From NCBI GenBank assembly GCA_021790255.1, contig JAJYIE010000004.1, positions 1 through 53,876 on the forward strand: a DNA stretch of 53,876 nt. Direction: 5' to 3'. This DNA is from a bacterium. Lineage in GTDB: Bacteria; Patescibacteriota; Microgenomatia; Daviesbacterales; UBA10151. Made by a program: the position numbers and the translations under genes. The notes under the pieces were generated by a model. It did not search any database. It saw only the letters and a program-made list of their open reading frames with translations, and was not told where the DNA came from. Of the stretch, positions 1 through 53,876 are shown in pieces (within the stretch, counting starts at the first letter, position 1; each line of letters begins with the position of its first letter).

Positions 1-77
1 TAAAATCACTTGGCAATTTTCTGCGTTTGTCTCAAATGTGTTTGATCTTTTTCATCAATAGCTACTTATTGTTCAGT

Positions 78-142
78 AATTTGTATAAATGTCATTCTTT
101 TTTCAGCTATGATCATATTGGTGCACCCATAACTAAGTTATG
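78..142 (+). promoter_or_regulatory. Unit-1 promoter/operator: AATTTGTATAAAT (78-90), -10 TATGAT (108-113), palindrome CATAACT-A-AGTTATG (128-142) overlapping the ATG
   Basis: The same three elements recur at 3500-3567, with identical spacing between the 13-mer and the -10. Confidence 0.65.
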
Positions 143-436
143 AAAACAATGCAAGCAAGACTTGAAAAAATAGAAGCTCAGTATAAACAACAAACATATA
201 CCAACGTTGATAGTGCAATGGTTCGGGTATTACGCATGATTATTGACGCATATAGTCAAAAGACATATATACCAAAAGAAGTAGATAAAATAACGCATGA
301 AGAATGGCAACTTGATTGTGAAAAGGAATTACGTTACCAACGCATACATTTTGGAGAACAAGCGGTTGAAGACAGGAAACAAATAAATGATGACTTTGAA
401 GCATATATTACAGAGGTTGGCGGATGGAAGGACTAA
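140..436 (+). CDS. Small hypothetical protein, 'WKD' family (paralog 1)
   Basis: 98-aa ORF with an N-terminal RLEKIE coil, a DKITHEEW motif shared with 3565..3825, and C-terminal GWKD. Confidence 0.75.
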   Translation: MKTMQARLEKIEAQYKQQTYTNVDSAMVRVLRMIIDAYSQKTYIPKEVDKITHEEWQLDCEKELRYQRIHFGEQAVEDRKQINDDFEAYITEVGGWKD

Positions 437-439
437 AGT

Positions 440-760
440 ATGACTATACAAACCAAACTTACAAAACTTGAGATGCAATTACAAGCAAAGTTTTCAGTAG
501 AAAGACCGAGTGAGCAACCAGTTATTCGGCTCTGGTCAGAGCTTATACGAGATGAGGTGCAAGAAGGATTTGGTATAAAAGCAGAGCCAATGCTTGTAGT
601 GCCTGATAATCTAAAAGTTAGGCATGTTGATTGGGAGTACTTTTATAACTCAATTCAGAAACGTAGAGTTGAATTTGGCGAAAAAATCTATAAAGAACAA
701 ATTGACTTTTGTAATGAAATAAAAACAGTGATTGATAGTGCTGAGGGATGGAAGGACTAA
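440..760 (+). CDS. Small hypothetical protein, 'WKD' family (paralog 2)
   Basis: 106-aa ORF starting MTIQTKLTKLE and ending EGWKD, 3 nt after paralog 1. Confidence 0.75.
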   Translation: MTIQTKLTKLEMQLQAKFSVERPSEQPVIRLWSELIRDEVQEGFGIKAEPMLVVPDNLKVRHVDWEYFYNSIQKRRVEFGEKIYKEQIDFCNEIKTVIDSAEGWKD

Positions 761-765
761 TAATC

Positions 766-1353
766 ATGCGGTGTATATTTATCAAGAGAAACAAAGAACA
801 ATGTAGGGCACATAAGATGCTTGACTCCACTTTCTGTTTTAGACACAATCCCAAGCACGTTAAAAAGGTAAAAGAGCTGTTACTCAATGAGACCGATATA
901 CAAGTAAAAGATACATTCAGAGCAGACCTCAAAAAAGACCAAGCAAGTACGATTACAATTAGTGGAGACTTAGACAAGCTCAAAGTGGAGAAAGAAAAGC
1001 ACAGCAAAGCAATTATGAGCTATGAACAATTCCTTGAACTATTTAACGACTTGCCTGATATTATAAGCAAAACGAAGTCTTTGAAAGAGAAAGATTATTT
1101 ACTTGGAAAAACCTACTTGAACTGCGTTGTAAAAGATAAGAAAGTCTTGTCCTGTCAATTAAATCCACCATTCAATAAGTTTGTGAAAAGTGGTGTTTTG
1201 ACATCTAGTCGGATTGCAGAAACCACACTTGAACTATATGATTTTATCATAAACAACTTAGACACGGTAGACAAATTTAACGAGGACGTCAGTTTATATT
1301 TACAGGGTAAAAAGTCTTTTCAGCAGTCACAGTACATGAACGTCATGCTATAA
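766..1353 (+). CDS. Chimeric ORF: Cys/His small-protein N-terminus fused in frame to the serine recombinase C-terminal region
   Basis: The N-terminus MRCIFIKRNKEQCRAH...CFRHNP matches 3832..4188. From LLLNETDIQVK to GVLTSSR it matches the recombinase C-terminus, followed by a 46-aa tail. Confidence 0.7.
   Translation: MRCIFIKRNKEQCRAHKMLDSTFCFRHNPKHVKKVKELLLNETDIQVKDTFRADLKKDQASTITISGDLDKLKVEKEKHSKAIMSYEQFLELFNDLPDIISKTKSLKEKDYLLGKTYLNCVVKDKKVLSCQLNPPFNKFVKSGVLTSSRIAETTLELYDFIINNLDTVDKFNEDVSLYLQGKKSFQQSQYMNVML
883..1212 (+). repeat. Direct repeat copy 1 (recombinase 3' end), ending in core TCTAGTCGG (attP-like junction)
   Basis: Hand alignment with 5531..5859 gives 39 differences in 330 nt (about 88% identity), mostly synonymous. 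Confidence 0.95.
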
Positions 1354-1360
1354 TAAAAAT

Positions 1361-1615
1361 ATGAGCGATAGAACTTTAATTCAAAAATTGAAGGCAGCCA
1401 TTGACTCGGAGAAAAATAGCAGTATCAAAAAGGATAATTTGACAGATGTGGCAAGTCAAATTAGCAATCAACCAAGCACCTCGCAGCCACAGAGCAGTAA
1501 TGCCAGCGATAACAGCAATAATCAACCTCAAAATCTTGGAAATAATCAAGTTGTTGGCGCAGATGGCACAGTTATTGACCTCAACATAGACCAACAAAAC
1601 ACCATTAAAAAGTAA
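1361..1615 (+). CDS. Hypothetical protein with Q/N/S-rich low-complexity linker
   Basis: 84-aa ORF 7 nt after the upstream stop; no recognisable motif. Confidence 0.55.
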   Translation: MSDRTLIQKLKAAIDSEKNSSIKKDNLTDVASQISNQPSTSQPQSSNASDNSNNQPQNLGNNQVVGADGTVIDLNIDQQNTIKK

Positions 1616-1650
1616 TACTTCATCAAGCTGTATTTTATTGAACTATATAG

Positions 1651-3474
1651 TTATTGATATCCTTGTGCTTGGGTGTGAAACATGTGAGCGTATTTGCCGG
1701 CTTTTTTCATTAGTTCTTCATGCGTACCCCTTTCAATAATTTGCCCATCATCAATTACAAAAATCTTATTGGCATTTCTAACGGTTGAAAATCGGTGAGA
1801 GACCAGAACTAATGTTTTGTCTTTGTACGCTTTTTCTAAATTATTAAATATTTCATACTCTGCTTCTGCATCAATGGCGCTTGTTGGCTCATCAAGAATA
1901 AGCAAAGGGGATGATTGATAAAAGGCTCTTGCAATTGCTAATTTTTGCCATTGACCAACAGATAATTCCTCACCATCCTCATATTCCCTGCCCAATATCT
2001 GGTCAAATTTTTTTGGTAGTTTTTCAATAAACTCATATGCACCTGCTTTTTTAGCTGCCTCTTTTATAAGCATTTCATCTTGTTTCGCTGGGTCACCAAG
2101 TACTATATTATCTCGGACAGTCAAGTAATAATGTACAAAATCTTGAAATAATGTACCCATATGCTCGTACCAGTTTGCAAGTTTTATCTCTTTTATATTT
2201 ATGTCATTTATCAGAATTTCGCCCTCAGTTACATCATAAAATCTACAAATGAGTTTAATTATTGTTGATTTACCTGCACCATTTACACCAACAAGAGCAG
2301 CGCTCTCGCCAGATTGCACAATGAAAGATACATTTTTTAATACTTTTTGACCATTTGGGTATTGAAAAGACACATTCTTAAATTCTATTTTTGGTGGATA
2401 AATCTTTTCAAAAATAACGGGATGCGCAGTCTCATTGATTAGTCTTGGTAGTTCTAAAACCTCAAAGTAATGGTCTATGTACAAGTTATGCTCATACATT
2501 TCACCAAAATTAGCAACAGCATTTGCAGCGCTTCCATCTAGTTGGTCAATCATATTGATTAGCAATGTAAAACTACCAATAGTGATTATTCCATTTAAAA
2601 CGTGGGGTAATTGTAGATATGCAATCACAAACAACACAATTGTTTCTAGGATTGGAGGGTACATTAGTTGGCGTAAATAATTATCTAATGGTTTCTTGTT
2701 AAGATTGAATAAATAATCTTGTACTTCTTTGAGCTTAGCAAGAAGCGTTTTTTGTGATTGAAAAATTCTCATTTCTCTTATCGCCTCAGGACTAGCAAGT
2801 AAATAGGTAAGATACCAAATTTTTCTCACCTGCGGTGCGCCCGACCCATAAATTGACCATTGAATTGTGCCATATTTTGCACGCAGGTATAGTCTTGGCA
2901 AGGTTACAATAGTAATTGTTACTGGTATCCACCATCCAAATGGAAGTAATATTATAAAAGCTGCAATATAACCAACAATACTACTGAAAAAGTAAGCAAA
3001 CTGACGTAAAAAATCAGGTGGTCGCCATGTTAGAGTATCACGAGTTTTTGATATAAGATTTTGTGTTTTTGGGTTTTCTAAGTGGGCAATATCTAATTGC
3101 GATAATTTATCATAAAAACGTCTATTTAATTCATTTTGAATTGTGTAACGAAAAAGATAGTCAAAATAAACAATATGAAGCCCCCACTGGACAATGCTTT
3201 CAGCAAGATTGAGTACATAGCGAGTAGCAAGGATAGCAATAACTACCAGAGGTACAGTAACAATACCAGAAGCCAAATGATTACCAAGTAAACTATCAAT
3301 GAGGTATTTCAGTGTTAAACTTGCAATCAAGGGCGCTAAAGCGCCTATCATTGCAGTAAAATAATAACCAAAGGTTACTCTTTTATCCATTTCCCACGAC
3401 AACAAGAGCATTTTTCTTAGATTGGTTAAAACATGTTTCAGTTGTTGCAATGAAGTTTGTACTTTCATACACAC
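1651..3474 (-). CDS. ABC exporter, fused permease/ATP-binding (MsbA/MdlB-like)
   Basis: N-terminal TM helices; Walker A GVNGAGKST; signature LSVGQWQK; Walker B LILDEP; H-loop SHR. Confidence 0.92.
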   Translation of the reverse strand: MCMKVQTSLQQLKHVLTNLRKMLLLSWEMDKRVTFGYYFTAMIGALAPLIASLTLKYLIDSLLGNHLASGIVTVPLVVIAILATRYVLNLAESIVQWGLHIVYFDYLFRYTIQNELNRRFYDKLSQLDIAHLENPKTQNLISKTRDTLTWRPPDFLRQFAYFFSSIVGYIAAFIILLPFGWWIPVTITIVTLPRLYLRAKYGTIQWSIYGSGAPQVRKIWYLTYLLASPEAIREMRIFQSQKTLLAKLKEVQDYLFNLNKKPLDNYLRQLMYPPILETIVLFVIAYLQLPHVLNGIITIGSFTLLINMIDQLDGSAANAVANFGEMYEHNLYIDHYFEVLELPRLINETAHPVIFEKIYPPKIEFKNVSFQYPNGQKVLKNVSFIVQSGESAALVGVNGAGKSTIIKLICRFYDVTEGEILINDINIKEIKLANWYEHMGTLFQDFVHYYLTVRDNIVLGDPAKQDEMLIKEAAKKAGAYEFIEKLPKKFDQILGREYEDGEELSVGQWQKLAIARAFYQSSPLLILDEPTSAIDAEAEYEIFNNLEKAYKDKTLVLVSHRFSTVRNANKIFVIDDGQIIERGTHEELMKKAGKYAHMFHTQAQGYQ

Positions 3475-3499
3475 AATTGTATCAGATTTTATTTGTCTA

Positions 3500-3567
3500 A
3501 ATTTGTATAAATAATCTCTTTTTGACCCCTATAATTAAATAGGGATACCCCCCATAACTAAGTTATG
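3500..3567 (+). promoter_or_regulatory. Unit-2 promoter/operator: AATTTGTATAAAT (3500-3512), -10 TATAAT (3530-3535), palindrome CATAACT-A-AGTTATG (3553-3567)
   Basis: The 13-mer and the 15-bp palindrome are exact repeats of those at 78-142. Confidence 0.65.
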
Positions 3568-3825
3568 ACATTGCAAAATAAAATCACAAACCTAGAAAAA
3601 TATGTTAGAGCAAGAACACCTCAGCCGAGGGATATTCTTACAAGAGTAACTCGCATTGTAATTGCTGTAGGCGAGTCACACAGTCCCGGCAGAACTCTTG
3701 AGCCGATAGACGAGATTGACAAAATTACCCACGCAGAGTGGTATGAGTTCACGAATAAACATCCAGACTGGAAAGACCCTTATTACATAACAGAATTTGA
3801 CGAAGCCTTGGCATGGAAAGACTAA
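3565..3825 (+). CDS. Small hypothetical protein, 'WKD' family (paralog 3)
   Basis: 86 aa; MTLQNKITNLEK..., DKITHAEW, ends AWKD. Confidence 0.75.
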   Translation: MTLQNKITNLEKYVRARTPQPRDILTRVTRIVIAVGESHSPGRTLEPIDEIDKITHAEWYEFTNKHPDWKDPYYITEFDEALAWKD

Positions 3826-3831
3826 TAAAGT

Positions 3832-4188
3832 ATGCAATGTAAATTTATAAGAAAAAACAAACAGCAATGCAAGGCGCATAGCATGAGAAGTACTAAACTT
3901 TGCTTCAGGCACAGCCCTGACCACGCTAAACAAGCCTTAAAAGCCTCGCAAGCCGGCGGGACAAACAGAAGCCCGTCTGTTGCCTTTCAAGAAGAAATTA
4001 CTCTCAATAATACAAGAGATATCCAAAAACTGATAGGTAAGGTCATCAATGGTGTTTGGCAAGGAAAAGTACCAATCAAAGTTGGCTCAACCGTTGGTTT
4101 TCTTACTCGTTGCTGGCTTGATGCCTATGAGAAATCAGAGCTTGAAAGACGAGTTGAAGAACTTGAGAAGAAAATAACAGCATTGTAA
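3832..4188 (+). CDS. Small protein with C-x9-C-x10-C-x2-H putative Zn motif and C-terminal coiled coil
   Basis: 118 aa; the Cys/His pattern is conserved in the 766 copy; ends ELERRVEELEKK. Confidence 0.7.
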   Translation: MQCKFIRKNKQQCKAHSMRSTKLCFRHSPDHAKQALKASQAGGTNRSPSVAFQEEITLNNTRDIQKLIGKVINGVWQGKVPIKVGSTVGFLTRCWLDAYEKSELERRVEELEKKITAL

Positions 4189-4228
4189 TTATACTGCCTT
4201 GAGCTTTCTTAACCTGTATAATCAAAGC

Positions 4229-5874
4229 ATGCAATATACAACACAAGATTTAGTTGGCTTCCTCAAAACTCTTAACACTGCGGATGATGAAAAAGATAAT
4301 GCAACAAGTATCAAATACGTGATTTATGCCAGAAAATCCACAGAAAGTGAAGAACGACAGGTACGTTCACTTGGCGACCAAGTAACAGAGTGCAGAAAAA
4401 TAGTACAAGACAGAGAGCTACAGGTAATTTCAACCCCTATTACTGAGTCAGAAAGTGCGAAAGAGCCAGATATTAGACCAAGATTTAGGCAGATGATTGA
4501 CGACATAAAAGGTGGCAAATACGGTGGCATTATTGCGTGGCACCCGGACAGACTTGCACGCAATATGAAAGATGCAGGTGAAATTATTGACCTCTTGGAT
4601 AAAAAAATTATCAAAGACTTACAGTTTGTGAGCTTCACTTTCCAAAACAATACCGCAGGCAAAATGCTTTTAGGAATAGCATTTGTTTTGTCAAAACAGT
4701 ATTCAGACCAGCTAAGCGATAATGTGCTTCGTGGTAATAGGAGAAGCATTGAGGAAGGAAAATATATCAATAAAACTAAGCACGGTTATTTCAAAGACGT
4801 AAACCAATACTTACGACCAGACGGAGATAATTTCTTACTCATAAAACAGGCATGGAAAATGAGACTTGAGAATAAACAGCTTGAGGAAATTGCATCGTTT
4901 CTCAATACCAATCACTACAGCAGACCGACAAGCGTTGGTGGTAACACCCACGAGCAATACACCATAGACGTGAAGCGTGTATCAGAGATTTTACGTGACT
5001 CTATTTACTGTGGTGTCTTGTTATTTGGGGAAAAGGAGAAAAAGATAGTTGATTTGACACAGATATATGATTTTATACCAATGGTTACAGTTGATGAGTT
5101 TCTCAAAATAAATAAAATCACCAGCATTGATAAGTTTTTCAAACAGCGTTTCAAAGTGGAAAAAGAGGGAAGCATAAGAGCTGATTTATTGCGGGGCAAA
5201 GTCATTTGTGGCTATTGTAACCACCCAATGGTATCTGCAATCTCAAACAAAATGAATAAAAAAGGACTAACACACTATTACAACTATCGCTGTGATAATA
5301 AAAGCTGTAAAGCAAAGGCAAAGGCAATAAGAGCGCATGTTGTAGTGGATTACTGTATTGATTTTCTGCGACAACACAAATTTAACACGAGGGATGTCTA
5401 CGACCATTATGTAGCAGAAATGAAACGTGTTATTGCAAACCAAGAGCAAATACTTGAGACACAACGGCATACACTCACAAAAGCAAAAATTGATACTGAA
5501 GACAAAGTAGATAAAATAAAAGACTTGCTGCTCAATGAGACAGATATACAAGTAAAGACACATTCAGAGCAGACCTCAAAAAAGACCAAGCAAGCATTGT
5601 TACAATCAGTGAGGACTTGGACAAGCTAAAAGAAGAAAAAGAAAAGCACAAAAAGGCAATCTTGAGCTACGAGCAATTCCTTGAACTGTTTAACGATTTG
5701 CCCGATATAATAAGCAAAACCAAGAGTTTAAAAGAAAAAGATTATTTACTTGGAAAAATATACTTGAACTGCGTTATAAAAGATAAGAAAGTATTGTCCT
5801 GTCAATTAAATCCACCATTCAACAAGTTTGTGAAACATGGTGTTTTGACGTCTAGTCGGGGTGGGGAGAATTGA
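4229..5874 (+). CDS. Large serine recombinase (resolvase + recombinase + Zn-ribbon + coiled coil), with a 1-nt frameshift at about 5554-5556
   Basis: YARKST catalytic motif, AWHPDRLARN, CGYC...YRCDNKSC. Restoring one A (as in copy 906-909) joins ORFs 4199..5629 and 5617..5874 into about 548 aa. Confidence 0.9.
5531..5859 (+). repeat. Direct repeat copy 2, ending in core TCTAGTCGG at the tRNA 3' end (att junction)
   Basis: See copy 1; the last 4 nt overlap the tRNA discriminator and acceptor stem. Confidence 0.95.
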
Positions 5875-5927
5875 ACTCCCTACATCCGGACCCCCAGCCC
5901 GGCGTTCTGCCGATGAACTACACCCCG
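5856..5927 (-). tRNA. tRNA-Pro(GGG), CCA not encoded
   Basis: Cloverleaf: acceptor CGGGGTG/CACCCCG, D-stem GTTC/GAAC, anticodon stem CCGGG/TCCGG with loop CTGGGGG, T-arm GGGAG-TTCAATT-CTCCC. Confidence 0.95.
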
Positions 5928-5999
5928 AAGTTCGGACTATTTCTGAACATATCTTCTACCAGCTATCAGGTACAAGAATAATTGCACTTTAACATTTTA

Positions 6000-6155
6000 T
6001 CAAAAAACGAACATCTTATTAAATAAGCGTGTTAAATAAAACTCCGGATCCTTTTCTACCACCGAAACCTGCAGCTTTGTCCCGGCCAGATTTTTTGCCG
6101 CTTCCAGCCCGGCAATGCTGGCGCCGACAATAAGGACATCATAGAAACATTTCAT
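6000..6155 (-). pseudogene. N-terminal fragment of an FAD-dependent oxidoreductase (51 aa)
   Basis: Hand translation MKCFYDVLIVGASIAGLEAAKNLAGTKLQVSVVEK... is a Rossmann beta-alpha-beta unit. It has an AGAGGAGG SD and stops after 51 aa. Confidence 0.7.
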
Positions 6156-6200
6156 GACAACCTCCTCTGTATATTAAAATAGTTTGCAAAAACAGAAAAG

Positions 6201-7391
6201 CTATTCTTGGAGTTCTTTTTCTATTTCAATCAGGCGCTGATATTTGATAAGCCGCTGTTTTTGCAGCGGGCAGCCGCTTTTTAACCCGTCTGCCTGCAGA
6301 CCCACTGCCAGATCCGCAATAAAATCATCCATTGTTTCTCCGCTGCGGTGAGAAACAATAATTTTCCAGCCAAATGACTTGGCCAAAAGAGCCGCCTTTA
6401 TTGTTTCGGAAACAGAACCGATCTGGTTTGGTTTAACGATTACGGCATTGGCCGCTTTTTTCTCCCCTATTTCCTGTACCCTCCGAGGACTCGTGGTTGT
6501 TAAATCATCCGCTACAATCCAGGCACTATCCCCCAATTCTTTAGTAATATAAATAAAATTTTCAATATCTTTTTCGTCAAAAGGGTCTTCGATTGATAAT
6601 ATTTTGTACTCATGAATAATTTTTTTGTACAAATTCCACAAATCTGACAGGTCAATCTCCCACTCCCGCAGGCTGTAGCGCCCGTTTTTGGCGAGAGCCG
6701 AGGCAGCAACATCCAGACTAATTTTTGTATCCGTTTGGCCTGCTTTTTCCTGCATGGCTTTTAGCACCTGCAACCCTTCTAAGGGATCAGATGAAGGAAT
6801 TGTGTATCCACCCTCATCCCCCATTTTTAACTGCCCGTATTTGGCATGGATCTCGTCTGCAAGAAGCTGAAGCAGCTCCATCACCATCGTTAGGCTTTTC
6901 TTGGGGGAATTCACAGTGGGCACAAAGAGGTATTCCTGAAAAGGCAGGGAATTCTCAGCGTGCACTCCTCCTTCAATTAAGTTATAAAAACACCAAGGTA
7001 ATTTTTCTGGCTTTGTCCCAGCAATCTGGGCCACTAAACTAAATGGCTCCAGGTTTTGTGAGCGGGCCAGCAGTTTGGTAAAAGCAATACTTAGAGCCAA
7101 AATTAAATTTCCACCTAAGGCGGCTTTGTTGGGTGTGCCGTCCAATTTAAGCAGCATCTCATCAAGCTGCTCCACGGATTCATACTCGCCGGATAAAATC
7201 TCCGGTTTTATCTGTTCCAGCTTTTCCACTGCCTCCATCGGATCTAAAACTACTACTTCGGTAGCTCCGGTGCTTTTACCTGAAGGGACAGAGGCTACTT
7301 CCACCAAATTGCCTGAGTGCATAGTTGCCTCGAGTGTATTATTGCCGCGGGAGTCGGGGATAAGTCTTAGATCAATACTGTCAATTCTCAT
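6201..7391 (-). CDS. eno: Enolase (phosphopyruvate hydratase)
   Basis: DSRGN, VPSGKSTG, GGVH...FQEY, GDEGG, VKPNQIG, SHRSGET. Confidence 0.93.
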   Translation of the reverse strand: MRIDSIDLRLIPDSRGNNTLEATMHSGNLVEVASVPSGKSTGATEVVVLDPMEAVEKLEQIKPEILSGEYESVEQLDEMLLKLDGTPNKAALGGNLILALSIAFTKLLARSQNLEPFSLVAQIAGTKPEKLPWCFYNLIEGGVHAENSLPFQEYLFVPTVNSPKKSLTMVMELLQLLADEIHAKYGQLKMGDEGGYTIPSSDPLEGLQVLKAMQEKAGQTDTKISLDVAASALAKNGRYSLREWEIDLSDLWNLYKKIIHEYKILSIEDPFDEKDIENFIYITKELGDSAWIVADDLTTTSPRRVQEIGEKKAANAVIVKPNQIGSVSETIKAALLAKSFGWKIIVSHRSGETMDDFIADLAVGLQADGLKSGCPLQKQRLIKYQRLIEIEKELQE

Positions 7392-7396
7392 TAATA

Positions 7397-9814
7397 CTAA
7401 TCTCTGCTTTTTTGCTCTTGCTCATACACAGACAGTGTTGTCTTAATAACTGAGTCGGGGTTTAAAGACATGCTTTCTATTCCCGCTTTTACCAGAAACT
7501 GGGCAAAGTCCGGATAATCAGAAGGCGCTTGACCACATATGCCGATATATTTCCCTTTTGCTTTGCATTTTTTGATCACTTCCGAAATTAGTGTTTTGAC
7601 TGCCTCGTCTTCTTCATTACTAATCCCGCGGATCCGCTCATTACCGTCCCGGTCAATACCTAAAGTCAGCTGAGTTAAGTCATTTGAGCCGATACTCATC
7701 CCGTCATAAACTTCCAAAAACTCATCGGCTAAAATAACATTGGCGGGGATTTCACACATCACATATATATGAAAATCATCTTCCCTCTTCAGGCCGTTTT
7801 TCTCAATCAGGTCAACCACTTTCCGGCCTTCTTCCACAGTCCGGCAAAACGGCACCATCACCACGACATTTTTAAGCCCCATTTCGTCACGGACTTTTTT
7901 CATTGCTTTAAGTTCCAAAACAAAAGCCTCGGCAAATTCCGGATGATAATAACGGGAAGCGCCCCGCCAACCAATCATTGGATTTTCTTCTTTCGGTTCG
8001 TAGATATCACCGCCGATTAAAGTCTTGTATTCATTAGTTTTAAAATCCGAAAAGCGGACGATAACTTTTTTGGGATAAAAAGCGGCACCGATTTTAGCAA
8101 TTCCGTAAGCCAGTTTATCCACATAAAATTGTACCTTATCCGGATAACCGAAAGTCCGCTCGTCAACCTGCTTTTTAACCGCCTGCGGTAAAGTCTTATA
8201 GTTTATTAAGGCATTGGGGTGAATACCGATATCCGAGGCGATAATAAACTCTTCCCGAGCCAACCCCACACCGCTGCTGGGCAGAAAAGACTTCTCAAAA
8301 GCTGTTTCCGGAGTTGCGATATTGATCATGATTTTAGTTTTCGGCTTGGGAAACTTTTCGATATCGTGTTCTTCAATTTTAAACTTCAGCAGGCCTTCAT
8401 ATACAATGCCGTCGCTGCCGGTAGTATCAACGGTTATTTTATCGCCGGTGGAAATTTTCTCAGTTGCCTCCTCTGAGCCGACAATACAGGGAATGCCCAG
8501 CTCACGTGAAACGATGGCGGCATGAGAAGTCCTTCCGCCCTTATCAGTGACGATGGCCGCGGCAATTTTCATAATCGGCTCCCAGTCCGGGTCAGTCATC
8601 TCCGTAACCAAAATCTCCCCGGCTTTAAAGGTTTTAATTTCAGACGGATCCATGATTACCCGAGCTACACCATTGGCAATTTTGCTGCCGACAGATGCCC
8701 CCCGGACAATTTCCCTGCCCGACTGCTGCAAAACATATTCATGAATCTTGGAAAAATCCCGCCCGGCCTGAACAGTTTCCGGGCGAGCTTGGACCATATA
8801 AAGTTCTCCGCTTTTACCATCCTTGGCCCACTCCGTATCCATTGGTGTCCACTTACCGTTTTTCTCGCTGTAATGGCTTTCAATTTCCACCCCCCAGGAA
8901 GCAAGTTTCAATATTTCATCATCTGATAAAACAAAAGTTTCTCGTTCTTTCTCGGAAGTAGAGACAATTTTGGTGGGGGTTTTATCAGAGTAAACCATTT
9001 TCTGGTTTTTTACTCCCAGTTTCTTGCTAATAATCGGCCGGAAATTTTCAACTCCCAAATTCTTTTTAAAAACCAAGAACTCATCCGGGGTAACCTCACC
9101 CTGCACTATCATCTCCCCCAACCCCCATGAACCGTTAATGATTACCACATCGCGAAAACCTGTTTCCGTATCCAAGGTAAACATAACCCCTGAGCAGCCC
9201 AGATCAGAACGAACCATTTTTTGAACTCCCACAGAAAGGGCAACTTCAAAATGGTCAAAACCCTTATCTACCCGGTAAGAGATTGCCCGGTCGGTAAACA
9301 GTGAAGCCATGGCTTTTTTGACCGCTTTTAAAATCTCTCTGCTGCCGCGGATATTAAGATATGTTTCCATCTCTCCGGCGAATGATGCTCCGGGCAAATC
9401 CTCCGCGGTGGCCGAAGAACGGACAGCAAAATCCGCCCCCTGCCTATATTTTTTCTCTGCCTTTTTGTGTGCTTCTGTAATTGCCTTCTCCAGTTCAAAC
9501 GGGAATTTTGTTTCGGATATTTTCTGGCGGACTAGCCTACCTTTTCTGGCTAAATCATCAAGGTTGCGGGTATTAAGCCCGTCAAGAATTTTCCTAATTT
9601 CTTCTGCCAAACCCGTTTTATCCAGGAAATAGCGGTAAGCGGAAGCGGTTATAACATAGCCTGAGGGTATATTTACACCTTTAGGGGAAAGTTTCTGGAT
9701 CATCTCCCCCAGAGAAGCATTTTTTCCACCCACTTCGCCCACATCATCAATTCCGACTTCTTCAAAATGGCGGATAAACGAATCTACCACGGTGGGGAAA
9801 GGATCATACTGCAT
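7397..9814 (-). CDS. ppsA: Phosphoenolpyruvate synthase (pyruvate, water dikinase)
   Basis: VGGKNASLGEM, AVRSSATAEDLP, GGRTSHAAIVSRELG, SIGSNDLTQ, GICGQAPSD. Confidence 0.97.
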   Translation of the reverse strand: MQYDPFPTVVDSFIRHFEEVGIDDVGEVGGKNASLGEMIQKLSPKGVNIPSGYVITASAYRYFLDKTGLAEEIRKILDGLNTRNLDDLARKGRLVRQKISETKFPFELEKAITEAHKKAEKKYRQGADFAVRSSATAEDLPGASFAGEMETYLNIRGSREILKAVKKAMASLFTDRAISYRVDKGFDHFEVALSVGVQKMVRSDLGCSGVMFTLDTETGFRDVVIINGSWGLGEMIVQGEVTPDEFLVFKKNLGVENFRPIISKKLGVKNQKMVYSDKTPTKIVSTSEKERETFVLSDDEILKLASWGVEIESHYSEKNGKWTPMDTEWAKDGKSGELYMVQARPETVQAGRDFSKIHEYVLQQSGREIVRGASVGSKIANGVARVIMDPSEIKTFKAGEILVTEMTDPDWEPIMKIAAAIVTDKGGRTSHAAIVSRELGIPCIVGSEEATEKISTGDKITVDTTGSDGIVYEGLLKFKIEEHDIEKFPKPKTKIMINIATPETAFEKSFLPSSGVGLAREEFIIASDIGIHPNALINYKTLPQAVKKQVDERTFGYPDKVQFYVDKLAYGIAKIGAAFYPKKVIVRFSDFKTNEYKTLIGGDIYEPKEENPMIGWRGASRYYHPEFAEAFVLELKAMKKVRDEMGLKNVVVMVPFCRTVEEGRKVVDLIEKNGLKREDDFHIYVMCEIPANVILADEFLEVYDGMSIGSNDLTQLTLGIDRDGNERIRGISNEEDEAVKTLISEVIKKCKAKGKYIGICGQAPSDYPDFAQFLVKAGIESMSLNPDSVIKTTLSVYEQEQKSRD

Positions 9815-10049
9815 ATATTGATAGTAACATCTTCGGACAACTTAGGGAAGTGATCGTCAAAAAATCTTTTGGCTTACCTTATCCTCACCATTTCTTTACC
9901 CTCTTCCTATACTCCGAAGTGTAAACTTGCCTCATCAAATTAAGAGCAAGCCAGCTGGCAAATTAAATTTGGTGCTTCTTCCGGCAGGCAAACTGCTTCC
10001 ACCCACCATCTGTCGGCAAGCCAACTCACAAAATCCGCGCCCCCCCGCA

Positions 10050-10458
10050 GAGGAATAAAAAGAGCTTAACCATCTGGTGGAAAAATCCCATCGTGTCTTA
10101 TTTAAAATTTCCACCTCTTTTCCCTTTAACCTTTTTCCCGACAAAATCGTCATTGGCGAGAATAAGGTAAACATGATTGCGGCTGAGTTTATCGCCTCCG
10201 TCCAAACCCACAGCATCCTGATTGAGGATGTCCAGGATATATTTGTCAGCAACGGATTATTTTTTGCCAATCTGAAGGTAACTAACCAAAAATCCCCCAA
10301 TAACAGCATTAATTTAAAATATTTAAGGAAGGATAAGGCGGAAGCTGCCCACCGCCAAGAAAACAGACCTGCTGAAAATTCCCATTGACGAGTTGGTAGA
10401 CAAACTAATTGAACTGGGCAGTGAAGATGATATCACGACGGAGCAATTTGAAAGCTGA
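10050..10458 (+). pseudogene. Degraded CPR-type hypothetical gene
   Basis: In-frame TAA at 10056 just upstream of KELNHLVEK. After about 10355 a protein-like tail (KKTDLLKIPIDELVDKLIELGS) continues in another frame. Family resemblance is from memory and unverified. Confidence 0.5.
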
Positions 10459-10479
10459 CAAACCGGTATAATAATATCA

Positions 10480-10749
10480 GTGAAAGCGCATTTAAACATT
10501 CAGGTTATGGGTCGGGTCCAGGGAGTTTTCTTTCGGGCCAGCGCCCAACATGAGGCCGGCAAAATGAATATCACAGGATTTGTGAAAAACCGCCCTGACG
10601 GTTCGGTTTACATTGAGGCTGAGGGTAAAAAGAAAGATCTAAGTGAATTTACTGCCTGGTGTCAAAAAGGCACACCGATGGCGGAAATTGTCAGGGTGGA
10701 AATTACTGAAGATAAATTAAAGAACTTTAAAGCCTTCACAGTAAAATAG
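10480..10749 (+). CDS. acyP: Acylphosphatase
   Basis: GRVQGVFFR and GFVKNRPDGSV motifs, 89 aa. Confidence 0.93.
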   Translation: MKAHLNIQVMGRVQGVFFRASAQHEAGKMNITGFVKNRPDGSVYIEAEGKKKDLSEFTAWCQKGTPMAEIVRVEITEDKLKNFKAFTVK

Positions 10750-10800
10750 CTTTCCTCCAAAGCCAACAATTCATGGCATTTTGCACCCAAGGTCATTTCG

Positions 10801-10818
10801 ATCCGCCAACTGGCGGAG
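10801..10818. repeat. Short REP-like palindrome ATCCGCCA-AC-TGGCGGAG
   Basis: 7-bp perfect inverted repeat in intergenic DNA. Confidence 0.55.
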
Positions 10819-10973
10819 AGAAATATAGCGTTAGCGCAAAGGACAACGTTCCCCTGGGGCTCTCACCTTCGGTTCGAGATGACACAGGAGTGGGTCATTA
10901 AAATAATAGCTGTCGTTACAACATTTGCCTTTTTGCTTAAGACATGAGAAAGTAAGTACATGAGGGGGGAAGC

Positions 10974-11630
10974 TTGACCCGACAGGCAGGTTTTACGCCG
11001 GTAGCAATTATTCTCAGTGTTTTGATCTTGGCTGCCTTGGGCAGCGTGGCATACTACTTTTCTCAACATCAATCAGTCCCTGCTGCACAGCCAAAAATTA
11101 CCGTATCCCCGACTCCGCAACCGACATCTGACACAGCCGCTAATTGGAAAACGTATACAAATATAGAATATAGCTATTCCATTCATTACCCACCTGACCA
11201 AGCCGTGCAAGAAATAGAAGACGTAAATTCTGATATAAGATATTCCCAGTGTGTTGAGGTAGGACGAGTAATTACAAATGATCCTGCCTTTTATGCTCCG
11301 CAATTATATATTGAAGCTATAACTTCGCCCGTAGAAGGATCTTGTTATGGAAACGATATCTACACCGCTTACGGAAAATATGAAGAATGGAGAAAGAAAT
11401 TAGATGCGATGAAGATTGGTGATGTAATAACACCAGTCAAAAATGAAGTCATTACACGCAAGAAAGATATTAATATTAACAGAAACACTGCAGAAGTTTT
11501 TGAGTTGACCACGTCTAAATGGATCGAAAGAATGATCACAGTAAACCACAACCAGATATTGTATGTCATTGGTGGATATAACCCGGATAAAAAATTTGAT
11601 CAAATCCTTTTCACCTTTAAGTTTCTCTGA
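10974..11630 (+). CDS. Membrane-anchored exported protein (prepilin-like GF leader, P/T linker, PsbP-like domain)
   Basis: AGFTPVAIIL + TM segment; WKTYTNIEYSYSIHYP motif; start codon uncertain. Confidence 0.65.
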   Translation: MTRQAGFTPVAIILSVLILAALGSVAYYFSQHQSVPAAQPKITVSPTPQPTSDTAANWKTYTNIEYSYSIHYPPDQAVQEIEDVNSDIRYSQCVEVGRVITNDPAFYAPQLYIEAITSPVEGSCYGNDIYTAYGKYEEWRKKLDAMKIGDVITPVKNEVITRKKDININRNTAEVFELTTSKWIERMITVNHNQILYVIGGYNPDKKFDQILFTFKFL

Positions 11631-11649
11631 TGCTTCGTCTTTAGTATAA

Positions 11650-12273
11650 TTGTCATTTGTGAACCGGGATATTATTCAAAAAATTAAAAGCGGCGGGGTG
11701 GGGGTTTTGCCGACTGATACCATTTACGGTCTGGCGGGCCAGGCACTTTCCCCGCAGGCCGTGGAAAAAGCATACGATTTAAAAGGCCGGACGCCCGATA
11801 AGCCTTTTATTATTTTAATTGCCGGCATAGAAGATCTGGCGTTATTTGATATCAAACTGGACCCAAAAACCAAGGCATTTTTGAAAAAAACCTGGCCCAA
11901 CCCGGTCAGTGTCATCCTCTCCTGCCCGGGAGAAAAATTTGCCTATTTGCACCGGGGTACAAAAAGTCTAGCTTTCCGGGTTCCCAAGGATAAAAACCTA
12001 AGGCAGTTACTCACCCAAACCGGTCCGCTGTTTGCCTCCAGCGCTAACCTACAAGACCACTTTCCCGCTCAAACCATCGCAGAAGCAAAAAGATATTTCG
12101 GTAAGCAGGCGGATTTTTATATCGACCGGGGCAAACTCTCTTCCCCACCCTCAACCCTGATTAAAATTGAAAATCAAAAAATAAAAATACTGCGGCCGGG
12201 TAGTTTTCCCGTTAATATCTGGGTACTCCAGGAAACGGACGAAGGAAAAAATAATAAACCAGTCCGTAAATAA
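11650..12273 (+). CDS. tsaC: L-threonylcarbamoyladenylate synthase (Sua5/YrdC/TsaC family)
   Basis: PTDTIYGL, LKGR...KP, SSAN, PSTL motifs. Confidence 0.9.
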   Translation: MSFVNRDIIQKIKSGGVGVLPTDTIYGLAGQALSPQAVEKAYDLKGRTPDKPFIILIAGIEDLALFDIKLDPKTKAFLKKTWPNPVSVILSCPGEKFAYLHRGTKSLAFRVPKDKNLRQLLTQTGPLFASSANLQDHFPAQTIAEAKRYFGKQADFYIDRGKLSSPPSTLIKIENQKIKILRPGSFPVNIWVLQETDEGKNNKPVRK

Positions 12274-12373
12274 TCACTGCTAAAATCAGATAAATGACAA
12301 CCCATTGCCAAGTTGGCCTTTTTTGGCCATACACGGAAGCAGGTTTTTGATCCGGCTGGTCTTCACCATCCAT
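12212..12373 (-). CDS. Small single-TM membrane protein (53 aa), below the ORF-track cut-off
   Basis: Hand translation MDGEDQPDQKPASVYGQKRPTWQWVVIYLILAVIIYGLVYYFFLRPFPGVPRY. Confidence 0.65.
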   Translation of the reverse strand: MDGEDQPDQKPASVYGQKRPTWQWVVIYLILAVIIYGLVYYFFLRPFPGVPRY

Positions 12374-12475
12374 GGGCAAATTCTACTTCACAAAATAATC
12401 ACCTGCAGTAATCACCATTACAAAACCAGGGTTATTTACCTGTACCGGCAGCTGCGTTAGAATGAAGAAAAGTTT

Positions 12476-13126
12476 ATGGACAAAACCAGCCAGCTGCAAA
12501 AACTTAAAGCGGAGATGGAAGCTGATCAAGGCTTACCGCTTCGTCACCAAGCCACTCAACTGGTCTTCGGAGAAGGCAATCCGGACGCGCAATTTTACTT
12601 TTTAGGGGAAGCGCCGGGATATTGGGAAGATCAAAAAGGGCGTCCTTTTGTCGGTCAAGCCGGACAGCTTTTAGATAAAACCCTGGAGGAAATCGGCCTA
12701 AAAAGATCCGACGTGTATATCTCCAATGTCGTTCGCTTCCGTCCACCCGGCAACCGCGATCCACTGCCGGAAGAGTTGGAGGCGTTTGCCCCTTACATCA
12801 ACCGAGAGATTGAGATCATTGATCCGAAAATCATCGTCACTTTGGGCCGCTTTTCCATGGGCAAATTTATCCCTGACCAAAAAATCTCCCGTATCCACGG
12901 CCGGGTCTTTCAGGTGGAGTGGAAAGATAAAAAGGTCACAGTGGTACCAATGTACCATCCGGCAGCAGCTTTGAGAGCCGGGGAAGTATTAAAGCAGTTT
13001 CAGGAAGATTTTAAAAAGCTCCCCAAAATTTTACAAGGCCCTCAGGAAGAAGAGAAAAAAAGCGATGACAGCAGCGGAGGCGGCAGTGATAACTCCAACC
13101 AGCCCACTCAGCTTAGTTTAATTTAA
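12476..13126 (+). CDS. Uracil-DNA glycosylase, family 4
   Basis: GEAPG, GRPFVGQAG, YISNVVRFRPP, TLGRFS, YHPAAAL. Confidence 0.93.
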   Translation: MDKTSQLQKLKAEMEADQGLPLRHQATQLVFGEGNPDAQFYFLGEAPGYWEDQKGRPFVGQAGQLLDKTLEEIGLKRSDVYISNVVRFRPPGNRDPLPEELEAFAPYINREIEIIDPKIIVTLGRFSMGKFIPDQKISRIHGRVFQVEWKDKKVTVVPMYHPAAALRAGEVLKQFQEDFKKLPKILQGPQEEEKKSDDSSGGGSDNSNQPTQLSLI

Positions 13127-13440
13127 TGACTCCACCAGCCGGCGATGAGATCTGTCCAAAGAAGCGTCACCGGTATGGTTTGAGTATCGCCCACATTAAC
13201 ATATAGTTCCAACATCAGTTGCCCAAGCCGCTTTTTTATCACCCCGCCACAGGCGTAAACTACCCGCCTTATTTCCGGGTGTAATTCTTCAATCATTGGT
13301 GTGCCGTCATCATTTAAAAAATCATCCGGAGTCAAAATCGGATTCGAGTCGATCTCAACATCATATTTACCAGCCGAAAATTTGCCGTTGCTCTGAAATA
13401 ATTTAGCCCGGCCAAGTGAATAGACAAATTTCTCCCCCAT
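13123..13440 (-). pseudogene. C-terminal fragment of a beta-propeller glycosidase/phosphorylase (GH130-like)
   Basis: NPILTP and VVYACGGVI...LYVNVGDT resemble the GH130 C-terminus; only 105 aa; lies downstream of the GT4 remnant. Confidence 0.4.
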
Positions 13441-13481
13441 TTTTTAAATACCGTGGATAATCATCAGCGCTTCCCGCTCAT

Positions 13482-14530
13482 TTACCCAAAAAGGTGGTAT
13501 AGCTGTTCCAATCCTCCAGGATGCTCACTCAATTCCTTGGGGAAAATTAATCTCAGATAAAGCCACAGCCTTTTGTCCGTCAAAGGGCTTTTAGAAAGTC
13601 GTGTTATTACACTAGCAATTTCTCTACTGCCGCCAAAAGGTACTAAAACTCGCCGGTCCCCCGCAAGCATCTCTTTGGCATAAATGTAAGTCGTAGAAAC
13701 ACAAACCTTATCAGCCCCGATGGCATAAGCCGGCGCTCCCGAAGTAATTTGCTCGGGGTCAATATAAGGTGTAACGGAGAAATCCGTTACTTCTATAAAG
13801 GTCACCAGCTCTTCCACACTGACATATCTGTCAGTAAAACTTACATTGCTTTCTACGCCTAAGTTGTTTGCCAGCATTTTCAGGTTTCCCATCTGACTCA
13901 AGTAATCAGGATGTGTTTCCCTAATAACCTGATAGATAAAATTCGGCACTTTTTTACCATCTCCGGCAAACTCTTAATGGCATGTTCAATCCCCTTGTGA
14001 TGTGAAAGCAAATTAATGCTGGTCATAACTACCTTGCCGGAAAGATTTAGTTTGGCCTTAGCTTTTTGGGTGTTAAAGATAGAAAAATTCGGTATACCGT
14101 GAGGGATAACCACTACATCATCCAGAGGTACCCCGTAATTTTGCTGCAGATTCTTGGCCGTTTCTTCCAGCATTACCGCCACAAAAGATGACCTTTTACA
14201 AAGTGCCCGGATAATCCTGATATTTTTAGCATTAGGTTTTGTGGTAACTGTATGCAGGGTAGTAATAATCGGCCTCTTAACTTCCCGAAGAAGCTTTAAA
14301 GCAAAATCCCCGTATTTTCCTCCGTAAATGCCGTATTCATGCTGCAGGTAGACCATATCAATATCAGGACTTCTGTTAATCAGGTTAGCCGCCTTCCTGT
14401 AGTCACCCCATACTCCCTGTCTGATCTTGGCCACAACTTCTTCGGGATATTCAAGATCCAGGGTAAAAGTAGCTATCCCGCACTTTCTCGGTACATATGT
14501 AGCAATAAAAGCGATCCTTTGGTTGGGAGC
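13482..14530 (-). pseudogene. Glycosyltransferase family 4, disrupted
   Basis: RIAFIATYVPRKCGIATFT, QHEYGIYGG, TTLHTV, VIPHG, QITSG motifs; frameshift at the T-run 13950-13955; no in-frame ATG; apparent internal deletions. Confidence 0.75.
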
Positions 14531-14715
14531 AGGACGCCGCAGTGACAGCTCAGAAATTGTCCTAAGATATGCACACCTACTTATTTAAGATTTCACTTTT
14601 CCGGGGTTAACGAGAGAAGCCGGGAGCAGGTTACAAGTAAAGACACTAATAAAGTATAGTTTTTTCGGGAAGAATTCGGCAAAATAAGTGTAATAAATCA
14701 GCAAGAATCATCCAG

Positions 14716-14943
14716 CTATTTTGCAGCAGAACGGGCCTTCTCATGCAGGGCGGAAAATGATGTCAGCTGGACTGGTGCAGTCCAAAAATTTATTGCAGAG
14801 GGCGGATTAGTCCTGCTGGCGGCACCGGTCAGGCTAACCTGCTGCCGGGCCATCTCACTGACTGCGGATCCGGCAAAGGACGCCGCATAGATCGTTATCA
14901 CCACAATTGATACCGCCAGAATAACCAGCAAACTTTTTTTCAT
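14716..14943 (-). CDS. Small hypothetical exported protein
   Basis: MKKSLLVILAVSIVV signal-like N-terminus, 75 aa. Confidence 0.4.
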   Translation of the reverse strand: MKKSLLVILAVSIVVITIYAASFAGSAVSEMARQQVSLTGAASRTNPPSAINFWTAPVQLTSFSALHEKARSAAK

Positions 14944-15016
14944 CAGGGTTTTCTCAAATAATAGCCGGAATTTATTAAAAAACAGTAATGAAAAGGTAAA
15001 ATATTTTAAAGTCCAC

Positions 15017-15044
15017 AAAAATACCCCGCCAAGGCGGGGTATTT
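15017..15044 (-). terminator. Rho-independent terminator
   Basis: AAATACCCCGCC-AA-GGCGGGGTATTT inverted repeat with a U-tract on the minus strand. Confidence 0.8.
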
Positions 15045-15066
15045 CATTAAGGTCTGCAGATCTTAA

Positions 15067-15093
15067 TTACTTCTTTTTTTTCTTTTTCGGCAT
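15067..15093 (-). CDS. Micro-ORF MPKKKKKK
   Basis: ATG CCG AAA AAG AAA AAA AAG AAG TAA, preceded by GGGGGGTGA SD and followed by a terminator. Confidence 0.5.
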   Translation of the reverse strand: MPKKKKKK

Positions 15094-15175
15094 AGAGCCT
15101 CACCCCCCTCACAAAGGCATTTCGCCCTCTATTTAAGGCTTAACAAAACTGCCTCTCTTTGTCAAGTAACCAGTC

Positions 15176-15457
15176 TCAACTGACAAATCTTTTGGTAGTT
15201 TGCACCTGGCCTTCCGCAGCCAGAAGCAGCTTTCCCAGCTCCTCAACAAACCTCTTAGCGTGCTCACGGCTCATCCCCAGGCGGCTGACAATTCTCACCT
15301 GGTTAGTCGGCCCTACCCGCTGCATTACGTCAAAGACAACGCCAAAGTCATTCGTTGTCATCGAGATACTGTCAGTGTAAAGAATTGGTGTGCTGTCTAA
15401 GTTAACACTCACCTGCATACCCTCTGCCGGTGTAACCTCATCTTTCTTGCTGTTCAT
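15176..15457 (-). CDS. DUF3467-like small protein
   Basis: PILYTDSISM...VVFDV...RIVSRLGMSREHAKRF pattern; GGGGGTGA SD. Confidence 0.65.
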   Translation of the reverse strand: MNSKKDEVTPAEGMQVSVNLDSTPILYTDSISMTTNDFGVVFDVMQRVGPTNQVRIVSRLGMSREHAKRFVEELGKLLLAAEGQVQTTKRFVS

Positions 15458-15550
15458 ATTTCACCCCCTTTTTTGAGCGCTTAAATTGTAACAGAAAGCT
15501 GCCCCAGGGTAACAGTTGTAAGTTTTTTAAAATTGCGATACTCTTAAATT

Positions 15551-15910
15551 ATGGTCTACCGGATTGTGGGAGTAATTAATTTAGTTTTTGCCCTGCCGCA
15601 GACAGTTATCCCTCTGCTGCTATTTTTAATCACAGTTCCTGAGTTTGATAAGATTTACCATCAGTCTTTCGGAGTCAGTTCTGTCAGTTTAATGGTCAGT
15701 TATCTGGCTGCAACTTTGCTGCTTTTTATGGGGGCAGCCAACGCCTTCTTTGGGGTAAAGCTTTTTTCCCATTCCAAAACAGTTGAACATCGCTATTTTA
15801 AATATGCTCTAGTTTCTATTGTGCTGACACTGTTATTGGTAGGCTGGCTTATGGGAATTATGCTGGTTTCTTTGATAATACCAATTTACCACTTATCCAC
15901 ATTAAAATGA
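15551..15910 (+). CDS. Hypothetical membrane protein (3 TM)
   Basis: Hydrophobic segments, 119 aa. Confidence 0.6.
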   Translation: MVYRIVGVINLVFALPQTVIPLLLFLITVPEFDKIYHQSFGVSSVSLMVSYLAATLLLFMGAANAFFGVKLFSHSKTVEHRYFKYALVSIVLTLLLVGWLMGIMLVSLIIPIYHLSTLK

Positions 15911-17767
15911 GGCTGAGTTTTTAATCCGAAAAGGTACTCTGACTATAGCAAGAGTACCCGGGCCTTTCCTGCCTGTTGCCACCGCTTTTGTTTTCTCCTC
16001 TCCGATCCTTTTGATCTCTTTTTCCGTAAGGGTGTAAAAATGAAGGGAGGCGGGAATTTTTTGACCGCCGATTTCGATACTATGTCCTTCAATTATCTTC
16101 CAAGTATCATAAAGGCCAATTCCCCGCTCCGCTGCTGACTTGTGAGCTTTAGTAGAAATTCCGTATTTTTTAGTAACAACATCCCTGATTTCTTCCGGAA
16201 TCCCCACGCCTGTGTCTTCAATGATAATCTCAACAAAATTATAAGCTTCCTCCTCCTGTGCAGGAATAACCGCCCGGACAGACACCTTGTCTTCGCCTTC
16301 GGGCACAAAGCCCTGCCTTCTAACCAATTGCCCCACCCTTTCAGTAGTAGCTTCCAGAGCATTCTTTAGCAGGTTGCCAAAAGCTTTGCTTAATTGGGAG
16401 CGGTCACCAGGGATAGTCGGTAAATCAGCCGGAATGTTTCCTTCTAACTGAATACCGTTCTCCACCGACATCCCTTCATAAGATTTTACTATCCTCGATA
16501 ACAAGGTACTCATATTGACAGGGCTCTTTTTAATTCTCTCCGGGTTTAAAGGATACTCAAATTCTCCCCGCAGGCCAATAAGTATACCCTCAATCTCCCC
16601 CCTCAGCCGGTTGACATAGCTTCGTGGTTTGGCTAATTCATCAGCAGAAACCTCACCCGTCCCCTCGGCAGCCTGCATTGCTATAAGCAGATTTGCTATA
16701 GCTTCGCCAATACTGTTCACTTCCCTAAATATTGCAGAAGCGAAGTTATCGATAGCCATGGCTTGTTCTGATGTATCTTTCCCAATAATTACAAAGGGGT
16801 CGCGTCCCAGGCCTGCGCCTTTAACCACCCGGAAATCTTTCCAGCCATTATAGAAAATATCTTTCTGGTAAACATTGCGGTTGCCCCTTTTCATTTCCTC
16901 AAACCAGCTGATATTTAGTTCTTCCTCGCCTGACTCTCCTTGAGAAAGAAGGCTAACTATCGGAAAGCCAATCAACTCTTCACTACTCCGATCAAAAAGC
17001 TGCCTCATCTGCTCATTTACAGCCGTCAATCGGCCTCCGTTGTCCATCAAACCCAGCCCGTACGGAAGCATCTCAAACAAAGCTTGATACCGGACGCGGG
17101 CAGATAATTGTCCTCCTTCTGTTGTCAGGAGATATTTTACCCCTTTGGCGGCTTCTTCCGGAGGTACTGCTACCATACCTGTTCGCAGGTGAAGAGGGTG
17201 GGAACGCATCCCTTCATGCAGCATCTTCAAAAAGGTAAATGAGTCATTTTGCCTTTTGGCATATGCTTCGACATCTCTGAAAACCGGCCCATTCGGTTCT
17301 CTCCGACGCCTTACCTCTTCCAGAGAGGACGAAATTAAGCCCACCCATGATAACCTGTTTAACAAGTTGCCTGCTTCGTGGCCGGTACTGCTTTCAGCCC
17401 TCGCTTGCTTAGTCACATCCTCAACTGTAATTATTGTCGGTTCGTTAACCTGACCTCCTCCGACGTTGACACCCAGGAAACGATACCAATTTTTGTCAAA
17501 TTCACATTCCAGCTCAAAGACTTTTTGGATATTATATCTTTCACTCACGAAAGTCCTGTCGCTTACTTCAATAACTCCCCAAAGAGGGTTCTTCAGGCGC
17601 TTTTCTGCAGATAAACCAAAATTTTCTGCCATGGAAGCGTTTGCGTAGAGCACACCATGCCGGCGATCTATTAAAGCCACACCAACCGGCAGGCTGTTGA
17701 GAGCCTTCTTATAGGTCCTTTCAACCCGGGAATTTTCTCTAAAACGATCAGGATTTAATTCAGTCAT
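15902..17767 (-). CDS. Cytoplasmic PAS-domain sensor histidine kinase
   Basis: Two PAS-like starts (LNSLPVGVALID; FEMLPYGLGLMD); N-box FGNLLKNALEA; G1 IEDTGVGIP; G2 GIGL. Confidence 0.85.
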   Translation of the reverse strand: MTELNPDRFRENSRVERTYKKALNSLPVGVALIDRRHGVLYANASMAENFGLSAEKRLKNPLWGVIEVSDRTFVSERYNIQKVFELECEFDKNWYRFLGVNVGGGQVNEPTIITVEDVTKQARAESSTGHEAGNLLNRLSWVGLISSSLEEVRRRREPNGPVFRDVEAYAKRQNDSFTFLKMLHEGMRSHPLHLRTGMVAVPPEEAAKGVKYLLTTEGGQLSARVRYQALFEMLPYGLGLMDNGGRLTAVNEQMRQLFDRSSEELIGFPIVSLLSQGESGEEELNISWFEEMKRGNRNVYQKDIFYNGWKDFRVVKGAGLGRDPFVIIGKDTSEQAMAIDNFASAIFREVNSIGEAIANLLIAMQAAEGTGEVSADELAKPRSYVNRLRGEIEGILIGLRGEFEYPLNPERIKKSPVNMSTLLSRIVKSYEGMSVENGIQLEGNIPADLPTIPGDRSQLSKAFGNLLKNALEATTERVGQLVRRQGFVPEGEDKVSVRAVIPAQEEEAYNFVEIIIEDTGVGIPEEIRDVVTKKYGISTKAHKSAAERGIGLYDTWKIIEGHSIEIGGQKIPASLHFYTLTEKEIKRIGEEKTKAVATGRKGPGTLAIVRVPFRIKNSASF

Positions 17768-17867
17768 TTTTATTATGTGTTTAATTATTATCCTGTAGTA
17801 TATCACATAATGTTACATTTTTCAAAATATTACCCTGGGTATACCAGTCGTCCGAGATCAAACTGGA

Positions 17868-18650
17868 TTACCGGTTACGCTCATTACGAACAAAAAGGAA
17901 AGTTCCAAGGGTAATAAAAAGTAACAACATACATCCTATAATCAAAAGATCAATCGGTATGTTGTACAAAACCACCTTTGGATACTCCGGCTGCCCACTG
18001 TAAAATACCGAGCGCATCAGATCCACGGCATAAGTCATGGGGGAGAGGCGCGACAAAGCCCAAAGAAAGAACGGCAAATTTTTAATCGGATTAAACACCC
18101 CTGCCAGGAAAAATTGAGGAAAGATCAAAAAGGGGAAAATCTGGTTGGCGCTGCGCTGGTTAGACAAATTAGTCAAAACCAGCAAACCAAACGCTCCGCC
18201 CAAAAGACAGATAACTATTGCCACCGGCAACACAGCCAGTATTTGCCCCCATTCAAAAGACACCCCCAAAATCAAGCCAAAGGCAACAATCCCTACTCCC
18301 TGGACCAAAGCCACCAATGACTCACCGATGATTTTGCCGATAATAATTGAGTAGCGGGAAATGGGCGAAACAAACATCTCCTGCGAGAAATCACTTTCCC
18401 GATCCTCGATCAGAGAAATAATGCCGGAAGCTGTGGATTGAAAAAGGGTCTGCGCCAGTACCCCGGTAAAGGTAAAAGTTAGGAAATCAAAGCCGACCCG
18501 GCCGCTTAAATTCGACTGCAAACTGGTGCCTAAAATGCCGATGAAAAGTGCCGGGAAAATAAAGGTAGCCAGAATCCGCACCCGATCGTGGGTGAACTTG
18601 GAAAAATCCCGGAATGCAATGGCTGCTACCGCATTAATCTCCCTGTCCAT
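17868..18650 (-). CDS. ABC-2 type transporter permease
   Basis: Six TM segments; DRESDFSQEMFVSP; LAGVFNP...SPMTYAVD. Confidence 0.9.
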   Translation of the reverse strand: MDREINAVAAIAFRDFSKFTHDRVRILATFIFPALFIGILGTSLQSNLSGRVGFDFLTFTFTGVLAQTLFQSTASGIISLIEDRESDFSQEMFVSPISRYSIIIGKIIGESLVALVQGVGIVAFGLILGVSFEWGQILAVLPVAIVICLLGGAFGLLVLTNLSNQRSANQIFPFLIFPQFFLAGVFNPIKNLPFFLWALSRLSPMTYAVDLMRSVFYSGQPEYPKVVLYNIPIDLLIIGCMLLLFITLGTFLFVRNERNR

Positions 18651-19587
18651 CGCCGATAACCTCCAGGTATGCTTCTTCCAGAGTAGGAGCGTGAATACGC
18701 AGAAAATTTAACGGTGTATGCAGAGAAGCGATAATTTGTTGGGCGCTCTCACCATTTAAACCCACCCGTAAAACCCCGTCTTCCGCATATTTCAGCCGGC
18801 GGCGCGCCAGTTCTTTTTTAAGCATCTCCCGATTCTTCGCATCAAGCAGCAGATACTCCTCGGTTAAATCTTTTTTCAGCCTGGCCGGAGTCCCCGAGGC
18901 AACTATTTTACCGTGGTTGATAATACAAACATTGCTGGCCTTTTCTGCCTCTTCCAGGTAATGGGTAGTCAAAAAGATCGTTGTTTTCTTCTCCCTGCGG
19001 ATTAAGTTCAAATACTCCCAGAGGCTGCGCCTGCTCAAAGGATCCAGGCCGGATGTCGGCTCGTCTAAAAACAGCACCTTGGGTCTGTGCATCAGGCTAC
19101 GGACAATCTCCATCTTCCGCCTCATTCCTCCGGATAAAGTTTTGACTGGCCGGAAAATTTGCTCCTTGATTCCCAAAACATCAGCCAGCTCCTCCACCTC
19201 CATGCGATAGCCCTCCGGCATAAGAGTGAAAGCCGGGCGGAAAGGGTAAAGCCCATAAAGGACAGCATGCAGGCGGATATTTTCCTCCCCGGTTAAGTTT
19301 TGATCCAGGCTGGGGTTTTGAAAAATAATACCTAAATTTTGCCTGACCATGGCCGGCTCATGGTCTATATCATACCCGGCAATTTTCACCAGGCCGGATG
19401 TTTTTGACATGGTGGTGGTAAGGATAGAGATCGTGGTGGTTTTGCCCGCTCCGTTTGGTCCCAAAAAAGCAAAAAACCCCCCGGGCTCAATTGTGAAAGA
19501 CACCCCGTCAACAGCGTTTTTATCTACCTTACGGTATTTTTTGACCAAATTTTTAACCAATACCACCGCACTCTTTTGCTTATCCAT
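18634..19587 (-). CDS. ABC transporter ATP-binding protein (DrrA-like)
   Basis: GPNGAGKTT, LSGGM, LFLDEPTSGLDP, TTHYLEEA. Confidence 0.93.
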   Translation of the reverse strand: MDKQKSAVVLVKNLVKKYRKVDKNAVDGVSFTIEPGGFFAFLGPNGAGKTTTISILTTTMSKTSGLVKIAGYDIDHEPAMVRQNLGIIFQNPSLDQNLTGEENIRLHAVLYGLYPFRPAFTLMPEGYRMEVEELADVLGIKEQIFRPVKTLSGGMRRKMEIVRSLMHRPKVLFLDEPTSGLDPLSRRSLWEYLNLIRREKKTTIFLTTHYLEEAEKASNVCIINHGKIVASGTPARLKKDLTEEYLLLDAKNREMLKKELARRRLKYAEDGVLRVGLNGESAQQIIASLHTPLNFLRIHAPTLEEAYLEVIGDGQGD

Positions 19588-19661
19588 AAGCCTGGAAAAA
19601 ATCCCGAAGTATTATATTAGCACCGGGGAAATTTTAAAACAGCCATCCAGGTCACAATTTT

Positions 19662-20648
19662 TTATGCGGCTTTATCCCCGAGGAAACCGCTGCCGATTAT
19701 AACCAGTTTCCCGCCTAGATTTATTTCAGGCACCACAAGCTCGCTTATCTGATTCACTTCAGCCGTAGCTACCTGTGCCGGAGCAGGAGCCAAATCCGGA
19801 GCAGCCGGAACCGGATCTAAGGAAGGTGGCGGGTTTGATTCTGTCTGAGCCGGTTTGAAGTTATCAGGGGCCCGAGATGCCCACCAGGGGAATTCAACAA
19901 TCTTATGACCCAGGTCCTCCGTCGGCAAAAACCCTACCGAGGCTTCTTTCTCTGAGGGTGCAACCGCATCTGCCCCGGCAGTGATAACCGAATCATTATC
20001 CGGCTTATATGATTGTGGATGCTCAAGCAGCGCCGGCTCCCCTGCTGCGATTTTTTCTTCTTTCGGTGCAAAAAAAACTAAAGCTTCCACAAAGTCAGCT
20101 TTTTCTCCCAAGGGCCTGGTTAAATCGGGCGAATTCCCCCATTTATCCAGGGCATTTTCTCCCAAATCTGTTGGCGCAGGAGAAGGCAAAAATCCCATGG
20201 TGGAGGGAACGGCGGGCCGACTTAACTCGGATTGCCGACGGTATGCCGCCAGTAAGTTCCCCTGCGGATCATCAACTGCTTCGTGAAGTAGTCCCTCCTG
20301 CTCTTCCACGGGAGCCTCGCCGGAAACAATATCAAAACCATAGTTGTGAGAGCTATCCCTTAAACCGTTCGCCATGTCTTCAAAAGGAATGCCGGGTTTG
20401 GTTTCATCATCGTGGGTAGCCATCAAAGCCTCTGCCGCCCTTTTTATAGCCACAGCATCTCCAGGGGTTATCTCCCTCTGGTTAAATTTATAAACTTTAA
20501 AGCGGGTCGGCCGCCTGTCTTTGTTGATCGGAATTAGCCGTTTTTGTTCATTCTGATCTTTATGCACCGCAGTGTTGTCAGAAATTCCCGGCAGAGGAGC
20601 CTGGCCGGTTAAAATTGCCATTACCTTTGTTTGTTCAGAAATAGCCAT
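19662..20648 (-). CDS. Hypothetical protein, Pro/Ala/acidic-rich
   Basis: 328-aa ORF with no recognised motif. Confidence 0.6.
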   Translation of the reverse strand: MAISEQTKVMAILTGQAPLPGISDNTAVHKDQNEQKRLIPINKDRRPTRFKVYKFNQREITPGDAVAIKRAAEALMATHDDETKPGIPFEDMANGLRDSSHNYGFDIVSGEAPVEEQEGLLHEAVDDPQGNLLAAYRRQSELSRPAVPSTMGFLPSPAPTDLGENALDKWGNSPDLTRPLGEKADFVEALVFFAPKEEKIAAGEPALLEHPQSYKPDNDSVITAGADAVAPSEKEASVGFLPTEDLGHKIVEFPWWASRAPDNFKPAQTESNPPPSLDPVPAAPDLAPAPAQVATAEVNQISELVVPEINLGGKLVIIGSGFLGDKAA

Positions 20649-20657
20649 ACCTTAGGG

Positions 20658-21575
20658 CTAATTATACTCCTTTTTGCCCTTTCCTGCCATATTACTATGA
20701 GATACTGGTTTTTTCAGCAGTTCAATTACCGTGCTGATATCTTCATCGGCCAGTCCAGTTTCTTTGCCCCGGATGTAAAGCTTTTCCGCAATTTCCAGGA
20801 TAGGGAACTCTCCGGCTCCTGAGTGCGAATCCGTTAAGGCTAGTTTTAAGTCTTTTTGCAGATTGGATACGGAAAAGGCCAGCGGATACCTGCCGGACAC
20901 AAGACCCGGCATCTTCATCTTCATATAGGGTGACACCACCGGGACATCCGCTAAAAACTGCTCCACCTGGTCCATGGATAATCCCAAACGCTGCGCCAAC
21001 AGCATTCCTTCTGCAAGAGCTACCAAAGTTTCCCCCACCAGCAGATTATTAACTAATTTGATAGCCTGGCCTGAGCCCGAGGGCCCGATATAAAAAACGT
21101 TTGTCCCCATTGCCGAGAGAACATTTTTGGCACAGTCAAAAACTTTTCTTTCTCCCCCGACAAAAATTGTCAGCTCTCCGGATATTGCCTTGGGGGTGCT
21201 GCCGGTTACAGGAGCATCTAGGAAGTCCATCCCTTTTTTGGCCAGGGTTGCTTCCACCTCCCGGGCTGCCGCCGGGCCAATGGTACTCATATCAATGATA
21301 ATTGTTCCCTTCTCTGCTCCCGCCGCTGCGCCATCTTCTTCCAGTATCACTTCTTTGACATCTGAAGGCCCGGTTACCATTGAAATTATCACATCACAAT
21401 TTCCAGCCAGCTCCTTCGGGGTCTGGTAGAAAGGCACATTTTTGCGGCGAAACTGTTCAGCTTTCTCCGGCGTACGATTGTAAACGCTCAGAGGAAAACC
21501 TTTGCGTAAAATATTTCCAGCCATCGGCGCCCCCATTAACCCCAGGCCAATGAAGCCTACCCGCTGTTTTTCCAT
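20658..21575 (-). CDS. NAD(P)-dependent beta-hydroxyacid dehydrogenase (3-hydroxyisobutyrate / tartronate semialdehyde reductase family)
   Basis: GFIGLGLMG, FLDAPVTGS, GSGQAIKLVNN, KDL motifs. Confidence 0.9.
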   Translation of the reverse strand: MEKQRVGFIGLGLMGAPMAGNILRKGFPLSVYNRTPEKAEQFRRKNVPFYQTPKELAGNCDVIISMVTGPSDVKEVILEEDGAAAGAEKGTIIIDMSTIGPAAAREVEATLAKKGMDFLDAPVTGSTPKAISGELTIFVGGERKVFDCAKNVLSAMGTNVFYIGPSGSGQAIKLVNNLLVGETLVALAEGMLLAQRLGLSMDQVEQFLADVPVVSPYMKMKMPGLVSGRYPLAFSVSNLQKDLKLALTDSHSGAGEFPILEIAEKLYIRGKETGLADEDISTVIELLKKPVSHSNMAGKGKKEYN

Positions 21576-22134
21576 ATGCCCAAGTTTATAGCAGATTATC
21601 GGGTTTGTATATAACTCAGCTTACCGCACCACTTTCCAACGGGCACAACTATAACCCAGATTATAAAAACTCATACCTGCCTGTAGTATTTTTGTTTTTC
21701 AAGGAGCATTTAACGGGCGAAAGGGATTATATTTCTACCTCTGTCCCCGATTCCATCGGGGCCGGTGCCACCTCTTTAAGGGCTTAGCTGGAACGAAAGA
21801 TGACCCTTTTATCCGGTTGGATGTTAAATTATAACTTCCGGTCTTTGAGAACGGATATTTTTAACTCCTGGGAAATCACCCTGCGGGCTTATTTTACCAC
21901 CCCCCCCTCCCACCGGGAGCGGCTTGAGTACACTTACTAACTTTCCATGCCCCATAGCCAGCCCGAGAGGTACTCTGCTTATATTAAACAACTGGGCCGT
22001 CCGGCCGCTGAAAAAGAATTAAGGGGTATCAACCTGTAGCCGGCTCTTCCCACGGTTTTATCCCATTTTAATTATTTCCTGGAAAATCTGTGCGCAACTT
22101 TCTTTCAGGGGAAAGCAAACTGGCATCTTAAAGT

Positions 22135-22581
22135 CTAGTTGGCCACCTGTTCATCAATGGAATGGCGGGGGGCTTCGGACATCTCCCCTGTGCGCCAGTT
22201 AAATTTTAAGGGCTTGCCGAAGATATAAAGAGCGGCATACTTGGCCTTCTCATCCACCGGGTAATCGAAACCCATAATCAACTTTTCAATATCCCCATCA
22301 GAGGCAGTAAGAGGCAGTGGCAGGGCAGCGGAAAATTCCCATTCGCCGCTCTTTTTATCAAAAAAGGCCGGAGTTGCAAGCAGCATATACGGCTTGGGGT
22401 TATCCGCCACCAGCCAAAACCAGCGGCTGCGGTCAATCTTCCGGCTAAGGCTGGATTTACACCAGTATTTCCTTTTCAGAGGGTAGAGGGAATAGAAAAC
22501 AACCGGTAGTAGGATCAGAGTAGGAGGAACTTTTACCATAATATTCCCGCTGTCACGAAGCTGGGCCAGGATATGTTCCAT
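22135..22581 (-). CDS. Hypothetical protein (frame stays open upstream to about 22730; start uncertain)
   Basis: 148-aa ORF; the upstream in-frame sequence is protein-like. Confidence 0.5.
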   Translation of the reverse strand: MEHILAQLRDSGNIMVKVPPTLILLPVVFYSLYPLKRKYWCKSSLSRKIDRSRWFWLVADNPKPYMLLATPAFFDKKSGEWEFSAALPLPLTASDGDIEKLIMGFDYPVDEKAKYAALYIFGKPLKFNWRTGEMSEAPRHSIDEQVAN

Positions 22582-22769
22582 ATCAATGCGGACATCCTCC
22601 TTGGAAGTATACAGGCTATTTAAAGGCAGGATGAAAGAAATATCTTCTTTATCCTTATTTACTAAAAAAATTAAGGCCGCCAGCGCTTTTTGGGGAAAAT
22701 CCGGCTTAAGGTAACAAAATTTTTGATGTTTTCCACCGAATTATCTTACCATAAAAAGGCTTATAGGCA

Positions 22770-23420
22770 CTAATCATTTGCCAGTTGGCTGGTGAAACCG
22801 CGCCTGACCAACTCCTCGTAAGCCTGCCATACCTCATCCGGAATTTCTTGTGAAACAGCAAATTCTTTCTCTGCATAAAGTTTAATCCGCTGGGTATCCT
22901 CGACCACGATGTTAATCGTATCCTCATCCGCAATATCTGCCGTCCGGTAGTTTTCAAAGTCCAGTTGTGGTCCGGTCATCAAAGCTTCCACCATGGGGAA
23001 GTTTTTCTTAAATACAGCCAGTGCCCGCCTTTCCATGTAAGGTTTATGAACGAGGATTACCCTATTTAAATCAACTCGTTTCCTCTGTAAAAGTTTCATA
23101 GAAAAAACAACATTCTCTGCCGTATTTGTGGATTTGTTTTCAATAATCATTTTCTTCTGCGGCACCCCCATCTTCCGGGCAACGTCCGCAAACATTTCTG
23201 CTTCCGGTTTAGTCCATTCCTTGGCTGTCAGCCGGCCAAAACCACCGGAAAAAACAATCACCGGGGCCAAACCCTGCAGGAAAATTTCCGCGCCCCTGCC
23301 CGCCACCCGAATATCATGACTACCCAAAACAATAATGGCATTTGACTTTTCCAAAGGAGAATCAATGTTGTTGTAATCCCAAAGGATTTTGGCCAGTTCT
23401 ACATCACTCCTTCTGTCCAT
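22770..23420 (-). CDS. YdcF family (DUF218) protein
   Basis: AIIVLGSHD, FSGG, ENKSTNTAENV, VHKPYMERRA. Confidence 0.88.
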   Translation of the reverse strand: MDRRSDVELAKILWDYNNIDSPLEKSNAIIVLGSHDIRVAGRGAEIFLQGLAPVIVFSGGFGRLTAKEWTKPEAEMFADVARKMGVPQKKMIIENKSTNTAENVVFSMKLLQRKRVDLNRVILVHKPYMERRALAVFKKNFPMVEALMTGPQLDFENYRTADIADEDTINIVVEDTQRIKLYAEKEFAVSQEIPDEVWQAYEELVRRGFTSQLAND

Positions 23421-23569
23421 ACAGCCTCCTTAACAGCCCAACAACATCTGCTGAGATACCAAAGATTATACCAGTTTCTGCTCCAGGCCCAGCATTTTAC
23501 AGCTTCTTTTTAACATGATCTTTACTTGATCTTTACGAAATTTAAACAAAAATAGAGTAAAAATTTACC

Positions 23570-24064
23570 ATGAGCCTGCCAAAATCAGCCCTGTTTCTGC
23601 CGGCATCGCTCATTTTTTTTGCTCTCCCCGGGCCAGCATTTGCTTCAACCAGCGTGAATATTTCCGGCAATGCTAACGACTCAACCAACCAGGTCAGCGT
23701 CAACAATACCGTCTTCTCATCGGTAAATAGCGGCATCAGGAGCAACAGCCAAACTGACATCCGTATCGACACCAATGGGCAGGTAAAAGAATATCGCGGC
23801 AGCAGCCAGGATATAAACTTACAATCAGGCAGCGGCAACAGCAGCGTTTCTGTTTCAAACAGTATCAACAACTCTGCCGTATCAACTCCGGCCGGTTCAG
23901 GCAGAGGTGACGAAAATAGTAAAGTTACTCCTCCGGTTTACCCCTCACCCGCCCTTTGGTTTCAGCAGTCAAACTCATCAGGAAACGGCAACCGCAACTT
24001 TAACCTGGGGGAGTTTGTCCGTCAGCAGATCGCCTCGATATTCCAATTTTTCCACCTGGAATAA
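23570..24064 (+). CDS. Secreted Ser/Asn-rich hypothetical protein
   Basis: Signal peptide ending AFA; S/N-rich body. Confidence 0.7.
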   Translation: MSLPKSALFLPASLIFFALPGPAFASTSVNISGNANDSTNQVSVNNTVFSSVNSGIRSNSQTDIRIDTNGQVKEYRGSSQDINLQSGSGNSSVSVSNSINNSAVSTPAGSGRGDENSKVTPPVYPSPALWFQQSNSSGNGNRNFNLGEFVRQQIASIFQFFHLE

Positions 24065-24159
24065 TTGCCTTTTTCTTACCAAAATGTGTTTCTTTCCTTA
24101 ACCACCGGGCGTAATATTCCTCGTCATAGACAAGGTTTGCCGGCACAAAGTATTTACAA

Positions 24160-24701
24160 ACGCAGATATGGTGCAGATATTGAAAAAACCTCATCTGAAT
24201 GATTCCTGCCCATTATCGGCCCCATTAAGGGACAAATTCTGATTATCCTGATCCGCAAATATAAACCCAAAAAAATTTTGGAGATCGGCACACTGGTGGG
24301 TTATTCTTCAATTTTAATGACCCAGAATCTTCCCCCGGGCGGAAAAATTACAACGCTGGAAATAAACTCCGAGTTGGCTAAAATAGCCCGGGACAATATC
24401 AAAAAAGCCGGTTTAACCGGTAAAATCAAGGTACAAACCGGCAATGCGATGGATAACATTAAAAAAATTCGCAGCTCTGTTGATCTATTATTCCTTGATG
24501 CCACCAAAGAAGAATATTTTGCGTACCTGAGGGAGGCGGAGAAGATACTTTCTCCTCGGGCCCTGGTGGTTGCCGACAATGTCGGTCTCTTTGCTGAGCA
24601 AATGGCTGATTTCTTAGGTTATATCAGGGGGAAGCGGCAGGTATAAAAGCGAAACCATTAATTTCGGAAGAGACAGTGTGGAGATATCCATGCGAAGGTA
24701 A
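24160..24701 (+). pseudogene. SAM-dependent O-methyltransferase (family 3/COMT-like), disrupted
   Basis: FLPIIGP...ILEIGTLVGYS, FLDA, VADN motifs; in-frame TGA at 24200; the C-terminus shifts frame in the G-run near 24627. Confidence 0.75.
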
Positions 24702-24708
24702 GGCAGGA

Positions 24709-25050
24709 TTAGCGGATCAGGTTAAAATGCAAATCTGCCAGAGGAGCCTCTGGCTGGCTGCCCAAAACAATCAGGCCCATTCCTTCCGCCTCCCAGATAG
24801 TGACAGTGTTGCTTTGGTTAAAAAATGTGTTGTTGCCTGCCACTCGGCTGCTGAGATATCCGGGCAGCGCCCGGCTGACATCTTGTTTTTTTCCAAGCGA
24901 GCCGCCTATGGAAAAGTTCCAGTCCGTGGAAGGAATACGCAAAGTTGCCCCCACTCCCACACTGGTGTTCACCAGCACTAAAATAATACCGAAGATTAAG
25001 ACTATGAAAAAGAGGGACAATCCTCCGCCCACTCTCCCCGGACGCGCCAT
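24709..25050 (-). CDS. Hypothetical membrane-anchored protein
   Basis: N-terminal TM segment, 113 aa. Confidence 0.6.
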   Translation of the reverse strand: MARPGRVGGGLSLFFIVLIFGIILVLVNTSVGVGATLRIPSTDWNFSIGGSLGKKQDVSRALPGYLSSRVAGNNTFFNQSNTVTIWEAEGMGLIVLGSQPEAPLADLHFNLIR

Positions 25051-25125
25051 AAAAATATATTAACACAAAGCCGGAGTTGGGTAAAATAATCTGACTTACC
25101 CAGAGTAGTTTGTATCGTATGTAAA

Positions 25126-25147
25126 CCCGCCGGGTCTCCCCGGCGGG
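25126..25147 (-). terminator. Hairpin terminator downstream of 25178 gene
   Basis: CCCGCCGGG-TCTC-CCCGGCGGG, 9-bp stem. Confidence 0.7.
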
Positions 25148-25177
25148 CTATTTACAAGCAAGGCAGTTTACTTGCCT

Positions 25178-26299
25178 TTACTTCAGCTGGTAGATATTAA
25201 CTGTCAGGTAACCAGAATTATCACCATACCAGCCCAGACTTGGTTGGGGATTAGCAACAGCAGAATTTCCGTCAAAAATCCGGAAATTGACTGTCGAACC
25301 AGTTCCTACTGTGTAGTAGCTATAATCATGATTGGGATTATAGGCACCCCAATTAACAAACCCATCATTAACCTGTAGCTTAAATTCGTTAGAACCCAAG
25401 CCGGGCCAGCCCTCAGAATACGTAGACCAACCATTTGTACTCATGTATTGGGCATCAGCTGTGTTAAAGACGTTGTTTTGCCAAGTACCGCTTACATTAA
25501 ACCTATAGAGGCTGTCGGGGTCAAGCGAAACTGTCGAGTTACTCCCATTCATATTTGCAGAGTTAATAAATATGGTCTCTACATCTTGGTAAGTAGGAAC
25601 AGAAATGCTGTAATCCTCCAGGTTAAATACCGCGTTGTTATCGTTTGCTACTCCACTTGCATATCTGCAAGAACTTCCAAAAGCTAGACCGAGTTGTTTG
25701 ATATTTTTAATGGCACTGGTAAACCCATCATAGGGAGAGGTCGCAACAATATCACCTTGCAATTCTTTCCAATTTATCCCGGTATCAGTGGCTGGCTTGC
25801 CGGATTGATTAATCCAGTGCGCCCGATCATCAAGCGGCGCCATTACCGTCCCTGATTGTTGTTTGTTAAGATCAAACACCTGACCCGTGTACCGCCAATA
25901 ATCATTGGAGTTATAGGTCCCAGAGGTGGTATCTTGAAGTTCTATCCTCCCATAAGCTCCTCCGCAATTTTGGGAACGAGTAGTATAACCATCGGATTTA
26001 TTCCAATCTGCAGTTACTTTTATGGCTTTATCTGTTAAGTCATTATTATAATTCCCCAACATGTAGACCATATACCCGTCAGCCGAAGCGGGGAGAGTAA
26101 AGCTTGCTACACCACCCGAGTATGACGGATGGCTGGTCATAAAGTTTGTACCACCGTTTGGCAAAGTAACGACATCCAGAAGCCTCCACTGGTTGCCGGT
26201 CAGGTTTGTTTTTTGGGTAGCGAACACCGGCGCAGTAACGAAAGCGCCGGCTATAAACACACCAGCGAAGCTGCCGGCTAAAAACTTCTTCAAATCCAT
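25178..26299 (-). CDS. Secreted beta-rich protein (possible carbohydrate-binding C-terminal domain)
   Basis: GAGGAGGTGA SD before MDLKK; signal peptide ending VFA; aromatic/Gly/Asn-rich. Confidence 0.75.
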   Translation of the reverse strand: MDLKKFLAGSFAGVFIAGAFVTAPVFATQKTNLTGNQWRLLDVVTLPNGGTNFMTSHPSYSGGVASFTLPASADGYMVYMLGNYNNDLTDKAIKVTADWNKSDGYTTRSQNCGGAYGRIELQDTTSGTYNSNDYWRYTGQVFDLNKQQSGTVMAPLDDRAHWINQSGKPATDTGINWKELQGDIVATSPYDGFTSAIKNIKQLGLAFGSSCRYASGVANDNNAVFNLEDYSISVPTYQDVETIFINSANMNGSNSTVSLDPDSLYRFNVSGTWQNNVFNTADAQYMSTNGWSTYSEGWPGLGSNEFKLQVNDGFVNWGAYNPNHDYSYYTVGTGSTVNFRIFDGNSAVANPQPSLGWYGDNSGYLTVNIYQLK

Positions 26300-26494
26300 T
26301 TTTCTCACCTCCTCACTTTGAAAAAATCGCACATTTACCATAAAACCGATAGAACTAATTTGTCAACATCAGATATTTAATATCTTCTGCCTTGTAATTT
26401 TCCTTACTGCTGATTTTTCCCTGCAGCGGTAATATCAAGTGGATTAGGATAAAAGCATGACCGCTCGCCAAGTTTGTGTTAAGATTGTTTCGGG

Positions 26495-26839
26495 ATGATG
26501 GATAATATCAATACTCCGGGTTATATTTTCAGATATACCCTCTTTTCTATTTTCGGGACACTCATTTGGGGTGTTGCCTGCCTGAGTGTCTTTGCCGCCT
26601 TTTCCACTATGTCTCTTTTTGGTATTGACAACCCTTCCCACTATAATCAATACCAATCGCTTCAAACACTGGCTACCTTGACAATTCCCATCTTTTTCAT
26701 TTTTCCCTTAATTATTTCCGGCTTATTTATTTATTCTTTCAGCAAGAAGCGGACAACCACAATTAAGTTTTCTCTCATCATGCTGGCAATACTGCTTATT
26801 GAATTCAGCCTGGTGCTGAAAGATCTTTTCCAAAGTTAA
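26495..26839 (+). CDS. Hypothetical membrane protein (3 TM)
   Basis: Hydrophobic segments. Confidence 0.6.
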   Translation: MMDNINTPGYIFRYTLFSIFGTLIWGVACLSVFAAFSTMSLFGIDNPSHYNQYQSLQTLATLTIPIFFIFPLIISGLFIYSFSKKRTTTIKFSLIMLAILLIEFSLVLKDLFQS

Positions 26840-26858
26840 AAAGAAAGCTACTTAAGGT

Positions 26859-27326
26859 TTAGTCTCGCCAGAATTTTGGGGAGCGGCCATGATGTTTTGG
26901 AGTATAACTTTCCCCGCCACCGGTCAGAGGGGTTACTTTTACCCCGGAAGAGGATGGGGCGACAGTCACCTGAGGAGTGGGGGCCGGAGTCGGATCGGAA
27001 TTAGTCAGTTCCGGCGGCAGCTGTGCAGCAGAAGAGTTGTTCCCTGACTGTGCCAGTTTAACCTGCTTATCTTTCAGATTATCCAGGTTATGCAGCATCC
27101 CGACCCACAGCGCCCCGGTTATAACTGTCAGGAGAAAAACTACCAGTAAAATTTGCCGGCGGTATTTTATAAAAGATAACCTTTTATAAATAATGTAAAA
27201 AATAGCGCCTCCTGCCAAAAACGGCAGCAGAAAAAGCGCAAATCGCATAATCAGCAAAATTGCCGCAACCGGCATACTGAGAGAGATAATTTCCCGGCGG
27301 TGATTTTCCCAAAATTGCCTGAACAT
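26859..27326 (-). CDS. Hypothetical membrane protein with Pro/Ser linker
   Basis: Three hydrophobic segments followed by a low-complexity tail. Confidence 0.55.
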   Translation of the reverse strand: MFRQFWENHRREIISLSMPVAAILLIMRFALFLLPFLAGGAIFYIIYKRLSFIKYRRQILLVVFLLTVITGALWVGMLHNLDNLKDKQVKLAQSGNNSSAAQLPPELTNSDPTPAPTPQVTVAPSSSGVKVTPLTGGGESYTPKHHGRSPKFWRD

Positions 27327-27384
27327 TTGAGGCCAATTTTATACTTATATCTTGTAAAAAACAATAATCTAGATAATGCCGGGG

Positions 27385-29484
27385 CTACTCAAAAGAAAAC
27401 TGGCTCACGCTGTTCCAGTCTTTTTCAGATATTACTGCCATTTTTTGATCGGATAAAAGATAGAGGTAGTCATTAATATAAGCTGCCCTTCTGACCCCGG
27501 GCAAATCCACCGCTGTTCGCAGGGTCAGGCCGTTATCGTAGGAAAAAATATAGCCACCTTTGCTGCCGGGGATAAAGAAGATTTTATGCACGGGGTCTTT
27601 CAAGAAAGCGTGGGGGTTATTTTGGACATCGGTGTAGTACTCATCCAGGTTATATTTGGCTATCTCCTGAGGGCTTTGGGGACTGCTGACATCAAAAAGT
27701 GATAATTTAACCTGATGGCCATCCCTGCCTACTCCCAAAATTGTATTTTCCTCCAAAGGATCAAGATAAGAAGAAAATCCAGGGATGCTCAGTTCCCCTG
27801 TTACAGCTGGATTTTGCGGATCAGACAGGTCCAGCACAAAAAACGGGTCCGTTTGTTTGAATGTTACAATATACCCCCGTCCACCCACAAAACGGGCTGA
27901 AAAAATCCGCTCTCCTTTGCCCAAATCTTTTATTGATCCGGTAATCTGCAGTTTATCATCTAAAACATAGACGTCATTGACCGTTTCACTGCTCTCACCC
28001 ATCAGGCTGCCGCTGATTGTTGTGGCCAGCCGTAAATTACCCTGATACTCATCAAGCGAGAACTGGTTTAAAAGTATTCCTGGAACTGTGCCGTTTGCCT
28101 CGACCGTAAAATCACCGAGGGAAGCTTTTACTATCCCTGAGGAAGAGAGCTCACGCAAGTGGGCGCTGGTGTAATCTTTCAGGCGGTTTTGGAGATCCGT
28201 TTCCATCTTCAGCCGCTGGTTATCAGAGAGGGAATTCTCATAACCATTTAAAATAACCCCGATTTCAGTAAGTTTGGCCTGGTCAGAGATATCCAGAGTC
28301 GATAATTTCTGCAGCCTCCTGAGCATCTCCTCCGGTAACAAACCCACGCCCTTTTGGGTAAAAAAATCCAGCATCAGCTTTGCCTGGTTGGGATAAAAAC
28401 CATAAGTAATATACAAAGCATCCGGGGACATATAAGTCACTGACGAGGCGGAAGCTCCCAGAAAAGTAAAACTTTTTTCCAGGCTGCCGCTTCGAAAGTC
28501 AATCCGGCTGGCGGTATAGGTGGTATCTGCTGCCGTGGAAGTTGTCGGATAATAGATATCCGTACAGGGAATAGAAATTTTACCGACAGGCAGGTCCAGC
28601 GGTGTCAGCGGACAGGGGTGGGCACGGTTAACCGACTGTGAGATCACCAGGTAAAGTTTTCCGTTTAAAAAGCGGGCTGCCGCCAGCTGACTGCCCTCAT
28701 TAAGACTCATCTGCCAAGCCTGTTTGGGGTTTGCCGGATCAGAAACATCATAAGCGTAAATGGTCCCGCCGGCAAAAACTGCCAGACGGCTGCCTTCCAA
28801 AAGTAAATCACCGCTTTTATCAATTTTTCCCGGCTGGCTTAGCTTCTGCGGTGGAAAAGCGGAAATTATTTTTGTCTCCCCCGAAGGTACCGACGGCATT
28901 GGGTAAACTGTGCTTTTGGTAACGGGTGATCCAGAAGCAGGAGTGGACGGGGCGCTGACTTGACCGGGCGAAGCTACACCTACCCCAGAAGATGTGCCAC
29001 GCATCGGATAAAAAACATTTGCCTGTGGCGAGAAATAAATATTGTTTCCAGAAATCTTAACAATATCCGGCTCATCAATACCCGGAACCTGGACATTGGT
29101 TTCCGAGGTCCGCTGAACGGATGAAGCAGCGTCTTCGGGAGTTATTCCTTGACTTACCCCCAGAGCGCTTTGTGGCTCACCAAGGATCTTTACCTGGGTC
29201 GCACCGGTACCTAGCCCTGGCATAGCAAAATTCTGGCTGCCTTTGGCCAGATAATTTTTAATGTCCTGCTCTGAAGTAAATCTTTTAATCTCCACACCGA
29301 CCGGTAGTTCCTTCTCAGACACTATGGGCAATTTTAAAAATAAACTTTTTATATCCGGTTCAAGGAGGAATCCTACCAGACCAATAAGGACAATCACAAC
29401 TCCCACAAAAACTGCAGGTTTAAAACGGGGAAATACCAGGCATTTTTTCGGCTCGGGCGCAGCGGGTATCTCTTCCATTAGCAC
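27385..29484 (-). CDS. Secreted beta-propeller domain protein (Beta_propel family)
   Basis: TNVQVPGIDEPDIVK, NQFSLDEY, GERIFSARF, TFKQTDPFFVLDLS, IPGFSSYL. Confidence 0.88.
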   Translation of the reverse strand: MLMEEIPAAPEPKKCLVFPRFKPAVFVGVVIVLIGLVGFLLEPDIKSLFLKLPIVSEKELPVGVEIKRFTSEQDIKNYLAKGSQNFAMPGLGTGATQVKILGEPQSALGVSQGITPEDAASSVQRTSETNVQVPGIDEPDIVKISGNNIYFSPQANVFYPMRGTSSGVGVASPGQVSAPSTPASGSPVTKSTVYPMPSVPSGETKIISAFPPQKLSQPGKIDKSGDLLLEGSRLAVFAGGTIYAYDVSDPANPKQAWQMSLNEGSQLAAARFLNGKLYLVISQSVNRAHPCPLTPLDLPVGKISIPCTDIYYPTTSTAADTTYTASRIDFRSGSLEKSFTFLGASASSVTYMSPDALYITYGFYPNQAKLMLDFFTQKGVGLLPEEMLRRLQKLSTLDISDQAKLTEIGVILNGYENSLSDNQRLKMETDLQNRLKDYTSAHLRELSSSGIVKASLGDFTVEANGTVPGILLNQFSLDEYQGNLRLATTISGSLMGESSETVNDVYVLDDKLQITGSIKDLGKGERIFSARFVGGRGYIVTFKQTDPFFVLDLSDPQNPAVTGELSIPGFSSYLDPLEENTILGVGRDGHQVKLSLFDVSSPQSPQEIAKYNLDEYYTDVQNNPHAFLKDPVHKIFFIPGSKGGYIFSYDNGLTLRTAVDLPGVRRAAYINDYLYLLSDQKMAVISEKDWNSVSQFSFE

Positions 29485-29519
29485 TAATATACTACATTTT
29501 AGAATTTAGGTGGTAGGAT

Positions 29520-29566
29520 TTCGAGAGCATCCGGCAGCTGAGAGGTAAATTCTCGCTTCTCTCGAA
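29520..29566. repeat. Palindromic element downstream of rpsI
   Basis: TTCGAGAG (29520-27) / CTCTCGAA (29559-66), perfect 8-bp arms. Confidence 0.55.
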
Positions 29567-29582
29567 GAATAATTATATGGAA

Positions 29583-29990
29583 TTACCGTTTCGGAGATTG
29601 TTTCTTAGCTCTGGCCCGGCCGCCCTGGCCCATCTTGCGGCGCTCCTTGACCCGCGCATCGCGGGTCAAAAGCCCCTGGACTTTCAAAAGTGAGCGGTGC
29701 TCCTGGTCAATCTGGGCAAGTGAGCGGGAGAGGCCGTGGACAATTGCCCCCAGTTGGGAATAAACTCCGCCGCCCTCCACTTTAATTGTGGCAGTATATT
29801 TACCCAATGTTTTGGTTACCTCAAATGGTTTCTGGTAAGCTTTTTGAAAAAGCAGCCCGGGGAACACTTCATTGATCGGCCGGTTGTTGACCAGAACGGG
29901 GCTGTTACCCTCCAGCACCCTGACCCGGGCAATTGCCTCTTTGCGCCGCCCGATACCCTGATAACCTTTTTTCTTATTTGACTCCGCCAT
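29583..29990 (-). CDS. rpsI: 30S ribosomal protein S9
   Basis: GRRKEAIARV, LLTRDARVKERRK, QSPKR. Confidence 0.97.
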   Translation of the reverse strand: MAESNKKKGYQGIGRRKEAIARVRVLEGNSPVLVNNRPINEVFPGLLFQKAYQKPFEVTKTLGKYTATIKVEGGGVYSQLGAIVHGLSRSLAQIDQEHRSLLKVQGLLTRDARVKERRKMGQGGRARAKKQSPKR

Positions 29991-30453
29991 TTTGTGTCTC
30001 CTTTACTTCCGGTGTCTTCGGGGTCTGCTCATGTTCCGACGAGGTAACCTGCCTTTTAAAGGGATGCTCACTGCCTGAGAAAACATGCAAGCGCTTAAGC
30101 ATCAGGCTGCCCAGTTTATTCTTAGGCAGCATTCCCCGGACAGCATGAATTATAATCTGTTCGGGTCTTTCTTGTCTAACCTGAGCAAGAGTTTCTTCTT
30201 TATATCCTCCGGGGAATCCTGAGTGGCGGACATATTTTTTGGCAGTTTCTTTTTTCCCGCTCACTTTAATCTGGGCGGCATTGATTACAACCACACTGTC
30301 GCCACTGTCTAAGAAAGGTACAAATCCGGGCTTATTTTTCCCGCTTAAACGCCTGGCTGTCTCGGAAGCAAAACGGCCCAAGATTTGGTTTCTTGCGTTC
30401 ATCAAATGCCACTGCCGGTAGATATTTTTTGCTGATAAATTATTAGTAGACAT
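29974..30453 (-). CDS. rplM: 50S ribosomal protein L13
   Basis: ILGRFAS, GKNKP, DSGDSVVVINA, VRGMLPKN. Confidence 0.97.
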   Translation of the reverse strand: MSTNNLSAKNIYRQWHLMNARNQILGRFASETARRLSGKNKPGFVPFLDSGDSVVVINAAQIKVSGKKETAKKYVRHSGFPGGYKEETLAQVRQERPEQIIIHAVRGMLPKNKLGSLMLKRLHVFSGSEHPFKRQVTSSEHEQTPKTPEVKETQNGGVK

Positions 30454-30488
30454 GGTGTTTGGCGCGCGGCCCTCCTACACCCTGCGCG

Positions 30489-30932
30489 TTATTTCTTCTC
30501 CTTCTCTTTCGTCTTAGATTCAGCTTTCTCTTTGACTTCTGCGGTTTTCTTCTCAGCTGCCGGATGCTTTACTTCTTCCCCTTCAGCCAGGCTCATTCTA
30601 ACCATCATTGTCCCATCGCCGGACCGTGCTCCCATCCGCACCAGACGGGTAAAACCTGACGCGCGGTTTTTATAGCGTGGGGTGATCTCTTCGATTAGCT
30701 TCTTAATAACTTCTTTTTGGGCCAAAGATGCAGCCAGCACATTACGGTCAGCCTGGCTACCATTTTTACTTTTGACCACCAAGCGGTCAAACAGGCCACG
30801 GACAGCCTTGGCTTTCGTTTCACTGGTAACAATTGCTTCCTCGAGAATCAAGCTACGGAGTAACCCTTTAAAAAGGGCTGTACGTTGATTTTTGTTGCGT
30901 CCAAGGTGCTTACCATAAACTCTATGCCTCAC
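30489..30932 (-). CDS. rplQ: 50S ribosomal protein L17
   Basis: MRHRVYGKHLGR, TSETKAK, RASGFTR. Confidence 0.97.
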   Translation of the reverse strand: MRHRVYGKHLGRNKNQRTALFKGLLRSLILEEAIVTSETKAKAVRGLFDRLVVKSKNGSQADRNVLAASLAQKEVIKKLIEEITPRYKNRASGFTRLVRMGARSGDGTMMVRMSLAEGEEVKHPAAEKKTAEVKEKAESKTKEKEKK

Positions 30933-31830
30933 TTAAACTCAAACCCCTTTCTGTAAGCTTCTCGGTAATCAGGTTTATGGATTGAACTCCAAGGTTTTTA
31001 GTTTTCAAAAGCTGGGTACGGGGGGTGGTTGTCAGCCGCTCAACGGTATCAATATCAATTGCTTTTAAGGCGTTAGTTATTCTCACCGGCAAATCCAGCT
31101 CCTCGACACTTAACTTTAAAACTTCATTGGAGACGCTCGGCACCACAGTCTCTTCCGCTTCAAAAGTCGGCTCAAAAATCTGCTTAAAATAATCACTTAA
31201 AACCTTGGCGCTGTAAATTAGAGCTTCCTGGGCATCCACCGTCCCGTCGGTAGTGACACGCATCACCAGCTTATCGAAGTTTGCTTTCCTGCCTACCCGG
31301 GTCGGCTCAATATGATAATCCACAGCCAAAATCGGTGAGAAAATAGAATCAACCATAATCACACCCAGCTCAGCTGTTTTCTTCTCGTCTGCCAGAACAT
31401 ACCCCACACCTTTTTCCACTGTCATTTCAATGTTAAGTTTCGCCCCGGCAGTGTTTAAAGAAGCAATATGCTGATCAGGATTGACAATTTCTCCTGCTCC
31501 CAGAGTATCAATATCCCGGGCCTTTACCTCACTCTTACCCGAGGTGTGAAGGCGCATTTTCACCGGCCCGTCGGAGAACAGCTTAATTCGCACCTTCTTT
31601 AAGTTAAGGATAATTTCCGTAACATCCTCGGAAATGCCGTTGATGGTAGAAAATTGGTGAGAAACTCCGTCAATTTTTATAGAGGAGATTGCTGCCCCGG
31701 ATAAGCCAGTTAAGAGAACCCTGCGCAGGCAATTACCGATGGTGTGGCCAAAACCGCTCTCCAGCGGTTCAATGGCAAAAGTGGTGGTATTGCCATCTTC
31801 TTCAATTTTGTTAACTTTAAAATAAGTCAT
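30922..31830 (-). CDS. rpoA: RNA polymerase alpha subunit
   Basis: EPLESGFGHTIGNCLRRVLL, HQFSTINGISEDV, LPVRITNAL. Confidence 0.97.
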   Translation of the reverse strand: MTYFKVNKIEEDGNTTTFAIEPLESGFGHTIGNCLRRVLLTGLSGAAISSIKIDGVSHQFSTINGISEDVTEIILNLKKVRIKLFSDGPVKMRLHTSGKSEVKARDIDTLGAGEIVNPDQHIASLNTAGAKLNIEMTVEKGVGYVLADEKKTAELGVIMVDSIFSPILAVDYHIEPTRVGRKANFDKLVMRVTTDGTVDAQEALIYSAKVLSDYFKQIFEPTFEAEETVVPSVSNEVLKLSVEELDLPVRITNALKAIDIDTVERLTTTPRTQLLKTKNLGVQSINLITEKLTERGLSLSEA

Positions 31831-31840
31831 ATTTAAAATA

Positions 31841-32446
31841 TTACCTGCTGTAGTACTCAACAATCAACTGCTCGGCTATGCCCTGCTCCATCTCATCCCT
31901 GCTCGGCGCTCTTAAAACCTTGCCTACTGTGGCTTTTCTTTCCAGCCAGCTCGGCAAGGTTGATTGCGACTCTAAACTCTTTCGAACTTGTGTATTATCT
32001 AACATTTTTCCCCAAATAGCAACAGTTGATCCTGGTTTAACTTGGAAGGAGGGAATATTCATTTTTTTGCCGTTAACCAAGATGTGATTATGGGAAACCA
32101 GCTGCCTGGCTCCGGCCCGGGAAGGGGAAAAACTCAACCGGTAAACTACATTATCCAGCCTCATCTCCAAAAGCTCCAACAGTCTACTGCCGGTATTGCC
32201 ACGGGAGCGGCTGGCCGCTTTATAATAGTTGGCAAACTGTTTTTCCAAAACACCGAAGATACGGCGGGCTTTTTGCTTTTCCCGCAACTGGATGCCGTAC
32301 TCTGAAACTTTGCGCCTTAAACGGGCATTACCATGCTGGCCGGGCGGAACTGCTCCCTTTCTTTCAATAAACTCAGTATCCTTGGCAAAAAGGGCTACTT
32401 TTTCCCGCCTGCTTAATCTTCTTTTTGGTCCTGTATACCTGGCCAT
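31841..32446 (-). CDS. rpsD: 30S ribosomal protein S4
   Basis: MARYTGP, PPGQHG, QLREKQK, LEMRLDNVVYR, IVEYYSR. Confidence 0.97.
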   Translation of the reverse strand: MARYTGPKRRLSRREKVALFAKDTEFIERKGAVPPGQHGNARLRRKVSEYGIQLREKQKARRIFGVLEKQFANYYKAASRSRGNTGSRLLELLEMRLDNVVYRLSFSPSRAGARQLVSHNHILVNGKKMNIPSFQVKPGSTVAIWGKMLDNTQVRKSLESQSTLPSWLERKATVGKVLRAPSRDEMEQGIAEQLIVEYYSR

Positions 32447-32851
32447 TTACACTCTCCTCTTCTTCTTGGCCCTTGGGCCGTTATAGGGCACCGGGGTAAC
32501 ATCAGCAATCATGGTAATATTTAAACCGGCATTGCGCAGGGCCCTGATGGAAGCATCGCGGCCTGGTCCGGGGCCTTTAATGTAAACTTCCGCCGAGGTC
32601 ATTCCCAACTCCCGGGCTTTATTTGCCACCTCAGAGACTGCAGTGATGGCAGCATAAGGCGTGGACTTGCGGGCACCTTTAAAGCCGCTGGCGCCGGAAG
32701 AGCTCCAGGCCACGGCATTTCCCAGGTGGTCAGTTAAAGTTACCAGAGTATTATTAAACGTGGCTGTAACATAAAAGCGGCCTGATGAAACCTGCCTGGG
32801 AGCAGCTTTTTTGGCAGTTTTCGCTTTATTGGTTTGTACTTTTTTTGCCAT
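32447..32851 (-). CDS. rpsK: 30S ribosomal protein S11
   Basis: ATFNNT, GARKSTPYAA, GPGPGR, DVTPVPYNGPR. Confidence 0.97.
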   Translation of the reverse strand: MAKKVQTNKAKTAKKAAPRQVSSGRFYVTATFNNTLVTLTDHLGNAVAWSSSGASGFKGARKSTPYAAITAVSEVANKARELGMTSAEVYIKGPGPGRDASIRALRNAGLNITMIADVTPVPYNGPRAKKKRRV

Positions 32852-32919
32852 ATTTATTATTTGAAAACAAGTTTAAAATCTTCCTAAACGTGGTTGTCAG
32901 TCCGAGCGAAGCCAGAGAA

Positions 32920-33294
32920 CTACTTTTCCTCCTTTTTCACGGTTCCGATTGTCTTCCTCTTACCACGCTTGGTTCGGGCATTGGAGCGGGTTCTCTGTCC
33001 CCGGACCGGCAATCCCCTGCGATGGCGCAGCCCCCTGTAGGTCCCAGTCTCCTCCAAACGGCGGATGTTGCCCGCCACTTCCTGACGCAGGTCACCTTCC
33101 ACGGTAAAAGAATCCAGTGCTTTCTGTAACCGGCCTACCTCTTCCTCTGAAATGTCCTTAACCCTCTTGCTGCCTTCCACAGCTGCTTTGGCCATTAATT
33201 GGACCACGTTTGACCGGCCTATACCATAAATGTATGTCAACCCAATGTCAACCCTCTTATTATCCGGTATTTCAACTCCAGCAATTCTAGCCAT
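32920..33294 (-). CDS. rpsM: 30S ribosomal protein S13
   Basis: MARIAGV, LTYIYGIG, VEGDLR, LPVRGQRT. Confidence 0.97.
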   Translation of the reverse strand: MARIAGVEIPDNKRVDIGLTYIYGIGRSNVVQLMAKAAVEGSKRVKDISEEEVGRLQKALDSFTVEGDLRQEVAGNIRRLEETGTYRGLRHRRGLPVRGQRTRSNARTKRGKRKTIGTVKKEEK

Positions 33295-33422
33295 TACTTT
33301 TGATTCCTCCGCCATAAATCAGCCGGACATTCCTGGGCAGCATCAGCCATCAATCTAATCATTGTCAAATCTCGTAGATCCTCCCTGGTTTTAATATACC
33401 TTCTGGCTTCTATAGTACTCAT
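33294..33422 (-). CDS. 42-aa ORF inserted between rpmJ and rpsM
   Basis: The ATG is 2 nt after the rpmJ stop, and its TAA overlaps the rpsM ATG (TAATG). Confidence 0.5.
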   Translation of the reverse strand: MSTIEARRYIKTREDLRDLTMIRLMADAAQECPADLWRRNQK

Positions 33423-33424
33423 AT

Positions 33425-33541
33425 TTATCCTTGGCGTTGTTTATGGCGCGGGTCGCGGGAACAGATTACATATAACACGCCCTCGCGCTTGACTATTTTA
33501 CAAAATTTACACCTCTTTTTAATGCTTGCTTGTACTTTCAT
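33425..33541 (-). CDS. rpmJ: 50S ribosomal protein L36 (Zn-binding type)
   Basis: Hand translation [38 protein letters not shown]. Confidence 0.97.
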
Positions 33542-33556
33542 TTCTTAGTCTCCTTA

Positions 33557-33799
33557 TTATCTTAGCCGAAACGTTATCCTCGCCTTCTCCAGATCGTACT
33601 TCGGACTCATCTCCATCCTGACCCGATCCCCTGCCAAAAGTTTTATATAATGCATGCGCATTTTACCGGAAATGTGGGCCAAAATCACTCTCCCAACCAG
33701 TTCCGGCAGACTTTCCGCCCGGTCAATCTCTACCCGGAAAAGGGTGTTGGGTAAAACTTCAGTAATTTTCCCTTCTACCTCGATAACGTCGTTATTCAT
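33557..33799 (-). CDS. infA: Translation initiation factor IF-1
   Basis: [34 protein letters not shown]. Confidence 0.96.
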
Positions 33800-33852
33800 G
33801 CAAATTTCAAATCAGCCCAACAAAAACCCTGCATCCCTTGCAAAGCTTCCAC

Positions 33853-33881
33853 ATTTTATCAGGAATAGCTTCAAAATACAA
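33853..33881 (-). promoter_or_regulatory. Sigma70-type promoter for the infA-rpmJ-alpha operon
   Basis: TTGTAT-17 bp-TAAAAT on the minus strand. Confidence 0.65.
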
Positions 33882-33929
33882 CTCTATCTTGATGGAACAC
33901 CAGATGCTGTTTTGCTAGAATAAATTTAG

Positions 33930-34925
33930 ATGGACAATGAGGCAAATACTGAATCCGAAATTATGGCCGGGGAGAGCAGTCAGGTACCGGAGCGACAGCC
34001 ACAGGTCGAAAAAAAGCTGAACAGCGCTTTATCTTTAGAAAATATTTACTGCCAGATTTACCAAAATACTCATGGCGAAAATCCTCTGCAAGTGCTGGAG
34101 GCCCAAAAAACAGCTGAGCTACGGCAATTAAACCCACCCGGAAGCAGCAATTCTACATCTGACGAAATGGAAAGGATGTGGGCTACCAGCCGGGAATACT
34201 CGGTGAAAGAAGTCGGTTTTCCAAATCAGGAAATTGGCGAATTGCATAACATGATGCCCCACGGGCGGGACTTTTTTGCCAGTACCGAGTATAAAACCGC
34301 CCTTTTGCAGTCTGCCATTAAATTAGACGAGTTCGTTCACAACAAAACTGACAACAGCGACATGCTCGCAGAAAGACTGGCCAGGGAAAAATTAACCTGG
34401 CAAACCGCCATAGTCCGGAATTTACACAACGCCGCTCAGGATGAGGGGTCTATTGATATTGACTCAGCGTCCGTTTTAAAGTCTTTAATCGAAGACGAGA
34501 AGCCCGTTGATGGAGACAGGGAATTTTATCAACTGGATGAAAAAACCGCCAGAGAATTTTCTGTTCAGCTGAGTACAGTATTACACGAGATAGGGTTATC
34601 CGATGAAGAAATCAAAGCCGGAAAAGAGCTTTTATGTGAATCCCTTGGCATAAAATTGGAGCCTACCCACCCAGTTGGAGAAGAAAATCCGCTGTCCTGT
34701 CAAAGCGCTCTCCCCCCAGCTGAATTACCTAAGTTAACCAGCCTCCTCAAATCAGAATACGCCGGCAGCCTCTTAATTCCATTGTTCCATTACAATTTTC
34801 AAGAAACCAAAGATCCAGCAGCTTTTGCTAAACAGTCTCTCGACCGCCAAATCTGGTTAGCCCATCCGGAAAGATATGATCTGGACAAAGTTAAAACCGC
34901 CTATTACCGCTCAGTCATCCCCTAG
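33930..34925 (+). CDS. Hypothetical protein (N-terminal part of an amber-interrupted frame)
   Basis: 331 aa; the TAG at 34923 is in frame with the next ORF. Confidence 0.65.
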   Translation: MDNEANTESEIMAGESSQVPERQPQVEKKLNSALSLENIYCQIYQNTHGENPLQVLEAQKTAELRQLNPPGSSNSTSDEMERMWATSREYSVKEVGFPNQEIGELHNMMPHGRDFFASTEYKTALLQSAIKLDEFVHNKTDNSDMLAERLAREKLTWQTAIVRNLHNAAQDEGSIDIDSASVLKSLIEDEKPVDGDREFYQLDEKTAREFSVQLSTVLHEIGLSDEEIKAGKELLCESLGIKLEPTHPVGEENPLSCQSALPPAELPKLTSLLKSEYAGSLLIPLFHYNFQETKDPAAFAKQSLDRQIWLAHPERYDLDKVKTAYYRSVIP

Positions 34926-34964
34926 GCCTTACAGATACTAGAAAACAGAACCAATACCCCGGAG

Positions 34965-35867
34965 TTGAACCGGCAGATGGCTCTGGTAAAAGCAGCCTGG
35001 CAAAATGGAGAGTTATTGGACCACGAAGGCGATGTACGGCAATTTTTGGATGATGCAGTTGAATTTAGAAACCGAGAAAATGGCCTGGCCAGGGTGAGTG
35101 TGAAGGGATTTGAATTTTTTCCAATCGATTCAATCAGCAACCGTTCGATAGCAGAAGACGTTCTCTCTCTTCTGCCTGCAGGTTTTGATAAGAATGGCCT
35201 GCCAGCAATTACGTATGAAGACATCTCTTATTTGAGTGTAGACGTGCAAAAAGACAACTCCGCGGGAGAAAATACTATTACCCAGGGGAGAATCTTAGGT
35301 CGGACTGGTCCAGGCAATTTAGACGTTTATCAGGACAGCCAATTTGCTGAAAAAATCTTAGGTCAGGATAACCCACTAGAAGCCATCACCACCAAGAGGG
35401 AGAGGCTGAAACAAACTTTCGCCCACGAGATTGGTCACCACTGGTTCGATCAATTAAGACATAGGTATAAAGACAAGTTGGAAGTTGTTATGAAGCTTCT
35501 GGAAGATGACTTTAGCCAAGACAAAGATCTCTTCAATACCGGTATTAGCTCTTATTACGGCACAGCCGTAGAAGTCTTCCGCCGGCACCATCAGGAAGGG
35601 GCAGCCCAGCGAAGAATGTTTTTGGAAGGCGGAGCCCAGGAAGATCTAAGTTACAGAATAAATTCCGGAGTTTCTCCTTTTATTATGATCAACGAAACGA
35701 TAGCGGGCATCTGGGAAATATCCCAAGATCCGGAGAAATTGGCCAGACTTCAGAAAGAACTACCCGGTCACTTCGAACTTTACCGCTGCATGAAAGAAGA
35801 AGGATATTTGGAATCGAAGTTATCTGTCCAAACTGGCAATAAACCTAATACTTCCGCCAGTCAGTGA
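34965..35867 (+). CDS. Putative zinc metallopeptidase domain protein (HEXXH)
   Basis: FAHEIGHHW plus downstream NETIA (gluzincin-like third ligand). Confidence 0.65.
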   Translation: MNRQMALVKAAWQNGELLDHEGDVRQFLDDAVEFRNRENGLARVSVKGFEFFPIDSISNRSIAEDVLSLLPAGFDKNGLPAITYEDISYLSVDVQKDNSAGENTITQGRILGRTGPGNLDVYQDSQFAEKILGQDNPLEAITTKRERLKQTFAHEIGHHWFDQLRHRYKDKLEVVMKLLEDDFSQDKDLFNTGISSYYGTAVEVFRRHHQEGAAQRRMFLEGGAQEDLSYRINSGVSPFIMINETIAGIWEISQDPEKLARLQKELPGHFELYRCMKEEGYLESKLSVQTGNKPNTSASQ

Positions 35868-36648
35868 GCACTTCCGGCCCGTTCTTCCCCACAATCACGC
35901 TCATTTCAAAAAGACCGCCCAGGCTGCCGTCATCAGTGGCCAGTGTCCAGCCGTCATCTTTCTCGTAAATTTCTCCCCTTCCACCGGCGTAGATGGATTC
36001 AATGGCAATGGTCATATTCTCCTGCAGCTTCAAGCCTACCCCCTCCTTACCGAAAGTTGGCACTTCCGGATCCTCATGAGCTGCCCGGCCTACTCCATGT
36101 CCGGATAAGCTTTTGACCACCCTGTATCCTGCTCTCTCAACCGTCTGCTGCAGTGCCGAGGAAATATCACCGATTCTGTTTCCTGCTTTGGCCTGCGCCA
36201 CTGCTTTCCACAGCGCCTCCTCTCCCGCTTTTAAAAATCGCCTTTTTTCTCCTTCTTGCCCATTGCCCGCCTCCTGTCCTCCCACCAGTACAGACCAGGC
36301 AGAATCGGTATGCCAGCCCTTATAAACTGCCCCCAGGTCAACTCCCAAAACATCTCCTTCCCGCAAGGTGATCGGCCGGGGGATGCCGTGCACCACCTCA
36401 TCGTTGACTGTCAGGCAGGTTGTATAGTAATAACCGGGGACTGTCTTAAAAGAAGACTGCCCTCCCAGCCGCGTTATTTCCCTGGTGGCAATTTCTTCCA
36501 GCTGCAGCAAACTTACCCCCGGATAACTTGCTTCAATCACCATTTTTAAAGCCCGGGCGGTAATTTCCCCGCTTTTTTTAAGCAAGGCCAGCTCCTGAGG
36601 GTTCCTGACAAGCAGGCGAACATTCTGCTGGGATAAAGAGCTATTCAT
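35845..36648 (-). CDS. map: Methionine aminopeptidase type I
   Basis: VNDEVVHGIP, VDLGA...WHTDSA, GHGVG...HEDP, IAIE, FE. Confidence 0.95.
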   Translation of the reverse strand: MNSSLSQQNVRLLVRNPQELALLKKSGEITARALKMVIEASYPGVSLLQLEEIATREITRLGGQSSFKTVPGYYYTTCLTVNDEVVHGIPRPITLREGDVLGVDLGAVYKGWHTDSAWSVLVGGQEAGNGQEGEKRRFLKAGEEALWKAVAQAKAGNRIGDISSALQQTVERAGYRVVKSLSGHGVGRAAHEDPEVPTFGKEGVGLKLQENMTIAIESIYAGGRGEIYEKDDGWTLATDDGSLGGLFEMSVIVGKNGPEVLTDWRKY

Positions 36649-37177
36649 TTTGCCCTGGCATATAACTTAAGATTTCTTCTGTGACTTTCTCCGGCGGCTG
36701 CCCGCCGTTTATTACTACCAGCGTTCCTCTGCTGCGGAATAAATCCAAGAGAGGTTGGGTATCTGTGCGATACCATGCCAGTCTTTTTTCAATCTTTTCC
36801 GGAGTATCATCCTCCCTCCCTCTAAGCAGCATCCTTTTTATCACTTCATGCTCCGGAACGTCCAGGTAAAAAACCTTATTGAATTTAGGGTCGTACAGTT
36901 GGTACTGAGCCAGTGTCCTGGGATAACCATCAGTAATAAAGCCTTTTTGATACGCCGGACTGTCAATTTTTTCTTTCACCAGATCCACTACCAGATGATC
37001 ATCTGCCAAAGCTCCGTGTTCAATAACCTTGGCCATCCGGCCCCACTTGCTCTCTTCCTTGGCCAGCTCCCGCAACATATCCCCGACAATAATCAGCGGC
37101 AAACCTAGCTTTTGTGCTAAAATTTGCGCCTGCGTTGTTTTACCCGAACCTTGCGGCCCGGCGATCATAATCTTCAC
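36641..37177 (-). CDS. adk: Adenylate kinase (short, no Zn-LID)
   Basis: [26 protein letters not shown]. Confidence 0.93.
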
Positions 37178-38469
37178 CTTTTCAAAAACCCTTCGTAATT
37201 TCTTTCCACCAGCTTGCTCTCAAACTGTTTGGCCAGATCCAAAATTACTGATACCACAATTAAAATACCCGTTCCTCCTACTGCTAAGGTAGTAATCCCG
37301 GTGATCTGGGAAACTATTGAAGGCAAAATTGCTACTATCCCCAGAAAAATTGCTCCCGCCAATGTTATACGGACCAAAATATAATTTAAATAGGCAGCAG
37401 TGGCCGTACCCGGCCTGACGCCGGCTATAAAAGCTCCGGTCTTTTTAATCTCGTCGGCGATTTTATTGGGGTTAAAAATTACTGCCGTATAAAAATAAGT
37501 AAAGCCAATTACCAGCAGGAAATAAGAGAGGTTATAAGTTAAAGAGTGAACCTGGAAATTCAAAACCAAAAATCGGCCTATAGATTGCAGGGTCGGTTGG
37601 GAGGAAGCTTGGGACAAATACTGCCCGCCAAAAGAGGGAACCAAAACCAGGGAAACGGCAAAAATAATCGGAATCACACCAGCCTGGTTAACCCGCAGCG
37701 GCAGATAAGAATATGAGCCGCCGACTTCCCGGCCACCTAAAAAGCGGCGGGCATAATGGATCATAATCTGCCGGCGTCCTTCATTAACATAGACAATCCC
37801 GGCCGTAATTACCAGTGCCAAAGCCGCAAAAATCATGAGGTTTAAAATCTGCTGGGTATCGGTGACGGAAAAAGTTTGTGCCAGGGAAACAGGCGCCCGG
37901 GCAACAATTCCAGCAAAAATCAGCAGGGAGATGCCGTTGCCCACCCCGTACTCTGTAATCAGCTCCCCCAGCCACATGGCAAAAATCGTCCCAGTTGTCA
38001 TTGCCACAATAATCGTCAGAACATCCAAAGGATTTCCTCCGCCGCTGATAACTCCCTGGCTGCGGAGCAGGGCCACCATACCGACTGACTGCAAAACCGC
38101 CAGAGGTACCGTAATATAGCGGGTATATTGGTTAATTTTCTGCCGGCCATACTCTCCTTCCTTGGACAGCGCTTCAAGAGAGGGAAAAACCATCTGCAGA
38201 AGTTGCAAAATAATAGAAGCATTGATGTAGGGGTTCAAGCCCAGAGAGATAATGGAAAAGTTAGCCAGGGTCCCGCCTGAAAAAATATCCAGCAGCCCTA
38301 AAAACTGGTTCCCCTGAAAAAACTGGCGCAGGGCAGCCAAATCTACCCCTCCTACAGGAATATGGGCTGCAATCCTGTAGACTACAACAATTATGGCAGT
38401 GATGATAATTTTGCGTCGCAGTTCAGGGATTTTAAAGGAGTTTATGATCGGGGCAAGCAGATCAGACAT
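37174..38469 (-). CDS. secY: Preprotein translocase subunit SecY
   Basis: [25 protein letters not shown]...[25 protein letters not shown]. Confidence 0.97.
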
Positions 38470-38920
38470 TCACAATCTTCCCCCCGGCTTTTTCAATCTT
38501 TCCGGCTGCAGCTTTACTGATGGGTAACTTTACCGTCAAACCTTTATCAATCTCACCAGTGCCGACAATCTTTACGCCGTATTTTTTGGCTGCATTCTCA
38601 CCAACCACCTTCTGTTCAATTAGACTCTGCAGGTCAACTGTTGCTCCGGCTTTAAAAACCTCCAACTTACCGACTTTTATGGGGATCCTTTTGTTCCCTG
38701 TCCGAGCGCTGTCATGATGACCGGCACGCCGGTACCCTCTTTTGTATGGTAATTTTTTATAAATCGGCAAAGCTCCACCGACAAATCCCGGAGGAGTACT
38801 GCCACGGGCTTTTTGCCCTTTGGTTCCCCGGCCAGCAGTCTTGCCCCTGCCTGAGCCTATTCCGCGCCCCAGCCTTTTTTTACTTTTGCTCACAGCTTTG
38901 CTTAACTCATACAGTTTCAT
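38462..38920 (-). CDS. rplO: 50S ribosomal protein L15
   Basis: [24 protein letters not shown]. Confidence 0.97.
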
Positions 38921-39450
38921 GACTCCTGCTTCTCCTTCTTTGCCTTTGCCGTTTCGGATTTCTCCTCCGTCTTTTTACCGCCCATTCTCTCACCGATCAT
39001 TTTCAGCTTACCCAACGCTGCCATGGTTGCATAAACATTGGAGGCCTGGTTGCTGGTACCTAAAATTTTGGAAACCACGTCACTGATGCCGGCTGCCTCA
39101 ACCACCACTCGCACTGCTCCTCCGGCGATAATCCCGGTTCCTGCCGGAGCAGGCCGCAGCATTACACGGGCAGCCCCTCTTTTGACAGTGATGGAGTGGG
39201 GGATTGTCCTGTTTTCATAAAGCGGGATTGTTACCAAATGACGGCGGGCATAACCTGTAGCTTTTCTGACGGCAGACTGGACATCACCGGCCTTGCCCAG
39301 GCCCACCCCAACCCGGCCTTTTTTATCACCAACAACCGCCAAAACCGAGAGGGATCTTTTATCCCCGCCCTGGGTTTTCTTAGACACCCGGTTGACCTGC
39401 ACTACTTTTTCAAAAAACTCTGATTCCTGATTAAAATTTTCTGGGTTCAT
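38917..39450 (-). CDS. rpsE: 30S ribosomal protein S5
   Basis: VNRVSKKTQGG, VGVGLGKA, PAPAGTGIIAGG; alternative start at 39486. Confidence 0.96.
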   Translation of the reverse strand: MNPENFNQESEFFEKVVQVNRVSKKTQGGDKRSLSVLAVVGDKKGRVGVGLGKAGDVQSAVRKATGYARRHLVTIPLYENRTIPHSITVKRGAARVMLRPAPAGTGIIAGGAVRVVVEAAGISDVVSKILGTSNQASNVYATMAALGKLKMIGERMGGKKTEEKSETAKAKKEKQES

Positions 39451-39564
39451 AGTCTTTTTGACTATTTGGTCATATCGTTGAACCATTTATAAAGGCTAAA
39501 GAGCCAAACAGTCCACCGCAACCTTTTAGTTTTTTATCCTCCTTAAAATCTCATTGTTTATTCT

Positions 39565-39585
39565 TAAATCATAAATCATAAATCC
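39565..39585. repeat. Heptamer tandem (TAAATCA)x3 just after the rplR stop
   Basis: taaatca taaatca taaatcc. Confidence 0.8.
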
Positions 39586-39587
39586 TC

Positions 39588-39926
39588 CTAAAATTCAAGG
39601 CCACCTTCTCGGGCTCCTTGTGCCAATTTTTCTATCCGTCCGTGGTAAAGATATCCACCCCGGTCAAAAACCACTTTCTTTATACCCTTTTTTGCAGCTG
39701 CCGTAGCCAATTGCTTCCCAACCTCAAAAGCCTTCTCTGCCTTAACTTTTCCTGCCATCTTCAAATCAGAGGCTGCTACCAAGGTTTTACCCTGCCCGTC
39801 ATCAATTATCTGGGCATAGATGTGTTTGGCGGAGCGGAAAACCGCCAGCCTGGGCCGCCCGGTTGTGCTCGCCACCGTTTTTCTGACCCGGTAATGCCGT
39901 TTTTTCCTTGCAACAACTGTGTTCAT
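39588..39926 (-). CDS. rplR: 50S ribosomal protein L18
   Basis: [27 protein letters not shown]. Confidence 0.97.
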
Positions 39927-39932
39927 AACTGG

Positions 39933-40481
39933 TTATTTTGTCCCTACCTTACTGGCCTTGCCGGCTTTGCGGCGGACATACTCACCGCTATAACGAATTC
40001 CTTTGCCCTGGTAAGGCTCCGGCGGCCGAACTTTTCTGACTGAGGCAGCTACCTGTCCGACAACAATTTTATCCGTGCCGGATACAGTAATTTTAGTGTT
40101 GTCCTCTATCGCAAATTTAATCCCCTCCGGCGCAATTATCTCTACCGGATGAGAAAAACCAACGCTTAAAGTCAGTTTGTCGCCGGAAGATTGAGCCCTA
40201 AACCCCACTCCGACAAGTTCTAACCTTTTTTGCCACCCCTTTTCTACTCCTGTCACCATATTTGCAATTAGTGAACGGGAGAGGCCGTGGACTGAGCGGG
40301 AAATTTTATCTTCCCCTTTGCGCCTAACCACTACCTGCTGTCCCTCTACCTGCACCTTAACCTGAGCAGGAATTTGTAGAGACAAGGAGCCCAGCGGCCC
40401 TTCCACCTGCAGCATATCGCCGTCAATGGTAACACCAACTCCGGCAGGCAGTATTACTGGTGCATTTCCGATTCTTGACAT
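39933..40481 (-). CDS. rplF: 50S ribosomal protein L6
   Basis: MSRIGNAP, GVGFRA, PPEPYQGKGIRY. Confidence 0.97.
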   Translation of the reverse strand: MSRIGNAPVILPAGVGVTIDGDMLQVEGPLGSLSLQIPAQVKVQVEGQQVVVRRKGEDKISRSVHGLSRSLIANMVTGVEKGWQKRLELVGVGFRAQSSGDKLTLSVGFSHPVEIIAPEGIKFAIEDNTKITVSGTDKIVVGQVAASVRKVRPPEPYQGKGIRYSGEYVRRKAGKASKVGTK

Positions 40482-40484
40482 AAT

Positions 40485-40858
40485 TTACCACACGTAGGCC
40501 ATCACTTCTCCGCCTACTTTCTCCTTTCTCGCTTGCTTGTCTGTAAGTACCCCTTTGGGTGTTGAGATAATAGCTACACCTAGGCCCTCATAAACATAAG
40601 GCAAGTTGCGGCTGCCGCTGTACACCCGCCTTCCGGGTTTGGACACTCTTTAACATCCGTTAAAGCCGGCTGGCGGTTACTGTATTTTAAAGTCACTTTA
40701 ATTTGCCGGCCTTCTGCCTGGTAACCGTCGATAAATTGCTCTTTTTTAAGCAGCTCGCAGATAGCCAGGCCCAGCTTGGAATAATCAGCTGCCACTTCCT
40801 TGCGGGAAGCAAGATAGCCGTTCTTTATTCTTATCAGTAAATCTCCGACTTTATCCAT
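40485..40858 (-). CDS. rpsH: 30S ribosomal protein S8 (apparent 1-nt frameshift at 40649-40651)
   Basis: N-terminus DLLIRIKNG. Adding one A restores [11 protein letters not shown]...[12 protein letters not shown]...GGEVMAYVW (124 aa). Confidence 0.93.
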
Positions 40859-40866
40859 ACAACTGT

Positions 40867-40952
40867 AAATTTCTAATTAACCTAAATAATACCTAAATCC
40901 TAATATTTCAAACATTTAGTCATTAGTATTTATTTAGAAATTAGGTTAATTA
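40867..40952. repeat. AT-rich inverted repeat with CTAAAT/ATTTAG units between rpsN and rpsH
   Basis: TAATTAACCTAA (40874-85) / TTAGGTTAATTA (40941-52), perfect 12-bp arms. Confidence 0.8.
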
Positions 40953-40963
40953 TTCTCCTTTCT

Positions 40964-41143
40964 TTACCAACTTGACTTTTTTACTCCCGGCAGCAGTCCC
41001 TGATGGGCCAGTTCCCGAAAGCACAACCGGCAAAGTCCGAATTTACTTAAAATAAAACGGGAACGCCCGCAGCGCATACAGCGTGCATGGTAACGCACCT
41101 GATATTTTTCTTTAGCTTTTACAACGTTGCTTGTTTTAGCCAT
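40964..41143 (-). CDS. rpsN: 30S ribosomal protein S14 (type Z, Zn-binding)
   Basis: Hand translation ...RCMRCGRSR...[23 protein letters not shown], 59 aa. Confidence 0.96.
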
Positions 41144-41197
41144 ATGTTTTTAGTGTGTAGTTAAGGGAACCAGAACTAGACGTTCCGTGCCTACTTA

Positions 41198-41761
41198 CTA
41201 AACCCTAGCTTTCTCCTTCCTAAACGGCATTCCTAAAAGCTCCAGCAATTTGCGCCCCTTTTCCCTGTCCCGAGCGGTAGTAACTATCGTTACTTCCAAA
41301 CCCCGAACCTTGCTGCCGATAACACCTGCCTGGTAATTTACTTCAGGGAAGGTAGTTTGTTCCCTCAGGCCCAAAGTATAGTTCCCTTGCCCGTCAAAAG
41401 CACTGCCGGGCAGCCCCCGAAAATCCCGGACTTTCGGTAGAACAATAGTAATCAGTTTATCTAAAAAATCAAACATCCGCTCCCCTCTCAATGTTGCTAC
41501 TACCCCGATTGGCTGTCCCTGGGATAGCTTAAAATTGGAAATTGATCTCTTACTTTTGGCTACAACGGGCTTTTGTCCGGTTAAAGCTGTTATATTCCCG
41601 CTGACTTTGTCGATAATTTCCTGATTATCCTTGGCATCACCCAAACCGACATTTACCACTATTTTTCTCAGGCGTGGCACTGCCAAATCGTTAGCAATAC
41701 TCCACTCCTTTTTCAACTCGGGTAATATTTCACTTTTATACCTGTCTTTTAGTCTGGACAT
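41198..41761 (-). CDS. rplE: 50S ribosomal protein L5
   Basis: KIVVNVGLG, TGQKP, LPKVRDFRG, GNYTLG. Confidence 0.97.
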   Translation of the reverse strand: MSRLKDRYKSEILPELKKEWSIANDLAVPRLRKIVVNVGLGDAKDNQEIIDKVSGNITALTGQKPVVAKSKRSISNFKLSQGQPIGVVATLRGERMFDFLDKLITIVLPKVRDFRGLPGSAFDGQGNYTLGLREQTTFPEVNYQAGVIGSKVRGLEVTIVTTARDREKGRKLLELLGMPFRKEKARV

Positions 41762-41765
41762 AGCG

Positions 41766-42086
41766 CTATTTCTCCTCCCTTTCTTTGATTACCTGCCCGC
41801 ATTTTTTACAAAATCTTATTTTTTTGTCTCCTTCAGTTTTAAAACCCACCCTGGTAGTTTTTTGACAATTCGGACAAATTAATGCCACATTGCTGACATC
41901 CATTGGTTTACTGATATCCAAAATTCCGCCCTGACTTTGTGCCTGCCGGCGCAAATGCCTCTTGTAAACATTGGCTTCCTCTACCAGCACACGGCCTTCT
42001 TTACTCCACACACGCAAAACCTTGCCGCTACGACCGTTGTCTTTACCAAGCGTTATTTTAACTGTGTCATTTACCCTAATTTTCAT
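41766..42086 (-). CDS. rplX: 50S ribosomal protein L24
   Basis: DTVKITLGKDNG, SNVALICP, RVGF. Confidence 0.96.
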   Translation of the reverse strand: MKIRVNDTVKITLGKDNGRSGKVLRVWSKEGRVLVEEANVYKRHLRRQAQSQGGILDISKPMDVSNVALICPNCQKTTRVGFKTEGDKKIRFCKKCGQVIKEREEK

Positions 42087-42107
42087 AATTTTGATTTTCT
42101 AGCTTTT

Positions 42108-42476
42108 TTACCATACCTCCGGCGCCAGGGATGCAATTTTGGCAAATCCATGGTCCCGCACCTCCCTGGCTACAGGTCCGAAAACCCGGGTAGCCCGTAA
42201 ATTCCCGTCTTTATCAATCACAACTCCGGCATTCTCGTCAAATTTAATGTACGATCCATCCGTTCTGCGCACTTCTTTTTTAGTACGGACAATTATAATC
42301 CTGACAATCTCCGCATCTTTAACCTGTCCGTTGGGATTTGCCCCTCTCACCACTCCCACTACCACCTCACCCAAACCCGCCTTCCGCTTTCCTGAACCGC
42401 CCAAAGGCTGCACAACATAAAGCTGCCTCGCCCCGCTGTTATCCGCAACTTTTAATACTGACCTGTGCTGAACCAT
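42108..42476 (-). CDS. rplN: 50S ribosomal protein L14
   Basis: [31 protein letters not shown]. Confidence 0.97.
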
Positions 42477-42505
42477 ATGTTAGCTGCTAGTCCGCAGACT
42501 ACGTG

Positions 42506-42964
42506 CTATCTCTCCTCCTTTTCCCTACTCTTTATTGTTGCTTTTTCACTTTTTGCAGTTTCTTCTTTTTCCTCTTTCCCAACCTCTGCTTTTTCCTCCG
42601 GCATAACCTCCGCAATTGCCTCGGCTGCATCTTCCTTTAGCTCTTCCCTTACCACCGCTGCAACATCTTTACCGACTACCCGTACTATCCGGAAGTTTTT
42701 ATTCTTGGAAACAGGCCGGCCGTGGCTAATTTCCACCACATCACCTACCGCAACTTTTATATCATCTTGTACCAGATACCTTTTACTTCGCCTGAAAGAT
42801 TTTCCGTAAAGCGGGTGCGTCTTCCGGTTTTCCACCAATACAGTTACGGTCTGCGGCTGATTGGCAGTCACAACACGACCACGCAAAACCTGGCCCATGG
42901 CGGCTGCCGCCTGTTCCTTCTTGACTTCTACTTGTTTTGTTCTAGTCTGCACTTTTTTAGCCAT
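42506..42964 (-). CDS. rpsQ: 30S ribosomal protein S17 (N- and C-terminal extensions)
   Basis: LRGRVV, HPLYGK, GDVVEI...RPVSKNK. Confidence 0.95.
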   Translation of the reverse strand: MAKKVQTRTKQVEVKKEQAAAAMGQVLRGRVVTANQPQTVTVLVENRKTHPLYGKSFRRSKRYLVQDDIKVAVGDVVEISHGRPVSKNKNFRIVRVVGKDVAAVVREELKEDAAEAIAEVMPEEKAEVGKEEKEETAKSEKATIKSREKEER

Positions 42965-42988
42965 ATATTTTGGCAAGTATACTATGTG

Positions 42989-43216
42989 CTACTTCTCCCT
43001 CTTCTCTTCCAAATCTTTTAATAACTGTTTTTGCCTCAGCACCGTCAAAACCTGAGCCAAATCCCGCCTTTTCTTCTTGACCTCCCGCAAATCTGATAGT
43101 TTACTGACATTTTTATCTAAAATCAAACCCGTTATCTCTTTTCGCAAAGCTGTTGCTTTCCCCAAGATGGTGTCGATCTCTGCCTTTTTTACTTCACTAA
43201 GTTCAGTTTTTTTCAA
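42989..43216 (-). CDS. rpmC: 50S ribosomal protein L29
   Basis: Position between rplP and rpsQ; RRDLAQVLT. Confidence 0.88.
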   Translation of the reverse strand: MKKTELSEVKKAEIDTILGKATALRKEITGLILDKNVSKLSDLREVKKKRRDLAQVLTVLRQKQLLKDLEEKREK

Positions 43217-43217
43217 G

Positions 43218-43652
43218 TTAATTCTCCTTTATACCGGACATCCGGCTTTGAATGAAGCGGGTCTTGATCGGCAGCTTGTGAGCTGCCAGGCGCAGCGCTT
43301 CCCGGGCAGTTTCTCCGGAAACAGCACCCAGTTCAAAAATCACACTTCCGGGTTTTACTACCGCCACATAACCTGCCACTTCACCCTTACCGCTACCCAT
43401 CCGGGATTCGGCAGGATGCTTGGTGATCGGCTTATCCGGGAAAACCCTGATCCAGACGCGGCCGCCCCTGGCAGTAAAGCGGGTAATAGCCCGCCGGGCC
43501 GCTTCCAGCTGGCGCGAGGAGATAAACCCCCTGTCCATCGCCTTAATACCGAAAGTACCGAAGCTTAAGGTATCGCCGCGGGTAGCAACTCCGCCTCTTT
43601 TGCCCTTAAATGTTTTCCTGTGTTTAACCCTGCTAGGCTGCAGCAATGCCAT
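43218..43652 (-). CDS. rplP: 50S ribosomal protein L16
   Basis: [24 protein letters not shown]. Confidence 0.97.
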
Positions 43653-43662
43653 ATTTTTCTTG

Positions 43663-43719
43663 TGGCTCGCAGGTTTAGCCCGTAGACACTACGTGCTACC
43701 TCCCATACCCTACGTGCTA
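43663..43719. repeat. Palindromic TAG/CTA heptad lattice anchored on the rpsC stop
   Basis: CTA/CCA at 43689, 43696, 43703, 43710, 43717; TAG at 43676, 43683; CTACGTGCTA occurs twice. Confidence 0.85.
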
Positions 43720-44367
43720 TTTATTTCCTCCTTCCACTTCACCTTTGTTAATCCAAACTTTTACTCCCACATAACCAGATTTGGTCATGGCCGGCACTAC
43801 GGCAAAATCCACATCCTGGCGCAGGGTGTGCAATGGCATGGAGCCGGCCGCTTTCCACTCCCGCCGGGCAATTTCCGCTCCGCCAATTCTGCCGGAAAGC
43901 ACAACCCTCACCCCTTTGGCTCCCGCCTTCATTACCCGCTCCACTGCCTGGTTCATCACCCGCTGGGCCGGCATTCTCCTGACCAACTGCTCAGCAATAT
44001 TTTGAGCCACAAGTTGAGCCCAAAGATCCGGCGATTTAATATCCATCGGTACAATTTCCAGGCTGTTTTCGTCTTTGACATTCAGATGCTGCATTAAAAA
44101 CTTCTTCAGCTCCGTAAGGCCGCTGCCACCCCGACCGATCAAAACCCCCGGCCGTGAAACAAAGATAATTACCTTGGTTTTATTGCTTGCCCGCTCAATT
44201 TCAATGCGGGTCACCCCGGCCTGCCGTAATCTGCCCATCAAAAGCTCCCGGATTTTAATATCTTCCAGAAGGTATTGACGGTACTTTTTATCGGTAGCAT
44301 ACCAGCGGGTCTGCCAGGTACTGGCGTTTCCCATGCGAAAACCCACCGGGTTTACTTTTTGTCCCAT
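43717..44367 (-). CDS. rpsC: 30S ribosomal protein S3
   Basis: MGQKVNPVGFR, RPGVLIG, SGRIGGAEIAR, PLHTLR. Confidence 0.97.
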   Translation of the reverse strand: MGQKVNPVGFRMGNASTWQTRWYATDKKYRQYLLEDIKIRELLMGRLRQAGVTRIEIERASNKTKVIIFVSRPGVLIGRGGSGLTELKKFLMQHLNVKDENSLEIVPMDIKSPDLWAQLVAQNIAEQLVRRMPAQRVMNQAVERVMKAGAKGVRVVLSGRIGGAEIARREWKAAGSMPLHTLRQDVDFAVVPAMTKSGYVGVKVWINKGEVEGGNK

Positions 44368-44400
44368 ATTTTAATTAGCCAAATTGTACATTTCTAAAGA

Positions 44401-44844
44401 CTATTTACCAGTCTTATTACCAATTTGGCTATTTTCTCCTTCCTCCTGTTCAACAATTGCAACTTTTTCAGCACTCTCCATATTTTTGACTTTTGACTTT
44501 TGACTTTTGACTTCCAGATCGTCCGTCAGGACAATTTTGATATGGCTGGTGCGTTTTTTATAAGGCTTGATCCGGCCGCGGGTTCCCGCCCGGTATCGTT
44601 TCATAGCCATGCCTTCATTTATCTCCAGGTTTTTAAAGCTCAGACCGGATTCATCCAGCTTGCGTTCCCGGGCATTAGCCAGCGCGGTTTGAATCGCCTT
44701 AAGAAGCGGCCTGGCTGCCGCTTTATTTGTAAGTCTCAAAACCTGCAGGGAGCGGTTCGGATCCATTTTTCTGACCATATCGGCCACCAGCCGCAGCTTG
44801 CGGGGTGAGGTATGAATATTCTTTTGTATCGATACAATTTCCAT
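44401..44844 (-). CDS. rplV: 50S ribosomal protein L22 with C-terminal extension
   Basis: SPRKLRLVAD, ALANA, KRTSHIKIVL. Confidence 0.96.
   Translation of the reverse strand: MEIVSIQKNIHTSPRKLRLVADMVRKMDPNRSLQVLRLTNKAAARPLLKAIQTALANARERKLDESGLSFKNLEINEGMAMKRYRAGTRGRIKPYKKRTSHIKIVLTDDLEVKSQKSKVKNMESAEKVAIVEQEEGENSQIGNKTGK
44484..44513. repeat. (TTTTGAC)x4 heptamer tandem inside the rplV 3' extension
   Basis: Four exact copies; encodes VKSQKSKVK. Confidence 0.9.
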
Positions 44845-44858
44845 CTTTTAATCTTTTA

Positions 44859-45140
44859 CTATACCTTTGCCGTTGACTTCTCTGTCTTCTTGCCGTGTGA
44901 GCGGAAAATCCGGGTGGGAGCAAACTCACCCAGCCGGTGTCCCACCATCGATTCAGTAACATAAACCGAAGCAAAGGTTTTACCGTTGTGCACCAAAAAG
45001 GTCAGCCCGACAAATTCCGGGGCAATTTGAGAAGCACGGGCCCAAGTTTTAATCGGGCCCTTTTGTCCACTTTGTTGAGCTGCTGCTTTTTTCATCAGCT
45101 TTGCATCAACATATGGTCCTTTTTTAAGCGATCTTGCCAT
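44859..45140 (-). CDS. rpsS: 30S ribosomal protein S19
   Basis: [27 protein letters not shown]. Confidence 0.97.
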
Positions 45141-45143
45141 TTT

Positions 45144-45962
45144 TTATTTTCTCCGTTTTATTATATATTTACCCGACTGTTTGCTTTGTTTTCTGGTTTT
45201 ACCCACTGCCGGGCGGCCGTATTTGGTCATCGGCTGAACCCGGCCGACTCCTGAGCGGCCCTCACCACCACCGTGGGCATGGGAACGGGGATCCTGGGCT
45301 GTACCACGCACCGTCGGCCTGATTCCTAAATGCCGGCTGCGGCCTGCTTTGCCCAAATTAACATTTTTTGTTTCTTCATTACCCAGCGTTCCGATGGTAG
45401 CCAGCGATTCCAAGGGAAACATTCTAATCTCCCCTGATGGAAGTTTCAAGTTAGCAAAAGGAGGTTGTTTAGCCTGCAGAATTAAACTGGTGCCTGCGCT
45501 GCGCCCAATCTGGCCACCTTTACCCGGAATAAGCTCAACGTTGTGTACCAGCGTCCCGATTGGCATATTCTTCAGCCTCATAGCATTACCCGTTCTCACT
45601 TCCACCTTATCACCCGCTATAACTGGGTCCCCTGTCTGCAAATCCTTCGGGGCCAAAATATAACGATAATCCCCGTCCTGGTATTTCACTAGGGCAATAT
45701 CTACATTGCGGTTGGGATCATATTCCAAGGCGACAACTTTGCCTTCTACCCCAAACTTATCCCGACGGAAGTCTATCAGCCGGTAGTACCTTTTATGGCG
45801 GCCTCCCTGATGACGAACGGTTACTGTGCCAAAAGAGCGCCCGCTGTGTTTTTTTAAGATCACCCGCAAGTTTTTCGGCGCATCCGGATTCTTCACCGCC
45901 CGCTTCAGATGGGAAGCAAACCGCCGGGTATTAGTTTTTTCTTTATATTGAACTAGAGACAT
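45144..45962 (-). CDS. rplB: 50S ribosomal protein L2
   Basis: YRLIDF, EYDPNR, RSAGT, LPSGE, HGGGEG. Confidence 0.97.
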   Translation of the reverse strand: MSLVQYKEKTNTRRFASHLKRAVKNPDAPKNLRVILKKHSGRSFGTVTVRHQGGRHKRYYRLIDFRRDKFGVEGKVVALEYDPNRNVDIALVKYQDGDYRYILAPKDLQTGDPVIAGDKVEVRTGNAMRLKNMPIGTLVHNVELIPGKGGQIGRSAGTSLILQAKQPPFANLKLPSGEIRMFPLESLATIGTLGNEETKNVNLGKAGRSRHLGIRPTVRGTAQDPRSHAHGGGEGRSGVGRVQPMTKYGRPAVGKTRKQSKQSGKYIIKRRK

Positions 45963-45977
45963 GTTTTTGTTGATGCA

Positions 45978-46035
45978 TAGTTTGTAAGGAGTAGCGCGTA
46001 GTATCTACGGGCTACTTCCTACCCTCTTCGCGCTA
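45978..46035. repeat. Palindromic TAG/CTA heptad lattice anchored on the rplW stop
   Basis: TAG/TAA at 45978, 45985, 45992, 45999; 3-nt loop; CTA/CTT at 46005, 46012, 46019, 46026, 46033. Confidence 0.85.
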
Positions 46036-46425
46036 CTTTTCCTCCTTCTTTTTTTCTGTCTTCTCAATCCTTACTTTAGTGCCCTTAAGCAGACTTTTCT
46101 TCTCCTTTGCCTCCTTTTCCGGCAACGCCTCTTCTTCTGTTTTTTCGCTTTCAAAATAAACAATCTTTTGGCCGTTTTTAAGCTGAACCAGCGCTTTTTT
46201 ATAGCCGCTGACTTTATAAAAATTGCGCCGGCCCCGCTGCTGGCGGGTTTCCCCTTTAATATTGGCTGTCATTACTGCCAAAACATCCACCCCAAACTGA
46301 CTCTTCACTGCCCTGGCAATCTCTTCCTTACGGGAACGCCGGTCAACCATAAAGGTATATAAGCCCTCCTTGGCCATCTTCATCGACTTTTCAGAAACTA
46401 TCGGTTTTTGCAGTAAAATATTCAT
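46033..46425 (-). CDS. rplW: 50S ribosomal protein L23
   Basis: PIVSEK, YTFMV, KKALVQL. Confidence 0.95.
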   Translation of the reverse strand: MNILLQKPIVSEKSMKMAKEGLYTFMVDRRSRKEEIARAVKSQFGVDVLAVMTANIKGETRQQRGRRNFYKVSGYKKALVQLKNGQKIVYFESEKTEEEALPEKEAKEKKSLLKGTKVRIEKTEKKKEEK

Positions 46426-47117
46426 TTTAATTTTTCTGCCGCTTCACGGGTCAGCACCAAAGTTTGGGCAGAAATTACCTCGAAAGCATTCAACTCTCTG
46501 ACTGCCAGCGTCTTCATGTCCGGCAGGTTACGGGCTGCGTGCCACAACTTCTCATTTTTCTCTCCCGCCACAAGTAGCGCATCTTTTTTCCCGGTTTTAG
46601 CTATCCAGCTAGCCAGCTGTTTTGTTTTGCCGGTCAGCTTTTCCAATCCTTCCACAGCCACCACTTCACCGGCTTGATGCTTTGACGAAAGAGCCGACTG
46701 TAGAGCTGCTTTCTTCATCTTCTCTGGGAGTTTTAAAATTGTTTTGCGAGACTTTGGTCCCAGGGCAATCCCTCCTCCGACATAAATTGGTGCCCTGATA
46801 CCTCCGTGCCGGGCATGCCCAGTGCCTTTTTGAGTCTGGATCTTCCGGCTGGACCCTGCCACCTCTGAGCGGGTTTTTGTGTTTGAAAAATGGCCCCTCA
46901 AATTGTTGCTGTAAACCCGCAGGGCTTGGATCAGCAAAGTTTTATTAACCTTCGCACCAAACATTTCCTCCGGCAAAGCCAGCGTTCCTGTCTGCTCACC
47001 GGCCAGAGAATAAACCGGAACATCATACTTCCCGGCAATTTTTCGCCCTGCCGTACTGGCTACTCTCGCCAGTTTTTCTGCTTTACTAATCTTCGGTTTT
47101 GTTTCAGTTTTAGGCAT
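46422..47117 (-). CDS. rplD: 50S ribosomal protein L4
   Basis: TKTRSEV, QKGTGHARHG, GGGIALGPK. Confidence 0.96.
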   Translation of the reverse strand: MPKTETKPKISKAEKLARVASTAGRKIAGKYDVPVYSLAGEQTGTLALPEEMFGAKVNKTLLIQALRVYSNNLRGHFSNTKTRSEVAGSSRKIQTQKGTGHARHGGIRAPIYVGGGIALGPKSRKTILKLPEKMKKAALQSALSSKHQAGEVVAVEGLEKLTGKTKQLASWIAKTGKKDALLVAGEKNEKLWHAARNLPDMKTLAVRELNAFEVISAQTLVLTREAAEKLK

Positions 47118-47928
47118 CTTCTTCTTTTACCTCTTCTGCCACGGAAACAGGTTTCTGATCGTCACTTTCTGTATTATTTTCTCCGCCTTCCTTTGGCTCT
47201 TCTTCATTCCCTTTCCCCAGATCACTTTTCACCTCCCCCTCTTCATCTTCTTCTTTCTCCTCAGGCGGCGGGGTATAGCCCCTCACTAAACCCAGCTTAG
47301 TAACTTCCACCAAATTACCAGCCACTCCCGGTACTGCTCCTTTAATCGTTAGCGAACCGTTCTTTTTATCGACTGCCACCACTTCCAAGCCACGCGTGCT
47401 GGCTGCAACACTGCCCATATGTCCCGCCATCTTTTTCCCTTTAAAAACCCGCCCCGGAGTCGTGCCGGAACCAATTGAGCCGGGAGCCCGATGGCGGTCT
47501 GACTGACCGTGTGTTTTCGGGCCGCCGTGGAAGCCGTGGCGCCTGACTCCGCCCTGAAAACCGCGTCCTTTGGATATACCGCTTACTTTAACTAGATCGC
47601 CGACAGCAAACACTTCCCCAACGCTGATTGCTGAACCGGCTTTCGCCTCAGCGGTATCCGTTCTTACTTCTTTCAGCCAACGAACTTTCTCTTCTACTCC
47701 AGCCTTTTTCAGGTGGCCAATTTGGGGCTTTTTGACAGATTTTTTACTACCCAACCCCAGCTGGACCGCATTATAGCCGTCTTTTCCCTGACCACTTTTC
47801 ACTTGTACCACTAAATTTGGGGTCACTTCCACCACAGTTGCTCCCACCCAGCGCCCCCGGGCATCATAAGCAGCTGTCATATTCTTTTTTACACCCAATA
47901 AAGTATTAATCATACCTTCCTCTGTCAT
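47110..47928 (-). CDS. rplC: 50S ribosomal protein L3 with acidic tail
   Basis: SKGRGFQGGVRRH, HRAPGSIG, KKMAGHMG, KGAVPG. Confidence 0.97.
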   Translation of the reverse strand: MTEEGMINTLLGVKKNMTAAYDARGRWVGATVVEVTPNLVVQVKSGQGKDGYNAVQLGLGSKKSVKKPQIGHLKKAGVEEKVRWLKEVRTDTAEAKAGSAISVGEVFAVGDLVKVSGISKGRGFQGGVRRHGFHGGPKTHGQSDRHRAPGSIGSGTTPGRVFKGKKMAGHMGSVAASTRGLEVVAVDKKNGSLTIKGAVPGVAGNLVEVTKLGLVRGYTPPPEEKEEDEEGEVKSDLGKGNEEEPKEGGENNTESDDQKPVSVAEEVKEEDA

Positions 47929-47974
47929 TTCCGATCAGGTCGGGAACCCATTAATAACTTAATTTTTAAGCAAT

Positions 47975-48014
47975 AAAAAGAGTGAGTTCTGAACTTTTAT
48001 CCAGACTCTCACTC
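47975..48014 (-). terminator. Terminator-like hairpin in the rplC 5' leader (putative attenuator)
   Basis: GAGTGAG...CTCACTC stem plus U5, between the promoter and the rplC start. Confidence 0.6.
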
Positions 48015-48045
48015 AGTAACTGTGCCTTCACTCCTAAATTGCCGT

Positions 48046-48075
48046 ATCCTTCGACTCGTTTCACTTGCTCAGGAC
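48046..48075. repeat. REP-like element ATCCTTCGACTCG...GCTCAGGAC
   Basis: TCCT/AGGA-bounded imperfect palindrome; a related sequence lies in the rpsM-rpsK spacer (about 32896-32915). Confidence 0.45.
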
Positions 48076-48139
48076 GCACAATCTACTGATAATTTTTCTT
48101 TTCTGCTTAAATTACAACCATTTGCATGGCCTGTAAAGA

Positions 48140-48168
48140 ATTGTACCTGAACCATACCCAAAATGCAA
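48140..48168 (-). promoter_or_regulatory. Sigma70-type promoter for the rplC operon
   Basis: TTGCAT-17 bp-TACAAT. Confidence 0.7.
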
Positions 48169-48240
48169 GAGAAGGCAACTTCACTCCAACCAAGGAGGGG
48201 CAAATGCAGTTTGTCGGCAAGCCCCTCCTCAGACCGTTTC

Positions 48241-49668
48241 CTACTCCAACGCTAAGCCGGCGGCAATACTGGTAAATGTCTCGAACAGGGTAATTTTTTC
48301 TTTACCGAATATCTCCTCCAGCATCCGCTCCACCGCTGGAATCAGTGATGACCCGCCGGTTTGTACCACCAAATCCACCTGCAATGGTTCCAGCCGAGCC
48401 TGCTCCAGTGTTTGTAAAACAGTTTCCCTGATCTCTTTTATTCTCGGAGCGATAGTCCTTTCAAACTCTGTCCGGCTGATCTTCAAATCCAAACTGATCG
48501 GACCGTCCTGATATGCTATACGCGATTCATCCATGGCGGACAGTTCTTTTTTAGCTCTCTCAATTGCCTCATAGACTTCAAAGCCAATTCCGGCTTTAAT
48601 CAGATAGATAAATCTTGACAGAGCCTGGGGATCAGAGTTTTTATAACCAACTTTGCCTAAAAGTTCCATTGTTGAAGGGTTGTTTAGCATCGGAATGCTG
48701 TACCAGGAACCGAGAGCTTCAAATAGGTGCAGCGGCATCGGATAACGATTGTCCCCCCAGGTGGCAAAAGCTCCAAAATAATTCCACAGTTTGGCCTGCA
48801 TTATGTCAGCATTAAGCAGATCCCCACCGATATATACTCCGTTTGTAGATAAAACCTCCGGTTTTTCCTTCATTCTGACAATAGCCGTATCCAACGTTCC
48901 GCCTCCAAAGTCAAAAACCAAGATTGTCTTCCCCTTTCCGGCCTGAGTTAAAAACTGCTTGGCTGCCGCAACCGGTTCAAGCTGAAAATCTATTCTTTTA
49001 AAACCCACCTCATGTAAAGCATATTCCAGCCTTTTTTGCGCCCGGGCGTCTATGTTTGGAACCTCAGAAAAATAAACCGGCCGTCCGGCCATAATATTAT
49101 CAATCGGTGCATTAATTTGCTTTTCTGCCCTCAGCTTAATCTCCTTAACAAACAGGCCGATCAGTTCTTCTACCTTGTAATACCGGCCGAAAATGGCAGT
49201 TCCCTGAAAGTGAGTTCTCAGAGAGGATTTTAAAGCCTGCAGCAGCCTGCCGGTGCCATAATCGATCTCCTCATAATATTCCCGCATCGCTTCCGTCGGA
49301 TGAGCCTGACTGGCCGTGTAAATTACACCTGTTCCCGGGCTGCGCCAGCGGCCGGTAAAAATTAAGCGTTTTACTCCCGGCTGGCGGTTTTTGTTCTCTG
49401 TTAGATACCTGTCCACCGCCTCCTGGCCAATCAGATAGGTTTGCTCTCCTTCATACTGAATGTCATCCTTCATAAAGGCTTGGGCGGCAATCTTTTCCGG
49501 AGTAACCTTTGGCCCGTAAGCTTGCTTCCGGCGCTCAAAATAAAGCATCGAGCGGATTATCCGCGGATCGGATGCTGCCGGATCAATTTCCACTACCTCG
49601 ACCTTCTTTCCGTCTGAAACGGAAATCGAACTGTTGGTTGTACCAAAATCTAAACCAATTTTAATCAT
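48241..49668 (-). CDS. Hsp70-family ATPase, YegD-like (no substrate-binding domain)
   Basis: GLDFGTTNS, EPVAAA, VFDFGGGTLD, IGGDLLN, TGGSSLIP; GGAGGTGA SD. Confidence 0.88.
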   Translation of the reverse strand: MIKIGLDFGTTNSSISVSDGKKVEVVEIDPAASDPRIIRSMLYFERRKQAYGPKVTPEKIAAQAFMKDDIQYEGEQTYLIGQEAVDRYLTENKNRQPGVKRLIFTGRWRSPGTGVIYTASQAHPTEAMREYYEEIDYGTGRLLQALKSSLRTHFQGTAIFGRYYKVEELIGLFVKEIKLRAEKQINAPIDNIMAGRPVYFSEVPNIDARAQKRLEYALHEVGFKRIDFQLEPVAAAKQFLTQAGKGKTILVFDFGGGTLDTAIVRMKEKPEVLSTNGVYIGGDLLNADIMQAKLWNYFGAFATWGDNRYPMPLHLFEALGSWYSIPMLNNPSTMELLGKVGYKNSDPQALSRFIYLIKAGIGFEVYEAIERAKKELSAMDESRIAYQDGPISLDLKISRTEFERTIAPRIKEIRETVLQTLEQARLEPLQVDLVVQTGGSSLIPAVERMLEEIFGKEKITLFETFTSIAAGLALE

Positions 49669-49711
49669 ACTCGTCACCTCCTTCCGTTATACGTTTCCTA
49701 TTTTCAGCCAT

Positions 49712-49734
49712 AAAAAACCCCGCCTAAGCGGGGT
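49712..49734 (-). terminator. Rho-independent terminator upstream of the Hsp70-like gene
   Basis: ACCCCGC-CTAA-GCGGGGT with U6 on the minus strand. Confidence 0.7.
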
Positions 49735-49870
49735 CGTTATCCTAGTCCTCCTTCAGAGAGGATACTATATTTGAATTTATACCTTAACCGTTTCATACGG
49801 TAATGAGTATCTTACCAGCCTTGCCCATAAACGTCAAGCATTTGCAAACTTCGTTTTTAAAATGCAAATA

Positions 49871-51066
49871 TTAGATATTGAGTTCCGGATGAAGCCGTTT
49901 GTATTCCTTGGCGGCTTGTTCGATAGCTCGAGTAGCTCTGCCTTTAATATGCCCCAAGCTTTTTGCCTCCATAATCTGTTGAAGGCACTGGATATTATCC
50001 CAAAGTTTAATTTCTTCCAGACTCCATTCTTTCCTGGTTTGAAGATTCTTCTCTTCCCAAACAAACCTTTCCCAAGCCCGGACAAACTTTTCCTTTAACT
50101 CCTGACGGTGGTAAAAAGTGTGCGCTCCCATTCCCTCATGGACAGAGTAATACCAGATTTTTCGGGAAGACCTTGTCAACCAGTCGACGATAGTAAAAAG
50201 AATATTAGTCTCTTCTTTAGTCCTCGGAGGCGGCGGAGATATCTGCTTCTTTTTTTCCTCAATCCGGGGAGGTTCTTCTGTTTCCGCTAATCCCGATAAA
50301 TAATAAGCCGCTCTTTGGCCTTTCACCCCAGCTCCTTTTGGCGTAACATTAATAACTTCTATTCCCGCCTCCCGCAGCCTGACCCTGGTGCTGCTCAGCA
50401 AAACACTCCATCTCCCCACTAGCACATTAAGTTCAACACCACCTTCCAGCTCTTTCCCATAAAGACCCTGGATCATGTCAACTGAAGAAACAGGCTGCCG
50501 ACTGCTGCCTTTTAAAAGCTCCAGGACTCCCCTTCTTTGCATTGGAGTTAAGTCGGTTAATTCTTGTCCGCCGGGTAAAGTAAGAGGCTCCCGGACTTTG
50601 GAAAAACCCCGTTCGGGCTCCGGCTGTACCGGCACCTCCGGTTGCGGTTGAACCATTTCCGGGACCGGTTTCTCAGACTCCCGCACCTTGCTCAATCTTC
50701 CCCTGATTTGCTGCAGCTCGCTTTGTGCAGCCTCAATCTCATCCGCCGTTAAGTAACCTTGATCCGCCTGCTCCTGAAAAAAGCTGAATTCTGCGTCAAA
50801 CATTGAATCGATCCGGGATTCCAAATCCAATCTCCTCTGCCCGAGGCGCTCCAGCGCCGGGGTCAGGACACTCCGGCGATAGTCGGCAACACTGTGCGCT
50901 TTTCCAGCTTATCCGCTCCCGATAAAGGATGGCAATCAAAACGCTTGGGGCCGTCTTCTTTACCCAGGCGGAACCACAATCTGCGGATTCCCGCTTCTAC
51001 TTTGGGTATTCTCTCCAACCGGGAAGCTATCTGGTTGAATGTAGTTGGCCCTGCCTCTGTCTTCAT
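49871..51066 (-). CDS. Hypothetical protein (coiled coil + possible winged helix), probably one gene split by a 1-nt frameshift at about 50900
   Basis: Adding one A joins ...GADKLE to KAHSVADYRRSVL...RLDLESRID of the 319-aa ORF. Confidence 0.55.
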
Positions 51067-51189
51067 CTTAGCCTTCCGCTGAATTTGCTTAGTTGAGAAT
51101 TATAGGTTAACCGGTAACAAATGGCAGTAAGGAGGATTACATTCTATTTAAGACCACAAAACCATTAGGAGCATGCCCCCAACAGTTTT

Positions 51190-51237
51190 TTACATTTTAA
51201 CTTCTATATCTACTCCGGCCGGAAGCTTGAGGCGCAT
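51190..51237 (-). repeat. Orphan duplicate of the rpsJ 3' end (MRLKLPAGVDIEVKM*)
   Basis: 39/48 nt identical to 51890..51937; the last 21 nt are identical; the copies are exactly 700 bp apart. Confidence 0.9.
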
Positions 51238-51277
51238 CTCTTACAGTTTACCCGGGAATATTAAGTTTTTTTCCAGC

Positions 51278-51883
51278 TCAGTCGAAGGACTTTCTTAGAT
51301 TCCTTAGGAAATTGCCACCTTCAATAAATCTCATCCTAATCCGGGATAGTTTATTAAAGTCTTGGGGCACAACAATCGTGCGCTCGCGTCCGGATTTAGT
51401 ATAAGCCGACGGACTCCATAACTTGGTTTTGCCATGTACCGCTAAATCCTCCAAACGATTTTCCATTCCCCGCAATGCTGCGAGCGGATAATAAAATTTT
51501 CTCCTACCAAAAACAGCCTCTATCATAAATTGCTTTGTATCTTCTAATTGTTGGAGATTATCAATCCAAAAATCTGTACTAAGTAATAAGGGAACTTCTT
51601 CTATGGTCGTCAAACCATTATAATATTTCTTCCTTAAATGGGCCGGGCCAAGAGGTGTTATCCCGGCAGGCTCACTGCTATCAACTTGTAATGTAATTGA
51701 GCCTTTAATCTTATTAAATTCTATCCCGCTAATAATATAGTCCCATATGTCGTCCTTATCGTAGAGTTCACCCAGATTAACCGGCAATATTTGATAGCCT
51801 GATGCAAAAGGATAAAAGGGTTCCACTAAGGCAACCTGTTTGTAATTAATGTCTTTCGGAGATTTTGGCCAATATTCTGGCAT
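51278..51883 (-). CDS. Hypothetical protein (cassette cargo)
   Basis: 201-aa ORF starting 6 nt after the rpsJ stop, between the two rpsJ-end copies. Confidence 0.7.
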   Translation of the reverse strand: MPEYWPKSPKDINYKQVALVEPFYPFASGYQILPVNLGELYDKDDIWDYIISGIEFNKIKGSITLQVDSSEPAGITPLGPAHLRKKYYNGLTTIEEVPLLLSTDFWIDNLQQLEDTKQFMIEAVFGRRKFYYPLAALRGMENRLEDLAVHGKTKLWSPSAYTKSGRERTIVVPQDFNKLSRIRMRFIEGGNFLRNLRKSFD

Positions 51884-51889
51884 CTTGGC

Positions 51890-52201
51890 TTACATTTTAA
51901 CTTCTATATCCACACCTGCTGGGAGTTCAAGGTGCATGAGGGAATCGATAGTCTTATCCGTTGGTTCAACAATTTCAATTAATCTTTTATGGGTTTTTAT
52001 TTCAAAAGCTTCCTGGGAATCTTTGCCATTAGAAGAAACGGCCTTGGGCATAGTATAGCGTTCAGTTTTAGTAGGAAGAGGGATGGGGCCGACGATTTTT
52101 GCACCGGTACGAAGAGCAGTATCCAAAAGCTGCTCAGAAGTGCTATCGAGAACTCGATAGTCAAAACTCTTCAGTTTTACCCTAATGCGTCCTTTAGCCA
52201 T
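51890..52201 (-). CDS. rpsJ: 30S ribosomal protein S10
   Basis: IRVKLKSFD, GPIPLPT, THKRLIEI, LPAGVDIEVK. Confidence 0.97.
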   Translation of the reverse strand: MAKGRIRVKLKSFDYRVLDSTSEQLLDTALRTGAKIVGPIPLPTKTERYTMPKAVSSNGKDSQEAFEIKTHKRLIEIVEPTDKTIDSLMHLELPAGVDIEVKM

Positions 52202-52210
52202 ATTATTTTA

Positions 52211-52261
52211 GACTATCTGAACAGCCTCTGACTGTTATTTAGTCTCTACACCCAGATAGTC
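52211..52261 (-). promoter_or_regulatory. Structured rpsJ 5' leader
   Basis: GACTATCTG/CAGATAGTC 9-bp stem enclosing an AACAG/CTGTT hairpin. Confidence 0.55.
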
Positions 52262-52292
52262 CAGCACCACCTCTTCCTGTTAACGTGCGACT

Positions 52293-52321
52293 ATTCTAAC
52301 ACAAAACCCTTAATCCATCAA
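52293..52321 (-). promoter_or_regulatory. Sigma70-type promoter for rpsJ
   Basis: TTGATG-17 bp-TAGAAT with extended TG. Confidence 0.65.
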
Positions 52322-52340
52322 AAAAGGGCTTTCGCCCTTT
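52320..52340 (-). terminator. tuf terminator
   Basis: AAAGGGC-GAAA-GCCCTTT followed by U residues. Confidence 0.8.
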
Positions 52341-52368
52341 CTTAAATCTTCAACCTCAAATCTTCAAG

Positions 52369-53547
52369 CTACTTTAAGATTTTAGTAATCGCTCCGGCAC
52401 CTACTGTTTTGCCTCCTTCGCGGATAGCAAAGCGTAGCCCTTCTTCCATTGCAATCGGAGTAATCAGTTTTACTGTCATCTTGGTGGTATCACCAGGCAT
52501 TGCCATCTCCACGCCTTCCGGCAAAATTACTTCTCCGGTCACATCAGTAGTGCGGATATAAAACTGCGGCCTGTAACCTTTGAAAAACGGAGTGTGGCGG
52601 CCGCCTTCCTCTTTACTTAAAATATAAACCTCTGCCTCGAACTCTGAGTGTGGAGTGATTGAGCCTGGCTTAGCCAGAACCTGGCCCCGCTCCACATCAT
52701 CCTTTTCGATGCCGCGAAGCAGTACTCCTGCATTATCACCAGCCTGGCCTTCATCCAACATTTTGTGGAACATCTCAATCCCGGTAACTACGGTTTTCTT
52801 GGTGGGACGAATTCCGACAATCTCCACTTCCTCATTAACCTTCACCCGCCCCCGCTCAATCCGGCCCGTTACCACAGTTCCGCGGCCTTTAATGGAGAAA
52901 ACATCCTCAATAGCCATGAGAAACGGCTTATCCACATCTCTAGTCGGAGTGGGAATCCACTCGTCAACAGCTTTCATCAGTTCTTCAATGGATTTGACTG
53001 CTTCCGGATCGCCTTCCAAAGCTTTCAGGGCGCTGCCGCGGATGATTGGGGAGTTGGGATCATATTGGTATTTTTTCAAAAGATCGCGAACCTCTTCTTC
53101 CACCAGATCTAAAAGCTCAGGGTCATCAACCATGTCACATTTATTCAGGTAAACAACAATGGCCGGCACACCTACCTGGTGAGCCAGCAATAAGTGCTCC
53201 CGGGTTTGCGGCATTGGGCCGTCAGGTGCGGAAACCACCAAAATGGCACCGTCTGTCTGGGCAGCGCCGGTAATCATATTTTTGATATAGTCGGCGTGGC
53301 CCGGCATATCAATGTGGGCGTAGTGCCGCTTGTCGGTTTCGTATTCTTGGTGGGAGATATTAATGGTAATGCCACGGGCTTTTTCCTCAGGAGCGTTATC
53401 AATCTGGTCAACAGACCGTTTCTCCGCCAAACCCTTACCGGCCAAAACCTGAGTGATAGCTGCGGTTAAAGTCGTTTTGCCATGGTCAACGTGACCCATG
53501 GTGCCGATATTGACGTGTGGCTTAGTTCTCTGAAATGTTCCAGCCAT
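52369..53547 (-). CDS. tuf: Elongation factor Tu
   Basis: [31 protein letters not shown]. Confidence 0.98.
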
Positions 53548-53556
53548 ATTTATTTT

Positions 53557-53610
53557 GGATGATTTGGGTTAACTCTGATTTTTAATTGAGGTTTGGCTGC
53601 CAAATCATCC
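53557..53610 (-). promoter_or_regulatory. Stem-loop in the tuf 5' leader
   Basis: GGATGATTTGG/CCAAATCATCC perfect 11-bp inverted repeat. Confidence 0.55.
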
Positions 53611-53715
53611 AGCACAACCCCTGCTTGCTAAAATAGTTTACTTGATGGCATTTAAAAAATCAAGCAACAGCTTTTTAGCCATTAAAATCCAGCTCAAGTC
53701 AAGCTGGGTATAAAG

Positions 53716-53744
53716 AATATACCGTAATTATTTCTAAATTGCAA
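53716..53744 (-). promoter_or_regulatory. Sigma70-type promoter for tuf
   Basis: TTGCAA-17 bp-TATATT. Confidence 0.6.
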
Positions 53745-53876
53745 GAGGGTGTCCTGGATCAGTACTTTTGAGATAACCCTCCTTTCTTTAAGTACCGGTA
53801 AGGTGACAGATAGTTTAATGACTGGTGTGGTCTTTGTTCATTGTACCAGAGTAACCAGGAAGTAAGCTCTTTTTTA

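Follow-up and report, generated by a model that had tools for sequence, protein, structure and literature searches.

The window analysed here, the whole 53,876-nucleotide stretch of DNA from a small-genome CPR bacterium (941 kb; named relatives Microgenomates and Daviesbacteria), opens with a cluster of repeated small genes, which raises the question of what element carries them and what they do for it. Composition and repeat analysis revealed that bases 1–5859 are low-GC foreign DNA, about 35–39% GC compared with 44–50% in the remaining window, and consist of two tandem related integrative elements, A and B, at the 3' end of a tRNA-Pro(GGG) gene (5855–5927, minus strand). A 340-nt repeat with 88% identity recurs between the two at a spacing of 4647, which delimits element B (1213–5859, plus strand, 4647 bp, 34–39% GC). 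The last 5 nt of the tRNA gene (GTCGG on the plus strand) are shared with the element end, and the gene is therefore the integration target. At the attP-like A/B junction (1204–1235, plus strand; ...TCTAGTCGG followed by ATTGCAGAAACCACACTTGAAC), identity to the tRNA-side junction stops at GTCGG. The right half of this junction was found again on contig C4 with 85% identity, behind ...ACTCAGTCGG and beside recA, and forms a matching left junction 150 nt from recA. In all four relatives fetched, recA, tRNA-Pro(ggg), and enolase adjoin each other, with just 355 nt from tRNA to recA in one of them. From this synteny we infer a physical path from C4 through an insertion sequence (IS) to contig C45.

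The elements share a layout consisting of the left end, optional cargo, a promoter-like box, a leader of about 25 nt, one or more genes whose products end in WKD, a gene for a Cys/His protein, and a large serine recombinase gene that crosses the attachment site. In element B, the stretch between the two small-gene units holds an 84-aa low-complexity, Q/N/S-rich ORF (ORF84, 1361–1615, plus strand) with its own TGnTATAAT box at 1343–1354, for which family searches gave no match, and a minus-strand 607-aa ABC exporter with permease and ATPase parts (1651–3474; PF00005, E 7e-32). Both were assigned to element B; the exporter is low in GC, represents cargo, and shows only 36% identity to the host paralog on contig C38. 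The plus-strand module follows, with a TTTGTATAAAT box common to element A (3502–3512), a leader GGGATACCCCCCATAACTAAGTTATG that is conserved across loci and includes the WKD3 start codon (3542–3567), WKD3 (3565–3825, 86 aa), and the Cys/His gene (3832–4188, 118 aa). The first reading frame of the recombinase (4199–5629, plus strand, 476 aa) contains Resolvase (PF00239), Recombinase (PF07508), and Zn_ribbon_recom (PF13408) domains and matches the phrog_95 integrase (E 2e-56). It stops early after a -1 frameshift in an A-run at 5553–5557 (plus strand), which reads GTAAAG in B and GTAAAAG in the element A copy. A tblastn search with the 570-aa recombinase of related locus L065 placed the frame change at 5553–5557, and contigs from three other metagenome runs, in which pieces related to element B occur at about 85–96% similarity, have one extra base behind 5553. 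The C-terminal part, recovered as an ORF and by tblastn, continues in the shifted frame and runs into the tRNA gene (5557–5874, plus strand). As the recombinase ORF crosses the attachment site, integration exchanges its last ~46 codons for 4; the same recombinase-into-tRNA arrangement was found at tRNA-His on contig C21.

Element A is cut off at the contig end, within a multi-copy IS-like repeat whose end (rep1, 1–54) breaks the assembly and interrupts the element; these 54 nt, with up to 73 further outward bases, are present at 10 contig ends of the genome. On the plus strand follow the TTTGTATAAAT box (79–90), the leader CCCATAACTAAGTTATG with the WKD1 start codon (126–142), which belongs to an 18-nt exact repeat shared with 3551–3568, WKD1 (140–436, 98 aa), and WKD2 (440–760, 106 aa). 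The next plus-strand ORF (766–1353) is a fusion of Cys/His codons 1–35 (766–870), to which its family match is confined, the last ~115 recombinase codons (869–1212), and a 46-codon tail inside the left end of element B (1213–1353). From base 869 it copies the recombinase 3' end at 5517–5853 with 88% identity, and segment 859–1212 shows 92% protein identity to residues 435–552 of the intact L065 recombinase. This ORF is an in-frame internal-deletion remnant, and element A has lost about 2 kb and has no intact recombinase. Both elements are thus decayed, A by deletion and an IS-like insertion and B by the recombinase frameshift. The preliminary description had proposed two units, each with WKD genes, a Cys/His gene, and a recombinase; this order holds in the second, with the recombinase domains in place but the frame broken, while its first unit required correction.

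The three WKD ORFs are, by paralog BLASTP and profile comparison, real paralogs of a very rare family, in agreement with the preliminary description. They align pairwise with E-values of 1e-5, 7e-6, and 4e-4 and end in GWKD, GWKD, and AWKD (WKD1, 2, and 3), and two of them contain DKITHEEW or DKITHAEW. Searched against 1.84 billion proteins, a 6-member profile retrieved no more than 8 representative clusters at E ≤ 1e-3, and these split into three subtypes corresponding to WKD1, WKD2, and WKD3. Orthologues lie immediately 5' of the Cys/His gene, those of WKD2 in L065 and L066 and that of WKD3 in L064; dN/dS is 0.14 between WKD2 and its L065 counterpart and 0.34 between WKD3 and that of L064. 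The AlphaFold model of the family (pLDDT 88) predicts an N-terminal helix and a three-helix bundle. The strict family is limited to the closest relatives of the element, and only the N-terminal helix motif is a general feature.

The product of ORF 3832–4188 is, on its sequence, one of a conserved family of C-x9-C-x10-C-x2-H proteins about 120 aa long. Its ligands are C3, C13, C24, and H27, and the four positions are invariant or nearly so across 33 homologues; dN/dS against L064 is 0.11, and the range of 0.11–0.34 across the module genes indicates purifying selection. Structure prediction yielded a zinc knuckle, three helices, and a coiled-coil-like C-terminal helix (RVEELEKKI), with the N-terminal part modelled at pLDDT 90 and the whole model at pTM 0.35. 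The N-terminus is a zinc knuckle in this model and not a helix-turn-helix. Fold searches gave no clear match, and the resemblance to the small terminase (TerS) proposed earlier was not recovered. Sub-threshold matches were limited to zf-C3Hc3H, TRM13-CCCH, and DUF5763, and residues 57–114 weakly match phrog_9747 (function unknown; E 7.7e-5). Some of the nearest clusters in the ESM Atlas are viral, which serves as a lead only. The ligand spacing is identical to that of the WRC domain of plant GRFs, a CX9CX10CX2H zinc finger that binds double-stranded DNA (bioRxiv 10.1101/2025.01.03.631214). Compared with the parts of that report considered here, both are small fingers with little secondary structure and with a pattern of basic or aromatic residues around the third Cys (FCFRH in the Cys/His protein). 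However, the 33 Cys/His members gave no match to the Pfam WRC model, the Cys/His protein lacks the W-R before the second Cys, and it comes from a mobile element of bacteria, with a C-terminal part that is helical and coiled-coil; the similarity may have arisen by convergence.

To place the module in context, we compiled 66 distinct loci with a full-length Cys/His gene. The search found 35 homologues, and the protein is encoded in 16 of 400 further genomes from the class, spanning at least 9 taxonomic families. A recombinase lies within 6 kb of the Cys/His gene in 16 of the 18 loci with both flanks of at least 5 kb, and it is 3' and on the same strand in 16 of the 23 loci with at least 4.5 kb of room. 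Under a strict distance limit, 9 of 19 loci have an opposite-strand tRNA gene where the recombinase ORF stops, and a looser limit adds 4 more, including that of the window itself; at least ten different tRNAs are targeted. The homologues are therefore linked to recombinases and tRNAs and not scattered. Together with the low GC, the tRNA-Pro junction, and the left junction on C4, this co-occurrence upholds the earlier view that these genes form the core module of a small integrative element not characterised before. Larger relatives carry primase/helicase genes upstream of the module.

Two further features recur across these loci, both new in this analysis. Of 58 loci that could be assessed, 38 have a signal of about 25 nt, GGTACCCCC-ATAACTAAGTT-ATG, directly at the module's first start codon, counted as the core TAACTAAGTT with no more than 1 mismatch and a start codon behind it. 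A helix motif, R-[ILV]-x-x-[IL]-E-x-K-[ILV], matched 30 of 76 ORFs adjoining the Cys/His gene versus 16 of 1642 other ORFs. Both enrichments are inflated, because leader core and helix expression were defined by inspecting the same loci in which they were then counted, and related loci are not independent. The leader precedes whichever module gene is first, whether a small ORF or the Cys/His gene itself, and its presence tracks Cys/His similarity (RCWLDA type 30/39, others 8/19, most divergent 0/7). The host genome contains TAACTAAGTT at the two element sites and nowhere else, and the core is exact in elements that have diverged at synonymous sites to dS 0.75 or to saturation. In the element B leader, a part resembling a GC palindrome precedes the 7-1-7 palindrome CATAACTaAGTTATG. 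With 0–2 nt at their centres, neither palindrome has room for a hairpin loop, in keeping with a dimer that reads double-stranded DNA. The TTTGTATAAAT box also lies 5' of the module in L064, L066, and L029. The helix motif is found at the N-termini of WKD and other types of small proteins and at the Cys/His C-terminus, where 32 of 66 proteins have the 9-residue pattern within their final 32 aa, versus 1.3% of control windows; 15 of the 16 matches in other ORFs are second neighbours within the same cluster.

We tentatively favour, at slightly short of an even chance, a regulatory module, with the Cys/His protein as its nucleic-acid-binding factor at the leader and the small proteins as modulators. 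The protein would act through its N-terminal C3H zinc knuckle, and its C-terminal helix would allow dimerisation. The palindromic leader (GGGTACCC-like plus CATAACTaAGTTATG), which lies between promoter box and first start codon, would be the binding site of the dimer, and binding would set expression of the operon, which in minimal elements runs into the recombinase gene. WKD and other small proteins may pair with it via the shared helix, as co-regulators or anti-regulators. Several results count against this reading: the leader is absent in 20 of the 58 assessable loci, the core variants AACTAACTT and GTTGT disrupt the palindrome, DNA-binding families gave no Cys/His match above threshold, and the TTTGTATAAAT box is not consensus sigma-70, a consensus promoter scan having failed to pick it up. 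The fixed contact between leader and ATG is also compatible with control at the RNA or translation level. The leader could be an RNA-level element with the Cys/His protein as translational autoregulator, or a Shine-Dalgarno-independent start signal that needs no element protein; even taken together, we regard these two readings as rather improbable. CCCH fingers often bind RNA, the sub-threshold matches include TRM13 CCCH fingers, and in 39 distinct sequences the motif lies invariably on the coding strand and either touches or contains the start codon (spacing 0–6 nt), with no visible purine-rich ribosome-binding site in the stretch up to the ATG; however, the palindrome centres preclude hairpin loops, variants fail to keep pairing, and no Rfam family matched.

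It is unlikely that the Cys/His protein, alone or with WKD, is a recombination directionality factor that binds the recombinase and switches it from integration to excision. Besides cargo and recombinase, the 4.6-kb element B holds only WKD3, the Cys/His gene, and ORF84, and any excision factor is therefore among these three. Known directionality factors of large serine recombinases are small and are not known to have a common fold, and both the recombinase co-occurrence in 16/18 loci and the position of the Cys/His gene, 11–250 nt 5' of the recombinase in the window, L065, L109, L075, L032, L098, and L112, are in keeping with such a role. Against it, the gene directly 3' in L030 encodes a tyrosine integrase (PF00589), 1–4 kb of other genes intervene in many loci, the recombinase is upstream in several (L005, L076, and L086), and the same Cys/His protein is kept with recombinases that target at least ten different tRNAs; the conserved leader and zinc finger suggest nucleic-acid recognition instead. 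A replication module, with the Cys/His protein as an accessory to the initiator, bound to an origin located at the leader, seems very improbable: larger relatives have the module directly 3' of Prim-Pol/DUF3987, Toprim/DUF3631, CHC2-primase, or DnaB-like genes, but the minimal elements (that of the window, L065, L075, and L109) keep it without a replication gene, and we saw a single motif copy, no iterons, and no AT-rich unwinding region. Domain and phage-family searches of the window's element likewise gave no replication, capsid, or conjugation family, as first described. Least probable of all is a role in packaging or transfer, with the Cys/His protein as a recognition factor of a small-terminase-like or other kind, the leader as its pac- or ori-like site, and the element as a phage satellite or mobilisable element. 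The predicted layout, with DNA binding at the N-terminus and helical parts for oligomerisation behind it, would suit this role, as would the conserved cis site adjoining the gene, the weak phrog_9747 match, and, as leads, the partly viral ESM Atlas neighbours. However, strict contact between motif and ATG is unexpected for a pac site, TerS folds gave no match, and a scan of 79 + 16 neighbouring proteins gave no terminase, capsid, or portal family. With packaging genes absent from all loci scanned and no relative in 2.9 million IMG/VR contigs or 50,697 phage records, the phage-satellite proposal of the preliminary description gained no support.

Among the closest known systems are the Prochlorococcus tycheposons and the cryptic tRNA-integrating elements related to them (bioRxiv 10.1101/2020.12.28.424599). 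As far as the parts of that report considered here extend, both are small site-specific integrative elements at tRNA genes with a modular integrase, small excision or regulatory genes, optional primase/helicase genes, and cargo, and both leave tandem junctions and decayed remnants at one site. A large serine recombinase is present in a minority of tycheposons, whereas nearly all loci here have one; the host belongs to another phylum (CPR, Microgenomates), no packaging genes were found in the elements here, and the Cys/His gene, the shared-helix ORFs, and the leader are not described in those parts. The recombinase shares its Resolvase, Recombinase, Zn-ribbon domain order, and the minimal element-target identity (here the 5 nt GTCGG), with phiC31, Bxb1, and TP901-1. 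These are phage-type large serine integrase systems, in which excision needs a separate small factor. Unlike them, the element here is 4.6 kb without phage genes, and its recombinase ORF crosses the attachment site, likewise in 9–13 of 19 related loci. SSV1-type integrases are tyrosine recombinases of archaeal viruses whose attachment site lies within the integrase gene, which is split into two large parts. In both cases the crossover falls within the integrase ORF, which integration therefore changes, but here the enzyme is a serine recombinase and only the extreme C-terminal tail is exchanged. The module of Cys/His gene, small ORFs, and leader is widely conserved and undescribed, and the leader, one or more small ORFs, and the Cys/His gene together form a conserved module of recombinase-borne, tRNA-targeting elements in this bacterial class.

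The ORFs named in the preliminary description were all present in the window, namely WKD1 (140-436), WKD2 (440-760), WKD3 (3565-3825), the Cys/His ORF (3832-4188) and the large serine recombinase (4199-5629). The sole tRNA of the window, tRNA-Pro(GGG), lies on the minus strand at 5855-5927, and composition shifts beside it, GC content being 34-39% as far as approximately 5860 and 44-50% thereafter. The recombinase carried Resolvase, Recombinase and Zn_ribbon_recom domains, with the catalytic domain (PF00239, E 4.9e-21) at residues 41-189 followed C-terminally by PF07508 (E 7e-8) and PF13408 (E 5e-7), and it matched the integrase family phrog_95 (E 2e-56). Named relatives of the element genes came from Microgenomates and Daviesbacteria. 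The host genome comprises 941 kb in 45 contigs (92% complete), with the window at the start of contig C45. A consensus promoter and terminator scan gave no enrichment over shuffled sequences and missed the conserved promoter-like box of the elements. Within the region, the sequence most like a sigma-70 box (TG-n-TATAAT, 1343-1354) lies only about 7 nt ahead of the ATG of ORF84 (1361-1615), a low-complexity, Q/N/S-rich ORF whose N-terminus, RTLIQKLKAAI, is loosely like the helix motif shared by the small proteins.

The region is integrative, tandem and decayed. A 340-nt direct repeat corresponding to the 3' end of the recombinase gene occurs at 869-1206 and 5517-5853 (88% identity, spacing 4647), and both copies end in ...TCTAGTCGG. 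After 5859 the sequence continues into the tRNA, whose 3' end is GTCGG, and after 1212 it continues into ATTGCAGAAACCACACTTGAAC...; from these copy ends and their differing continuations it follows that the right end of one element meets the left end of the next at 1212/1213. Element B thus spans 1213-5859 (4647 bp), preceded by the partial element A. The pentamer GTCGG is common to 1208-1212, 5855-5859 and contig C4, and no inverted repeats were found at the two att junctions with a 6-nt seed. With an integrase gene beside the 3' end of a tRNA and the end sequence repeated at the far junction, this is a tRNA-targeting integrative element.

Neither recombinase copy is intact. ORF 766-1353 had been described as a first Cys/His ORF, a description that had to be given up: the family match covers only 35 residues, and the remainder corresponds to recombinase residues ~435-552 and shows 92% identity to the intact recombinase (570 aa) of the metagenome locus L065. 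Codons 1 to about 434 are missing from the recombinase copy of element A, and the fusion structure of this ORF indicates that element A has lost the approximately 2 kb between the Cys/His and recombinase genes. In element B, the recombinase is not an intact ORF of about 500-600 aa; its frame changes near 5553-5557, the L065 homologue aligns in two frames, and copies that are ~85-96% alike (contigs from three other metagenome runs) have one extra base at this position. A metagenome run that is possibly the source of the genome agrees with the window at the frameshift. Both element copies are probably immobile. A joint between positions 54 and 5986 seen in sequencing-run contigs was disregarded, as one side comprised only 21 nt.

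The left junction was traced through repeats at the contig ends. One repeat end, rep1 (1-54), is common to 10 contig ends, and a second, rep2, lies at 8 contig ends of the genome; repeat ends lie at positions 1-54 and 53750-53876 of the window, and contigs C12, C43 and C45 are bounded by one on both sides. They probably represent a single multi-copy insertion sequence, whose interior was not assembled with its flanks and which is probably the main cause of assembly fragmentation in this genome. Contig C4 ends in rep2. The 73 nt immediately before this repeat share 85% identity with the left end of element B, and ahead of them lie ...ACTCAGTCGG and then the recA upstream region. The recA, tRNA-Pro(ggg) and enolase genes were neighbours in all four relatives fetched, and enolase also flanks the tRNA of the window. 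In the relative G420, 355 nt without element genes separate tRNA-Pro(ggg) from recA, and ~250 nt of this spacer are absent from the host genome. The likely order, reconstructed across contigs rather than assembled, is recA, left junction, (insertion sequence), element A, element B and tRNA-Pro. In relatives, among them L060 (genome G424), L061 (G410) and L063 (G088), the recA - tRNA-Pro - enolase interval varied from 0.35 to >10 kb with unrelated genes, such as one for a 468-aa secreted-looking protein in G424, and this site may be a general insertion hot spot.

The reading frame of the recombinase extends across the attachment site of its element, running 46 codons into the left end of the next element at the tandem junction and 4 codons past the site at the tRNA. 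The recombinase on contig C21 has the same layout, its stop lying inside an opposite-strand tRNA-His. Such a stop was found in 9 of the 19 related loci with room under a strict search range, and under a looser one in the window and three others; the tRNAs targeted in these loci were Pro, Arg, His, Met, Leu, Gln, Glu, Asn, Tyr and Lys. With at least 10 different tRNA genes targeted and an ORF extending over its own att site, this compact layout is of possible interest for the discovery of integrase tools. Three further large serine recombinase genes were present in the host genome (C21:1-1651, C3:~28-31 kb and C41:~12.5-14.6 kb; loci L053-L059), and tRNA-Gln and tRNA-Leu lie near those of C3 and C41.

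Sampling of 400 other genomes from the class gave 16 with the Cys/His gene, spread over at least 9 taxonomic families, a patchy distribution of the kind expected of a mobile gene. We assembled 76 loci, 66 of them distinct with a full-length Cys/His gene. A large serine recombinase gene followed downstream on the same strand in 16 of the 23 loci with at least 4.5 kb of downstream sequence, and 16 of the 18 loci with at least 5 kb on both flanks had one no more than 6 kb away in either direction (exceptions, L030 and L089). In a divergent Cys/His branch that lacks the leader motif, the Cys/His gene is directly followed by a gene for an acidic helical protein of 478-580 aa (L036:3963-5408, L037:6227-7966, L039:6299-7822 and L042:6540-7973) without a Pfam or PHROG match. 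Just upstream of the module, two loci (L032:9087-9626 and L037:8471-9031) encode proteins of 180-187 aa that match phrog_8542, a family of unknown function (E ~1e-13); these are preceded by a CHC2-primase and an unknown protein of 475-566 aa, and may be part of a replication module.

The module is conserved, its leader most of all. The 18-nt exact repeat ahead of WKD1 and WKD3 proved to belong to a leader of ~25 nt, GG(G)TA(T)ACCCC(C)-(C/T)ATAACTAAGTT-ATG, always positioned directly ahead of the first ATG of the module, whether this belongs to a small ORF or to the Cys/His gene. Its core (≤1 mismatch, then a start codon) was found in 38 of 58 assessable distinct loci, and 39 distinct versions of the leader were recorded. 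This signal is conserved above every protein of the module and is exact even between elements whose synonymous sites are at dS 0.75 or saturated. Leader presence tracked Cys/His similarity (30/39 for the RCWLDA type of Cys/His protein, 8/19 for the others and 0/7 for the most divergent), a trend confounded with relatedness. The motif had no further occurrence in the host genome, and the idea of a host regulon, such as an SOS box, was rejected on this ground. IMG/VR held only four exact leader matches, none beside a Cys/His gene. In the related small viral contigs L121, L123 and L124 from IMG/VR, the exact 18-nt pattern is followed by GGAGGG, lengthening the palindrome to CCCCATAAC-TAA-GTTATGGxGGG; its vicinity contains no gene for a Cys/His protein, a WKD protein or a recombinase, and it may be a chance occurrence or an unrelated hairpin.

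The 35 Cys/His homologues are 101-127 aa long, and in an alignment of 33 sequences the zinc ligands C3, C13, C24 and H27 were invariant or at least 90% conserved; the family also conserves a GFLTRCWLDAYE helix. The structural model comprised a zinc knuckle (pLDDT 90) and three helices, with a long C-terminal helix, at an overall pTM of 0.35. No curated family was matched above threshold. When 33 members were searched with hmmscan at E≤1, the matches included zf-C3Hc3H (6 members, best 0.0067), TRM13 CCCH (5) and DUF5763 (4, best 6.6e-5), and the WRC profile (PF08879) was unmatched. The WRC consensus has a conserved Trp-Arg ahead of the second Cys; the Cys/His alignment shows Q-Q-C or x-x-C there, and W-R is absent. 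When this pTM 0.35 model was compared by Foldseek with the PDB and BFVD, nothing matched at E≤0.001, and the top BFVD entry was an unnamed 171-aa protein (E 9e-3). Profile searches of the PDB returned nothing below E 0.19, and the ESM Atlas yielded only unnamed clusters (scores 0.89-0.92). No fused or longer forms were seen among 8000 candidates scored, which counts as weak evidence. The WRC finger of plant GRFs binds DNA and has the ligand spacing C-x9-C-x10-C-x2-H (bioRxiv 10.1101/2025.01.03.631214), the same as that of the Cys/His protein. Given that the latter lacks both the profile match and the W-R residues, the likeness can be taken as a functional analogy and not as membership.

The proposal that the WKD ORFs are paralogs was borne out by pairwise BLASTP (E 1e-5, 7e-6 and 4e-4). 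An exhaustive search of 1.84 billion representatives with the WKD profile gave 8 clusters at E≤1e-3, which formed three subtypes corresponding to WKD1, WKD2 and WKD3. The family model (pLDDT 88, pTM 0.69) was a three-helix bundle at 25-94 with a less confident N-terminal helix at 4-19; among 48,161 chains it found no informative structural neighbour, only generic helical bundles (best Z 5.5). In the metagenome loci L064, L065 and L066, whose Cys/His proteins are 67-83% identical to that of the window, a WKD gene immediately precedes the Cys/His gene. Weak matches occurred in L103 and L075 and nowhere else, and iterating the profile over the 2787 ORFs of the 76 loci gained nothing after round 1. 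The small ORFs adjoining the Cys/His gene comprise several unrelated-looking types (WKD, PI[LM]GG, GKYY..KDG and others), all of which share the N-terminus M-x(2-5)-[RK]-[IL]-x-x-[IL]-E-[KA]-K-[ILV]. This pattern matched 30 of 76 ORFs adjacent to the Cys/His gene versus 16 of 1642 others (15 of these 16 being second neighbours in the same cluster), and 32 of 66 Cys/His proteins had it within their final 32 residues versus 1.3% of control windows; this helix pattern and the leader core were both defined after the data were seen, and the figures are descriptive only. Many adjacent ORFs missed by the regular expression show the motif by eye. RiPP leader peptides were rejected as an identity for the small ORFs, as WKD is a confident helical bundle and an ABC transporter was present in only 2 loci.

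These observations are consistent with a Cys/His protein that acts as a dimeric zinc-finger regulator whose binding site is the palindromic leader of the operon that encodes it; in the minimal elements this operon continues directly into the recombinase gene. The N-terminal helix common to the small proteins would be their docking contact with the C-terminal helix of the Cys/His protein. A role as recombination directionality factor for the recombinase appears unlikely; recombinase genes accompany most loci with sufficient flanks, and in L030 the gene directly downstream of the Cys/His gene encodes a tyrosine integrase (PF00589, 4284-5264) and the leader motif is degenerate. RNA-level control at the start codon, where the leader lies, is rather unlikely: the leader has two palindromic parts, CATAACTaAGTTATG and a GC palindrome, whose centres are too short for hairpin loops, and Rfam matched nothing over 1-6200 besides the tRNA.

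A replication accessory role is very improbable. Prim-Pol/DUF3987, Toprim/DUF3631, CHC2-primase, DnaB-like or phage Rep-O genes lie upstream in the larger relatives, but the minimal elements have the module and no replication gene. A packaging or transfer recognition protein, a reading close to the small-terminase resemblance raised in the preliminary description, is very improbable. The neighbours scanned (79 with Pfam, 16 with PHROGs) included no member of terminase, capsid or conjugation families apart from one HerA/TrwB-like ATPase (L034); neither these neighbours nor the element of the window included a large terminase or packaging gene, and the Cys/His protein itself had no Pfam or PHROG terminase match. 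The suggestion of a phage satellite fared no better, with no Cys/His relative in IMG/VR or phage records and no packaging genes seen.

Returning to the regulator reading, the module is possibly, if doubtfully, a self-contained switch peculiar to CPR mobile elements, in which zinc finger, operator and small proteins would jointly set the expression of the recombinase and replication genes. Its parts would be a WRC-like C3H zinc-finger protein dimerizing by way of its C-terminal helix, an almost invariant operator of two palindromes fused with the start codon that opens the protein's own operon, and interchangeable small proteins (WKD, PILGG-type and GKYY-type) that carry the same helix and would compete for or join the zinc-finger protein.

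CPR bacteria (Patescibacteria) have tiny genomes and are mostly uncultured, and to our knowledge almost nothing is known of the control of their mobile elements. The nearest counterparts in architecture to the elements described here are tycheposons with their associated cryptic tRNA-integrating elements (bioRxiv 10.1101/2020.12.28.424599) and phage-type serine-integrase systems. In literature searches, supplements aside, neither the Cys/His family nor the small ORFs with the shared helix nor the leader was found described, and we rate the element as of a known kind and the conserved module it carries as undescribed. The analysis delimits, within the class, a family of small serine-recombinase elements that target tRNA genes, together with a conserved three-part module (cis signal, zinc-finger protein and shared-helix small proteins) that has no curated-family match. 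The ~25-nt signal offers a simple sequence tag for locating such elements in metagenomes, and regulator, operator and partner helices make up a concrete, experimentally testable hypothesis. If true, the switch would represent a new regulator-operator class, and no regulatory logic would have been described before it for integrative elements of CPR bacteria.

Follow-up and report, generated by a model that had tools for sequence, protein, structure and literature searches.

Why should the 3' end of one recombinase gene occur twice beside a single tRNA gene, once closing with a few residues read from the tRNA itself and once running on for 46 residues? The window in which this is seen, that is, the whole stretch of DNA that we analysed, is a bacterial sequence of 53,876 nucleotides. 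An initial annotation had placed the two recombinase ends at 883-1212 and 5531-5859, with about 88% nucleotide identity and nine amino acid changes, and had them part exactly after a core that overlaps the end of tRNA-Pro. All of this stands. Repeat search and MAFFT alignment make the copies slightly longer, 869-1212 and 5517-5859, at 87.5-88% identity (blastn E = 1.3e-121). From LLLNETD to SSR nine amino acids change; with VKE/IKD added, the count is 11 in 115 codons. The last bases of both copies are TCTAGTCGG (1204-1212 and 5851-5859), at the 3' end of tRNA-Pro(GGG), and they diverge from the next base on. The two frames that had been described are present as well: SSRGGEN* at the tRNA, and IAETTLELYDF...MNVML*, of 46 residues, from 1213.

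The tandem array proposed for this tRNA gene also proved real. Positions 1-5859 are a low-GC island (unit A 0.35-0.37, host DNA 0.44-0.50) in which two small, mutually related integrative elements are lined up head to tail against the 3' end of tRNA-Pro(GGG) (Table 1). The explanation that suits the whole best, and that we consider probable, has three parts: an attP inside the recombinase gene at a core derived from the tRNA, a protein tail that is swapped for a short stub upon integration, and a tandem array of elements that are now broken.

Table 1. Features of the island and of the adjoining tRNA gene, with positions in the window
Feature	Position	Strand	Basis or remark
Unit A	1-1212	+	Remnant of a P0001/L087-like element, without the recombinase catalytic region; runs off the left contig end
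Two small paralogous ORFs ending GWKD	140-436, 440-760	+	No Pfam match; paralogue at 3565-3825
Fusion ORF	766-1353	+	N-terminus of Cys-rich protein (766-~868), ~115 last codons of recombinase A (860-1212), 46-codon tail (1213-1350)
Core at attP-type junction of units A and B	1204-1212	+	Putative crossover region TAGTCG (1206-1211)
Tail-coding segment, 46 codons + stop	1213-1353	+	First ~25 bp = P' half-site, TTGAAC at 1229-1234; tail profile E = 1.3e-16
Unit B, complete element, 4,647 bp	1213-5859	+	Between attP-type junction and attR
ORF84, small Asn/Gln/Ser-rich protein directly after the tail	1361-1615	+	Homologues at the same position in L092, L093
Fused ABC transporter (membrane domain + ATPase), cargo	1651-3474	-	Pfam ABC_tran E = 7e-32
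Repeat CCCATAACTAAGTTATGA with palindrome CATAACTAAGTTATG over start codon	3551-3568	.	Second copy 126-143; family D15, 100% identical
Small ORF ending AWKD, third WKD paralogue	3565-3825	+	ORF comparison
Cys-rich protein (CX9CX10CXXH), 5' of recombinase	3832-4188	+	No Pfam match
Large serine recombinase gene, unit B	4229-5874	+	Pfam Resolvase, Recombinase, Zn_ribbon_recom; broken by 1-nt deletion at 5554-5556
Core at attR, where recombinase end meets tRNA	5851-5859	+	Sequence alignment
tRNA-Pro(GGG)	5855-5927	-	ARAGORN; B' half-site, TTGAAC (T-loop + T-stem) at 5871-5876

Attachment sites within the recombinase gene

At E <= 1e-10 the recombinase has 1,346 homologues, almost all from Patescibacteria; the host enolase and PPDK fall into singleton clusters. 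An antisense tRNA 3' end closes 41 of the 55 full-length genomic copies; 21 isoacceptors are represented, and 33 of the 41 are in the same phase. The C-termini of these short forms are tRNA-antisense residues. Long forms with a homologous tail are found only on circular contigs of about 4.6-4.9 kb or at tandem junctions, and about 25 representatives carry the tail. One circle (L001) has an exact terminal overlap of 30 nt, and two others (L002 and L003), from two samples, are circular permutations of each other; circular contigs could in principle also come from collapsed tandem repeats. At about ten loci an orphan tail, its frame still open, lies upstream of an integrated recombinase and marks the far (attL) end. 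The layout is that of an attP within the gene: circles have the long form, attR has the tRNA-encoded stub and attL has the orphan tail. The two C-terminal forms for which the initial annotation had proposed to check tRNA-adjacent relatives do recur, and its reading survives the comparison. Rather than keeping the tail regardless of context, homologues have it on circles and where units adjoin in tandem, and are without it beside tRNAs.

The elements of the family are 3.5-8.5 kb in size, without virion or replication genes. They form islands anchored at tRNA genes, with tandem units, remnants and variable cargo: two units in the window, and arrays upstream of tRNA-Pro(TGG) at two other loci (L005, with three junctions, and L050). 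A phage identity was considered and rejected, as there are only two full-length relatives in IMG/VR and no virion genes; the family is close to absent from viral collections.

With tRNA-Pro(GGG) at 5855-5927, the shared core spans the discriminator and the last three bases of the acceptor stem. The stretch that had been proposed as the core is indeed shared, but its nine nucleotides are only what two related ends happen to have in common. An attL in L092 combines the window's own tail arm with a host left arm (...AAAAATA-AGTCGG-ATTGCAG...) and limits the shared core to AGTCGG; cores common to attL and attR are 6-7 nt long. On these alignments about 6 nt (TAGTCG), which are the tRNA 3' terminus in antisense, make a better definition of the core.

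The tRNA arm has the T-loop motif YGAAC at 12-13 nt from the core; in the tail arm the distance is 17-18 nt, which is 5 bp more on the element side in 10 of 10 junction pairs, the window included. In serine integrases the motif for the zinc-ribbon domain is 5 bp nearer the crossover in attB than in attP (PMC3783163), and the shift seen here is this published attP/attB signature. A mirror YGAAC motif was sought by eye in the recombinase-side and host-side arms and none was seen; the sites look asymmetric.

The following mechanism is probable. The attP would be located inside the last recombinase codons of the element itself, and crossover would occur in about 6 nt antisense of the tRNA 3' terminus, covering the last acceptor bases, the discriminator and the CCA position (TAGTCG here). 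On a free circle the gene would read through attP into a conserved helical tail of about 46 residues. Integration would move this tail to the far end (attL), and the integrated gene would then enter the antisense tRNA and stop after a few residues, usually at a TGA inside the T-loop TTGAAC. If a second element were to insert at the tRNA-proximal junction, its tail arm would be placed after the resident recombinase end, and the long-form frame would be recreated. This is what 1204-1212 looks like, and its early assignment as an attP-type junction is borne out: the recombinase end of unit A is joined there to the tail arm of unit B.

The array may also have arisen by homologous recombination or by integration of a hetero-dimeric circle, in which case 1204-1212 would never have served as a crossover site in this genome. 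Pairing of attP with attR or attL is foreign to canonical serine integrases (PMC3783163), so that formation of the array by the enzyme falls outside textbook rules, and over their last 45 nt the two recombinase ends are almost the same, so that homologous exchange could take place there. However, the junction is precisely at the core, as it is at two junctions of L005 and at true attL sites, and the units, of different lineages and with different cargo, are hard to reconcile with a dimer of one element. We consider such an origin unlikely and continue with site-specific insertion at the tRNA-derived core.

The exchanged tail

What could the tail be for? About 30 divergent tails can be aligned. 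They are 42-46 amino acids long, with an invariant LEL, an amphipathic pattern and, in nearly all, a C-terminus of the form hydrophobic-x-L/F/Y. The tail of the window gives a dN/dS of about 0.02 with L092 and of 0.145 with L093. In codons 10-46, comparison with L092 gives 15 synonymous-only codons and four amino-acid-changing ones, and there is one difference in the first 27 nt. By this measure the tail evolves as coding sequence, under purifying selection (dN/dS about 0.02-0.15). Part of its conservation would be at the DNA level, since the first eight or so codons are constrained by the att half-site. An AF2 model of a long form (P0097; pLDDT 83.8) has helices at 379-465, in keeping with a coiled coil, and predicts the tail as two helices (pLDDT 64-82) after a low-confidence linker (residues 532-539). 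Its best Foldseek matches are full-length serine integrase-DNA complexes (9y66, 9dxf), phiC31 integrase (9rah) and an LSR-DNA complex (4kis).

Such a tail may modulate the enzyme and make the episomal isoform differ from the chromosomal one in activity, direction or stability. By analogy with IntP/IntX of Mx8, the version that we prefer is that the long form would be integration-proficient and the truncated form attenuated or dependent on a partner. The initial annotation had spoken of a 46-residue tail in the circle and a four-residue one in the integrated copy. As an alternation of tail and tRNA-encoded stub this is valid throughout the family, but the integrated copy in the window is frameshifted and makes no enzyme with a four-residue tail. 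A bolder version, to which we give some room although we doubt it, is that the tail is a built-in determinant of directionality and no separate directionality factor is used. The long form would then perform only attP x attB, and the stub, its coiled-coil autoinhibition relaxed, would perform attL x attR.

Alternatively, the tail might be a degradation or instability tag. A short-lived episomal long form would allow a burst of integration and leave a stable integrated stub. The hydrophobic ending at the carboxyl terminus of nearly all tails and the flexible linker that AF2 places ahead of the tail are consistent with this, and in one known case integration removes a C-terminal tag (PMC3694055). 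Yet a few residues suffice for a degron, and here about 40 are conserved with helical periodicity. We find a tag, too, improbable as the reason for the tail.

Poorer still are the chances of an accidental read-through, in which the 46 codons have no protein function and are conserved through the DNA needs of the attP half-site. The invariant LEL codons (CTT GAA CTN) do coincide with the YGAAC at 17-18 nt from the core, and the near identity with L092 in the first 27 nt is what such needs would produce. But conservation reaches about 110 nt past any serine-integrase half-site; the excess of synonymous changes in codons 10-46 and the dN/dS against L093 are those of a protein; length, amphipathic pattern and C-terminus are kept in divergent tails; the orphan tails at attL stay open; and two helices are predicted. 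The reading of the tail as a protein module is the one we retain.

Precedents and significance

In their parts the recombinases resemble the canonical large serine integrases, such as phiC31, Bxb1, SPbeta and the Listeria innocua LI integrase, which recombines the att sites of phage A118. Resolvase and Recombinase domains, zinc ribbon and coiled coil are common to them, the structural matches agree, and the att sites are short, with a motif shifted by 5 bp between attP and attB. We know of no canonical serine integrase for which attP has been reported inside the integrase ORF; the protein is, to our knowledge, unchanged by integration. Two features set the present family apart. It appears to target many different tRNAs at their 3' ends, the T-loop being the motif that is recognised, and in the episomal or tandem state alone it has an extra C-terminal module of about 45 amino acids.

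The closest precedent is IntP/IntX of Mx8, a tyrosine integrase whose target is also the 3' end of a tRNA gene. The likeness is in the intragenic attP and the replacement of the 3' end: in Mx8 the attP lies inside the integrase coding sequence, and integration yields a recombinant gene whose 3' end is new, and with it a prophage-specific isoform (PMC6070905). The differences are considerable. Tyrosine recombinases have another chemistry and another directionality logic than large serine recombinases, and only serine domains were found here; Mx8 is a phage of about 50 kb, far larger than the present elements, and there is no sequence relationship. The SSV1-type archaeal integrases likewise have attP in the int gene, a tRNA gene as target and an int gene that is changed by integration. 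They are, however, tyrosine recombinases of archaeal viruses, and their gene is split into two large parts, whereas here only a C-terminal tail is exchanged.

In the mycobacteriophages BPs, Brujita and relatives, attP is in a coding sequence and integration removes a C-terminal segment, which alters the behaviour of the protein (PMC3694055). There the cut gene is a repressor, the integrase is a tyrosine integrase and the segment is a short degradation tag. Here the recombinase is cut, and no repressor was identified with Pfam, so this is not integration-dependent immunity. In layout the islands resemble tycheposons, small cargo elements at tRNA genes with tandem junctions and remnants that form islands, a minority of them with large serine recombinases (bioRxiv 10.1101/2020.12.28.424599). 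But tycheposons have Prochlorococcus hosts, mostly tyrosine recombinases and in many cases replication modules, and neither an intragenic attP nor a C-terminal exchange is described for them. A limited literature search (Patescibacteria/Saccharibacteria, tRNA, intragenic attP) found no description of the intragenic-attP layout in serine recombinases.

Several consequences follow if these suggestions are correct. The genomes of Patescibacteria are very small, and few mobile elements have been recognised in them. The family looks like a major undescribed route by which cargo, for example transporters, accumulates beside their tRNA genes. The layout of tail and attP would also explain many short "hypothetical" ORFs and the apparently variable recombinase C-termini in Patescibacteria genomes. 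What makes serine integrases valuable is that a separate factor decides their direction. An integration event that rewrites the C-terminus of the enzyme would, if true, be a new coupling of DNA state to enzyme isoform, and one that is directly testable, since intact members and sites of about 50 bp are defined. The tRNA 3' end and T-loop of many tRNA genes are apparently recognised, and such sites are in every genome, which is of interest for genome engineering. Were the tail the directionality determinant, the family would also provide natural serine integrases for which the T-loop and 3' end, universally conserved in tRNAs, serve as attB.

Two lineages at one tRNA gene

Unit A is the older, P0001-like element. 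Its positions 530-868 match L087 1-338 at 82% and its positions 860-1212 match L087 1923-2275 at 92.6%; the unit therefore has an internal deletion of 1.58 kb, by which the catalytic domain was lost. What is left of its recombinase is joined in frame behind the first 35 or so codons of a small Cys-rich gene. The fusion is called as a gene in L090.

At its recombinase end unit A shares 92.6% identity with L087, from another metagenome, and 87.5% with unit B. Between the two ends in the window there are 43 differences in 345 nt (dS 0.60, dN/dS 0.10). Because of this divergence and the closer kinship with L087, the units are, as far as sequence comparison can tell, independent elements and not a duplication in situ. 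That the 3' end was simply duplicated locally within the chromosome, so that 883-1212 would be unconnected with site-specific recombination, can be dismissed almost outright: in its favour, no more than two copies can be seen and the island lacks its left end, but besides having diverged as functional genes the units have further modules in common (the promoter palindrome, the WKD ORFs and the Cys-rich ORF), and the break is exactly at the tRNA 3' end, in the same layout as in L005 and L050.

Unit B is made up of tail, ORF84, ABC transporter, WKD ORF, Cys-rich ORF and recombinase, in that order; cargo and lineage both differ from those of unit A. Its recombinase end is 1 nt shorter, AAA at 5554-5556 as against AAAA at 905-908 in unit A, and with this deletion the catalytic part is read in frame 2 but the C-terminal segment in frame 1. 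In the assembly the reading frame that begins with ATG 4229 stops at 5629 (...TWTS*) and encodes 466 amino acids, without the last 105 or so residues and without the SSRGGEN end. Programmed frameshifting at 5554 was considered and rejected: there is no slippery heptamer, all homologues are in frame, and ordinary decay is seen in L024 and L039. The 466-aa product is on record on two contigs. Repaired, the protein has 548 amino acids and ends ...SSRGGEN. It has a catalytic domain with the nucleophilic serine (PF00239, E = 9e-21, residues 31-179), its R35 and S37 recur without exception in 40 homologues, and the Recombinase and zinc-ribbon domains are matched by PF07508 and PF13408.

The window holds no intact recombinase ORF. 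That of unit B carries the frameshift and in unit A the catalytic domain is gone, so the island can probably no longer move unaided. The array would most likely be a fossil, mobile only if a recombinase were supplied in trans. The initial annotation had taken 1213-5859 for an excisable unit. This is correct in that it is one unit of 4,647 bp, comparable in size to the circles L001 (4,899 bp) and L002/L003 (4,626 bp), but besides the want of an enzyme, excision of unit B alone would need the non-canonical pairing of the attP-type junction with attR. A search of metagenome contigs for a circle or an empty site of the window's own element, with a back-translated tail pattern, gave three loci, all in attL-type contexts, and no circle of this lineage. 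The attL of the island was not found in the leftward extension (L090; ENA ERZ27233565 k141_1861140, 53,976 nt), which adds 85 nt, all within a minus-strand gene.

One more gene of unit B deserves mention. The Cys-rich protein encoded 5' of the recombinase is a candidate accessory or directionality factor; ORF84 is another candidate partner. As a universal partner of the recombinase it was dropped: it is kept in some lineages only and is replaced in L001, so it is not a core component. Homologues are encoded upstream of the recombinase in L087, L020 and L005, the last with two copies.

Attachment within the recombinase gene

The repeated recombinase 3' end described by the initial annotation is present: window positions 869-1212 (copy A) match 5517-5859 (copy B) at 87.5-88% identity (blastn E = 1.3e-121), and the nine residue differences that it counted, from LLLNETD to SSR, are there. 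Both copies close on TCTAGTCGG and diverge from the very next base. The tRNA said to overlap copy B is recognized by ARAGORN as tRNA-Pro(GGG), at 5855-5927 on the minus strand, and is the sole tRNA in the window. Hence, the shared core contributes its discriminator and the last three bases of its acceptor stem. Both proposed endings of the frame also hold. At the tRNA it reads ...GVLTSSRGGEN followed by a stop, while past 1213 it continues as IAETTLELYDFIINNLDTVDKFNEDVSLYLQGKKSFQQSQYMNVML to a stop, a tail of 46 residues. There is a clear boundary between the island, with a GC content of 0.34-0.39, and the host DNA on its right (0.40-0.52, mostly 0.43-0.50). We refer to 1-1212, which ends in copy A, as unit A and to 1213-5859, which ends in copy B, as unit B.

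A protein search returned 1,346 homologues of the recombinase at E <= 1e-10. Those that are named come nearly all from Patescibacteria, and the length is mostly 540-560 aa. Two types of C-termini are seen: ...SSRGGGN, ...SSRGAGN, ...SGGDGGS or similar, and run-on strings like ...GERTRTS..., which are translated antisense tRNA. We surveyed 80 loci, one genome per species, and obtained 55 full-length ORFs, 41 of which end in or abut the antisense 3' end of a tRNA (21 isoacceptors). The same reading phase is used in 33 of these 41; in it GGT (Gly) arises as the reverse complement of discriminator A plus CC, and a frequent stop is the TGA within the T-loop sequence TTGAAC. Some of the eight out-of-phase cases are explained by ARAGORN tRNA ends, which shift by one base or by the CCA.

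Tails that align with that of the window are found in three of the 40 top-ranked retrieved homologues. One long form, P0097, is encoded on a contig of 4,929 nt whose exact 30-nt terminal overlap implies a circle of 4,899 bp, with no tRNA on it; another, P0071, is encoded on contigs of two samples, which represent a single 4,626-bp circle opened at different points, with the caveat that circular contigs might be collapsed tandem repeats. Unit B, at 4,647 bp, is the size of these circles. The third, P0085, belongs to a Berkelbacteria MAG contig (L005) with two tandem units upstream of tRNA-Pro(TGG), where the distal recombinase frame continues into the tail belonging to the proximal unit, whose own recombinase reads across the tRNA. 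Further left on that contig, a third junction (7694-7743) joins a 28-nt recombinase end to an intact tail, so that an entire attP-like site stands there with no gene, left either by chance or because a functional site was retained. One more long form (L050) lies 5 kb upstream of a tRNA-Pro.

Comparison of these loci shows how such elements are laid out. The recombinase gene has attP within its final codons, and the circle encodes the long form. Integration at a tRNA 3' end transfers the tail to attL and leaves a gene ending in tRNA-derived residues; a further insertion at the tRNA-proximal junction gives the resident gene its long frame again. In the window, unit A would be the older, decayed element and unit B the newer one, nearer the tRNA. 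In textbook serine integrases, attP does not pair with attR.

Anatomy of the attachment sites

At loci where both ends are available, attL and attR share 6-7 nt (ATGGCGG, TTGTCG, ATGGTGC, GTGGGC, TGGTCG, TGGTGG, TGTCGG), and every one of these cores is antisense to the 3' terminus of its target tRNA (last acceptor bases, discriminator, CCA). The attL of contig L092, in which AGTCGG separates a host left arm from the tail arm that the window itself carries, narrows the window core to about 6 nt. Integration at this attL has a further effect some 340 nt from the contig start, on the minus strand: a host membrane-protein ORF extending over the sequence downstream of the tRNA has its final codons changed.

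In 10 of 10 pairs, the window and L005 included, the motif YGAAC lies 12-13 nt past the core on the tRNA arm, where it forms T-loop and T-stem, and 17-18 nt past it on the tail arm. The window has TTGAAC at 5871-5876 on the tRNA arm and at 1229-1234 on the tail arm. In serine integrases the zinc-ribbon-domain motif is 5 bp further out in attP than in attB (Rutherford et al., PMC3783163), and the YGAAC shift matches this constant outward displacement exactly. The same motif is the DNA of the LEL codons (CTT GAA CTN) near the start of the tail, meaning that this start is doubly constrained, as protein and as half-site. No mirror YGAAC occurs in the AT-rich host-side (B) attL arms of L008, L011, L012, L013, L015, L017, L027, L061 and L092, so the tRNA half-site may dominate recognition. 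This apparently strong asymmetry of the sites may be relevant to the way in which tandem arrays form.

Decay and origin of the two units

Two features were overlooked in the initial annotation. Copy B is one base shorter than copy A (AAA at 5554-5556 versus AAAA at 905-908). As a result, the catalytic part (ATG at 4229, frame 2) meets a stop at 5629, and the segment ending in SSRGGEN is in frame 1. The gene as assembled gives a 466-aa product, recorded identically on two contigs; when repaired, the protein has the Resolvase, Recombinase and Zn_ribbon_recom domains of a large serine recombinase. At other tRNAs, the recombinase ORFs of L024 and L039 stop 130-220 nt before the adjacent tRNA, as expected of frameshifted copies, hence decay of this kind is common in the family.

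The second feature is that no recombinase is attached to copy A. The closest intact homologue is P0001, encoded on contig L087. Window 530-868 matches L087 1-338 at 82% identity and window 860-1212 matches L087 1923-2275 at 92.6%, meaning that unit A is a P0001-like element that has lost 1.58 kb, including the entire catalytic region.

Features of units A and B in the window
Feature	Position	Strand	Remark
Minus-strand gene at start of unit A	1-55	minus	extends off contig
18-nt identical repeat	126-143, 3551-3568		perfect palindrome inside; overlaps start codon of each unit's first small ORF
Three paralogous small ORFs, GWKD/AWKD ends	140-436, 440-760, 3565-3825		two tandem in unit A
Fusion ORF	766-1353		first ~35 codons of Cys-rich small protein (paralogue of 3832-4188), then in-frame last ~115 recombinase codons
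Asn/Gln/Ser-rich small ORF	1361-1615		next after tail
ABC exporter-type transporter, fused	1651-3474	minus	main cargo of unit B
Cys-rich protein	3832-4188		CX9CX10CXXH, then coiled-coil-like C-terminus; directly upstream of recombinase

The palindrome CATAACTAAGTTATG is likely a regulatory site, a putative operator of the element's forward operon. The small ORFs with WKD ends have no Pfam match.

The two recombinase ends differ at 43 of 345 nt, with 24 codons changed synonymously only and 11 changing the amino acid. With a dS of 0.60 and a dN/dS of 0.10, they diverged while part of working genes. Copy A is nearer to the L087 element, found in a different metagenome, than it is to copy B. Judged by this divergence, units A and B are two independent elements, with no duplication involved.

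The initial annotation proposed that 1213-5859 is an excisable unit. Its delimitation is correct, but no intact recombinase is present in unit A or B, which leaves current excisability unsupported, and no other family member is found within the 53.9-kb window. The reading that fits the island best is a fossil array, which could be mobile only in trans.

The tail as an exchangeable module

When 1.84 billion proteins were searched with a profile built from the C-terminal ~85 residues, 117 representatives were found, about 25 of which match through the tail. Short ORFs that combine a C-terminal piece of the recombinase with the tail, as in unit A, account for many of these, and tail-bearing fragments in the protein set may be contig-end partial genes. 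The aligned tails are 42-46 aa long, with an invariant LEL five residues past the junction, the pattern [FY]xxIxxNx[DE]x[VIL]xx[FW]Nxx[LVM]xx[FY]L and a C-terminus of hydrophobic-x-L/F/Y. At about ten loci the profile detected orphan tails lying in the recombinase orientation, 2-8 kb upstream of tRNA-abutting recombinases, where attL is expected. The near-twin of the window tail at the L092 attL has one difference in its first 27 nt; in codons 10-46, 15 differ only synonymously and 4 encode another residue (dN/dS ~0.02, with dS close to saturation). Against the L093 tail, dN/dS is 0.145. Going by this conservation, the tail is a real protein module.

An AlphaFold2 model of the natural long form P0097 (mean pLDDT 83.8) has as its top Foldseek matches the serine integrase-DNA complexes 9y66 and 9dxf (full-length), phiC31 integrase 9rah and the LSR-DNA complex 4kis. 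Two tail helices are predicted (541-548 and 550-565, pLDDT 64-82) after a low-confidence linker; the prediction is uninformative on tail contacts.

In SSV-type archaeal integrases attP lies inside the gene and the protein is changed by integration. In Mx8, attP is within int and integration gives int a new 3' end (PMC6070905), and in the integration-dependent immunity of mycobacteriophages a repressor is cut and its tag removed on integration (PMC3694055). These systems have an intragenic attP as here, but their recombinases are tyrosine recombinases, whereas ours is a serine family. Tycheposons are islands built by tandem insertion at tRNAs, few of them with large serine recombinases (bioRxiv 10.1101/2020.12.28.424599). 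An intragenic attP that alters the protein and tandem islands at tRNAs are thus already known. The literature searched describes no serine integrase with an intragenic attP and an exchangeable C-terminal module, and no such element family in Patescibacteria.

By analogy with Mx8, the long form is most likely integration-proficient and the stub form attenuated or partner-dependent. Two alternatives are live: the tail might act as a degron, or it might be a built-in directionality switch.

The Asn/Gln/Ser-rich ORF always comes next after the tail in the window lineage (also L092 and L093); elsewhere, the slot holds unrelated small ORFs in the P0097 circle (41 aa), the P0071 circle L002 (46 aa) and L005 (69 aa). 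A directionality factor could be encoded at this conserved position. The Cys-rich protein also precedes the recombinase in L087 (209-592), L005 (9450-9956 and 13235-13741) and L020 (7301-7702), and a helix-turn-helix-like protein replaces it in the P0097 circle. Beside the orphan tail of L093, positions 3145-5409 encode a small serine recombinase (189 aa), a glyoxalase-like gene and a PIN toxin-antitoxin pair; further genes of mobile or defence type seem to gather in that island.

Follow-up and report, generated by a model that had tools for sequence, protein, structure and literature searches.

A 195-aa open reading frame (ORF) in a 53,876-nt stretch of bacterial DNA (GCA_021790255.1, JAJYIE010000004.1:1-53876; hereafter the window) begins as a small Cys/His gene and continues in the same frame into the end of a large serine recombinase (LSR). 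Is this chimera a working component of a recombinase-less satellite or a relic of the way in which the locus was built, and to which element does each of its parts belong? An earlier note, made from the DNA alone, had proposed the first of these readings.

A low-GC island beside tRNA-Pro

The ORF lies within a low-GC island of 5.86 kb (window 1-5859; 33-40% GC vs 42-50% in the host), located at the end of a 53,976-nt MEGAHIT contig (k=141 graph) from a mine-drainage metagenome. The enolase of the host is nearest to proteins of Daviesbacteria, Microgenomates and other Patescibacteria. The island, which adjoins a tRNA-Pro(GGG) gene, is made up of two related gene sets, unit 1 and unit 2:

98-139, + strand: leader or promoter region of unit 1, TTGTATAAAT ... 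CCCATAACTAAGTT-ATG; conserved, and also present in unit 2 at ~3503-3567
140-436, + strand: WKD-type small gene 1a of unit 1, 98 aa, ending ...GGWKD (ORF list, gene call)
440-760, + strand: WKD-type small gene 1b of unit 1, 106 aa, upstream of the fused ORF
766-1353, + strand: fused ORF, 195 aa, a three-part chimera (ORF list, gene call, homology)
1361-1615, + strand: orf84, a small low-complexity gene that also follows ext (the third part of the fused ORF) in L007, L010, L011, L013 and L017
1651-3474, - strand: ABC transporter, cargo of element 2, with low GC like the island
3565-3825, + strand: WKD-type gene of element 2, 86 aa
3832-4188, + strand: intact Cys/His gene of element 2, 118 aa
4199-5629, + strand: LSR of element 2, ended early by a 1-nt deletion (Pfam Resolvase, Recombinase and Zn_ribbon_recom)
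5557-5853, + strand: out-of-frame rest of the element-2 LSR tail (P arm)
5854-5859, + strand: crossover core AGTCGG, copy 2, attR, overlapping the tRNA-Pro 3' end
5855-5927, - strand: tRNA-Pro(GGG), the integration target and B' arm (ARAGORN; Rfam 58 bits)

The leftmost positions of the window (1-43) have a depth of ~105x in run X1 vs ~9-11x elsewhere in the window, and at least three contigs of this run part ways at window 54-56 (L001, 86-139). Because this repeat is common to many genomes or copies, the contig ends there and the left boundary of unit 1 is hidden. A joint in run X1 from 54 to 5986 was considered as an empty site and rejected, as it has a side of 21 nt only and its contig diverges again at 6006; we take it to come from a different genome that shares the 105x repeat. 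No host synteny was found among the fetched loci.

Homology of a relative in run X5 to unit 1 begins at 98, that is, at the leader, where a scan for consensus promoters gave a score not above chance. WKD gene 1a has no Pfam match; WKD gene 1b has 82% DNA identity to the WKD gene of two related loci, L059 and L077, with a dN/dS of 0.14. All of the small genes upstream of Cys/His end in GWKD or AWKD followed by a stop (425-436, 749-760 and 3814-3825). This end is encoded by GGATGGAAGGACTAA, which stands 5-10 nt ahead of the following start codon and resembles a ribosome-binding site for it; translational coupling may thus be what the conserved peptide end reflects. The pair of WKD and Cys/His genes was also found in other CPR (Candidate Phyla Radiation) mobile elements (L066-L068, 2600-11800; L063, 1400-11000), one carrier being a ~9-kb element that encodes an LSR and a Prim-Pol primase and interrupts a Mg-chelatase/ComM-like gene, and another a locus with two LSRs. 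Near one of the loci of the LSR family described below, in a Berkelbacteria MAG, ARAGORN called a tRNA with the anticodon TTA, which reads the UAA stop (L037, 12750-12825).

An in-frame deletion between two short repeats

Gene callers place the start of the fused ORF at 766; an upstream ATG at 748 would give 201 aa. Its parts, and the two joints between them, are as follows:

766-867, + strand: part A, the first 34 codons of a Cys/His gene, with the knuckle CX9CX2H...CX2H
859-868, + strand: deletion junction TTAAAAAGG, with AAAGG microhomology; homology blocks meet at 860-868
868-1206, + strand: part B, the last ~113-114 LSR codons, comprising the distal coiled-coil helix and terminal beta-strands; P arm of the old element
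1207-1212, + strand: crossover core AGTCGG, copy 1, identical to 5854-5859; tail homology ends here
1213-1353, + strand: part C, 'ext', 47 codons, P' arm of element 2, with homologues at the left ends of single elements

Part A (residues 1-34, MRCIFIKRNKEQCRAHKMLDSTFCFRHNPKHVKK) is 53% identical to the N terminus of the unit-2 Cys/His gene at 3832-4188 (tblastn E 4e-10) and is closer to the Cys/His gene of L059 than to this unit-2 copy. It keeps the C-X9-C-X2-H ... C-X2-H motif of the family, with C3, C13, C24, F25 and H27 conserved in the alignment, and the conserved central and C-terminal domain (GG.NR ... VINGVW.G.VP..VG..GFLTRCWLDAYE, plus a terminal coiled coil) has been deleted. Residues 35-147, from KELLLNETDIQVK onward, match the end of an LSR. 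In DNA, this part B is 88% identical to 5517-5853 and 92.6% identical to the intact LSR of L059; in amino acids, it is 91% identical to the unit-2 tail. Only the portion of the LSR distal to DKIKDLLL is kept.

L059 is a JGI contig carrying an intact relative of unit 1, an element that was seen again as L074, L075 and L076, and is laid out as a WKD gene, a 127-aa Cys/His gene, a 565-570-aa LSR and tRNA-Pro(TGG). Its positions 1-355 align to window 513-868 (82%, blastn) and 1940-2292 to window 860-1212 (92.6%), the two blocks overlapping by 9 nt. The loss is therefore 1,593 nt between two 5-nt AAAGG repeats, and because this amounts to 531 whole codons, the deletion is in frame. Homology blocks to the intact loci L059, L074, L075 and L077 meet at 860-868, the homology to L077 being lost at the same point. 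The deletion took the rest of the Cys/His gene together with the Resolvase, Recombinase and Zn-ribbon domains of the LSR, leaving the junction peptide HVKKVKELLLNETDIQVK. Consistent with this, the ORF at 748-1353 has no match in Pfam, with PF00239, PF07508 and PF13408 all absent from the fusion; the unit-2 LSR carries PF07508 at residues 214-307 and PF13408 at residues 330-389.

The junction is supported by a Logan contig of the same run, which covers 27-942 with zero differences, and an identical 195-aa protein is encoded on two contigs. A relative in run X3 (soil) matches unit 1 only from 863 on, following an LSR body. The homology blocks and the second assembly of the same run thus bear out the in-frame fusion of a Cys/His gene to an LSR tail that the earlier note had described. 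Its estimate that about 1.6 kb with the catalytic, recombinase and Zn-ribbon domains had gone agrees with the 1,593 nt missing relative to L059, and the comparison with L059, L074, L075 and L077 upholds its view of unit 1 as a deletion derivative without a recombinase.

The end of the ORF lies in a second element

Homology between the unit-1 and unit-2 tails, and between unit 1 and L059, stops at the AGTCGG core. For two contigs (record 5 of run X1 and record 17 of run X5), the match to the window begins at 1207 and extends to the right only, and run X4 contains ~90% relatives of 1224-1545 and 3580-5702 and nothing of 1-1070, so that ext co-occurs in this run with element 2 and not with unit 1. 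The segment from 1207 to 5859 consists of core, ext, orf84, ABC transporter, WKD gene, Cys/His gene, LSR and core, and it reads as a complete second element between the unit-1 tail and tRNA-Pro. The cargo gene at 1651-3474 (- strand) encodes a complete MsbA-like ABC exporter inside this 4.65-kb element.

These boundaries divide two of the earlier claims. What had been taken as a recombinase tail is one in the codons up to the core, and the final 47 (1213-1353) come from the left arm of the neighbour. Likewise, the att site that unit 1 was said to keep includes the recombinase-side arm and the crossover core, and is not an attL or attR of its own: on the right, the P arm and core of unit 1 are joined to the P' arm of the neighbour. 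On the left, unit 1 runs off the contig. Judged from these arms, the retained site is a hybrid P-core-P' (attP-type) junction with its right half owned by element 2. Dyad symmetry at 1207-1212 was tried as evidence for an LSR site; the best centre fell on the core (13/24), and as 37% of shuffles were as good, we did not use it.

The tandem layout depends on the contig from the k=141 MEGAHIT graph, and the same reads might be arranged differently, with the unit-1 remnant directly at tRNA-Pro and 1213-5853 as a free 4.65-kb circle in attP form, mis-threaded via the tail repeat. The Logan k=31 contigs (27-942, 918-2576, 2555-5589 and 5565-...) break at a 35-nt exact tail repeat (913-947), the k=31 graph fits both layouts, and depths are all ~9-11x. 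The k=141 graph contig, however, spans the 35-nt repeat; 948-1212 is 92.8% identical to L059, vs 86.8% for the unit-2 tail, an affinity to L059 seen also in the left part of unit 1; two contigs encode the three-part protein; and a tandem arrangement is seen independently in locus L044 (below). We therefore consider a free circle improbable and retain the tandem layout.

An LSR family with a reading frame across attP

A scan of GTDB genomes gave 54 loci of this LSR family, mostly labelled Patescibacteria, with some binned MAGs under other taxon labels. In almost all 54 GTDB loci the LSR gene runs up against a convergent tRNA gene, 3' end to 3' end, the targets comprising at least 12 tRNAs (Pro, Leu, Val, Ala, Asp, Gly, Gln, Glu, His, Met, Lys and Arg). 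Homologues of ext and orf84 were located at the opposite (left) end of the element, 1.7-9 kb upstream and on the same strand, for example in the single elements L007, L010 and L013. A profile of four ext peptides recovered the ext segment in 17 GTDB loci, each of which has a core of 2-8 nt common to its left and right junctions (attL and attR).

We then read the frame obtained by joining the recombinase-side arm to the left arm at the anchored core. The tail passes through the core and on into ext without a change of frame, meeting a stop after 44-53 codons, in 16 of the 17 single-element GTDB loci (L007, L008, L010, L011, L013-L015, L017-L020, L022, L024, L026, L027 and L050), the exception being L049, which has an LSR fragment only. 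The same tail-core-ext frame occurs in the tandem locus L044 and in the window. Ext peptides have the motif ..ELF/Y..I....L/E....WN..V..FL.QE....L.V.L before the stop, and their dN/dS of 0.07-0.27 indicates purifying selection.

Read from these arms, the LSR gene of the circular form crosses attP and has ext as its normal C terminus, and integration swaps the ~45-aa ext for a few tRNA-encoded codons (...SSRGGEN-stop, ...SSRGERT-stop or ...AGRGPGN-stop); in the window, the stretches concerned are 1207-1353 and 5854-5874. Since the LSR gene normally spans its own att site in this way, the last third of the fused ORF belongs to the neighbouring element. A search of IMG/VR for free or phage forms returned no close relatives, only LSRs at 28-43% identity, and a search of the LSR against PDB chains gave matches to the catalytic domain only, so that the coiled coil was not mapped to solved structures.

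Two intact LSRs of the family stand in tandem in L044 (1679-3667 and 7788-9602), a Patescibacteria-type contig. The upstream LSR, of 662 aa, reads ...LIGR-EKNAPAEP... through a TGGTCG core (P-core-P', attP-type), and TGGTCG recurs at the downstream LSR, which ends ...SGRG-stop at a partial tRNA-Pro.

The left (P') arm also resembles the target. TTGAAC or TCGAAC lies in it at a distance from the core equal to that of the T-loop sequence of the tRNA in the B' arm (in the window, 1213-1245 vs 5860-5885), and this hexamer encodes the conserved 'EL' of ext. A P' arm that mimics the tRNA T-loop may explain how one LSR family targets more than ten tRNA species. We suggest, tentatively and with some doubt, that the C-terminal exchange could be a built-in switch of LSR activity, stability or directionality, with T-loop mimicry by the P' arm and with the upstream copy of a tandem held in attP form. 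If so, the fused ORF would be the only intact carrier of the ext C terminus in the locus.

A frameshifted neighbour and a decaying lineage

The element-2 LSR has a 1-nt deletion in the A-run at 5554-5556 (A4 at 906-909 in unit 1) and stops at 5629. The truncation falls inside the coiled-coil region, and the rest of the tail is open in another frame (5617-5874). The 1-nt loss is present in the Logan contigs, and the ~90% relative in run X4 has the extra base. Because the element-2 LSR is frameshifted, the trans mobilisation by the neighbouring recombinase that had been proposed for unit 1 is unlikely in this genome; and as this is the only full-length LSR nearby, unit 1 is presumably immobile here.

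Decay is also seen in the closest relatives. The three nearest foreign relatives of the tail are all decayed LSRs beside tRNA-Pro or a remnant of it: one is cut by insertion of an rve-type transposase (L003, 1-110), one is without a Zn ribbon and frameshifted (L004, 350-420 and ~800-815), and one is without a catalytic domain (L002, 1-335).

The earlier note's picture of a recombinase-less unit beside a related recombinase-bearing element corresponds to the known situation of a cis-mobilizable element (CIME) in an accretion tandem (PMC5704250). Unit 1 has lost the integration genes of an integrative element, as a CIME has; a working recombinase supplied by the neighbour is precluded here by the premature stop at 5629. 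On this comparison unit 1 is probably the older copy of a tandem accretion array, now decayed and similar to a CIME.

Assessment of a function for the chimera

Recombination directionality factors (RDFs) bind the LSR coiled coil and switch attL x attR recombination on, and they share no sequence signature. Unit 1 could be pictured as a functional satellite mobilised in trans, whose chimera acts as a dominant-negative or directionality factor via the LSR coiled coil. The fused ORF is intact and in frame, with its upstream genes preserved; retained in it are the distal helix of the coiled coil, the terminal strands and a full C terminus of the attP form, ext included; and neighbour-mobilised CIMEs are documented (PMC5704250). 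However, the LSR next to it carries a frameshift, the contig shows no left att site, and an in-frame outcome has a 1-in-3 prior for a deletion and is automatic at the att junction. The product itself also speaks against this role. The conserved Cys/His domain is gone, as is the proximal half of the LSR coiled-coil region, leaving roughly the distal half. An AF2 model of the fusion has a mean pLDDT of 61 and a pTM of 0.31; pLDDT reaches ~96 at residues 1-30 only, and the model is unstructured past residue 30.

The fusion is, moreover, unique in all collections searched. The fused ORF is the sole such fusion among the matches in a collection of 5.8 billion proteins, and no counterpart was found in JGI contigs, so the search for the same junction elsewhere that the earlier note had called for yielded no second case in either. 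Among the 35 listed matches of the Cys/His family, which include the window's own, the 34 others are all 101-127 aa. With a unique fusion, a 34-residue knuckle, the distal half of a coiled coil and a fold of low confidence, we found no support for the dominant-negative or directionality-factor role and regard the functional satellite as quite unlikely.

Selection on the fused tail (part B) gives the same dN/dS, 0.09-0.11 (0.11 vs L059), as among intact relatives, with one unit-1-specific replacement seen (I to T in GKIYLNC). As this value equals that of intact genes, it reflects the history before the deletion and is silent on selection after the fusion. No sequence from the first 20 kb of the window, with its host genes, was present in three metatranscriptomes of the same study, indicating that the organism is absent from them. 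We infer that the product, composed of a Zn knuckle, half a coiled coil, terminal strands and ext, is a by-product without a selected function. The fused ORF can be viewed as an ordinary decay product of tandem accretion, and its annotation as a new regulator would call for expression data.

Proposed history of the locus

Collectively, these results suggest that the fused ORF is probably a relic chimera at the joint of two tandem LSR elements of ~4-5 kb in a Patescibacteria (CPR) host. An L059-like element with WKD genes, a Cys/His gene and an LSR would have integrated at tRNA-Pro(GGG), with its LSR 3' end abutting the tRNA. A related element (1207-5859) would then have entered the same site, through site-specific recombination or else through homologous recombination of the two tails (88% identical), and have displaced the earlier copy outward in the manner of the accretion model. 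A microhomology deletion of 1,593 nt, at some stage and by chance in frame, would have taken out the greater part of the Cys/His gene along with ~440 codons from the start of the old LSR. Because the old P arm and the P' arm of the newcomer together form an attP-form LSR 3' end, the fused ORF reads 47 codons into the neighbour.

Recombination of attP with attR is not a usual LSR reaction, and the entry of a second copy is therefore unexplained by standard LSR rules. The route by which it came to lie next to the resident copy is one that we infer, and homologous recombination of the tails would give the same product. Against a relic stand the intact ORF, the preserved upstream operon and ribosome-binding context, and a tail that shows no excess of replacement changes (dN/dS 0.11 vs L059), so that the ORF might have functioned recently or still do so. 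For it stand the recurrence of the tandem layout (L044) and the frequency of decay (L002, L003, L004 and the unit-2 LSR).

It could also be supposed that unit 1 and element 2 were acquired together as a composite and still move via their outer att sites, with the junction and the fused ORF as passengers. Transfer of a whole CIME-ICE tandem is documented (PMC5704250), and GC is uniformly low across 1-5859. Set against this, there is no functional LSR in the visible part, the outer left att is not seen, and the units differ by ~12-21% in DNA and have different relatives (L059 vs the X4 lineage), a divergence that fits separate arrivals. We regard joint acquisition as very improbable and favour the stepwise formation of a relic by accretion and deletion.

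Comparison with known systems

In accretion, an element integrates and decays to a CIME, and a second element inserts at the att site beside the target gene (PMC5704250); it has likewise been reported for tycheposons (bioRxiv 10.1101/2020.12.28.424599) and, with serine recombinases, for the ssrA islands of Dehalococcoides (PMC3146451). As a decayed unit within such a tandem, unit 1 is of a known kind. The CIMEs and tandem ICEs-IMEs of Streptococcus thermophilus (ICESt1/ICESt3; PMC5704250) share with the window the loss of integration genes, the retention of att, a second insertion and an internal att. Classic CIMEs differ in having tyrosine integrases and a tRNA 3' end that is regenerated as a direct repeat, whereas the window locus has an LSR, a 2-8-nt core, an attP-type internal junction inside coding sequence and a broken helper recombinase, with the left att of its decayed unit outside the visible sequence.

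The Dehalococcoides ssrA islands (PMC3146451) likewise have serine recombinases at the 3' part of a tRNA-like gene (T-loop region) and form tandem arrays in which some units are without an integration module and have been proposed to be CIMEs. Unlike the locus described here, they use a CcrB-like and a second small recombinase and a 20-bp direct repeat, and their integrase sits at attL and reads away from the site, with no ORF across att. Prochlorococcus tycheposons are similar in being small cargo elements at tRNA genes, in which newcomers shift earlier copies into the island and fragmented integrases and partial tRNAs are left behind; they differ in their mostly tyrosine recombinases and other host phylum and in having no integrase ORF across att.

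For an att site within a coding sequence, there are two known parallels. In mycobacteriophage BPs (PMC4557955), attP lies in a coding sequence and the prophage protein is C-terminally shortened, with different properties. The gene there is a repressor and the lost tail an ssrA-like degradation tag, whereas here the gene is a recombinase. The 'suicidal' tyrosine integrases of archaeal SSV type (PMC8371274) have att inside their own ORF, such that integration splits the gene and excision restores it. These enzymes are tyrosine recombinases reported only from archaea, in which the split separates the catalytic domain and inactivates the enzyme; in the LSR family, only the ~45-aa C-terminal extension is exchanged, the domains are Pfam Resolvase, Recombinase and Zn_ribbon_recom, and the family occurs in Patescibacteria MAGs. 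A review of archaeal tyrosine recombinases describes recombinases that interrupt the gene encoding them as exclusive to archaea (PMC8371274).

Our literature search found no paper combining large serine recombinases with the Candidate Phyla Radiation and no description of a family-wide split-ORF attP in LSRs. The frame across attP at tRNA 3' ends is a family-wide property of these CPR serine recombinases. The analysis also supplies precise boundaries for small integrative elements in CPR genomes, in which mobile elements are poorly charted, and the short tRNA-end sites of the family would be of interest as integration tools. Should the C-terminal exchange control directionality or stability, it would represent a new, RDF-independent regulation of a large serine integrase. 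By analogy, the putative switch may be a bacterial serine-recombinase counterpart of the 'suicidal' integrases and of integration-dependent immunity.

Follow-up and report, generated by a model that had tools for sequence, protein, structure and literature searches.

A predicted oligolysine micro-gene, conserved and unannotated: the MPKKKKKK locus after a DUF3467-like gene in Daviesbacterales

Background

Can eight codons between two short genes of a Daviesbacterales genome form a gene of their own, and what would such a gene supply to the cell? The question is raised by a locus on the minus strand of contig JAJYIE010000004.1, of which a stretch of 53,876 nucleotides (the window) was analysed. 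The source assembly (G000) comprises 941 kb on 45 contigs with a GC content of 45 % and is 92 % complete. A first-pass annotation, made from the sequence alone, had described a Shine-Dalgarno (SD) sequence, an open reading frame (ORF) for MPKKKKKK and a terminator, and had proposed a coding micro-gene for a tiny basic peptide or, alternatively, a sensor of Lys-tRNA or of ribosome stalling. Judged by its sequence and that of its counterparts, the locus is a conserved, unannotated oligolysine micro-gene situated after a DUF3467 gene in Daviesbacterales. The literature searched yielded no published description of oligolysine micro-genes and no paper containing 'MAKKKKKK'.

Structure of the locus

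Sequence inspection and folding confirmed the minus-strand locus as first described; SD, micro-ORF and terminator are all present, and all features located below lie on this strand. The micro-ORF (15067..15093) reads ATG CCG AAA AAG AAA AAA AAG AAG TAA, eight codons and a stop, and encodes MPKKKKKK, with the ATG at 15093-15091 and the TAA at 15069-15067. The SD GGGGGGTGA (15100..15108) stands 6 nt before the ATG; in its extended form it reads GAGGGGGGTGA (15110-15100), followed by the spacer GGCTCT and the start codon. The upstream DUF3467-like gene has its own SD, GGGGGTGA, ahead of its ATG, and the sameness of the two SDs that had been pointed out was thereby found to be correct. ORFs of at least 30 aa were absent from 15019-15132 on either strand. 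A search of sequencing runs returned one DNA data set with this stretch, a mine-drainage metagenome that is probably its source, and no RNA data set; the contigs of two metatranscriptomes from that study matched nothing at 14700-15700, which has no bearing on expression.

Two hairpins follow the micro-ORF. The first, AUUAAG-(AUCUGCAGAC)-CUUAAU (15046..15067), begins in the folds at the last base of the stop codon and would presumably be opened by a ribosome arriving there. The second is an intrinsic terminator (15015..15045, -16.7 kcal/mol) with a 12-bp stem, a GC core UACCCCGC/GCGGGGUA, the loop CUUG and a U-tract. Its hairpin spans 15045-15018, with the GC core at 15041-22 and the U-tract reaching 15015, and begins 21 nt past the stop codon, close to the distance of about 20 nt given at first reading. 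A simple terminator scan missed it because part of the U-run was counted into the stem; it is among the 23 strict perfect-stem terminator-like hairpins of G000.

Upstream, a spacer of 82 nt without a convincing terminator separates the DUF3467 stop codon from the micro-ORF. It contains a candidate -35 box of perfect sequence, TTGACA (15160..15165), 15 nt past the stop codon, which may act as a promoter element. At a distance of 18 nt, a weak candidate -10 box AAGCCT (15136..15141) reached a score of 8 out of 12 and fits the consensus only in the A at position 2 and the T at position 6; TAAGCC is an alternative reading. This -10 box is the least certain part of the predicted anatomy, and read-through from the DUF3467 promoter is a possible alternative source of the transcript. 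The trinucleotide TGT precedes the -10 position here as well as in the counterparts of the genomes G035 and G010, which are introduced below. At the predicted 5' end of the transcript, 5 nt ahead of the SD, a leader hairpin AGGGC-GAAAU-GCCUU with 5 bp (15114..15128) may serve RNA stability; it was obtained in a fold in which the ribosome-covered stretch was kept open, and the unconstrained fold pairs this region differently.

The neighbourhood in the window consists of the DUF3467 gene, a small hydrophobic ORF, glycosyltransferase remnants and a histidine kinase. The upstream neighbour (15176..15457) encodes 93 aa, ends with TGA and is affiliated to DUF3467 with a Pfam E-value of 6.5e-4, below the gathering score. 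Its protein has a predicted fold of three strands and a helix (pLDDT 72.6); a Foldseek search of this model against the PDB gave no match at E ≤0.001, with weak PC4/Sub1- and Pur-alpha-like rows. In the literature searched, DUF3467 appeared only in an unrelated context. The downstream neighbour (14716..14943) is an ORF of 75 aa with an N-terminal hydrophobic segment and without a Pfam match. It is preceded by a promoter-like site, TTGGCG-N18-TAAAAT (15032-15003), that overlaps the terminator of the micro-gene.

Rarity and conservation

Within the source genome, lysine runs of this kind are exceptional. In-frame runs of at least five AAR codons occur six times in the whole 941 kb; that of the micro-ORF is the only one with at least six codons and the only one of the six that starts at an SD-led ATG and stops at once. 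Likewise, when ORFs between 6 and 40 codons long were screened for a K/R share of at least 55 % and an SD-like motif, the micro-ORF was the only nearly pure Lys ORF returned. The element is present as a single copy. The 8-mer SD GG[AG]GGTGA was counted 82 times in G000, 38 times before ORFs of at least 30 aa and 13 times before ORFs of fewer than 30 codons. A strong SD before a short ORF is thus not rare in itself, and the case rests on the Lys run and its conservation.

Conservation was studied in 96 genomes at the family level, which equals the order level in the genome set. SD-led micro-ORFs were detected in three genomes, representing three genera of one family: the source assembly, G035 and G010. 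The closest relative found is G035, with a DUF3467 protein of 72-76 % identity and neighbours of 45-69 %. As in the source assembly, its micro-ORF is located after DUF3467 and reads AGGGGGTGA, 8 nt, GTG CCC AGA AAA GCC AAG AAA AAG AAG AAA TAA, encoding MPRKAKKKKK; promoter candidates TTGACT and TATTAC were present at matching places. In G010, the micro-ORF stands before pspC and reads GGGGTGAGGCT, 4 nt, ATG GCC AAG AAG AAA AAG AAG AAG TAG, encoding MAKKKKKK, where GGGGTGAGGCT is common to the SDs of G000 and G010. This copy has a good promoter (TTGCAT-N16-TATTAT), a leader hairpin GGACUU-AAA-GAGUCC that resembles the one in G000 in shape and relative place and differs in sequence, and a structured tail with a strong terminator after the micro-ORF (fold z-score -4.4). 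Between the three ORFs, start and stop codons vary among valid alternatives, further changes are synonymous or exchange K for R, and one insertion of 6 nt stays in frame, so that their lengths deviate by 0 or 6 nt. Outside the SD, the ORF and a motif TTGAC...CAGTTTTGT-TAnnnn, the spacers align unconvincingly. Conservation in relatives, on which the first-pass annotation had made its claim depend, was thus found in G035 and G010: SD, start, frame and basic character were kept in two other genera next to diverged flanks, and the assertion of a real coding micro-gene was strengthened accordingly.

The genes downstream of the three copies have little in common. G000 has the 75-aa ORF without a family, G035 a PEBP gene and G010 a PspC gene; homology between the 75-aa ORF and the PEBP gene was not detected, and a strong terminator is lacking between micro-ORF and PEBP gene in G035. 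Searches with five patterns yielded no further convincing members in the 96 genomes. One VAKKKKLL frame behind GGAGG is ambiguous and has no clear terminator. Other matches to an M-P-basic pattern were out-of-frame stretches in dnaK and other genes, had no SD and were rejected. With these patterns, only three of 96 family genomes were positive. Either the micro-gene can be dispensed with or is frequently lost, or the patterns are too rigid and frequently overlook diverged members.

The first-pass annotation had suggested a synteny with DUF3467 genes. This association is confined to G000 and G035. DUF3467 genes from ten other contexts had no micro-ORF downstream (18 loci, four of them copies of one contig, from seven relatives' genomes, six metagenome contigs and five homolog-encoding contigs); the branch closest in the DUF3467 tree (P0003) is among these loci. 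In G010, itself a carrier of the micro-gene, a DUF3467 gene was not found. DUF3467 as obligate partner was therefore rejected; it has to be seen as a neighbour.

Distribution in Microgenomatia, other Patescibacteria and archaea

A pattern GGTGA-N3-10-RTG-NNN-(AAR)5, which does not require a stop codon, was applied to 401 Microgenomatia genomes. It matched 19 times in 18 genomes; the reversed pattern matched 0 times. Eighteen of the 19 matches are ORFs of 7-13 codons of the form M[A/P/M]K5-9, in which R, S, G, A or T appear now and then, and all 18 have SDs of the (A/G)GGAGGTGA type. A perfect TTGACA is located 60-130 nt upstream in 13 of 20 loci (that of G000 and 12 others, five families), and a clear intrinsic terminator follows in at least 16 of the 20. 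The micro-ORF in G000 might be a chance ORF in an A-rich spacer ahead of the terminator of the DUF3467 gene, as the 13 short ORFs behind strong SDs and the finding of only three copies in the family would permit. The Lys run is, however, the only one of its length in G000, counterparts have been kept in two other genera next to diverged flanks, and the reversed pattern yielded 0 matches compared to 19. A chance ORF is very improbable on this evidence.

The neighbours in the class vary by family and comprise an M42 peptidase, a spermidine-synthase-like methyltransferase, glycosyltransferases, an HD/histidine-kinase pair, an AI-2E transporter, pspC and DUF3467. That the flanking genes differ between families speaks for a self-contained unit. 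The family with most matches has the arrangement serS-micro-secA (Levybacteria-type); in G000, a micro-ORF ahead of secA was absent.

The mixture of AAA and AAG codons had been put forward as an argument for coding. With three AAA and three AAG against 69 % AAA genome-wide, the micro-ORF of G000 has too few Lys codons to judge, and the argument gained its weight at the class level. The class micro-ORFs contain 45 AAA and 92 AAG (33 % AAA), the flanking long ORFs of the same loci 1087 AAA and 282 AAG (79 % AAA), although related genomes are not independent and both the class counts and the codon p-value overstate the support. The direction of the preference was the same in 19 of 20 loci, and weakly so in one more. 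A preference for AAG fits selection against slippery A-runs, in favour of accuracy when the Lys codons are transcribed and decoded.

A motif acting at the RNA level would likewise account for the AAG bias and the conserved purine run. In this case, the (AAR)n tract and the terminator would belong to the 3' UTR of the DUF3467 mRNA as a non-coding element, or would form a small RNA, and the open frame would be incidental. The location 82 nt past DUF3467 with no convincing terminator between them, the poor -10 box and sub-threshold Rfam matches of RsmY-like and leader-like type (best 29.2 against 55 and 26.5 against 57 bits) are in line with this explanation, and ARN repeats are protein-binding motifs in other bacteria. 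However, no Rfam family was obtained at the gathering threshold, and G010 carries the micro-gene at a locus in a genome in which DUF3467 was not found. Start, SD spacing, stop and 3-nt periodicity were kept in G035, in G010 and in 18 of the 19 class matches. A non-coding element is quite improbable on these grounds.

The first-pass annotation had proposed a scan of CPR genomes for such cassettes. Its outcome was narrower: besides the 18 of 401 Microgenomatia genomes, a phylum-wide sample of about 374 genomes of other Patescibacteria classes gave one ambiguous match. The trait is thus concentrated in Microgenomatia and not CPR-wide. The exact form M[A/P]K6-stop behind GGTGA was present at 12 loci among about 185,000 species representatives. 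Nine of them are in DPANN archaea (Micrarchaeota, Aenigmatarchaeota and Woesearchaeota); the remaining three are G010, one class-member copy and one locus in Armatimonadetes. In the nine DPANN contigs, the MAKKKKKK frames are accompanied by TATA-like boxes and oligo-T tails; one contig has a tandem pair. Micro-ORFs for VAKKKAAKK(R/K)K in Rokubacteria have an SD context as in the class.

Proposed product and function

With a probability of about 0.5, we consider the locus a translated, unannotated stand-alone micro-gene whose product would be the polycationic peptide MPKKKKKK. In the scheme that we infer, from the start of transcription through translation and loss of the initiator Met to what the peptide binds and does, an RNA of about 115 nt would begin at the leader hairpin, transcribed from its own weak promoter TTGACA-N18-AAGCCT, by read-through from DUF3467, or both. 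It would offer a near-optimal SD, then eight A-rich codons free of structure and a stop codon embedded in a small hairpin, and would end at the intrinsic terminator, predicted to be among the strongest of the genome. Efficient ribosome loading would follow, with release of MPKKKKKK. An Ala or Pro as second residue permits removal of the initiator Met, and Ala at this position is reportedly typical of highly expressed genes. Since the second residue is Pro, Met is probably removed and the peptide PKKKKKK with a charge of about +7 would remain. As a small diffusible polycation, it may act by its charge on RNA, DNA or ribosomes, as a gene-encoded counterpart of polyamines. In the 92 % complete genome of G000, no matches were obtained to four Pfam families for polyamine synthesis (spermidine synthase, ornithine/arginine decarboxylase, AdoMet decarboxylase, agmatinase); this is compatible with the role but does not discriminate, because missing polyamine genes are common in reduced genomes with or without the micro-gene. 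The class unit of promoter, in some cases a leader hairpin, SD, A-rich ORF, stop, hairpin and terminator gives the impression of a short and stable message made to be translated heavily. The peptide itself is favoured as the product because the unit moves between unrelated neighbours, occurs in archaea and has a strong expression architecture.

Against a functional peptide stands that peptides of eight residues are normally degraded fast and that very short ORFs are prone to peptidyl-tRNA drop-off. By analogy to the lambda bar minigenes, the drop-off may itself be the purpose, as loss of peptidyl-tRNA(Lys) would tie up tRNA(Lys) and throttle translation in a growth-control minigene. In the minigene literature, drop-off is said to rise with a strong SD and with a very short ORF. 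Many class members, however, have 9-13 codons and are past the lengths at which drop-off is said to dominate, and we give such a control function very little credence.

The basic character and the strong expression signals, which are like those of ribosomal protein genes, together with the occurrence in reduced-genome lineages, could point to a miniature component of the ribosome. Tiny basic ribosomal proteins are eL41 with about 25 aa, bL37 with 24 aa, bTHX with 26 aa and bS22 with about 33 aa; a counterpart of one of them might fill an rRNA groove in ribosomes lacking some standard proteins. MPKKKKKK has, however, a third of the length of the shortest known example, the products range from K5 to K9 with inserts of S, G, A, T or R, a freedom not expected of a protein that has to match its binding site, and only three of 96 family genomes encode one. 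The peptide is hardly likely to be a ribosomal component.

Another explanation leaves the peptide aside. In mccA, the heptapeptide minigene of microcin C, a ribosome controls the terminator, and ribosome-induced termination and message stabilisation are thus on record (PMC4231749). The MPKKKKKK locus may be a cis-acting ribosome-loading device of this kind, in which translation matters and the peptide does not; we regard this as possible, yet unlikely. A ribosome on the SD and ORF would free the 5' arm of the terminator, and termination would leave a short, stable and protected RNA. Without a ribosome, the SD would pair with the 5' arm and transcription would read through into the downstream gene. 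Expression of this gene or the stability of the RNA would thereby be coupled to translational capacity or to the supply of Lys-tRNA. Folding of the nascent RNA before synthesis of the 3' arm yielded as best structure the SD region paired with the 5' arm (duplex -14.7 kcal/mol), and the SD GAGGGGGGU is closely like the 3' arm GGCGGGGU. A sub-threshold Rfam match to Phe_leader (29.2 bits against a cut-off of 55) and the missing strong terminator between micro-ORF and PEBP gene in G035 would also suit the scheme. However, a G-rich SD and a C-rich terminator arm pair by composition alone, and the structure with the completed terminator has by far the lower energy (-34.4 against -27.8 kcal/mol). 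From a stalling position at the Lys codons or the stop, a ribosome would touch the first hairpin but not the terminator. The downstream genes are unrelated in G000, G035 and G010 and across the class, the downstream ORF in G000 has its own promoter-like site, and the DPANN copies are flanked by a TATA-like box and an oligo-T tail. The modelled pairing of SD and terminator arm would be compatible with the translated peptide as the product.

A classical Lys-sensing leader attenuator found no support: the folds contain only the stop-codon hairpin and the terminator and no antiterminator that overlaps the ORF, and nothing but the SD itself competes for the terminator's 5' arm. The proposed sensor of Lys-tRNA or stalling was hence not supported, as no antiterminator is controllable by a ribosome on the Lys codons and the downstream genes differ. 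For the DPANN copies with their TATA-like boxes and oligo-T tails, attenuation is no obvious option.

If translated, the micro-gene would rank with the shortest genes for a protein that have been put forward for any organism, with eight codons compared to seven in mccA, and its class would be invisible to gene callers due to length cut-offs. The recurrence in Microgenomatia and DPANN would suggest a missing piece of cell biology, a polycation supply for ribosomes and nucleic acids. It is decidedly unlikely, in our estimate, that oligolysine peptides are a cross-domain trait which recurs in microbes with very small genomes (Microgenomatia, DPANN) and sporadically in others, substitutes for polyamines by neutralising the charge of ribosomes and nucleic acids, and owes the abundance of its tiny transcripts to mccA-like, ribosome-controlled termination, with MPKKKKKK as a lineage-specific copy. 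For annotation, spacers with a strong SD in such genomes are worth a micro-ORF screening before they are labelled as leaders or 3' UTRs.

Comparison with known systems

Among characterised genes, mccA shares with the locus an ORF of 7-8 codons, its own SD, a close intrinsic terminator and, as predicted for G000, a short transcript, as well as upstream sequence able to pair with the terminator arm as long as no ribosome occupies the RNA, which in G000 is an in silico result. The differences concern the product and its surroundings: G000 has no adjacent MccB/ThiF-type or other peptide-modifying gene, the peptide ends with Lys and lacks a C-terminal Asn, the locus is chromosomal and the neighbours vary. 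The leader attenuators pheL, hisL, trpL, thrL and leuL also combine a short ORF rich in one codon type with a terminator behind it. In contrast, the gene downstream of the micro-gene is outside the lysine pathway and varies among relatives, and the architecture recurs at unrelated loci and in archaea. With the tiny basic ribosomal proteins, the micro-gene has in common that it is very short, strongly basic and equipped with strong translation signals; it differs in having a third of their size and neither a fixed sequence nor a fixed length, and eight residues are too few to reveal homology.

The micro-genes of the wider class are the closest systems for comparison. The Levybacteria-type copies belong to another family and stand before secA, whereas the G000 locus lies after DUF3467; in these and other copies the second residue is Ala, in G000 it is Pro, the 3' tail is much shorter and the -10 box poor. 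Common to the class micro-genes and the G000 copy are a near-consensus SD 3-10 nt before the start, a Met followed by a small residue (A, P, M) and at least five Lys/Arg within at most 13 codons, an in-frame stop, and an intrinsic terminator at most about 100 nt past the stop codon, at 21 nt in G000.

SD region, terminator and further small ORFs

The SD region of the MPKKKKKK micro-ORF (GAGGGGGGU) and the 3' arm of its terminator (GGCGGGGU) are near-alike (window 15018-15112, minus strand). As a result of this resemblance, the SD region can pair with the 5' arm of the terminator in the nascent RNA, a duplex computed at -14.7 kcal/mol. Terminators with a CCCC(U/G)C 5' arm were also present in many members of the class of SD-led oligolysine micro-ORFs. 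Hairpins passing strict criteria for an intrinsic-terminator-like structure were rare in the source assembly (G000), with 23 across both strands of the whole assembly. To be counted, a hairpin needed a mismatch-free stem that was 6 bp or longer and included 4 or more GC pairs, a loop measuring 3-8 nt, and TTTT immediately after it. Only 38 of its 82 full 8-mer SDs were located upstream of ORFs of at least 30 aa.

Elsewhere in this assembly, a strong SD (AAGGGAGGTGG) precedes a 43-codon ORF (MAGFSSYFKGEKKKKKQNQEGG...) on contig C33 (about 3510-3640, plus strand), which may be a further unannotated small basic protein. A 16-codon K/R-rich frame (MGKRKKKKLQKVKKQQ) following GGAGG in the ribosomal-protein operon region of the window (about 42535-42582, minus strand) probably corresponds to a gene read in an alternative frame.

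Loci in other genomes

Tandem micro-ORFs were observed on the Micrarchaeota contig JACQBR010000018.1 (L101, about 6650-6923): two copies of MAKKKKKK lie 232 nt apart. Each is accompanied by a separate TATA-like box (ATTTAAAT or CTTTAAAT) and also has a GGTGA motif and a tail rich in T. At the locus L002 (1860-1900) of the related genome G035, the gene next after the micro-ORF is a PEBP gene. A small hairpin, CUCUU-AAUGAG-AAGAG, has the start codon of this gene in its loop and a U-rich run behind it; this structure may be a weak terminator or a translational control element. Directly upstream of the micro-ORF at L050 and L051, loci from two genomes of family f15 in the class, is a spermidine-synthase-like methyltransferase gene with a match to Pfam Spermine_synth (E 1e-9 to 1e-10), to be counted as one observation because the two genomes are related to each other.

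Neighbouring genes in the window

Downstream of the micro-ORF, two adjacent ORFs of 178 and 155 aa (13482-14434, minus strand) resemble parts of a single GT4 glycosyltransferase, and the Glyco_transf_4 domain was found in the first ORF only; the arrangement looks like the decay of a glycosyltransferase gene. For the DUF3467-like protein encoded upstream (15176-15457, minus strand), a fold of three beta strands and a C-terminal helix was predicted with a pLDDT of 72.6. The PDB matches of this model in Foldseek were all weak (E 0.3-1, TM 0.4-0.55) and pointed to single-strand nucleic-acid binders of the PC4/Sub1 and Pur-alpha type, at most a hint that the modelled protein might resemble these binders.

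Follow-up and report, generated by a model that had tools for sequence, protein, structure and literature searches.

TAG/CTA heptad lattices as small gene-less hairpin insertions between ribosomal-protein genes of a Daviesbacteria-like bacterium

Repeats resembling those described here are known from several bacterial systems. HutP binds (UAGNNNN)3 and TRAP binds (G/U)AG repeats, while mycobacterial MIRUs are 40-100-bp direct repeats with small ORFs. REP elements have GTAG as their conserved head and, to our knowledge, no 7-nt periodicity. [quoted passage not shown]

Hairpin insertions in the S10-spc-alpha operon

The window, a 53,876-nt stretch of a Daviesbacteria-like (CPR) contig, carries the S10-spc-alpha operon on its minus strand. 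A previous sequence-only reading had described TAG triplets repeated every 7 nt from the stop codons of several of these genes and mirrored as CTA beyond a short loop; read on the minus (mRNA) strand, its strings and coordinates after rplW and rpsC are correct. These lattices are real: they are small hairpin insertions that contain no gene and separate the stop codon of one ribosomal-protein gene from the start codon of the next (Table 1). Specifically, TAG..TAG pairs at lag 7 number 13 on the minus strand and 10 on the plus strand, against about 3.5 at other lags, and self-match in the spacers of the window reaches 0.384 at lag 7 and 0.350 at lag 21, with values of about 0.28 at the remaining lags. 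Further, the pattern TAG.{4}TAG.{3,10}CTA.{4}CTA matches three times (42481, 43676, 45992), compared with a mean of 0.01 in 300 dinucleotide shuffles, and never in the window with N2, N3, N5 or N6 spacing. The periodicity thus exceeds chance, with only three copies individually significant in the window. An exact-pattern metagenome scan with the window's hairpin returned no match.

Table 1. Heptad elements and related spacers in the window, with the basis of each entry
Feature	Coordinates	Strand	Description and basis
rplW-rplB element	45963..46035	-	70-nt insertion plus TAG stop of rplW; sequence and relatives' sites
rplW imperfect hairpin, GTAGGAAGTAGCCCGTAG-ATA-CTACGCGCTACTCCTTAC	45984..46022	-	one mismatch per heptad; RNA fold
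rpsC-rplP element	43653..43719	-	64-nt insertion plus TAG stop of rpsC; 21-nt super-period
rpsC inner hairpin, TAGCACGTAG-TGT-CTACGGGCTA	43676..43698	-	regex match; arm pairing read from sequence
rpsQ-rplN element, short copy, TAGCACGTAGTC-TGCG-GACTAGCAGCTA	42477..42508	-	starts at TAG stop; sequence and regex match
rpmC-rpsQ spacer, TAGCACATAGTATAC	42977..42991	-	two TAGs; sequence
rplX-rplE junction, TAGCGCTA+TG	41761..41768	-	minimal palindrome, 8 nt; sequence only
rplE-rpsN spacer	41144..41200	-	degenerate, with phase break; TAG/CTA coordinates
rpsN-rpsH spacer	40859..40966	-	105-nt AT-rich palindrome (40859-40963); sequence, TAG-N4-TAG matches
rplQ-rplM spacer, TAACGCGCAGGGTGTAGGAGGGCCGCGCG	30454..30491	-	weak member; TAA stop and one TAG; sequence
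rpsI/beta-propeller-gene spacer	29485..29582	-	CCTACCA CCTAAAT TCTAAAA directly 5' of GTG start
rplR-rpsE spacer	39487..39590	-	(GATTTAT)x3 heptads at 39565-39584, non-TAG
tuf-rpsJ spacer	52202..52371	-	heptads CTTGAAG ATTTGAG GTTGAAG ATTTAAG (52340-52367), non-TAG
(GTCAAAA)x4.3 in C-terminal extension of rplV	44484..44513	-	tandem repeat search

On the minus strand, the left half of the rplW lattice runs from TAG at 46035, the stop codon (46033-46035) that forms the first heptad of the element, through AAG at 46028 to TAG at 46021, 46014 and 46007; the loop ATA is followed by CTA at 46001 and 45994, TTA at 45987 and CTA at 45980. Paired with each other, the two arms are predicted to give an imperfect hairpin that is interrupted by roughly one mismatch every 7 nt. 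Its 18 positions hold 15 Watson-Crick pairs, one G-U pair and two mismatches, so that each heptad contributes about 6 bp and one mismatch, and the predicted fold (-23.5 kcal/mol, z -3.13) was equalled by 0 of 200 shuffles. No T-tract follows, and this hairpin is therefore not terminator-like. A hairpin with 7-nt periodicity had been proposed and is upheld by the folds of the window and of two relatives (L009 and L020), but its suggested 3-bp helices and 4x4 loops give way to runs of 5-6 bp separated by single mismatches, and the 4-nt spacers, taken to be mostly unpaired, belong to the paired arms.

On its sequence, the rpsC-rplP element is a paralogue of the rplW-rplB element, with 92% identity across 24 nt. 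By eye, the two differ at about 2 of 24 TAG/CTA sites compared with about 10 of 21 other positions, and their left arms carry three to five UAG triplets at exact 7-nt spacing. The rpsC lattice consists, on the minus strand, of TAG at 43719 (the stop) and 43712, TGG at 43705 and TAG at 43698 and 43691, then the loop TGT and CTA at 43685 and 43678. For the spacer as a whole, the predicted fold has -19.9 kcal/mol (z -2.57; 0 of 200 shuffles equally stable) and a minimum-free-energy structure that differs from the inner hairpin of Table 1.

Among the shorter versions previously listed, the rpsQ copy is borderline (a regex match, with a fold z of -1.66 and 17 of 200 shuffles equally stable), and those of rpmC, rplX, rplQ and rplE are individually indistinguishable from chance. 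The rpmC-rpsQ spacer, whose first bases match the rpsC inner arm and loop at 14 of 16 positions as read from the sequence, is a probable decayed left arm with a non-significant fold, and the rplX-rplE palindrome may reflect either a footprint or chance. The rplE-rpsN spacer has TAG at 41207 (within the coding sequence), 41200 (the stop) and 41193, and CTA at 41179, 41160 and 41153; its fold is non-significant (z -1.08). The rplQ spacer, with rplM as its downstream gene, gave a fold z of -0.38.

Several further tracts in the window had been missed. The rpsN palindrome, AATTAACCTAAT...ATTAGGTTAATT, has CTA heptads on its left and TAG heptads on its right, and its minimum-free-energy fold shows a long stem, yet with a z of -1.04. 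A CTA lattice lies at 29500-29516 in the rpsI/beta-propeller-gene spacer. The non-TAG (GATTTAT) tract of rplR-rpsE is found in one relative (L002) at rplB-rpsS. The non-TAG tuf heptads directly follow a TAG stop and precede a hairpin and T-run (GGGCGAAAGCCCTTTTTT) that by eye reads as terminator-like, the terminator scan having covered other regions; at the analogous position, L009 has (GGAnTTA)x4 and then a similar hairpin and T-run. Finally, the rplV (GTCAAAA)x4.3 repeat is a heptad array that has become part of the coding sequence: the Pfam L22 domain stops at residue 107 of 147, and the same unit occurs at the N-termini of rplB (L008) and rplX (L007) in relatives.

Insertion state, period-7 spacers and IVP genes in other genomes

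Across 21 relatives, these junctions are mostly gaps of 0-4 nt or overlaps. In the closest relatives, whose rplB is 78-80% identical, the rplW-rplB site reads TAATG or TAAATG (L083, L085) and the rpsC-rplP spacer is absent (L084, L086). Because the closest relatives have TAATG-type junctions there, the spacers are lineage-specific insertions. As read from the junctions, the sites were ancestrally TAATG or ATGA overlaps, the elements were placed from the stop codon to the next ATG, and the first heptad supplies the stop codon, TAG, of the gene before it; the former Shine-Dalgarno of the downstream gene is stranded upstream of that stop, with an A-rich leader alone left before the downstream ATG. 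No target-site duplication was definable.

Period-7 spacers, most commonly with a TAG/CTA core, are a general feature of ribosomal operons in Microgenomates and are absent from the control phyla: they occur across 21 Microgenomates operons and not in 59 control loci, where spacers of other phyla show no lag-7 peak. In the relatives, lag-7 pairs number 28 for CTA, against 0.8 at other lags, and 27 for TAG, against 1.6. Of 116 spacers, 12 repeat the stop codon at +7 and 13 at +14, compared with about three at other offsets, and the controls lack this peak. TAG accounts for 33% of stops at spacers of at least 18 nt and 14% at short gaps, a difference not seen in controls. Further, homologous elements of 25-85 nt occupy non-orthologous junctions within and between genomes, including four copies of one family in L009, and those of L009 and L020 are predicted to form hairpins with 7-nt periodic interruptions like the window's; other relatives have different heptads at different junctions. 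The insertion state, the non-orthologous copies, the stop recurrence and the TAG-stop enrichment all fit the earlier suggestion of a miniature element at stop codons.

That reading had also pointed to heptad tracts beside four-helix-bundle genes. PF05635 is the family of this name, also known as the 23S rRNA intervening-sequence protein (IVP); we know of no recombinase or nuclease activity for its members. A metagenome scan for (CTAGNNN)3CTAG gave 80 loci, with the array intergenic in all, and PF05635 was the joint top Pfam family among the 122 flanking ORFs, tied with AAA at three each, in a sample ascertained by the repeat itself. Inverted TAG/CTA heptads lie on both sides of the IVP gene at two loci (L102, L132); at a third (L117) the array is clear solely downstream. 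For IVP genes picked by homology alone, the flanks have a lag-7 self-match of 0.48, against 0.30-0.35, and left and right arms complementary at 13-19 of 21 positions (at least 16 in seven of eight). The corresponding value in cultured Nostoc, Anabaena, Calothrix, Geminocystis and Riemerella is 0.536, against 0.32, with (GTAGGGA)x8 ... (TCCCTAC)x5 as an example; these cultured genomes suggest that some Nostocales heptamer arrays, at least, form the arms of IVP cassettes. In CPR, cyanobacteria, Bacteroidota and further phyla, IVP genes stand at operon junctions with heptad-periodic inverted flanks.

The Levyibacteriota relative L020 carries a complete IVP cassette together with at least five copies that lack the gene but share its arms, and between them they fill six junctions of this same operon; its empty-site comparison reads AAAAAA/TAGTAAA...TTTACTA/TGAAG. 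In the CPR TAGTAAA family YAAA is conserved and the triplet variable; conserved triplets with free spacers, as proposed, are thus not upheld in general. The four-helix-bundle link is borne out by PF05635 genes near arrays, their inverted flanks, the L020 cassette and the Coxiella heptamers (PMC4990558). The 54-kb contig holds no PF05635 homologue and none of the IVP cassettes found has arms of the GTAGCNC type, so the link between the window and IVP depends on common architecture, lineage and operon rather than on homologous sequence. Overall, the earlier observation is partly confirmed and its interpretation partly supported.

Origin of the lattices and alternative explanations

We consider it reasonably likely that the lattices are miniature gene-less palindromic elements, made of two inverted degenerate-heptanucleotide arrays and derived from IVS/IVP-type cassettes. 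Their arms have the same architecture as the arrays at either end of PF05635 IVP genes. The window copies would have derived from, or been mobilised like, an IVP cassette elsewhere in the genome. By analogy with 23S IVS stems, the elements are possibly RNase III substrates, their stems of 16-18 interrupted bp being at the short end of the range for this enzyme; a cut in the transcript would split the polycistronic mRNA and uncouple translation of the neighboring cistrons, and the insertion might thereby be tolerated within an essential operon. Heptads would be gained and lost by replication slippage. No description of the link between TAG/CTA mini-hairpins and IVP arms was found in the literature searched.

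It is unlikely that the arrays are instead plain heptanucleotide simple-sequence repeats (LSSR/STRR type), arising by slippage in place, immobile and unrelated to IVP cassettes. The window does contain perfect arrays ((GTCAAAA)x4.3 and (GATTTAT)x3), heptamer number differs between Coxiella strains (PMC4990558), and heptamers are reported to be the commonest long prokaryotic simple-sequence repeats, with TAACTGA direct repeats in Beggiatoaceae ribosomal-protein operons (PMC4679880). However, slippage does not make inverted arms, the arms here are complementary, and homologous elements recur at non-orthologous junctions; slippage probably shapes the arrays but leaves their placement unexplained. 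We find it quite improbable that the UAG-N4 arrays are cis-regulatory RNA for a ring-shaped RNA-binding protein or for the pentameric IVP itself, tuning ribosomal-protein stoichiometry. The exactly spaced UAG triplets and their conservation between the two paralogues would suit such a protein, but the sites are unconserved, being absent from the closest relatives and replaced by other heptads at other junctions elsewhere, the TAGTAAA family conserves YAAA rather than the triplet, and no HutP-like Pfam match was present among the window ORFs scanned.

Imperfect palindromes right after stop codons within an operon, with a repeated unit that begins GTAG, also recall REP/BIME-type extragenic palindromes moved by a RAYT (Y1 transposase), which might stabilize upstream mRNA or stall terminating ribosomes. 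This explanation is very doubtful, given the 7-nt periodicity, the lack of a Y1 transposase match among window ORFs and a partner demonstrated in relatives that is a PF05635 gene, not RAYT. Least plausible, to the point of being barely credible, is that the elements serve the operon as internal intrinsic terminators, attenuators or promoters: the hairpins are stable, but their stems lack a following T-tract, no terminator-like or promoter-like match falls on the elements, and regional counts of such matches are at shuffle level.

Comparison with described systems

The 23S IVS with S23p/IVP ORF of Coxiella and Leptospira (PMC4990558) similarly has inverted ends that form a stem and heptamers of strain-variable copy number in the ORF-adjacent arm, is viewed as a selfish element inserted into a transcript that is essential and highly expressed, and encodes the same protein family as the Microgenomates operon cassettes. 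It lies at 23S helix 25 or 45 and spans about 430 nt with its ORF, whereas the window elements lie at mRNA operon junctions, are ORF-free and 30-105 nt long, and are putative targets of RNase III excision. Like MITEs, the elements are small, non-coding and multicopy with terminal inverted repeats, and L020 holds a full cassette alongside deletion derivatives with identical arms; unlike MITEs, their partner encodes a 120-aa four-helix-bundle protein and no recognizable transposase, and they combine heptad-array inverted repeats and exact stop-to-start placement with no defined target-site duplication.

REP/BIME of Gammaproteobacteria share imperfect palindromes directly 3' of stops in operons, a GTAG-like head and possible effects on mRNA stability and termination, but the window elements are heptad-periodic, from a different phylum and with no RAYT gene seen. 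HutP and TRAP sites also have at least three UAG in a row with 4-nt spacers, in two clusters; here the search gave no cognate protein, relatives do not conserve the sites and the second half is CUA, not UAG. Cyanobacterial STRR, prokaryotic heptanucleotide LSSRs and Beggiatoaceae TAACTGA repeats (PMC4679880) share the 7-nt unit, a sporadic phylogenetic spread and intergenic positions, often just 5' of starts and inside ribosomal-protein operons; they are described as direct tandem copies of a single heptamer, whereas the window units are degenerate, arranged in inverted arms and anchored at stop codons. Mycobacterial MIRUs likewise fill intercistronic operon gaps and respect the adjacent stop and start codons, but where they are direct repeats with small ORFs, the window elements are heptad palindromes.

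Heptad lattices in the ribosomal operon

The window spans almost the entire 53,976-bp metagenomic contig, and only 54 kb of the host genome is covered; a second assembly is identical to it and thus carries no polymorphism information. The nearest relatives are Candidatus Daviesbacteria (Microgenomates, CPR), with identities of 71-76% for rpsC and up to 80% for rplB. The S10-spc-alpha operon, whose gene identities were checked with Pfam, extends along the minus strand, starting at tuf (52369-53547) and ending with rplQ, rplM, and rpsI (29583-30932); an Rfam scan of the window returned a single tRNA and no rRNA.

The strings and positions that the sequence-only reading had given for palindromic TAG/CTA heptads beginning at ribosomal-protein stop codons are present in the sequence as described, and the lattice feature is real and statistically solid. 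Specifically, at a lag of 7 nt there are 13 TAG pairs on one strand and 10 on the other, against approximately 3.5 at other lags, a comparison of lags being used here because dinucleotide shuffling inflates the TAG count and gives a misleading null. The window has three instances of the palindrome TAG-N4-TAG-(3-10)-CTA-N4-CTA (42481, 43676, and 45992), against a mean of 0.01 in 300 dinucleotide shuffles; the same pattern with N2, N3, N5, or N6 spacing is found nowhere in the window. Further, the self-match of the operon's spacers is 0.384 for a lag of 7 nt and 0.350 for a lag of 21 nt, compared with approximately 0.28 elsewhere; a sliding self-match by period over the whole window was drowned by coding periodicity.

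Triplet positions in the lattices that follow rplW and rpsC
Feature	Positions	Strand	Basis
rplW lattice, left	TAG 46035 (stop), 46021, 46014, 46007; AAG in phase 46028	minus	sequence
rplW lattice, right	3-nt loop, then CTA 46001, 45994, 45980; TTA 45987	minus	sequence
rpsC lattice	TAG 43719 (stop), 43712, 43698, 43691; loop TGT; CTA 43685, 43678	minus	sequence

Two parts of the earlier description did not hold. The 4-nt spacers, thought to be mostly unpaired, do pair: the rplW stem (45984-46022) comprises 15 Watson-Crick pairs, 1 G-U pair, and 2 mismatches out of 18, or about six pairs and one mismatch per heptad, with a predicted fold of -23.5 kcal/mol (z -3.1). The shorter versions listed after rpmC, rplX, rplQ, and rplE are individually indistinguishable from chance. 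The rpsC spacer is also predicted to fold (z -2.6), as is, at borderline significance, the rpsQ spacer. Several features had been overlooked, namely a 105-nt CTA...TAG palindrome 3' of rpsN, a CTA lattice at 29500-29516, non-TAG heptads 3' of rplR and of tuf, and (GTCAAAA)x4.3 within the rplV tail. The last, together with (GATTTAT)x3, is the only direct tandem array of a single heptamer in the window; the lattice units have only 3-4 of 7 bases in common, and Tandem Repeats Finder (minimum score 30), which here picked up only the perfect heptamers, made no call on them. Closure of all frames was considered as a general trait and rejected: the rplW, rpsQ, and tuf spacers have stops in three frames on both strands, but in the rpsC and rplE spacers one frame has no stop, and how fast the frames close does not differ significantly from shuffles.

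Other features of the contig were observed alongside. Among the stops of all genes called in the window, TGA is used only once (a 201-aa open reading frame [ORF], 51278-51883), the remainder being TAG and TAA. Three inserted ORFs (201 aa, 319 aa, and a 478-aa Hsp70/MreB-like ORF at 48241-49677) lie at 47929-51889 between rpsJ and rplC, where the relative L086 also carries an Hsp70-like gene, and the final 21 nt of rpsJ (51890-51910) are repeated at 51190-51210. Two ORFs of 331 and 300 aa that lie between map and infA (33930-35867) are on the plus strand, opposite to the operon, and have no Pfam match. The rpsH gene (40485-40858) is split between two frames, with an N-terminal part to ...ALTDVK and the conserved C-terminal part ...GGEVMAYVW in the other, through a 1-nt indel, at a site that no second assembly spans, which reflects either misassembly or a genuine frameshift. 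A low-GC block (~35%) at 1-5930, bounded by tRNA-Pro (5855-5927, minus strand) and encoding an ABC ATPase (1651-3474) and, at 4199-5629, a large serine recombinase with Resolvase, Recombinase, and Zn_ribbon_recom domains, looks like a mobile element integrated at a tRNA gene. Finally, motifs of the GTCCTGAGC...CGAAGGAT and TTCGGTTCGAGATGAC type at 48046-48075 and 10868-10883, with similar CTCAGGATGAC / GTCATCCTGAGCGA sequences in spacers of four comparison loci (L001, L014, L020, and L112), appear to form a second widespread short repeat family.

Insertion and dispersal among Microgenomates

In most cases, the genes at the orthologous junctions of 21 Microgenomates relatives overlap (TAATG, ATGA) or leave a gap of 0-4 nt. 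At rplW-rplB, the sequence in the four closest relatives is ...GGAGAAAAAATAATGGCA..., and at rpsC-rplP it is ...TGATGG or TAATGG; from these compact junctions it follows that the window gained 70 nt and 64 nt, respectively, between stop and ATG; the presence-absence comparison proposed from the sequence thus identifies the spacers as insertions. In empty-site comparisons, the insertion follows the last sense codon or the stop and precedes the (A)TG, without a clear target-site duplication. The ancestral Shine-Dalgarno sequence (AAGGAGG, in the Lys/Glu-rich tail) now lies 5-8 nt upstream of the TAG stop, and the ATGs downstream of the insertions have A-rich leaders only. A hairpin that brings the stranded Shine-Dalgarno near the ATG was rejected, as approximately 22-38 nt still lie between them when folded. 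Long Lys/Glu-rich C-terminal tails are also seen on the window's RplW (130 aa), RpsQ (156 aa), and RplV (147 aa).

The periodicity extends to the relatives, whose 117 spacers of at least 18 nt have self-matches of 0.359, 0.337, and 0.317 at lags 7, 14, and 21, against approximately 0.295, peaks that are lacking in 409 spacers from other phyla. Their heptads are varied (CAG, CCCTAAA, TTTAAGA, GTCAAAA, and others), with the biggest lag-7 excess for TAG (27 against 1.6) and CTA (28 against 0.8). Of 116 spacers, 12 repeat the stop codon 7 nt further on (+7) and 13 repeat it at +14, compared with approximately 3 at other offsets and no peak in controls, and TAG accounts for 33% of stops at long spacers versus 14% at short gaps, in Microgenomates only.

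Homologous copies sit at unrelated sites, both in the window (rplW, rpsC, and rpsQ) and in the Daviesbacteria-like loci L007 and L009. A single element is common to the nonorthologous junctions rplV-rpsC and rpmC-rpsQ of L007 and rpsE-rplO of L009, and the window's rplR-rpsE spacer is matched by rplB-rpsS of L002; L001 and L020 each hold three homologous copies and L009 holds four, in a family predicted to form an interrupted hairpin with every TAG opposite a CTA. Nearly all operon junctions of the 20-kb L009 locus bear heptad palindromes, of at least four families (GTAG/CTA, CCGCNGA/GCTGTAA, AAAAGTC/TTTTGRN, and GGACTTA). Daviesbacteria ribosomal-operon junctions also host further MITE-like families (rpsS-rplV, rplP-rpmC, and rplX-rplE in L001; rpmC-rpsQ in L002; rplV-rpsC in L010; rplX-rplE in L012), among them GATCCTTCG...CTCAGGATGACAATTTG...CAAATTGTCA in L001 and GTGGACAATTTGG...CCAAATTTGTCCA, the latter common to three genomes at different junctions.

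PF05635 cassettes and gene-less copies

PF05635/TIGR02436, the four-helix-bundle family of 23S rRNA intervening-sequence proteins (IVPs), is large and Avd-like, and most of its members have no assigned role. A metagenome scan for (CTAGNNN)3CTAG gave at least 120 stretches, and in all 80 loci analyzed the arrays are intergenic; in about one-third, counted from coordinates, the stop of a neighboring ORF lies inside the array or at most 12 nt away, and many arrays are inverted pairs with 25-170 nt between them. Among the 122 flanking ORFs, PF05635 is the joint top Pfam family with AAA (three members each), the others being unrelated housekeeping genes. In L102, a PF05635 gene has a carA-like and a carB-like gene as its neighbors, with a left arm (GGGNCTA)n that includes the upstream stop and a right arm (CCCTAGN)n that finishes just 5' of the next ATG. 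In L132, a Levybacteria genome, CTAG heptads flank the gene on both sides, and the arm has TAGCGACTAGT in common with gene-less spacers of L007 and L009; in L117, the array is clear downstream only, with the IVP gene's own stop within it. ORF 3-413 of L083 was rejected as an IVP gene.

A second set of PF05635 genes was chosen by homology alone. All lie co-oriented within operons, for example, before pth (Woese- and Levybacteria) or between leuC and leuD (Sedimentisphaerales); their flanks have a lag-7 self-match of 0.48 against 0.30-0.35, and left and right arms are complementary at 13-19 of 21 positions (at least 16 in seven of eight loci). In cultured organisms, the flanks reach 0.536, as in Nostoc edaphicum between nrdB and nrdA, (GTAGGGA)x8 ... 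(TCCCTAC)x5, and Calothrix, (GGGTGTA) ... (CTACACC). The PF05635 gene lies between cas6 and cas4 in Anabaena sp. 90 (pANA02, L248) and between a sufA-like gene and sufB on a Riemerella plasmid (L251), and neighbors are always co-oriented in these two, in L225 (Sedimentisphaerales), and in L102. Identities of 65-70% among IVP proteins across phyla (CPR, WOR-3, and Sedimentisphaerales) suggest horizontal spread. In the literature searched, we found no description of heptad-flanked PF05635 genes at operon junctions. In Coxiella, the S23p ORF of the 23S rRNA intervening sequence (IVS) is preceded by GACAGAT heptamers in tandem, with copy number differing among strains, and RNase III cuts at the first heptamer repeat (PMC4990558).

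The key case is the Levyibacteriota genome L020, which shares the window's operon; there, a full cassette separates secY from adk. Its array begins with the secY stop (TAGTAAA TTGTAAA TAGTAAA TTGTAAA), and its right arm terminates in ...TTTACTA+TG, the TG completing the adk start; the empty site in sister genomes reads ...AAATGAAA. At least five copies that share these arms but lack the gene lie at rplF-rplR, rplO-secY, map-infA, infA-rpmJ, and rpmJ-rpsM, each spanning stop to ATG, and one is predicted to fold into 4-6-bp helices with 1-2-nt loops between them (z -2.7). This is a MITE-type relation of full and miniature elements, in the clade of the window and in the same operon.

Interpretation and known systems

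The window lattices, with their observed insertion, architecture, periodicity, and dispersal and the cassette link in relatives, are in our view rather probably gene-less members of the IVP-cassette class. Two earlier suggestions are borne out here: that of a miniature element at stop codons, by the dispersed stop-to-ATG insertions, and that of a link to four-helix-bundle genes, in relatives, by the L020 elements and the heptad flanks of PF05635 genes. The window copies would then have, or have had, a PF05635 partner. Against this, the 54-kb contig has no PF05635 homolog, and the loops between the lattice arms are 3-8 nt long, so that these copies are at most gene-less derivatives; no window-like GTAGCNC arms lie beside an IVP gene in the 246 fetched loci, a metagenome scan for the exact pattern of the window's hairpin gave 0 matches, no clear target-site duplication was seen in the empty-site comparisons, and the PF05635 protein is not known to have any enzymatic activity. 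The stem is a candidate RNase III substrate, whose cleavage might split the operon transcript and uncouple adjacent cistrons.

A broader and, on balance, doubtful proposal is that PF05635 cassettes and gene-less copies form one widespread, hitherto unrecognized class of mobile elements. Such elements would end in inverted heptamer arrays and target the exact stop/start gaps of operons as well as 23S rRNA helices (where they are called IVS), providing a stop codon and restoring the start codon; tolerance of the insertion would rest on removal or cleavage of the stem in the RNA, a pentameric IVP protein might sense the 7-nt register, and the heptamer repeats (STRR) of Nostocales would be the same thing as the period-7 spacers of CPR ribosomal operons. 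If true, this would tie the PF05635/TIGR02436 family to specific sequences and would explain both the dominance of 7 nt among long simple repeats in some bacteria and the nature of 23S IVSs. Further, streamlined CPR genomes bear repeated insertions in their most essential operon at the price of genes parted from their Shine-Dalgarno, which bears on translation initiation by CPR ribosomes. As the elements set stop codons and may be absorbed in protein tails (rplV), gene calls in metagenome-assembled genomes are affected. Cultured hosts suited to testing the proposal include Nostoc PCC 7120, Anabaena sp. 90, and Riemerella.

Among other explanations, pure slippage of a heptanucleotide simple sequence repeat (SSR/STRR) accounts neither for inverted arms nor for dispersed copies, and the lattices are not tandem copies of one heptamer, although slippage may well remodel the arrays. 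An operator for a HutP/TRAP-like protein fits the UAG-N4 register, with at least three UAG at 4-nt spacers; however, orthologous sites are lacking in the closest relatives, and the ORFs of the window, part of an incomplete genome, include no HutP-like match. Intrinsic terminators (GC-rich stem plus U-tract) were scanned for without a match at the elements, and a terminator or promoter reading was rejected.

The window elements can also be set beside known repeats. GTAG is the head of REP sequences, and imperfect palindromes of 20-40 nt with a GTAG head after stops fit the position of REP/BIME elements mobilized with RAYT (Y1 transposase), but neither the 7-nt periodicity nor the partner gene does, and a Pfam scan of the window ORFs of this incomplete genome found no RAYT. 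With IVS/IVP cassettes, the window elements have in common the inverted terminal sequences pairing into a stem and the heptamer repeats of the arms; they differ in lacking an ORF between the arms and in lying between protein-coding genes, not in 23S rRNA helix 25 or 45. With MITEs, they share multiple homologous copies at unrelated sites, and the full partner with the same arms that characterizes such families is found in the relative L020, as one full element with at least five miniatures.
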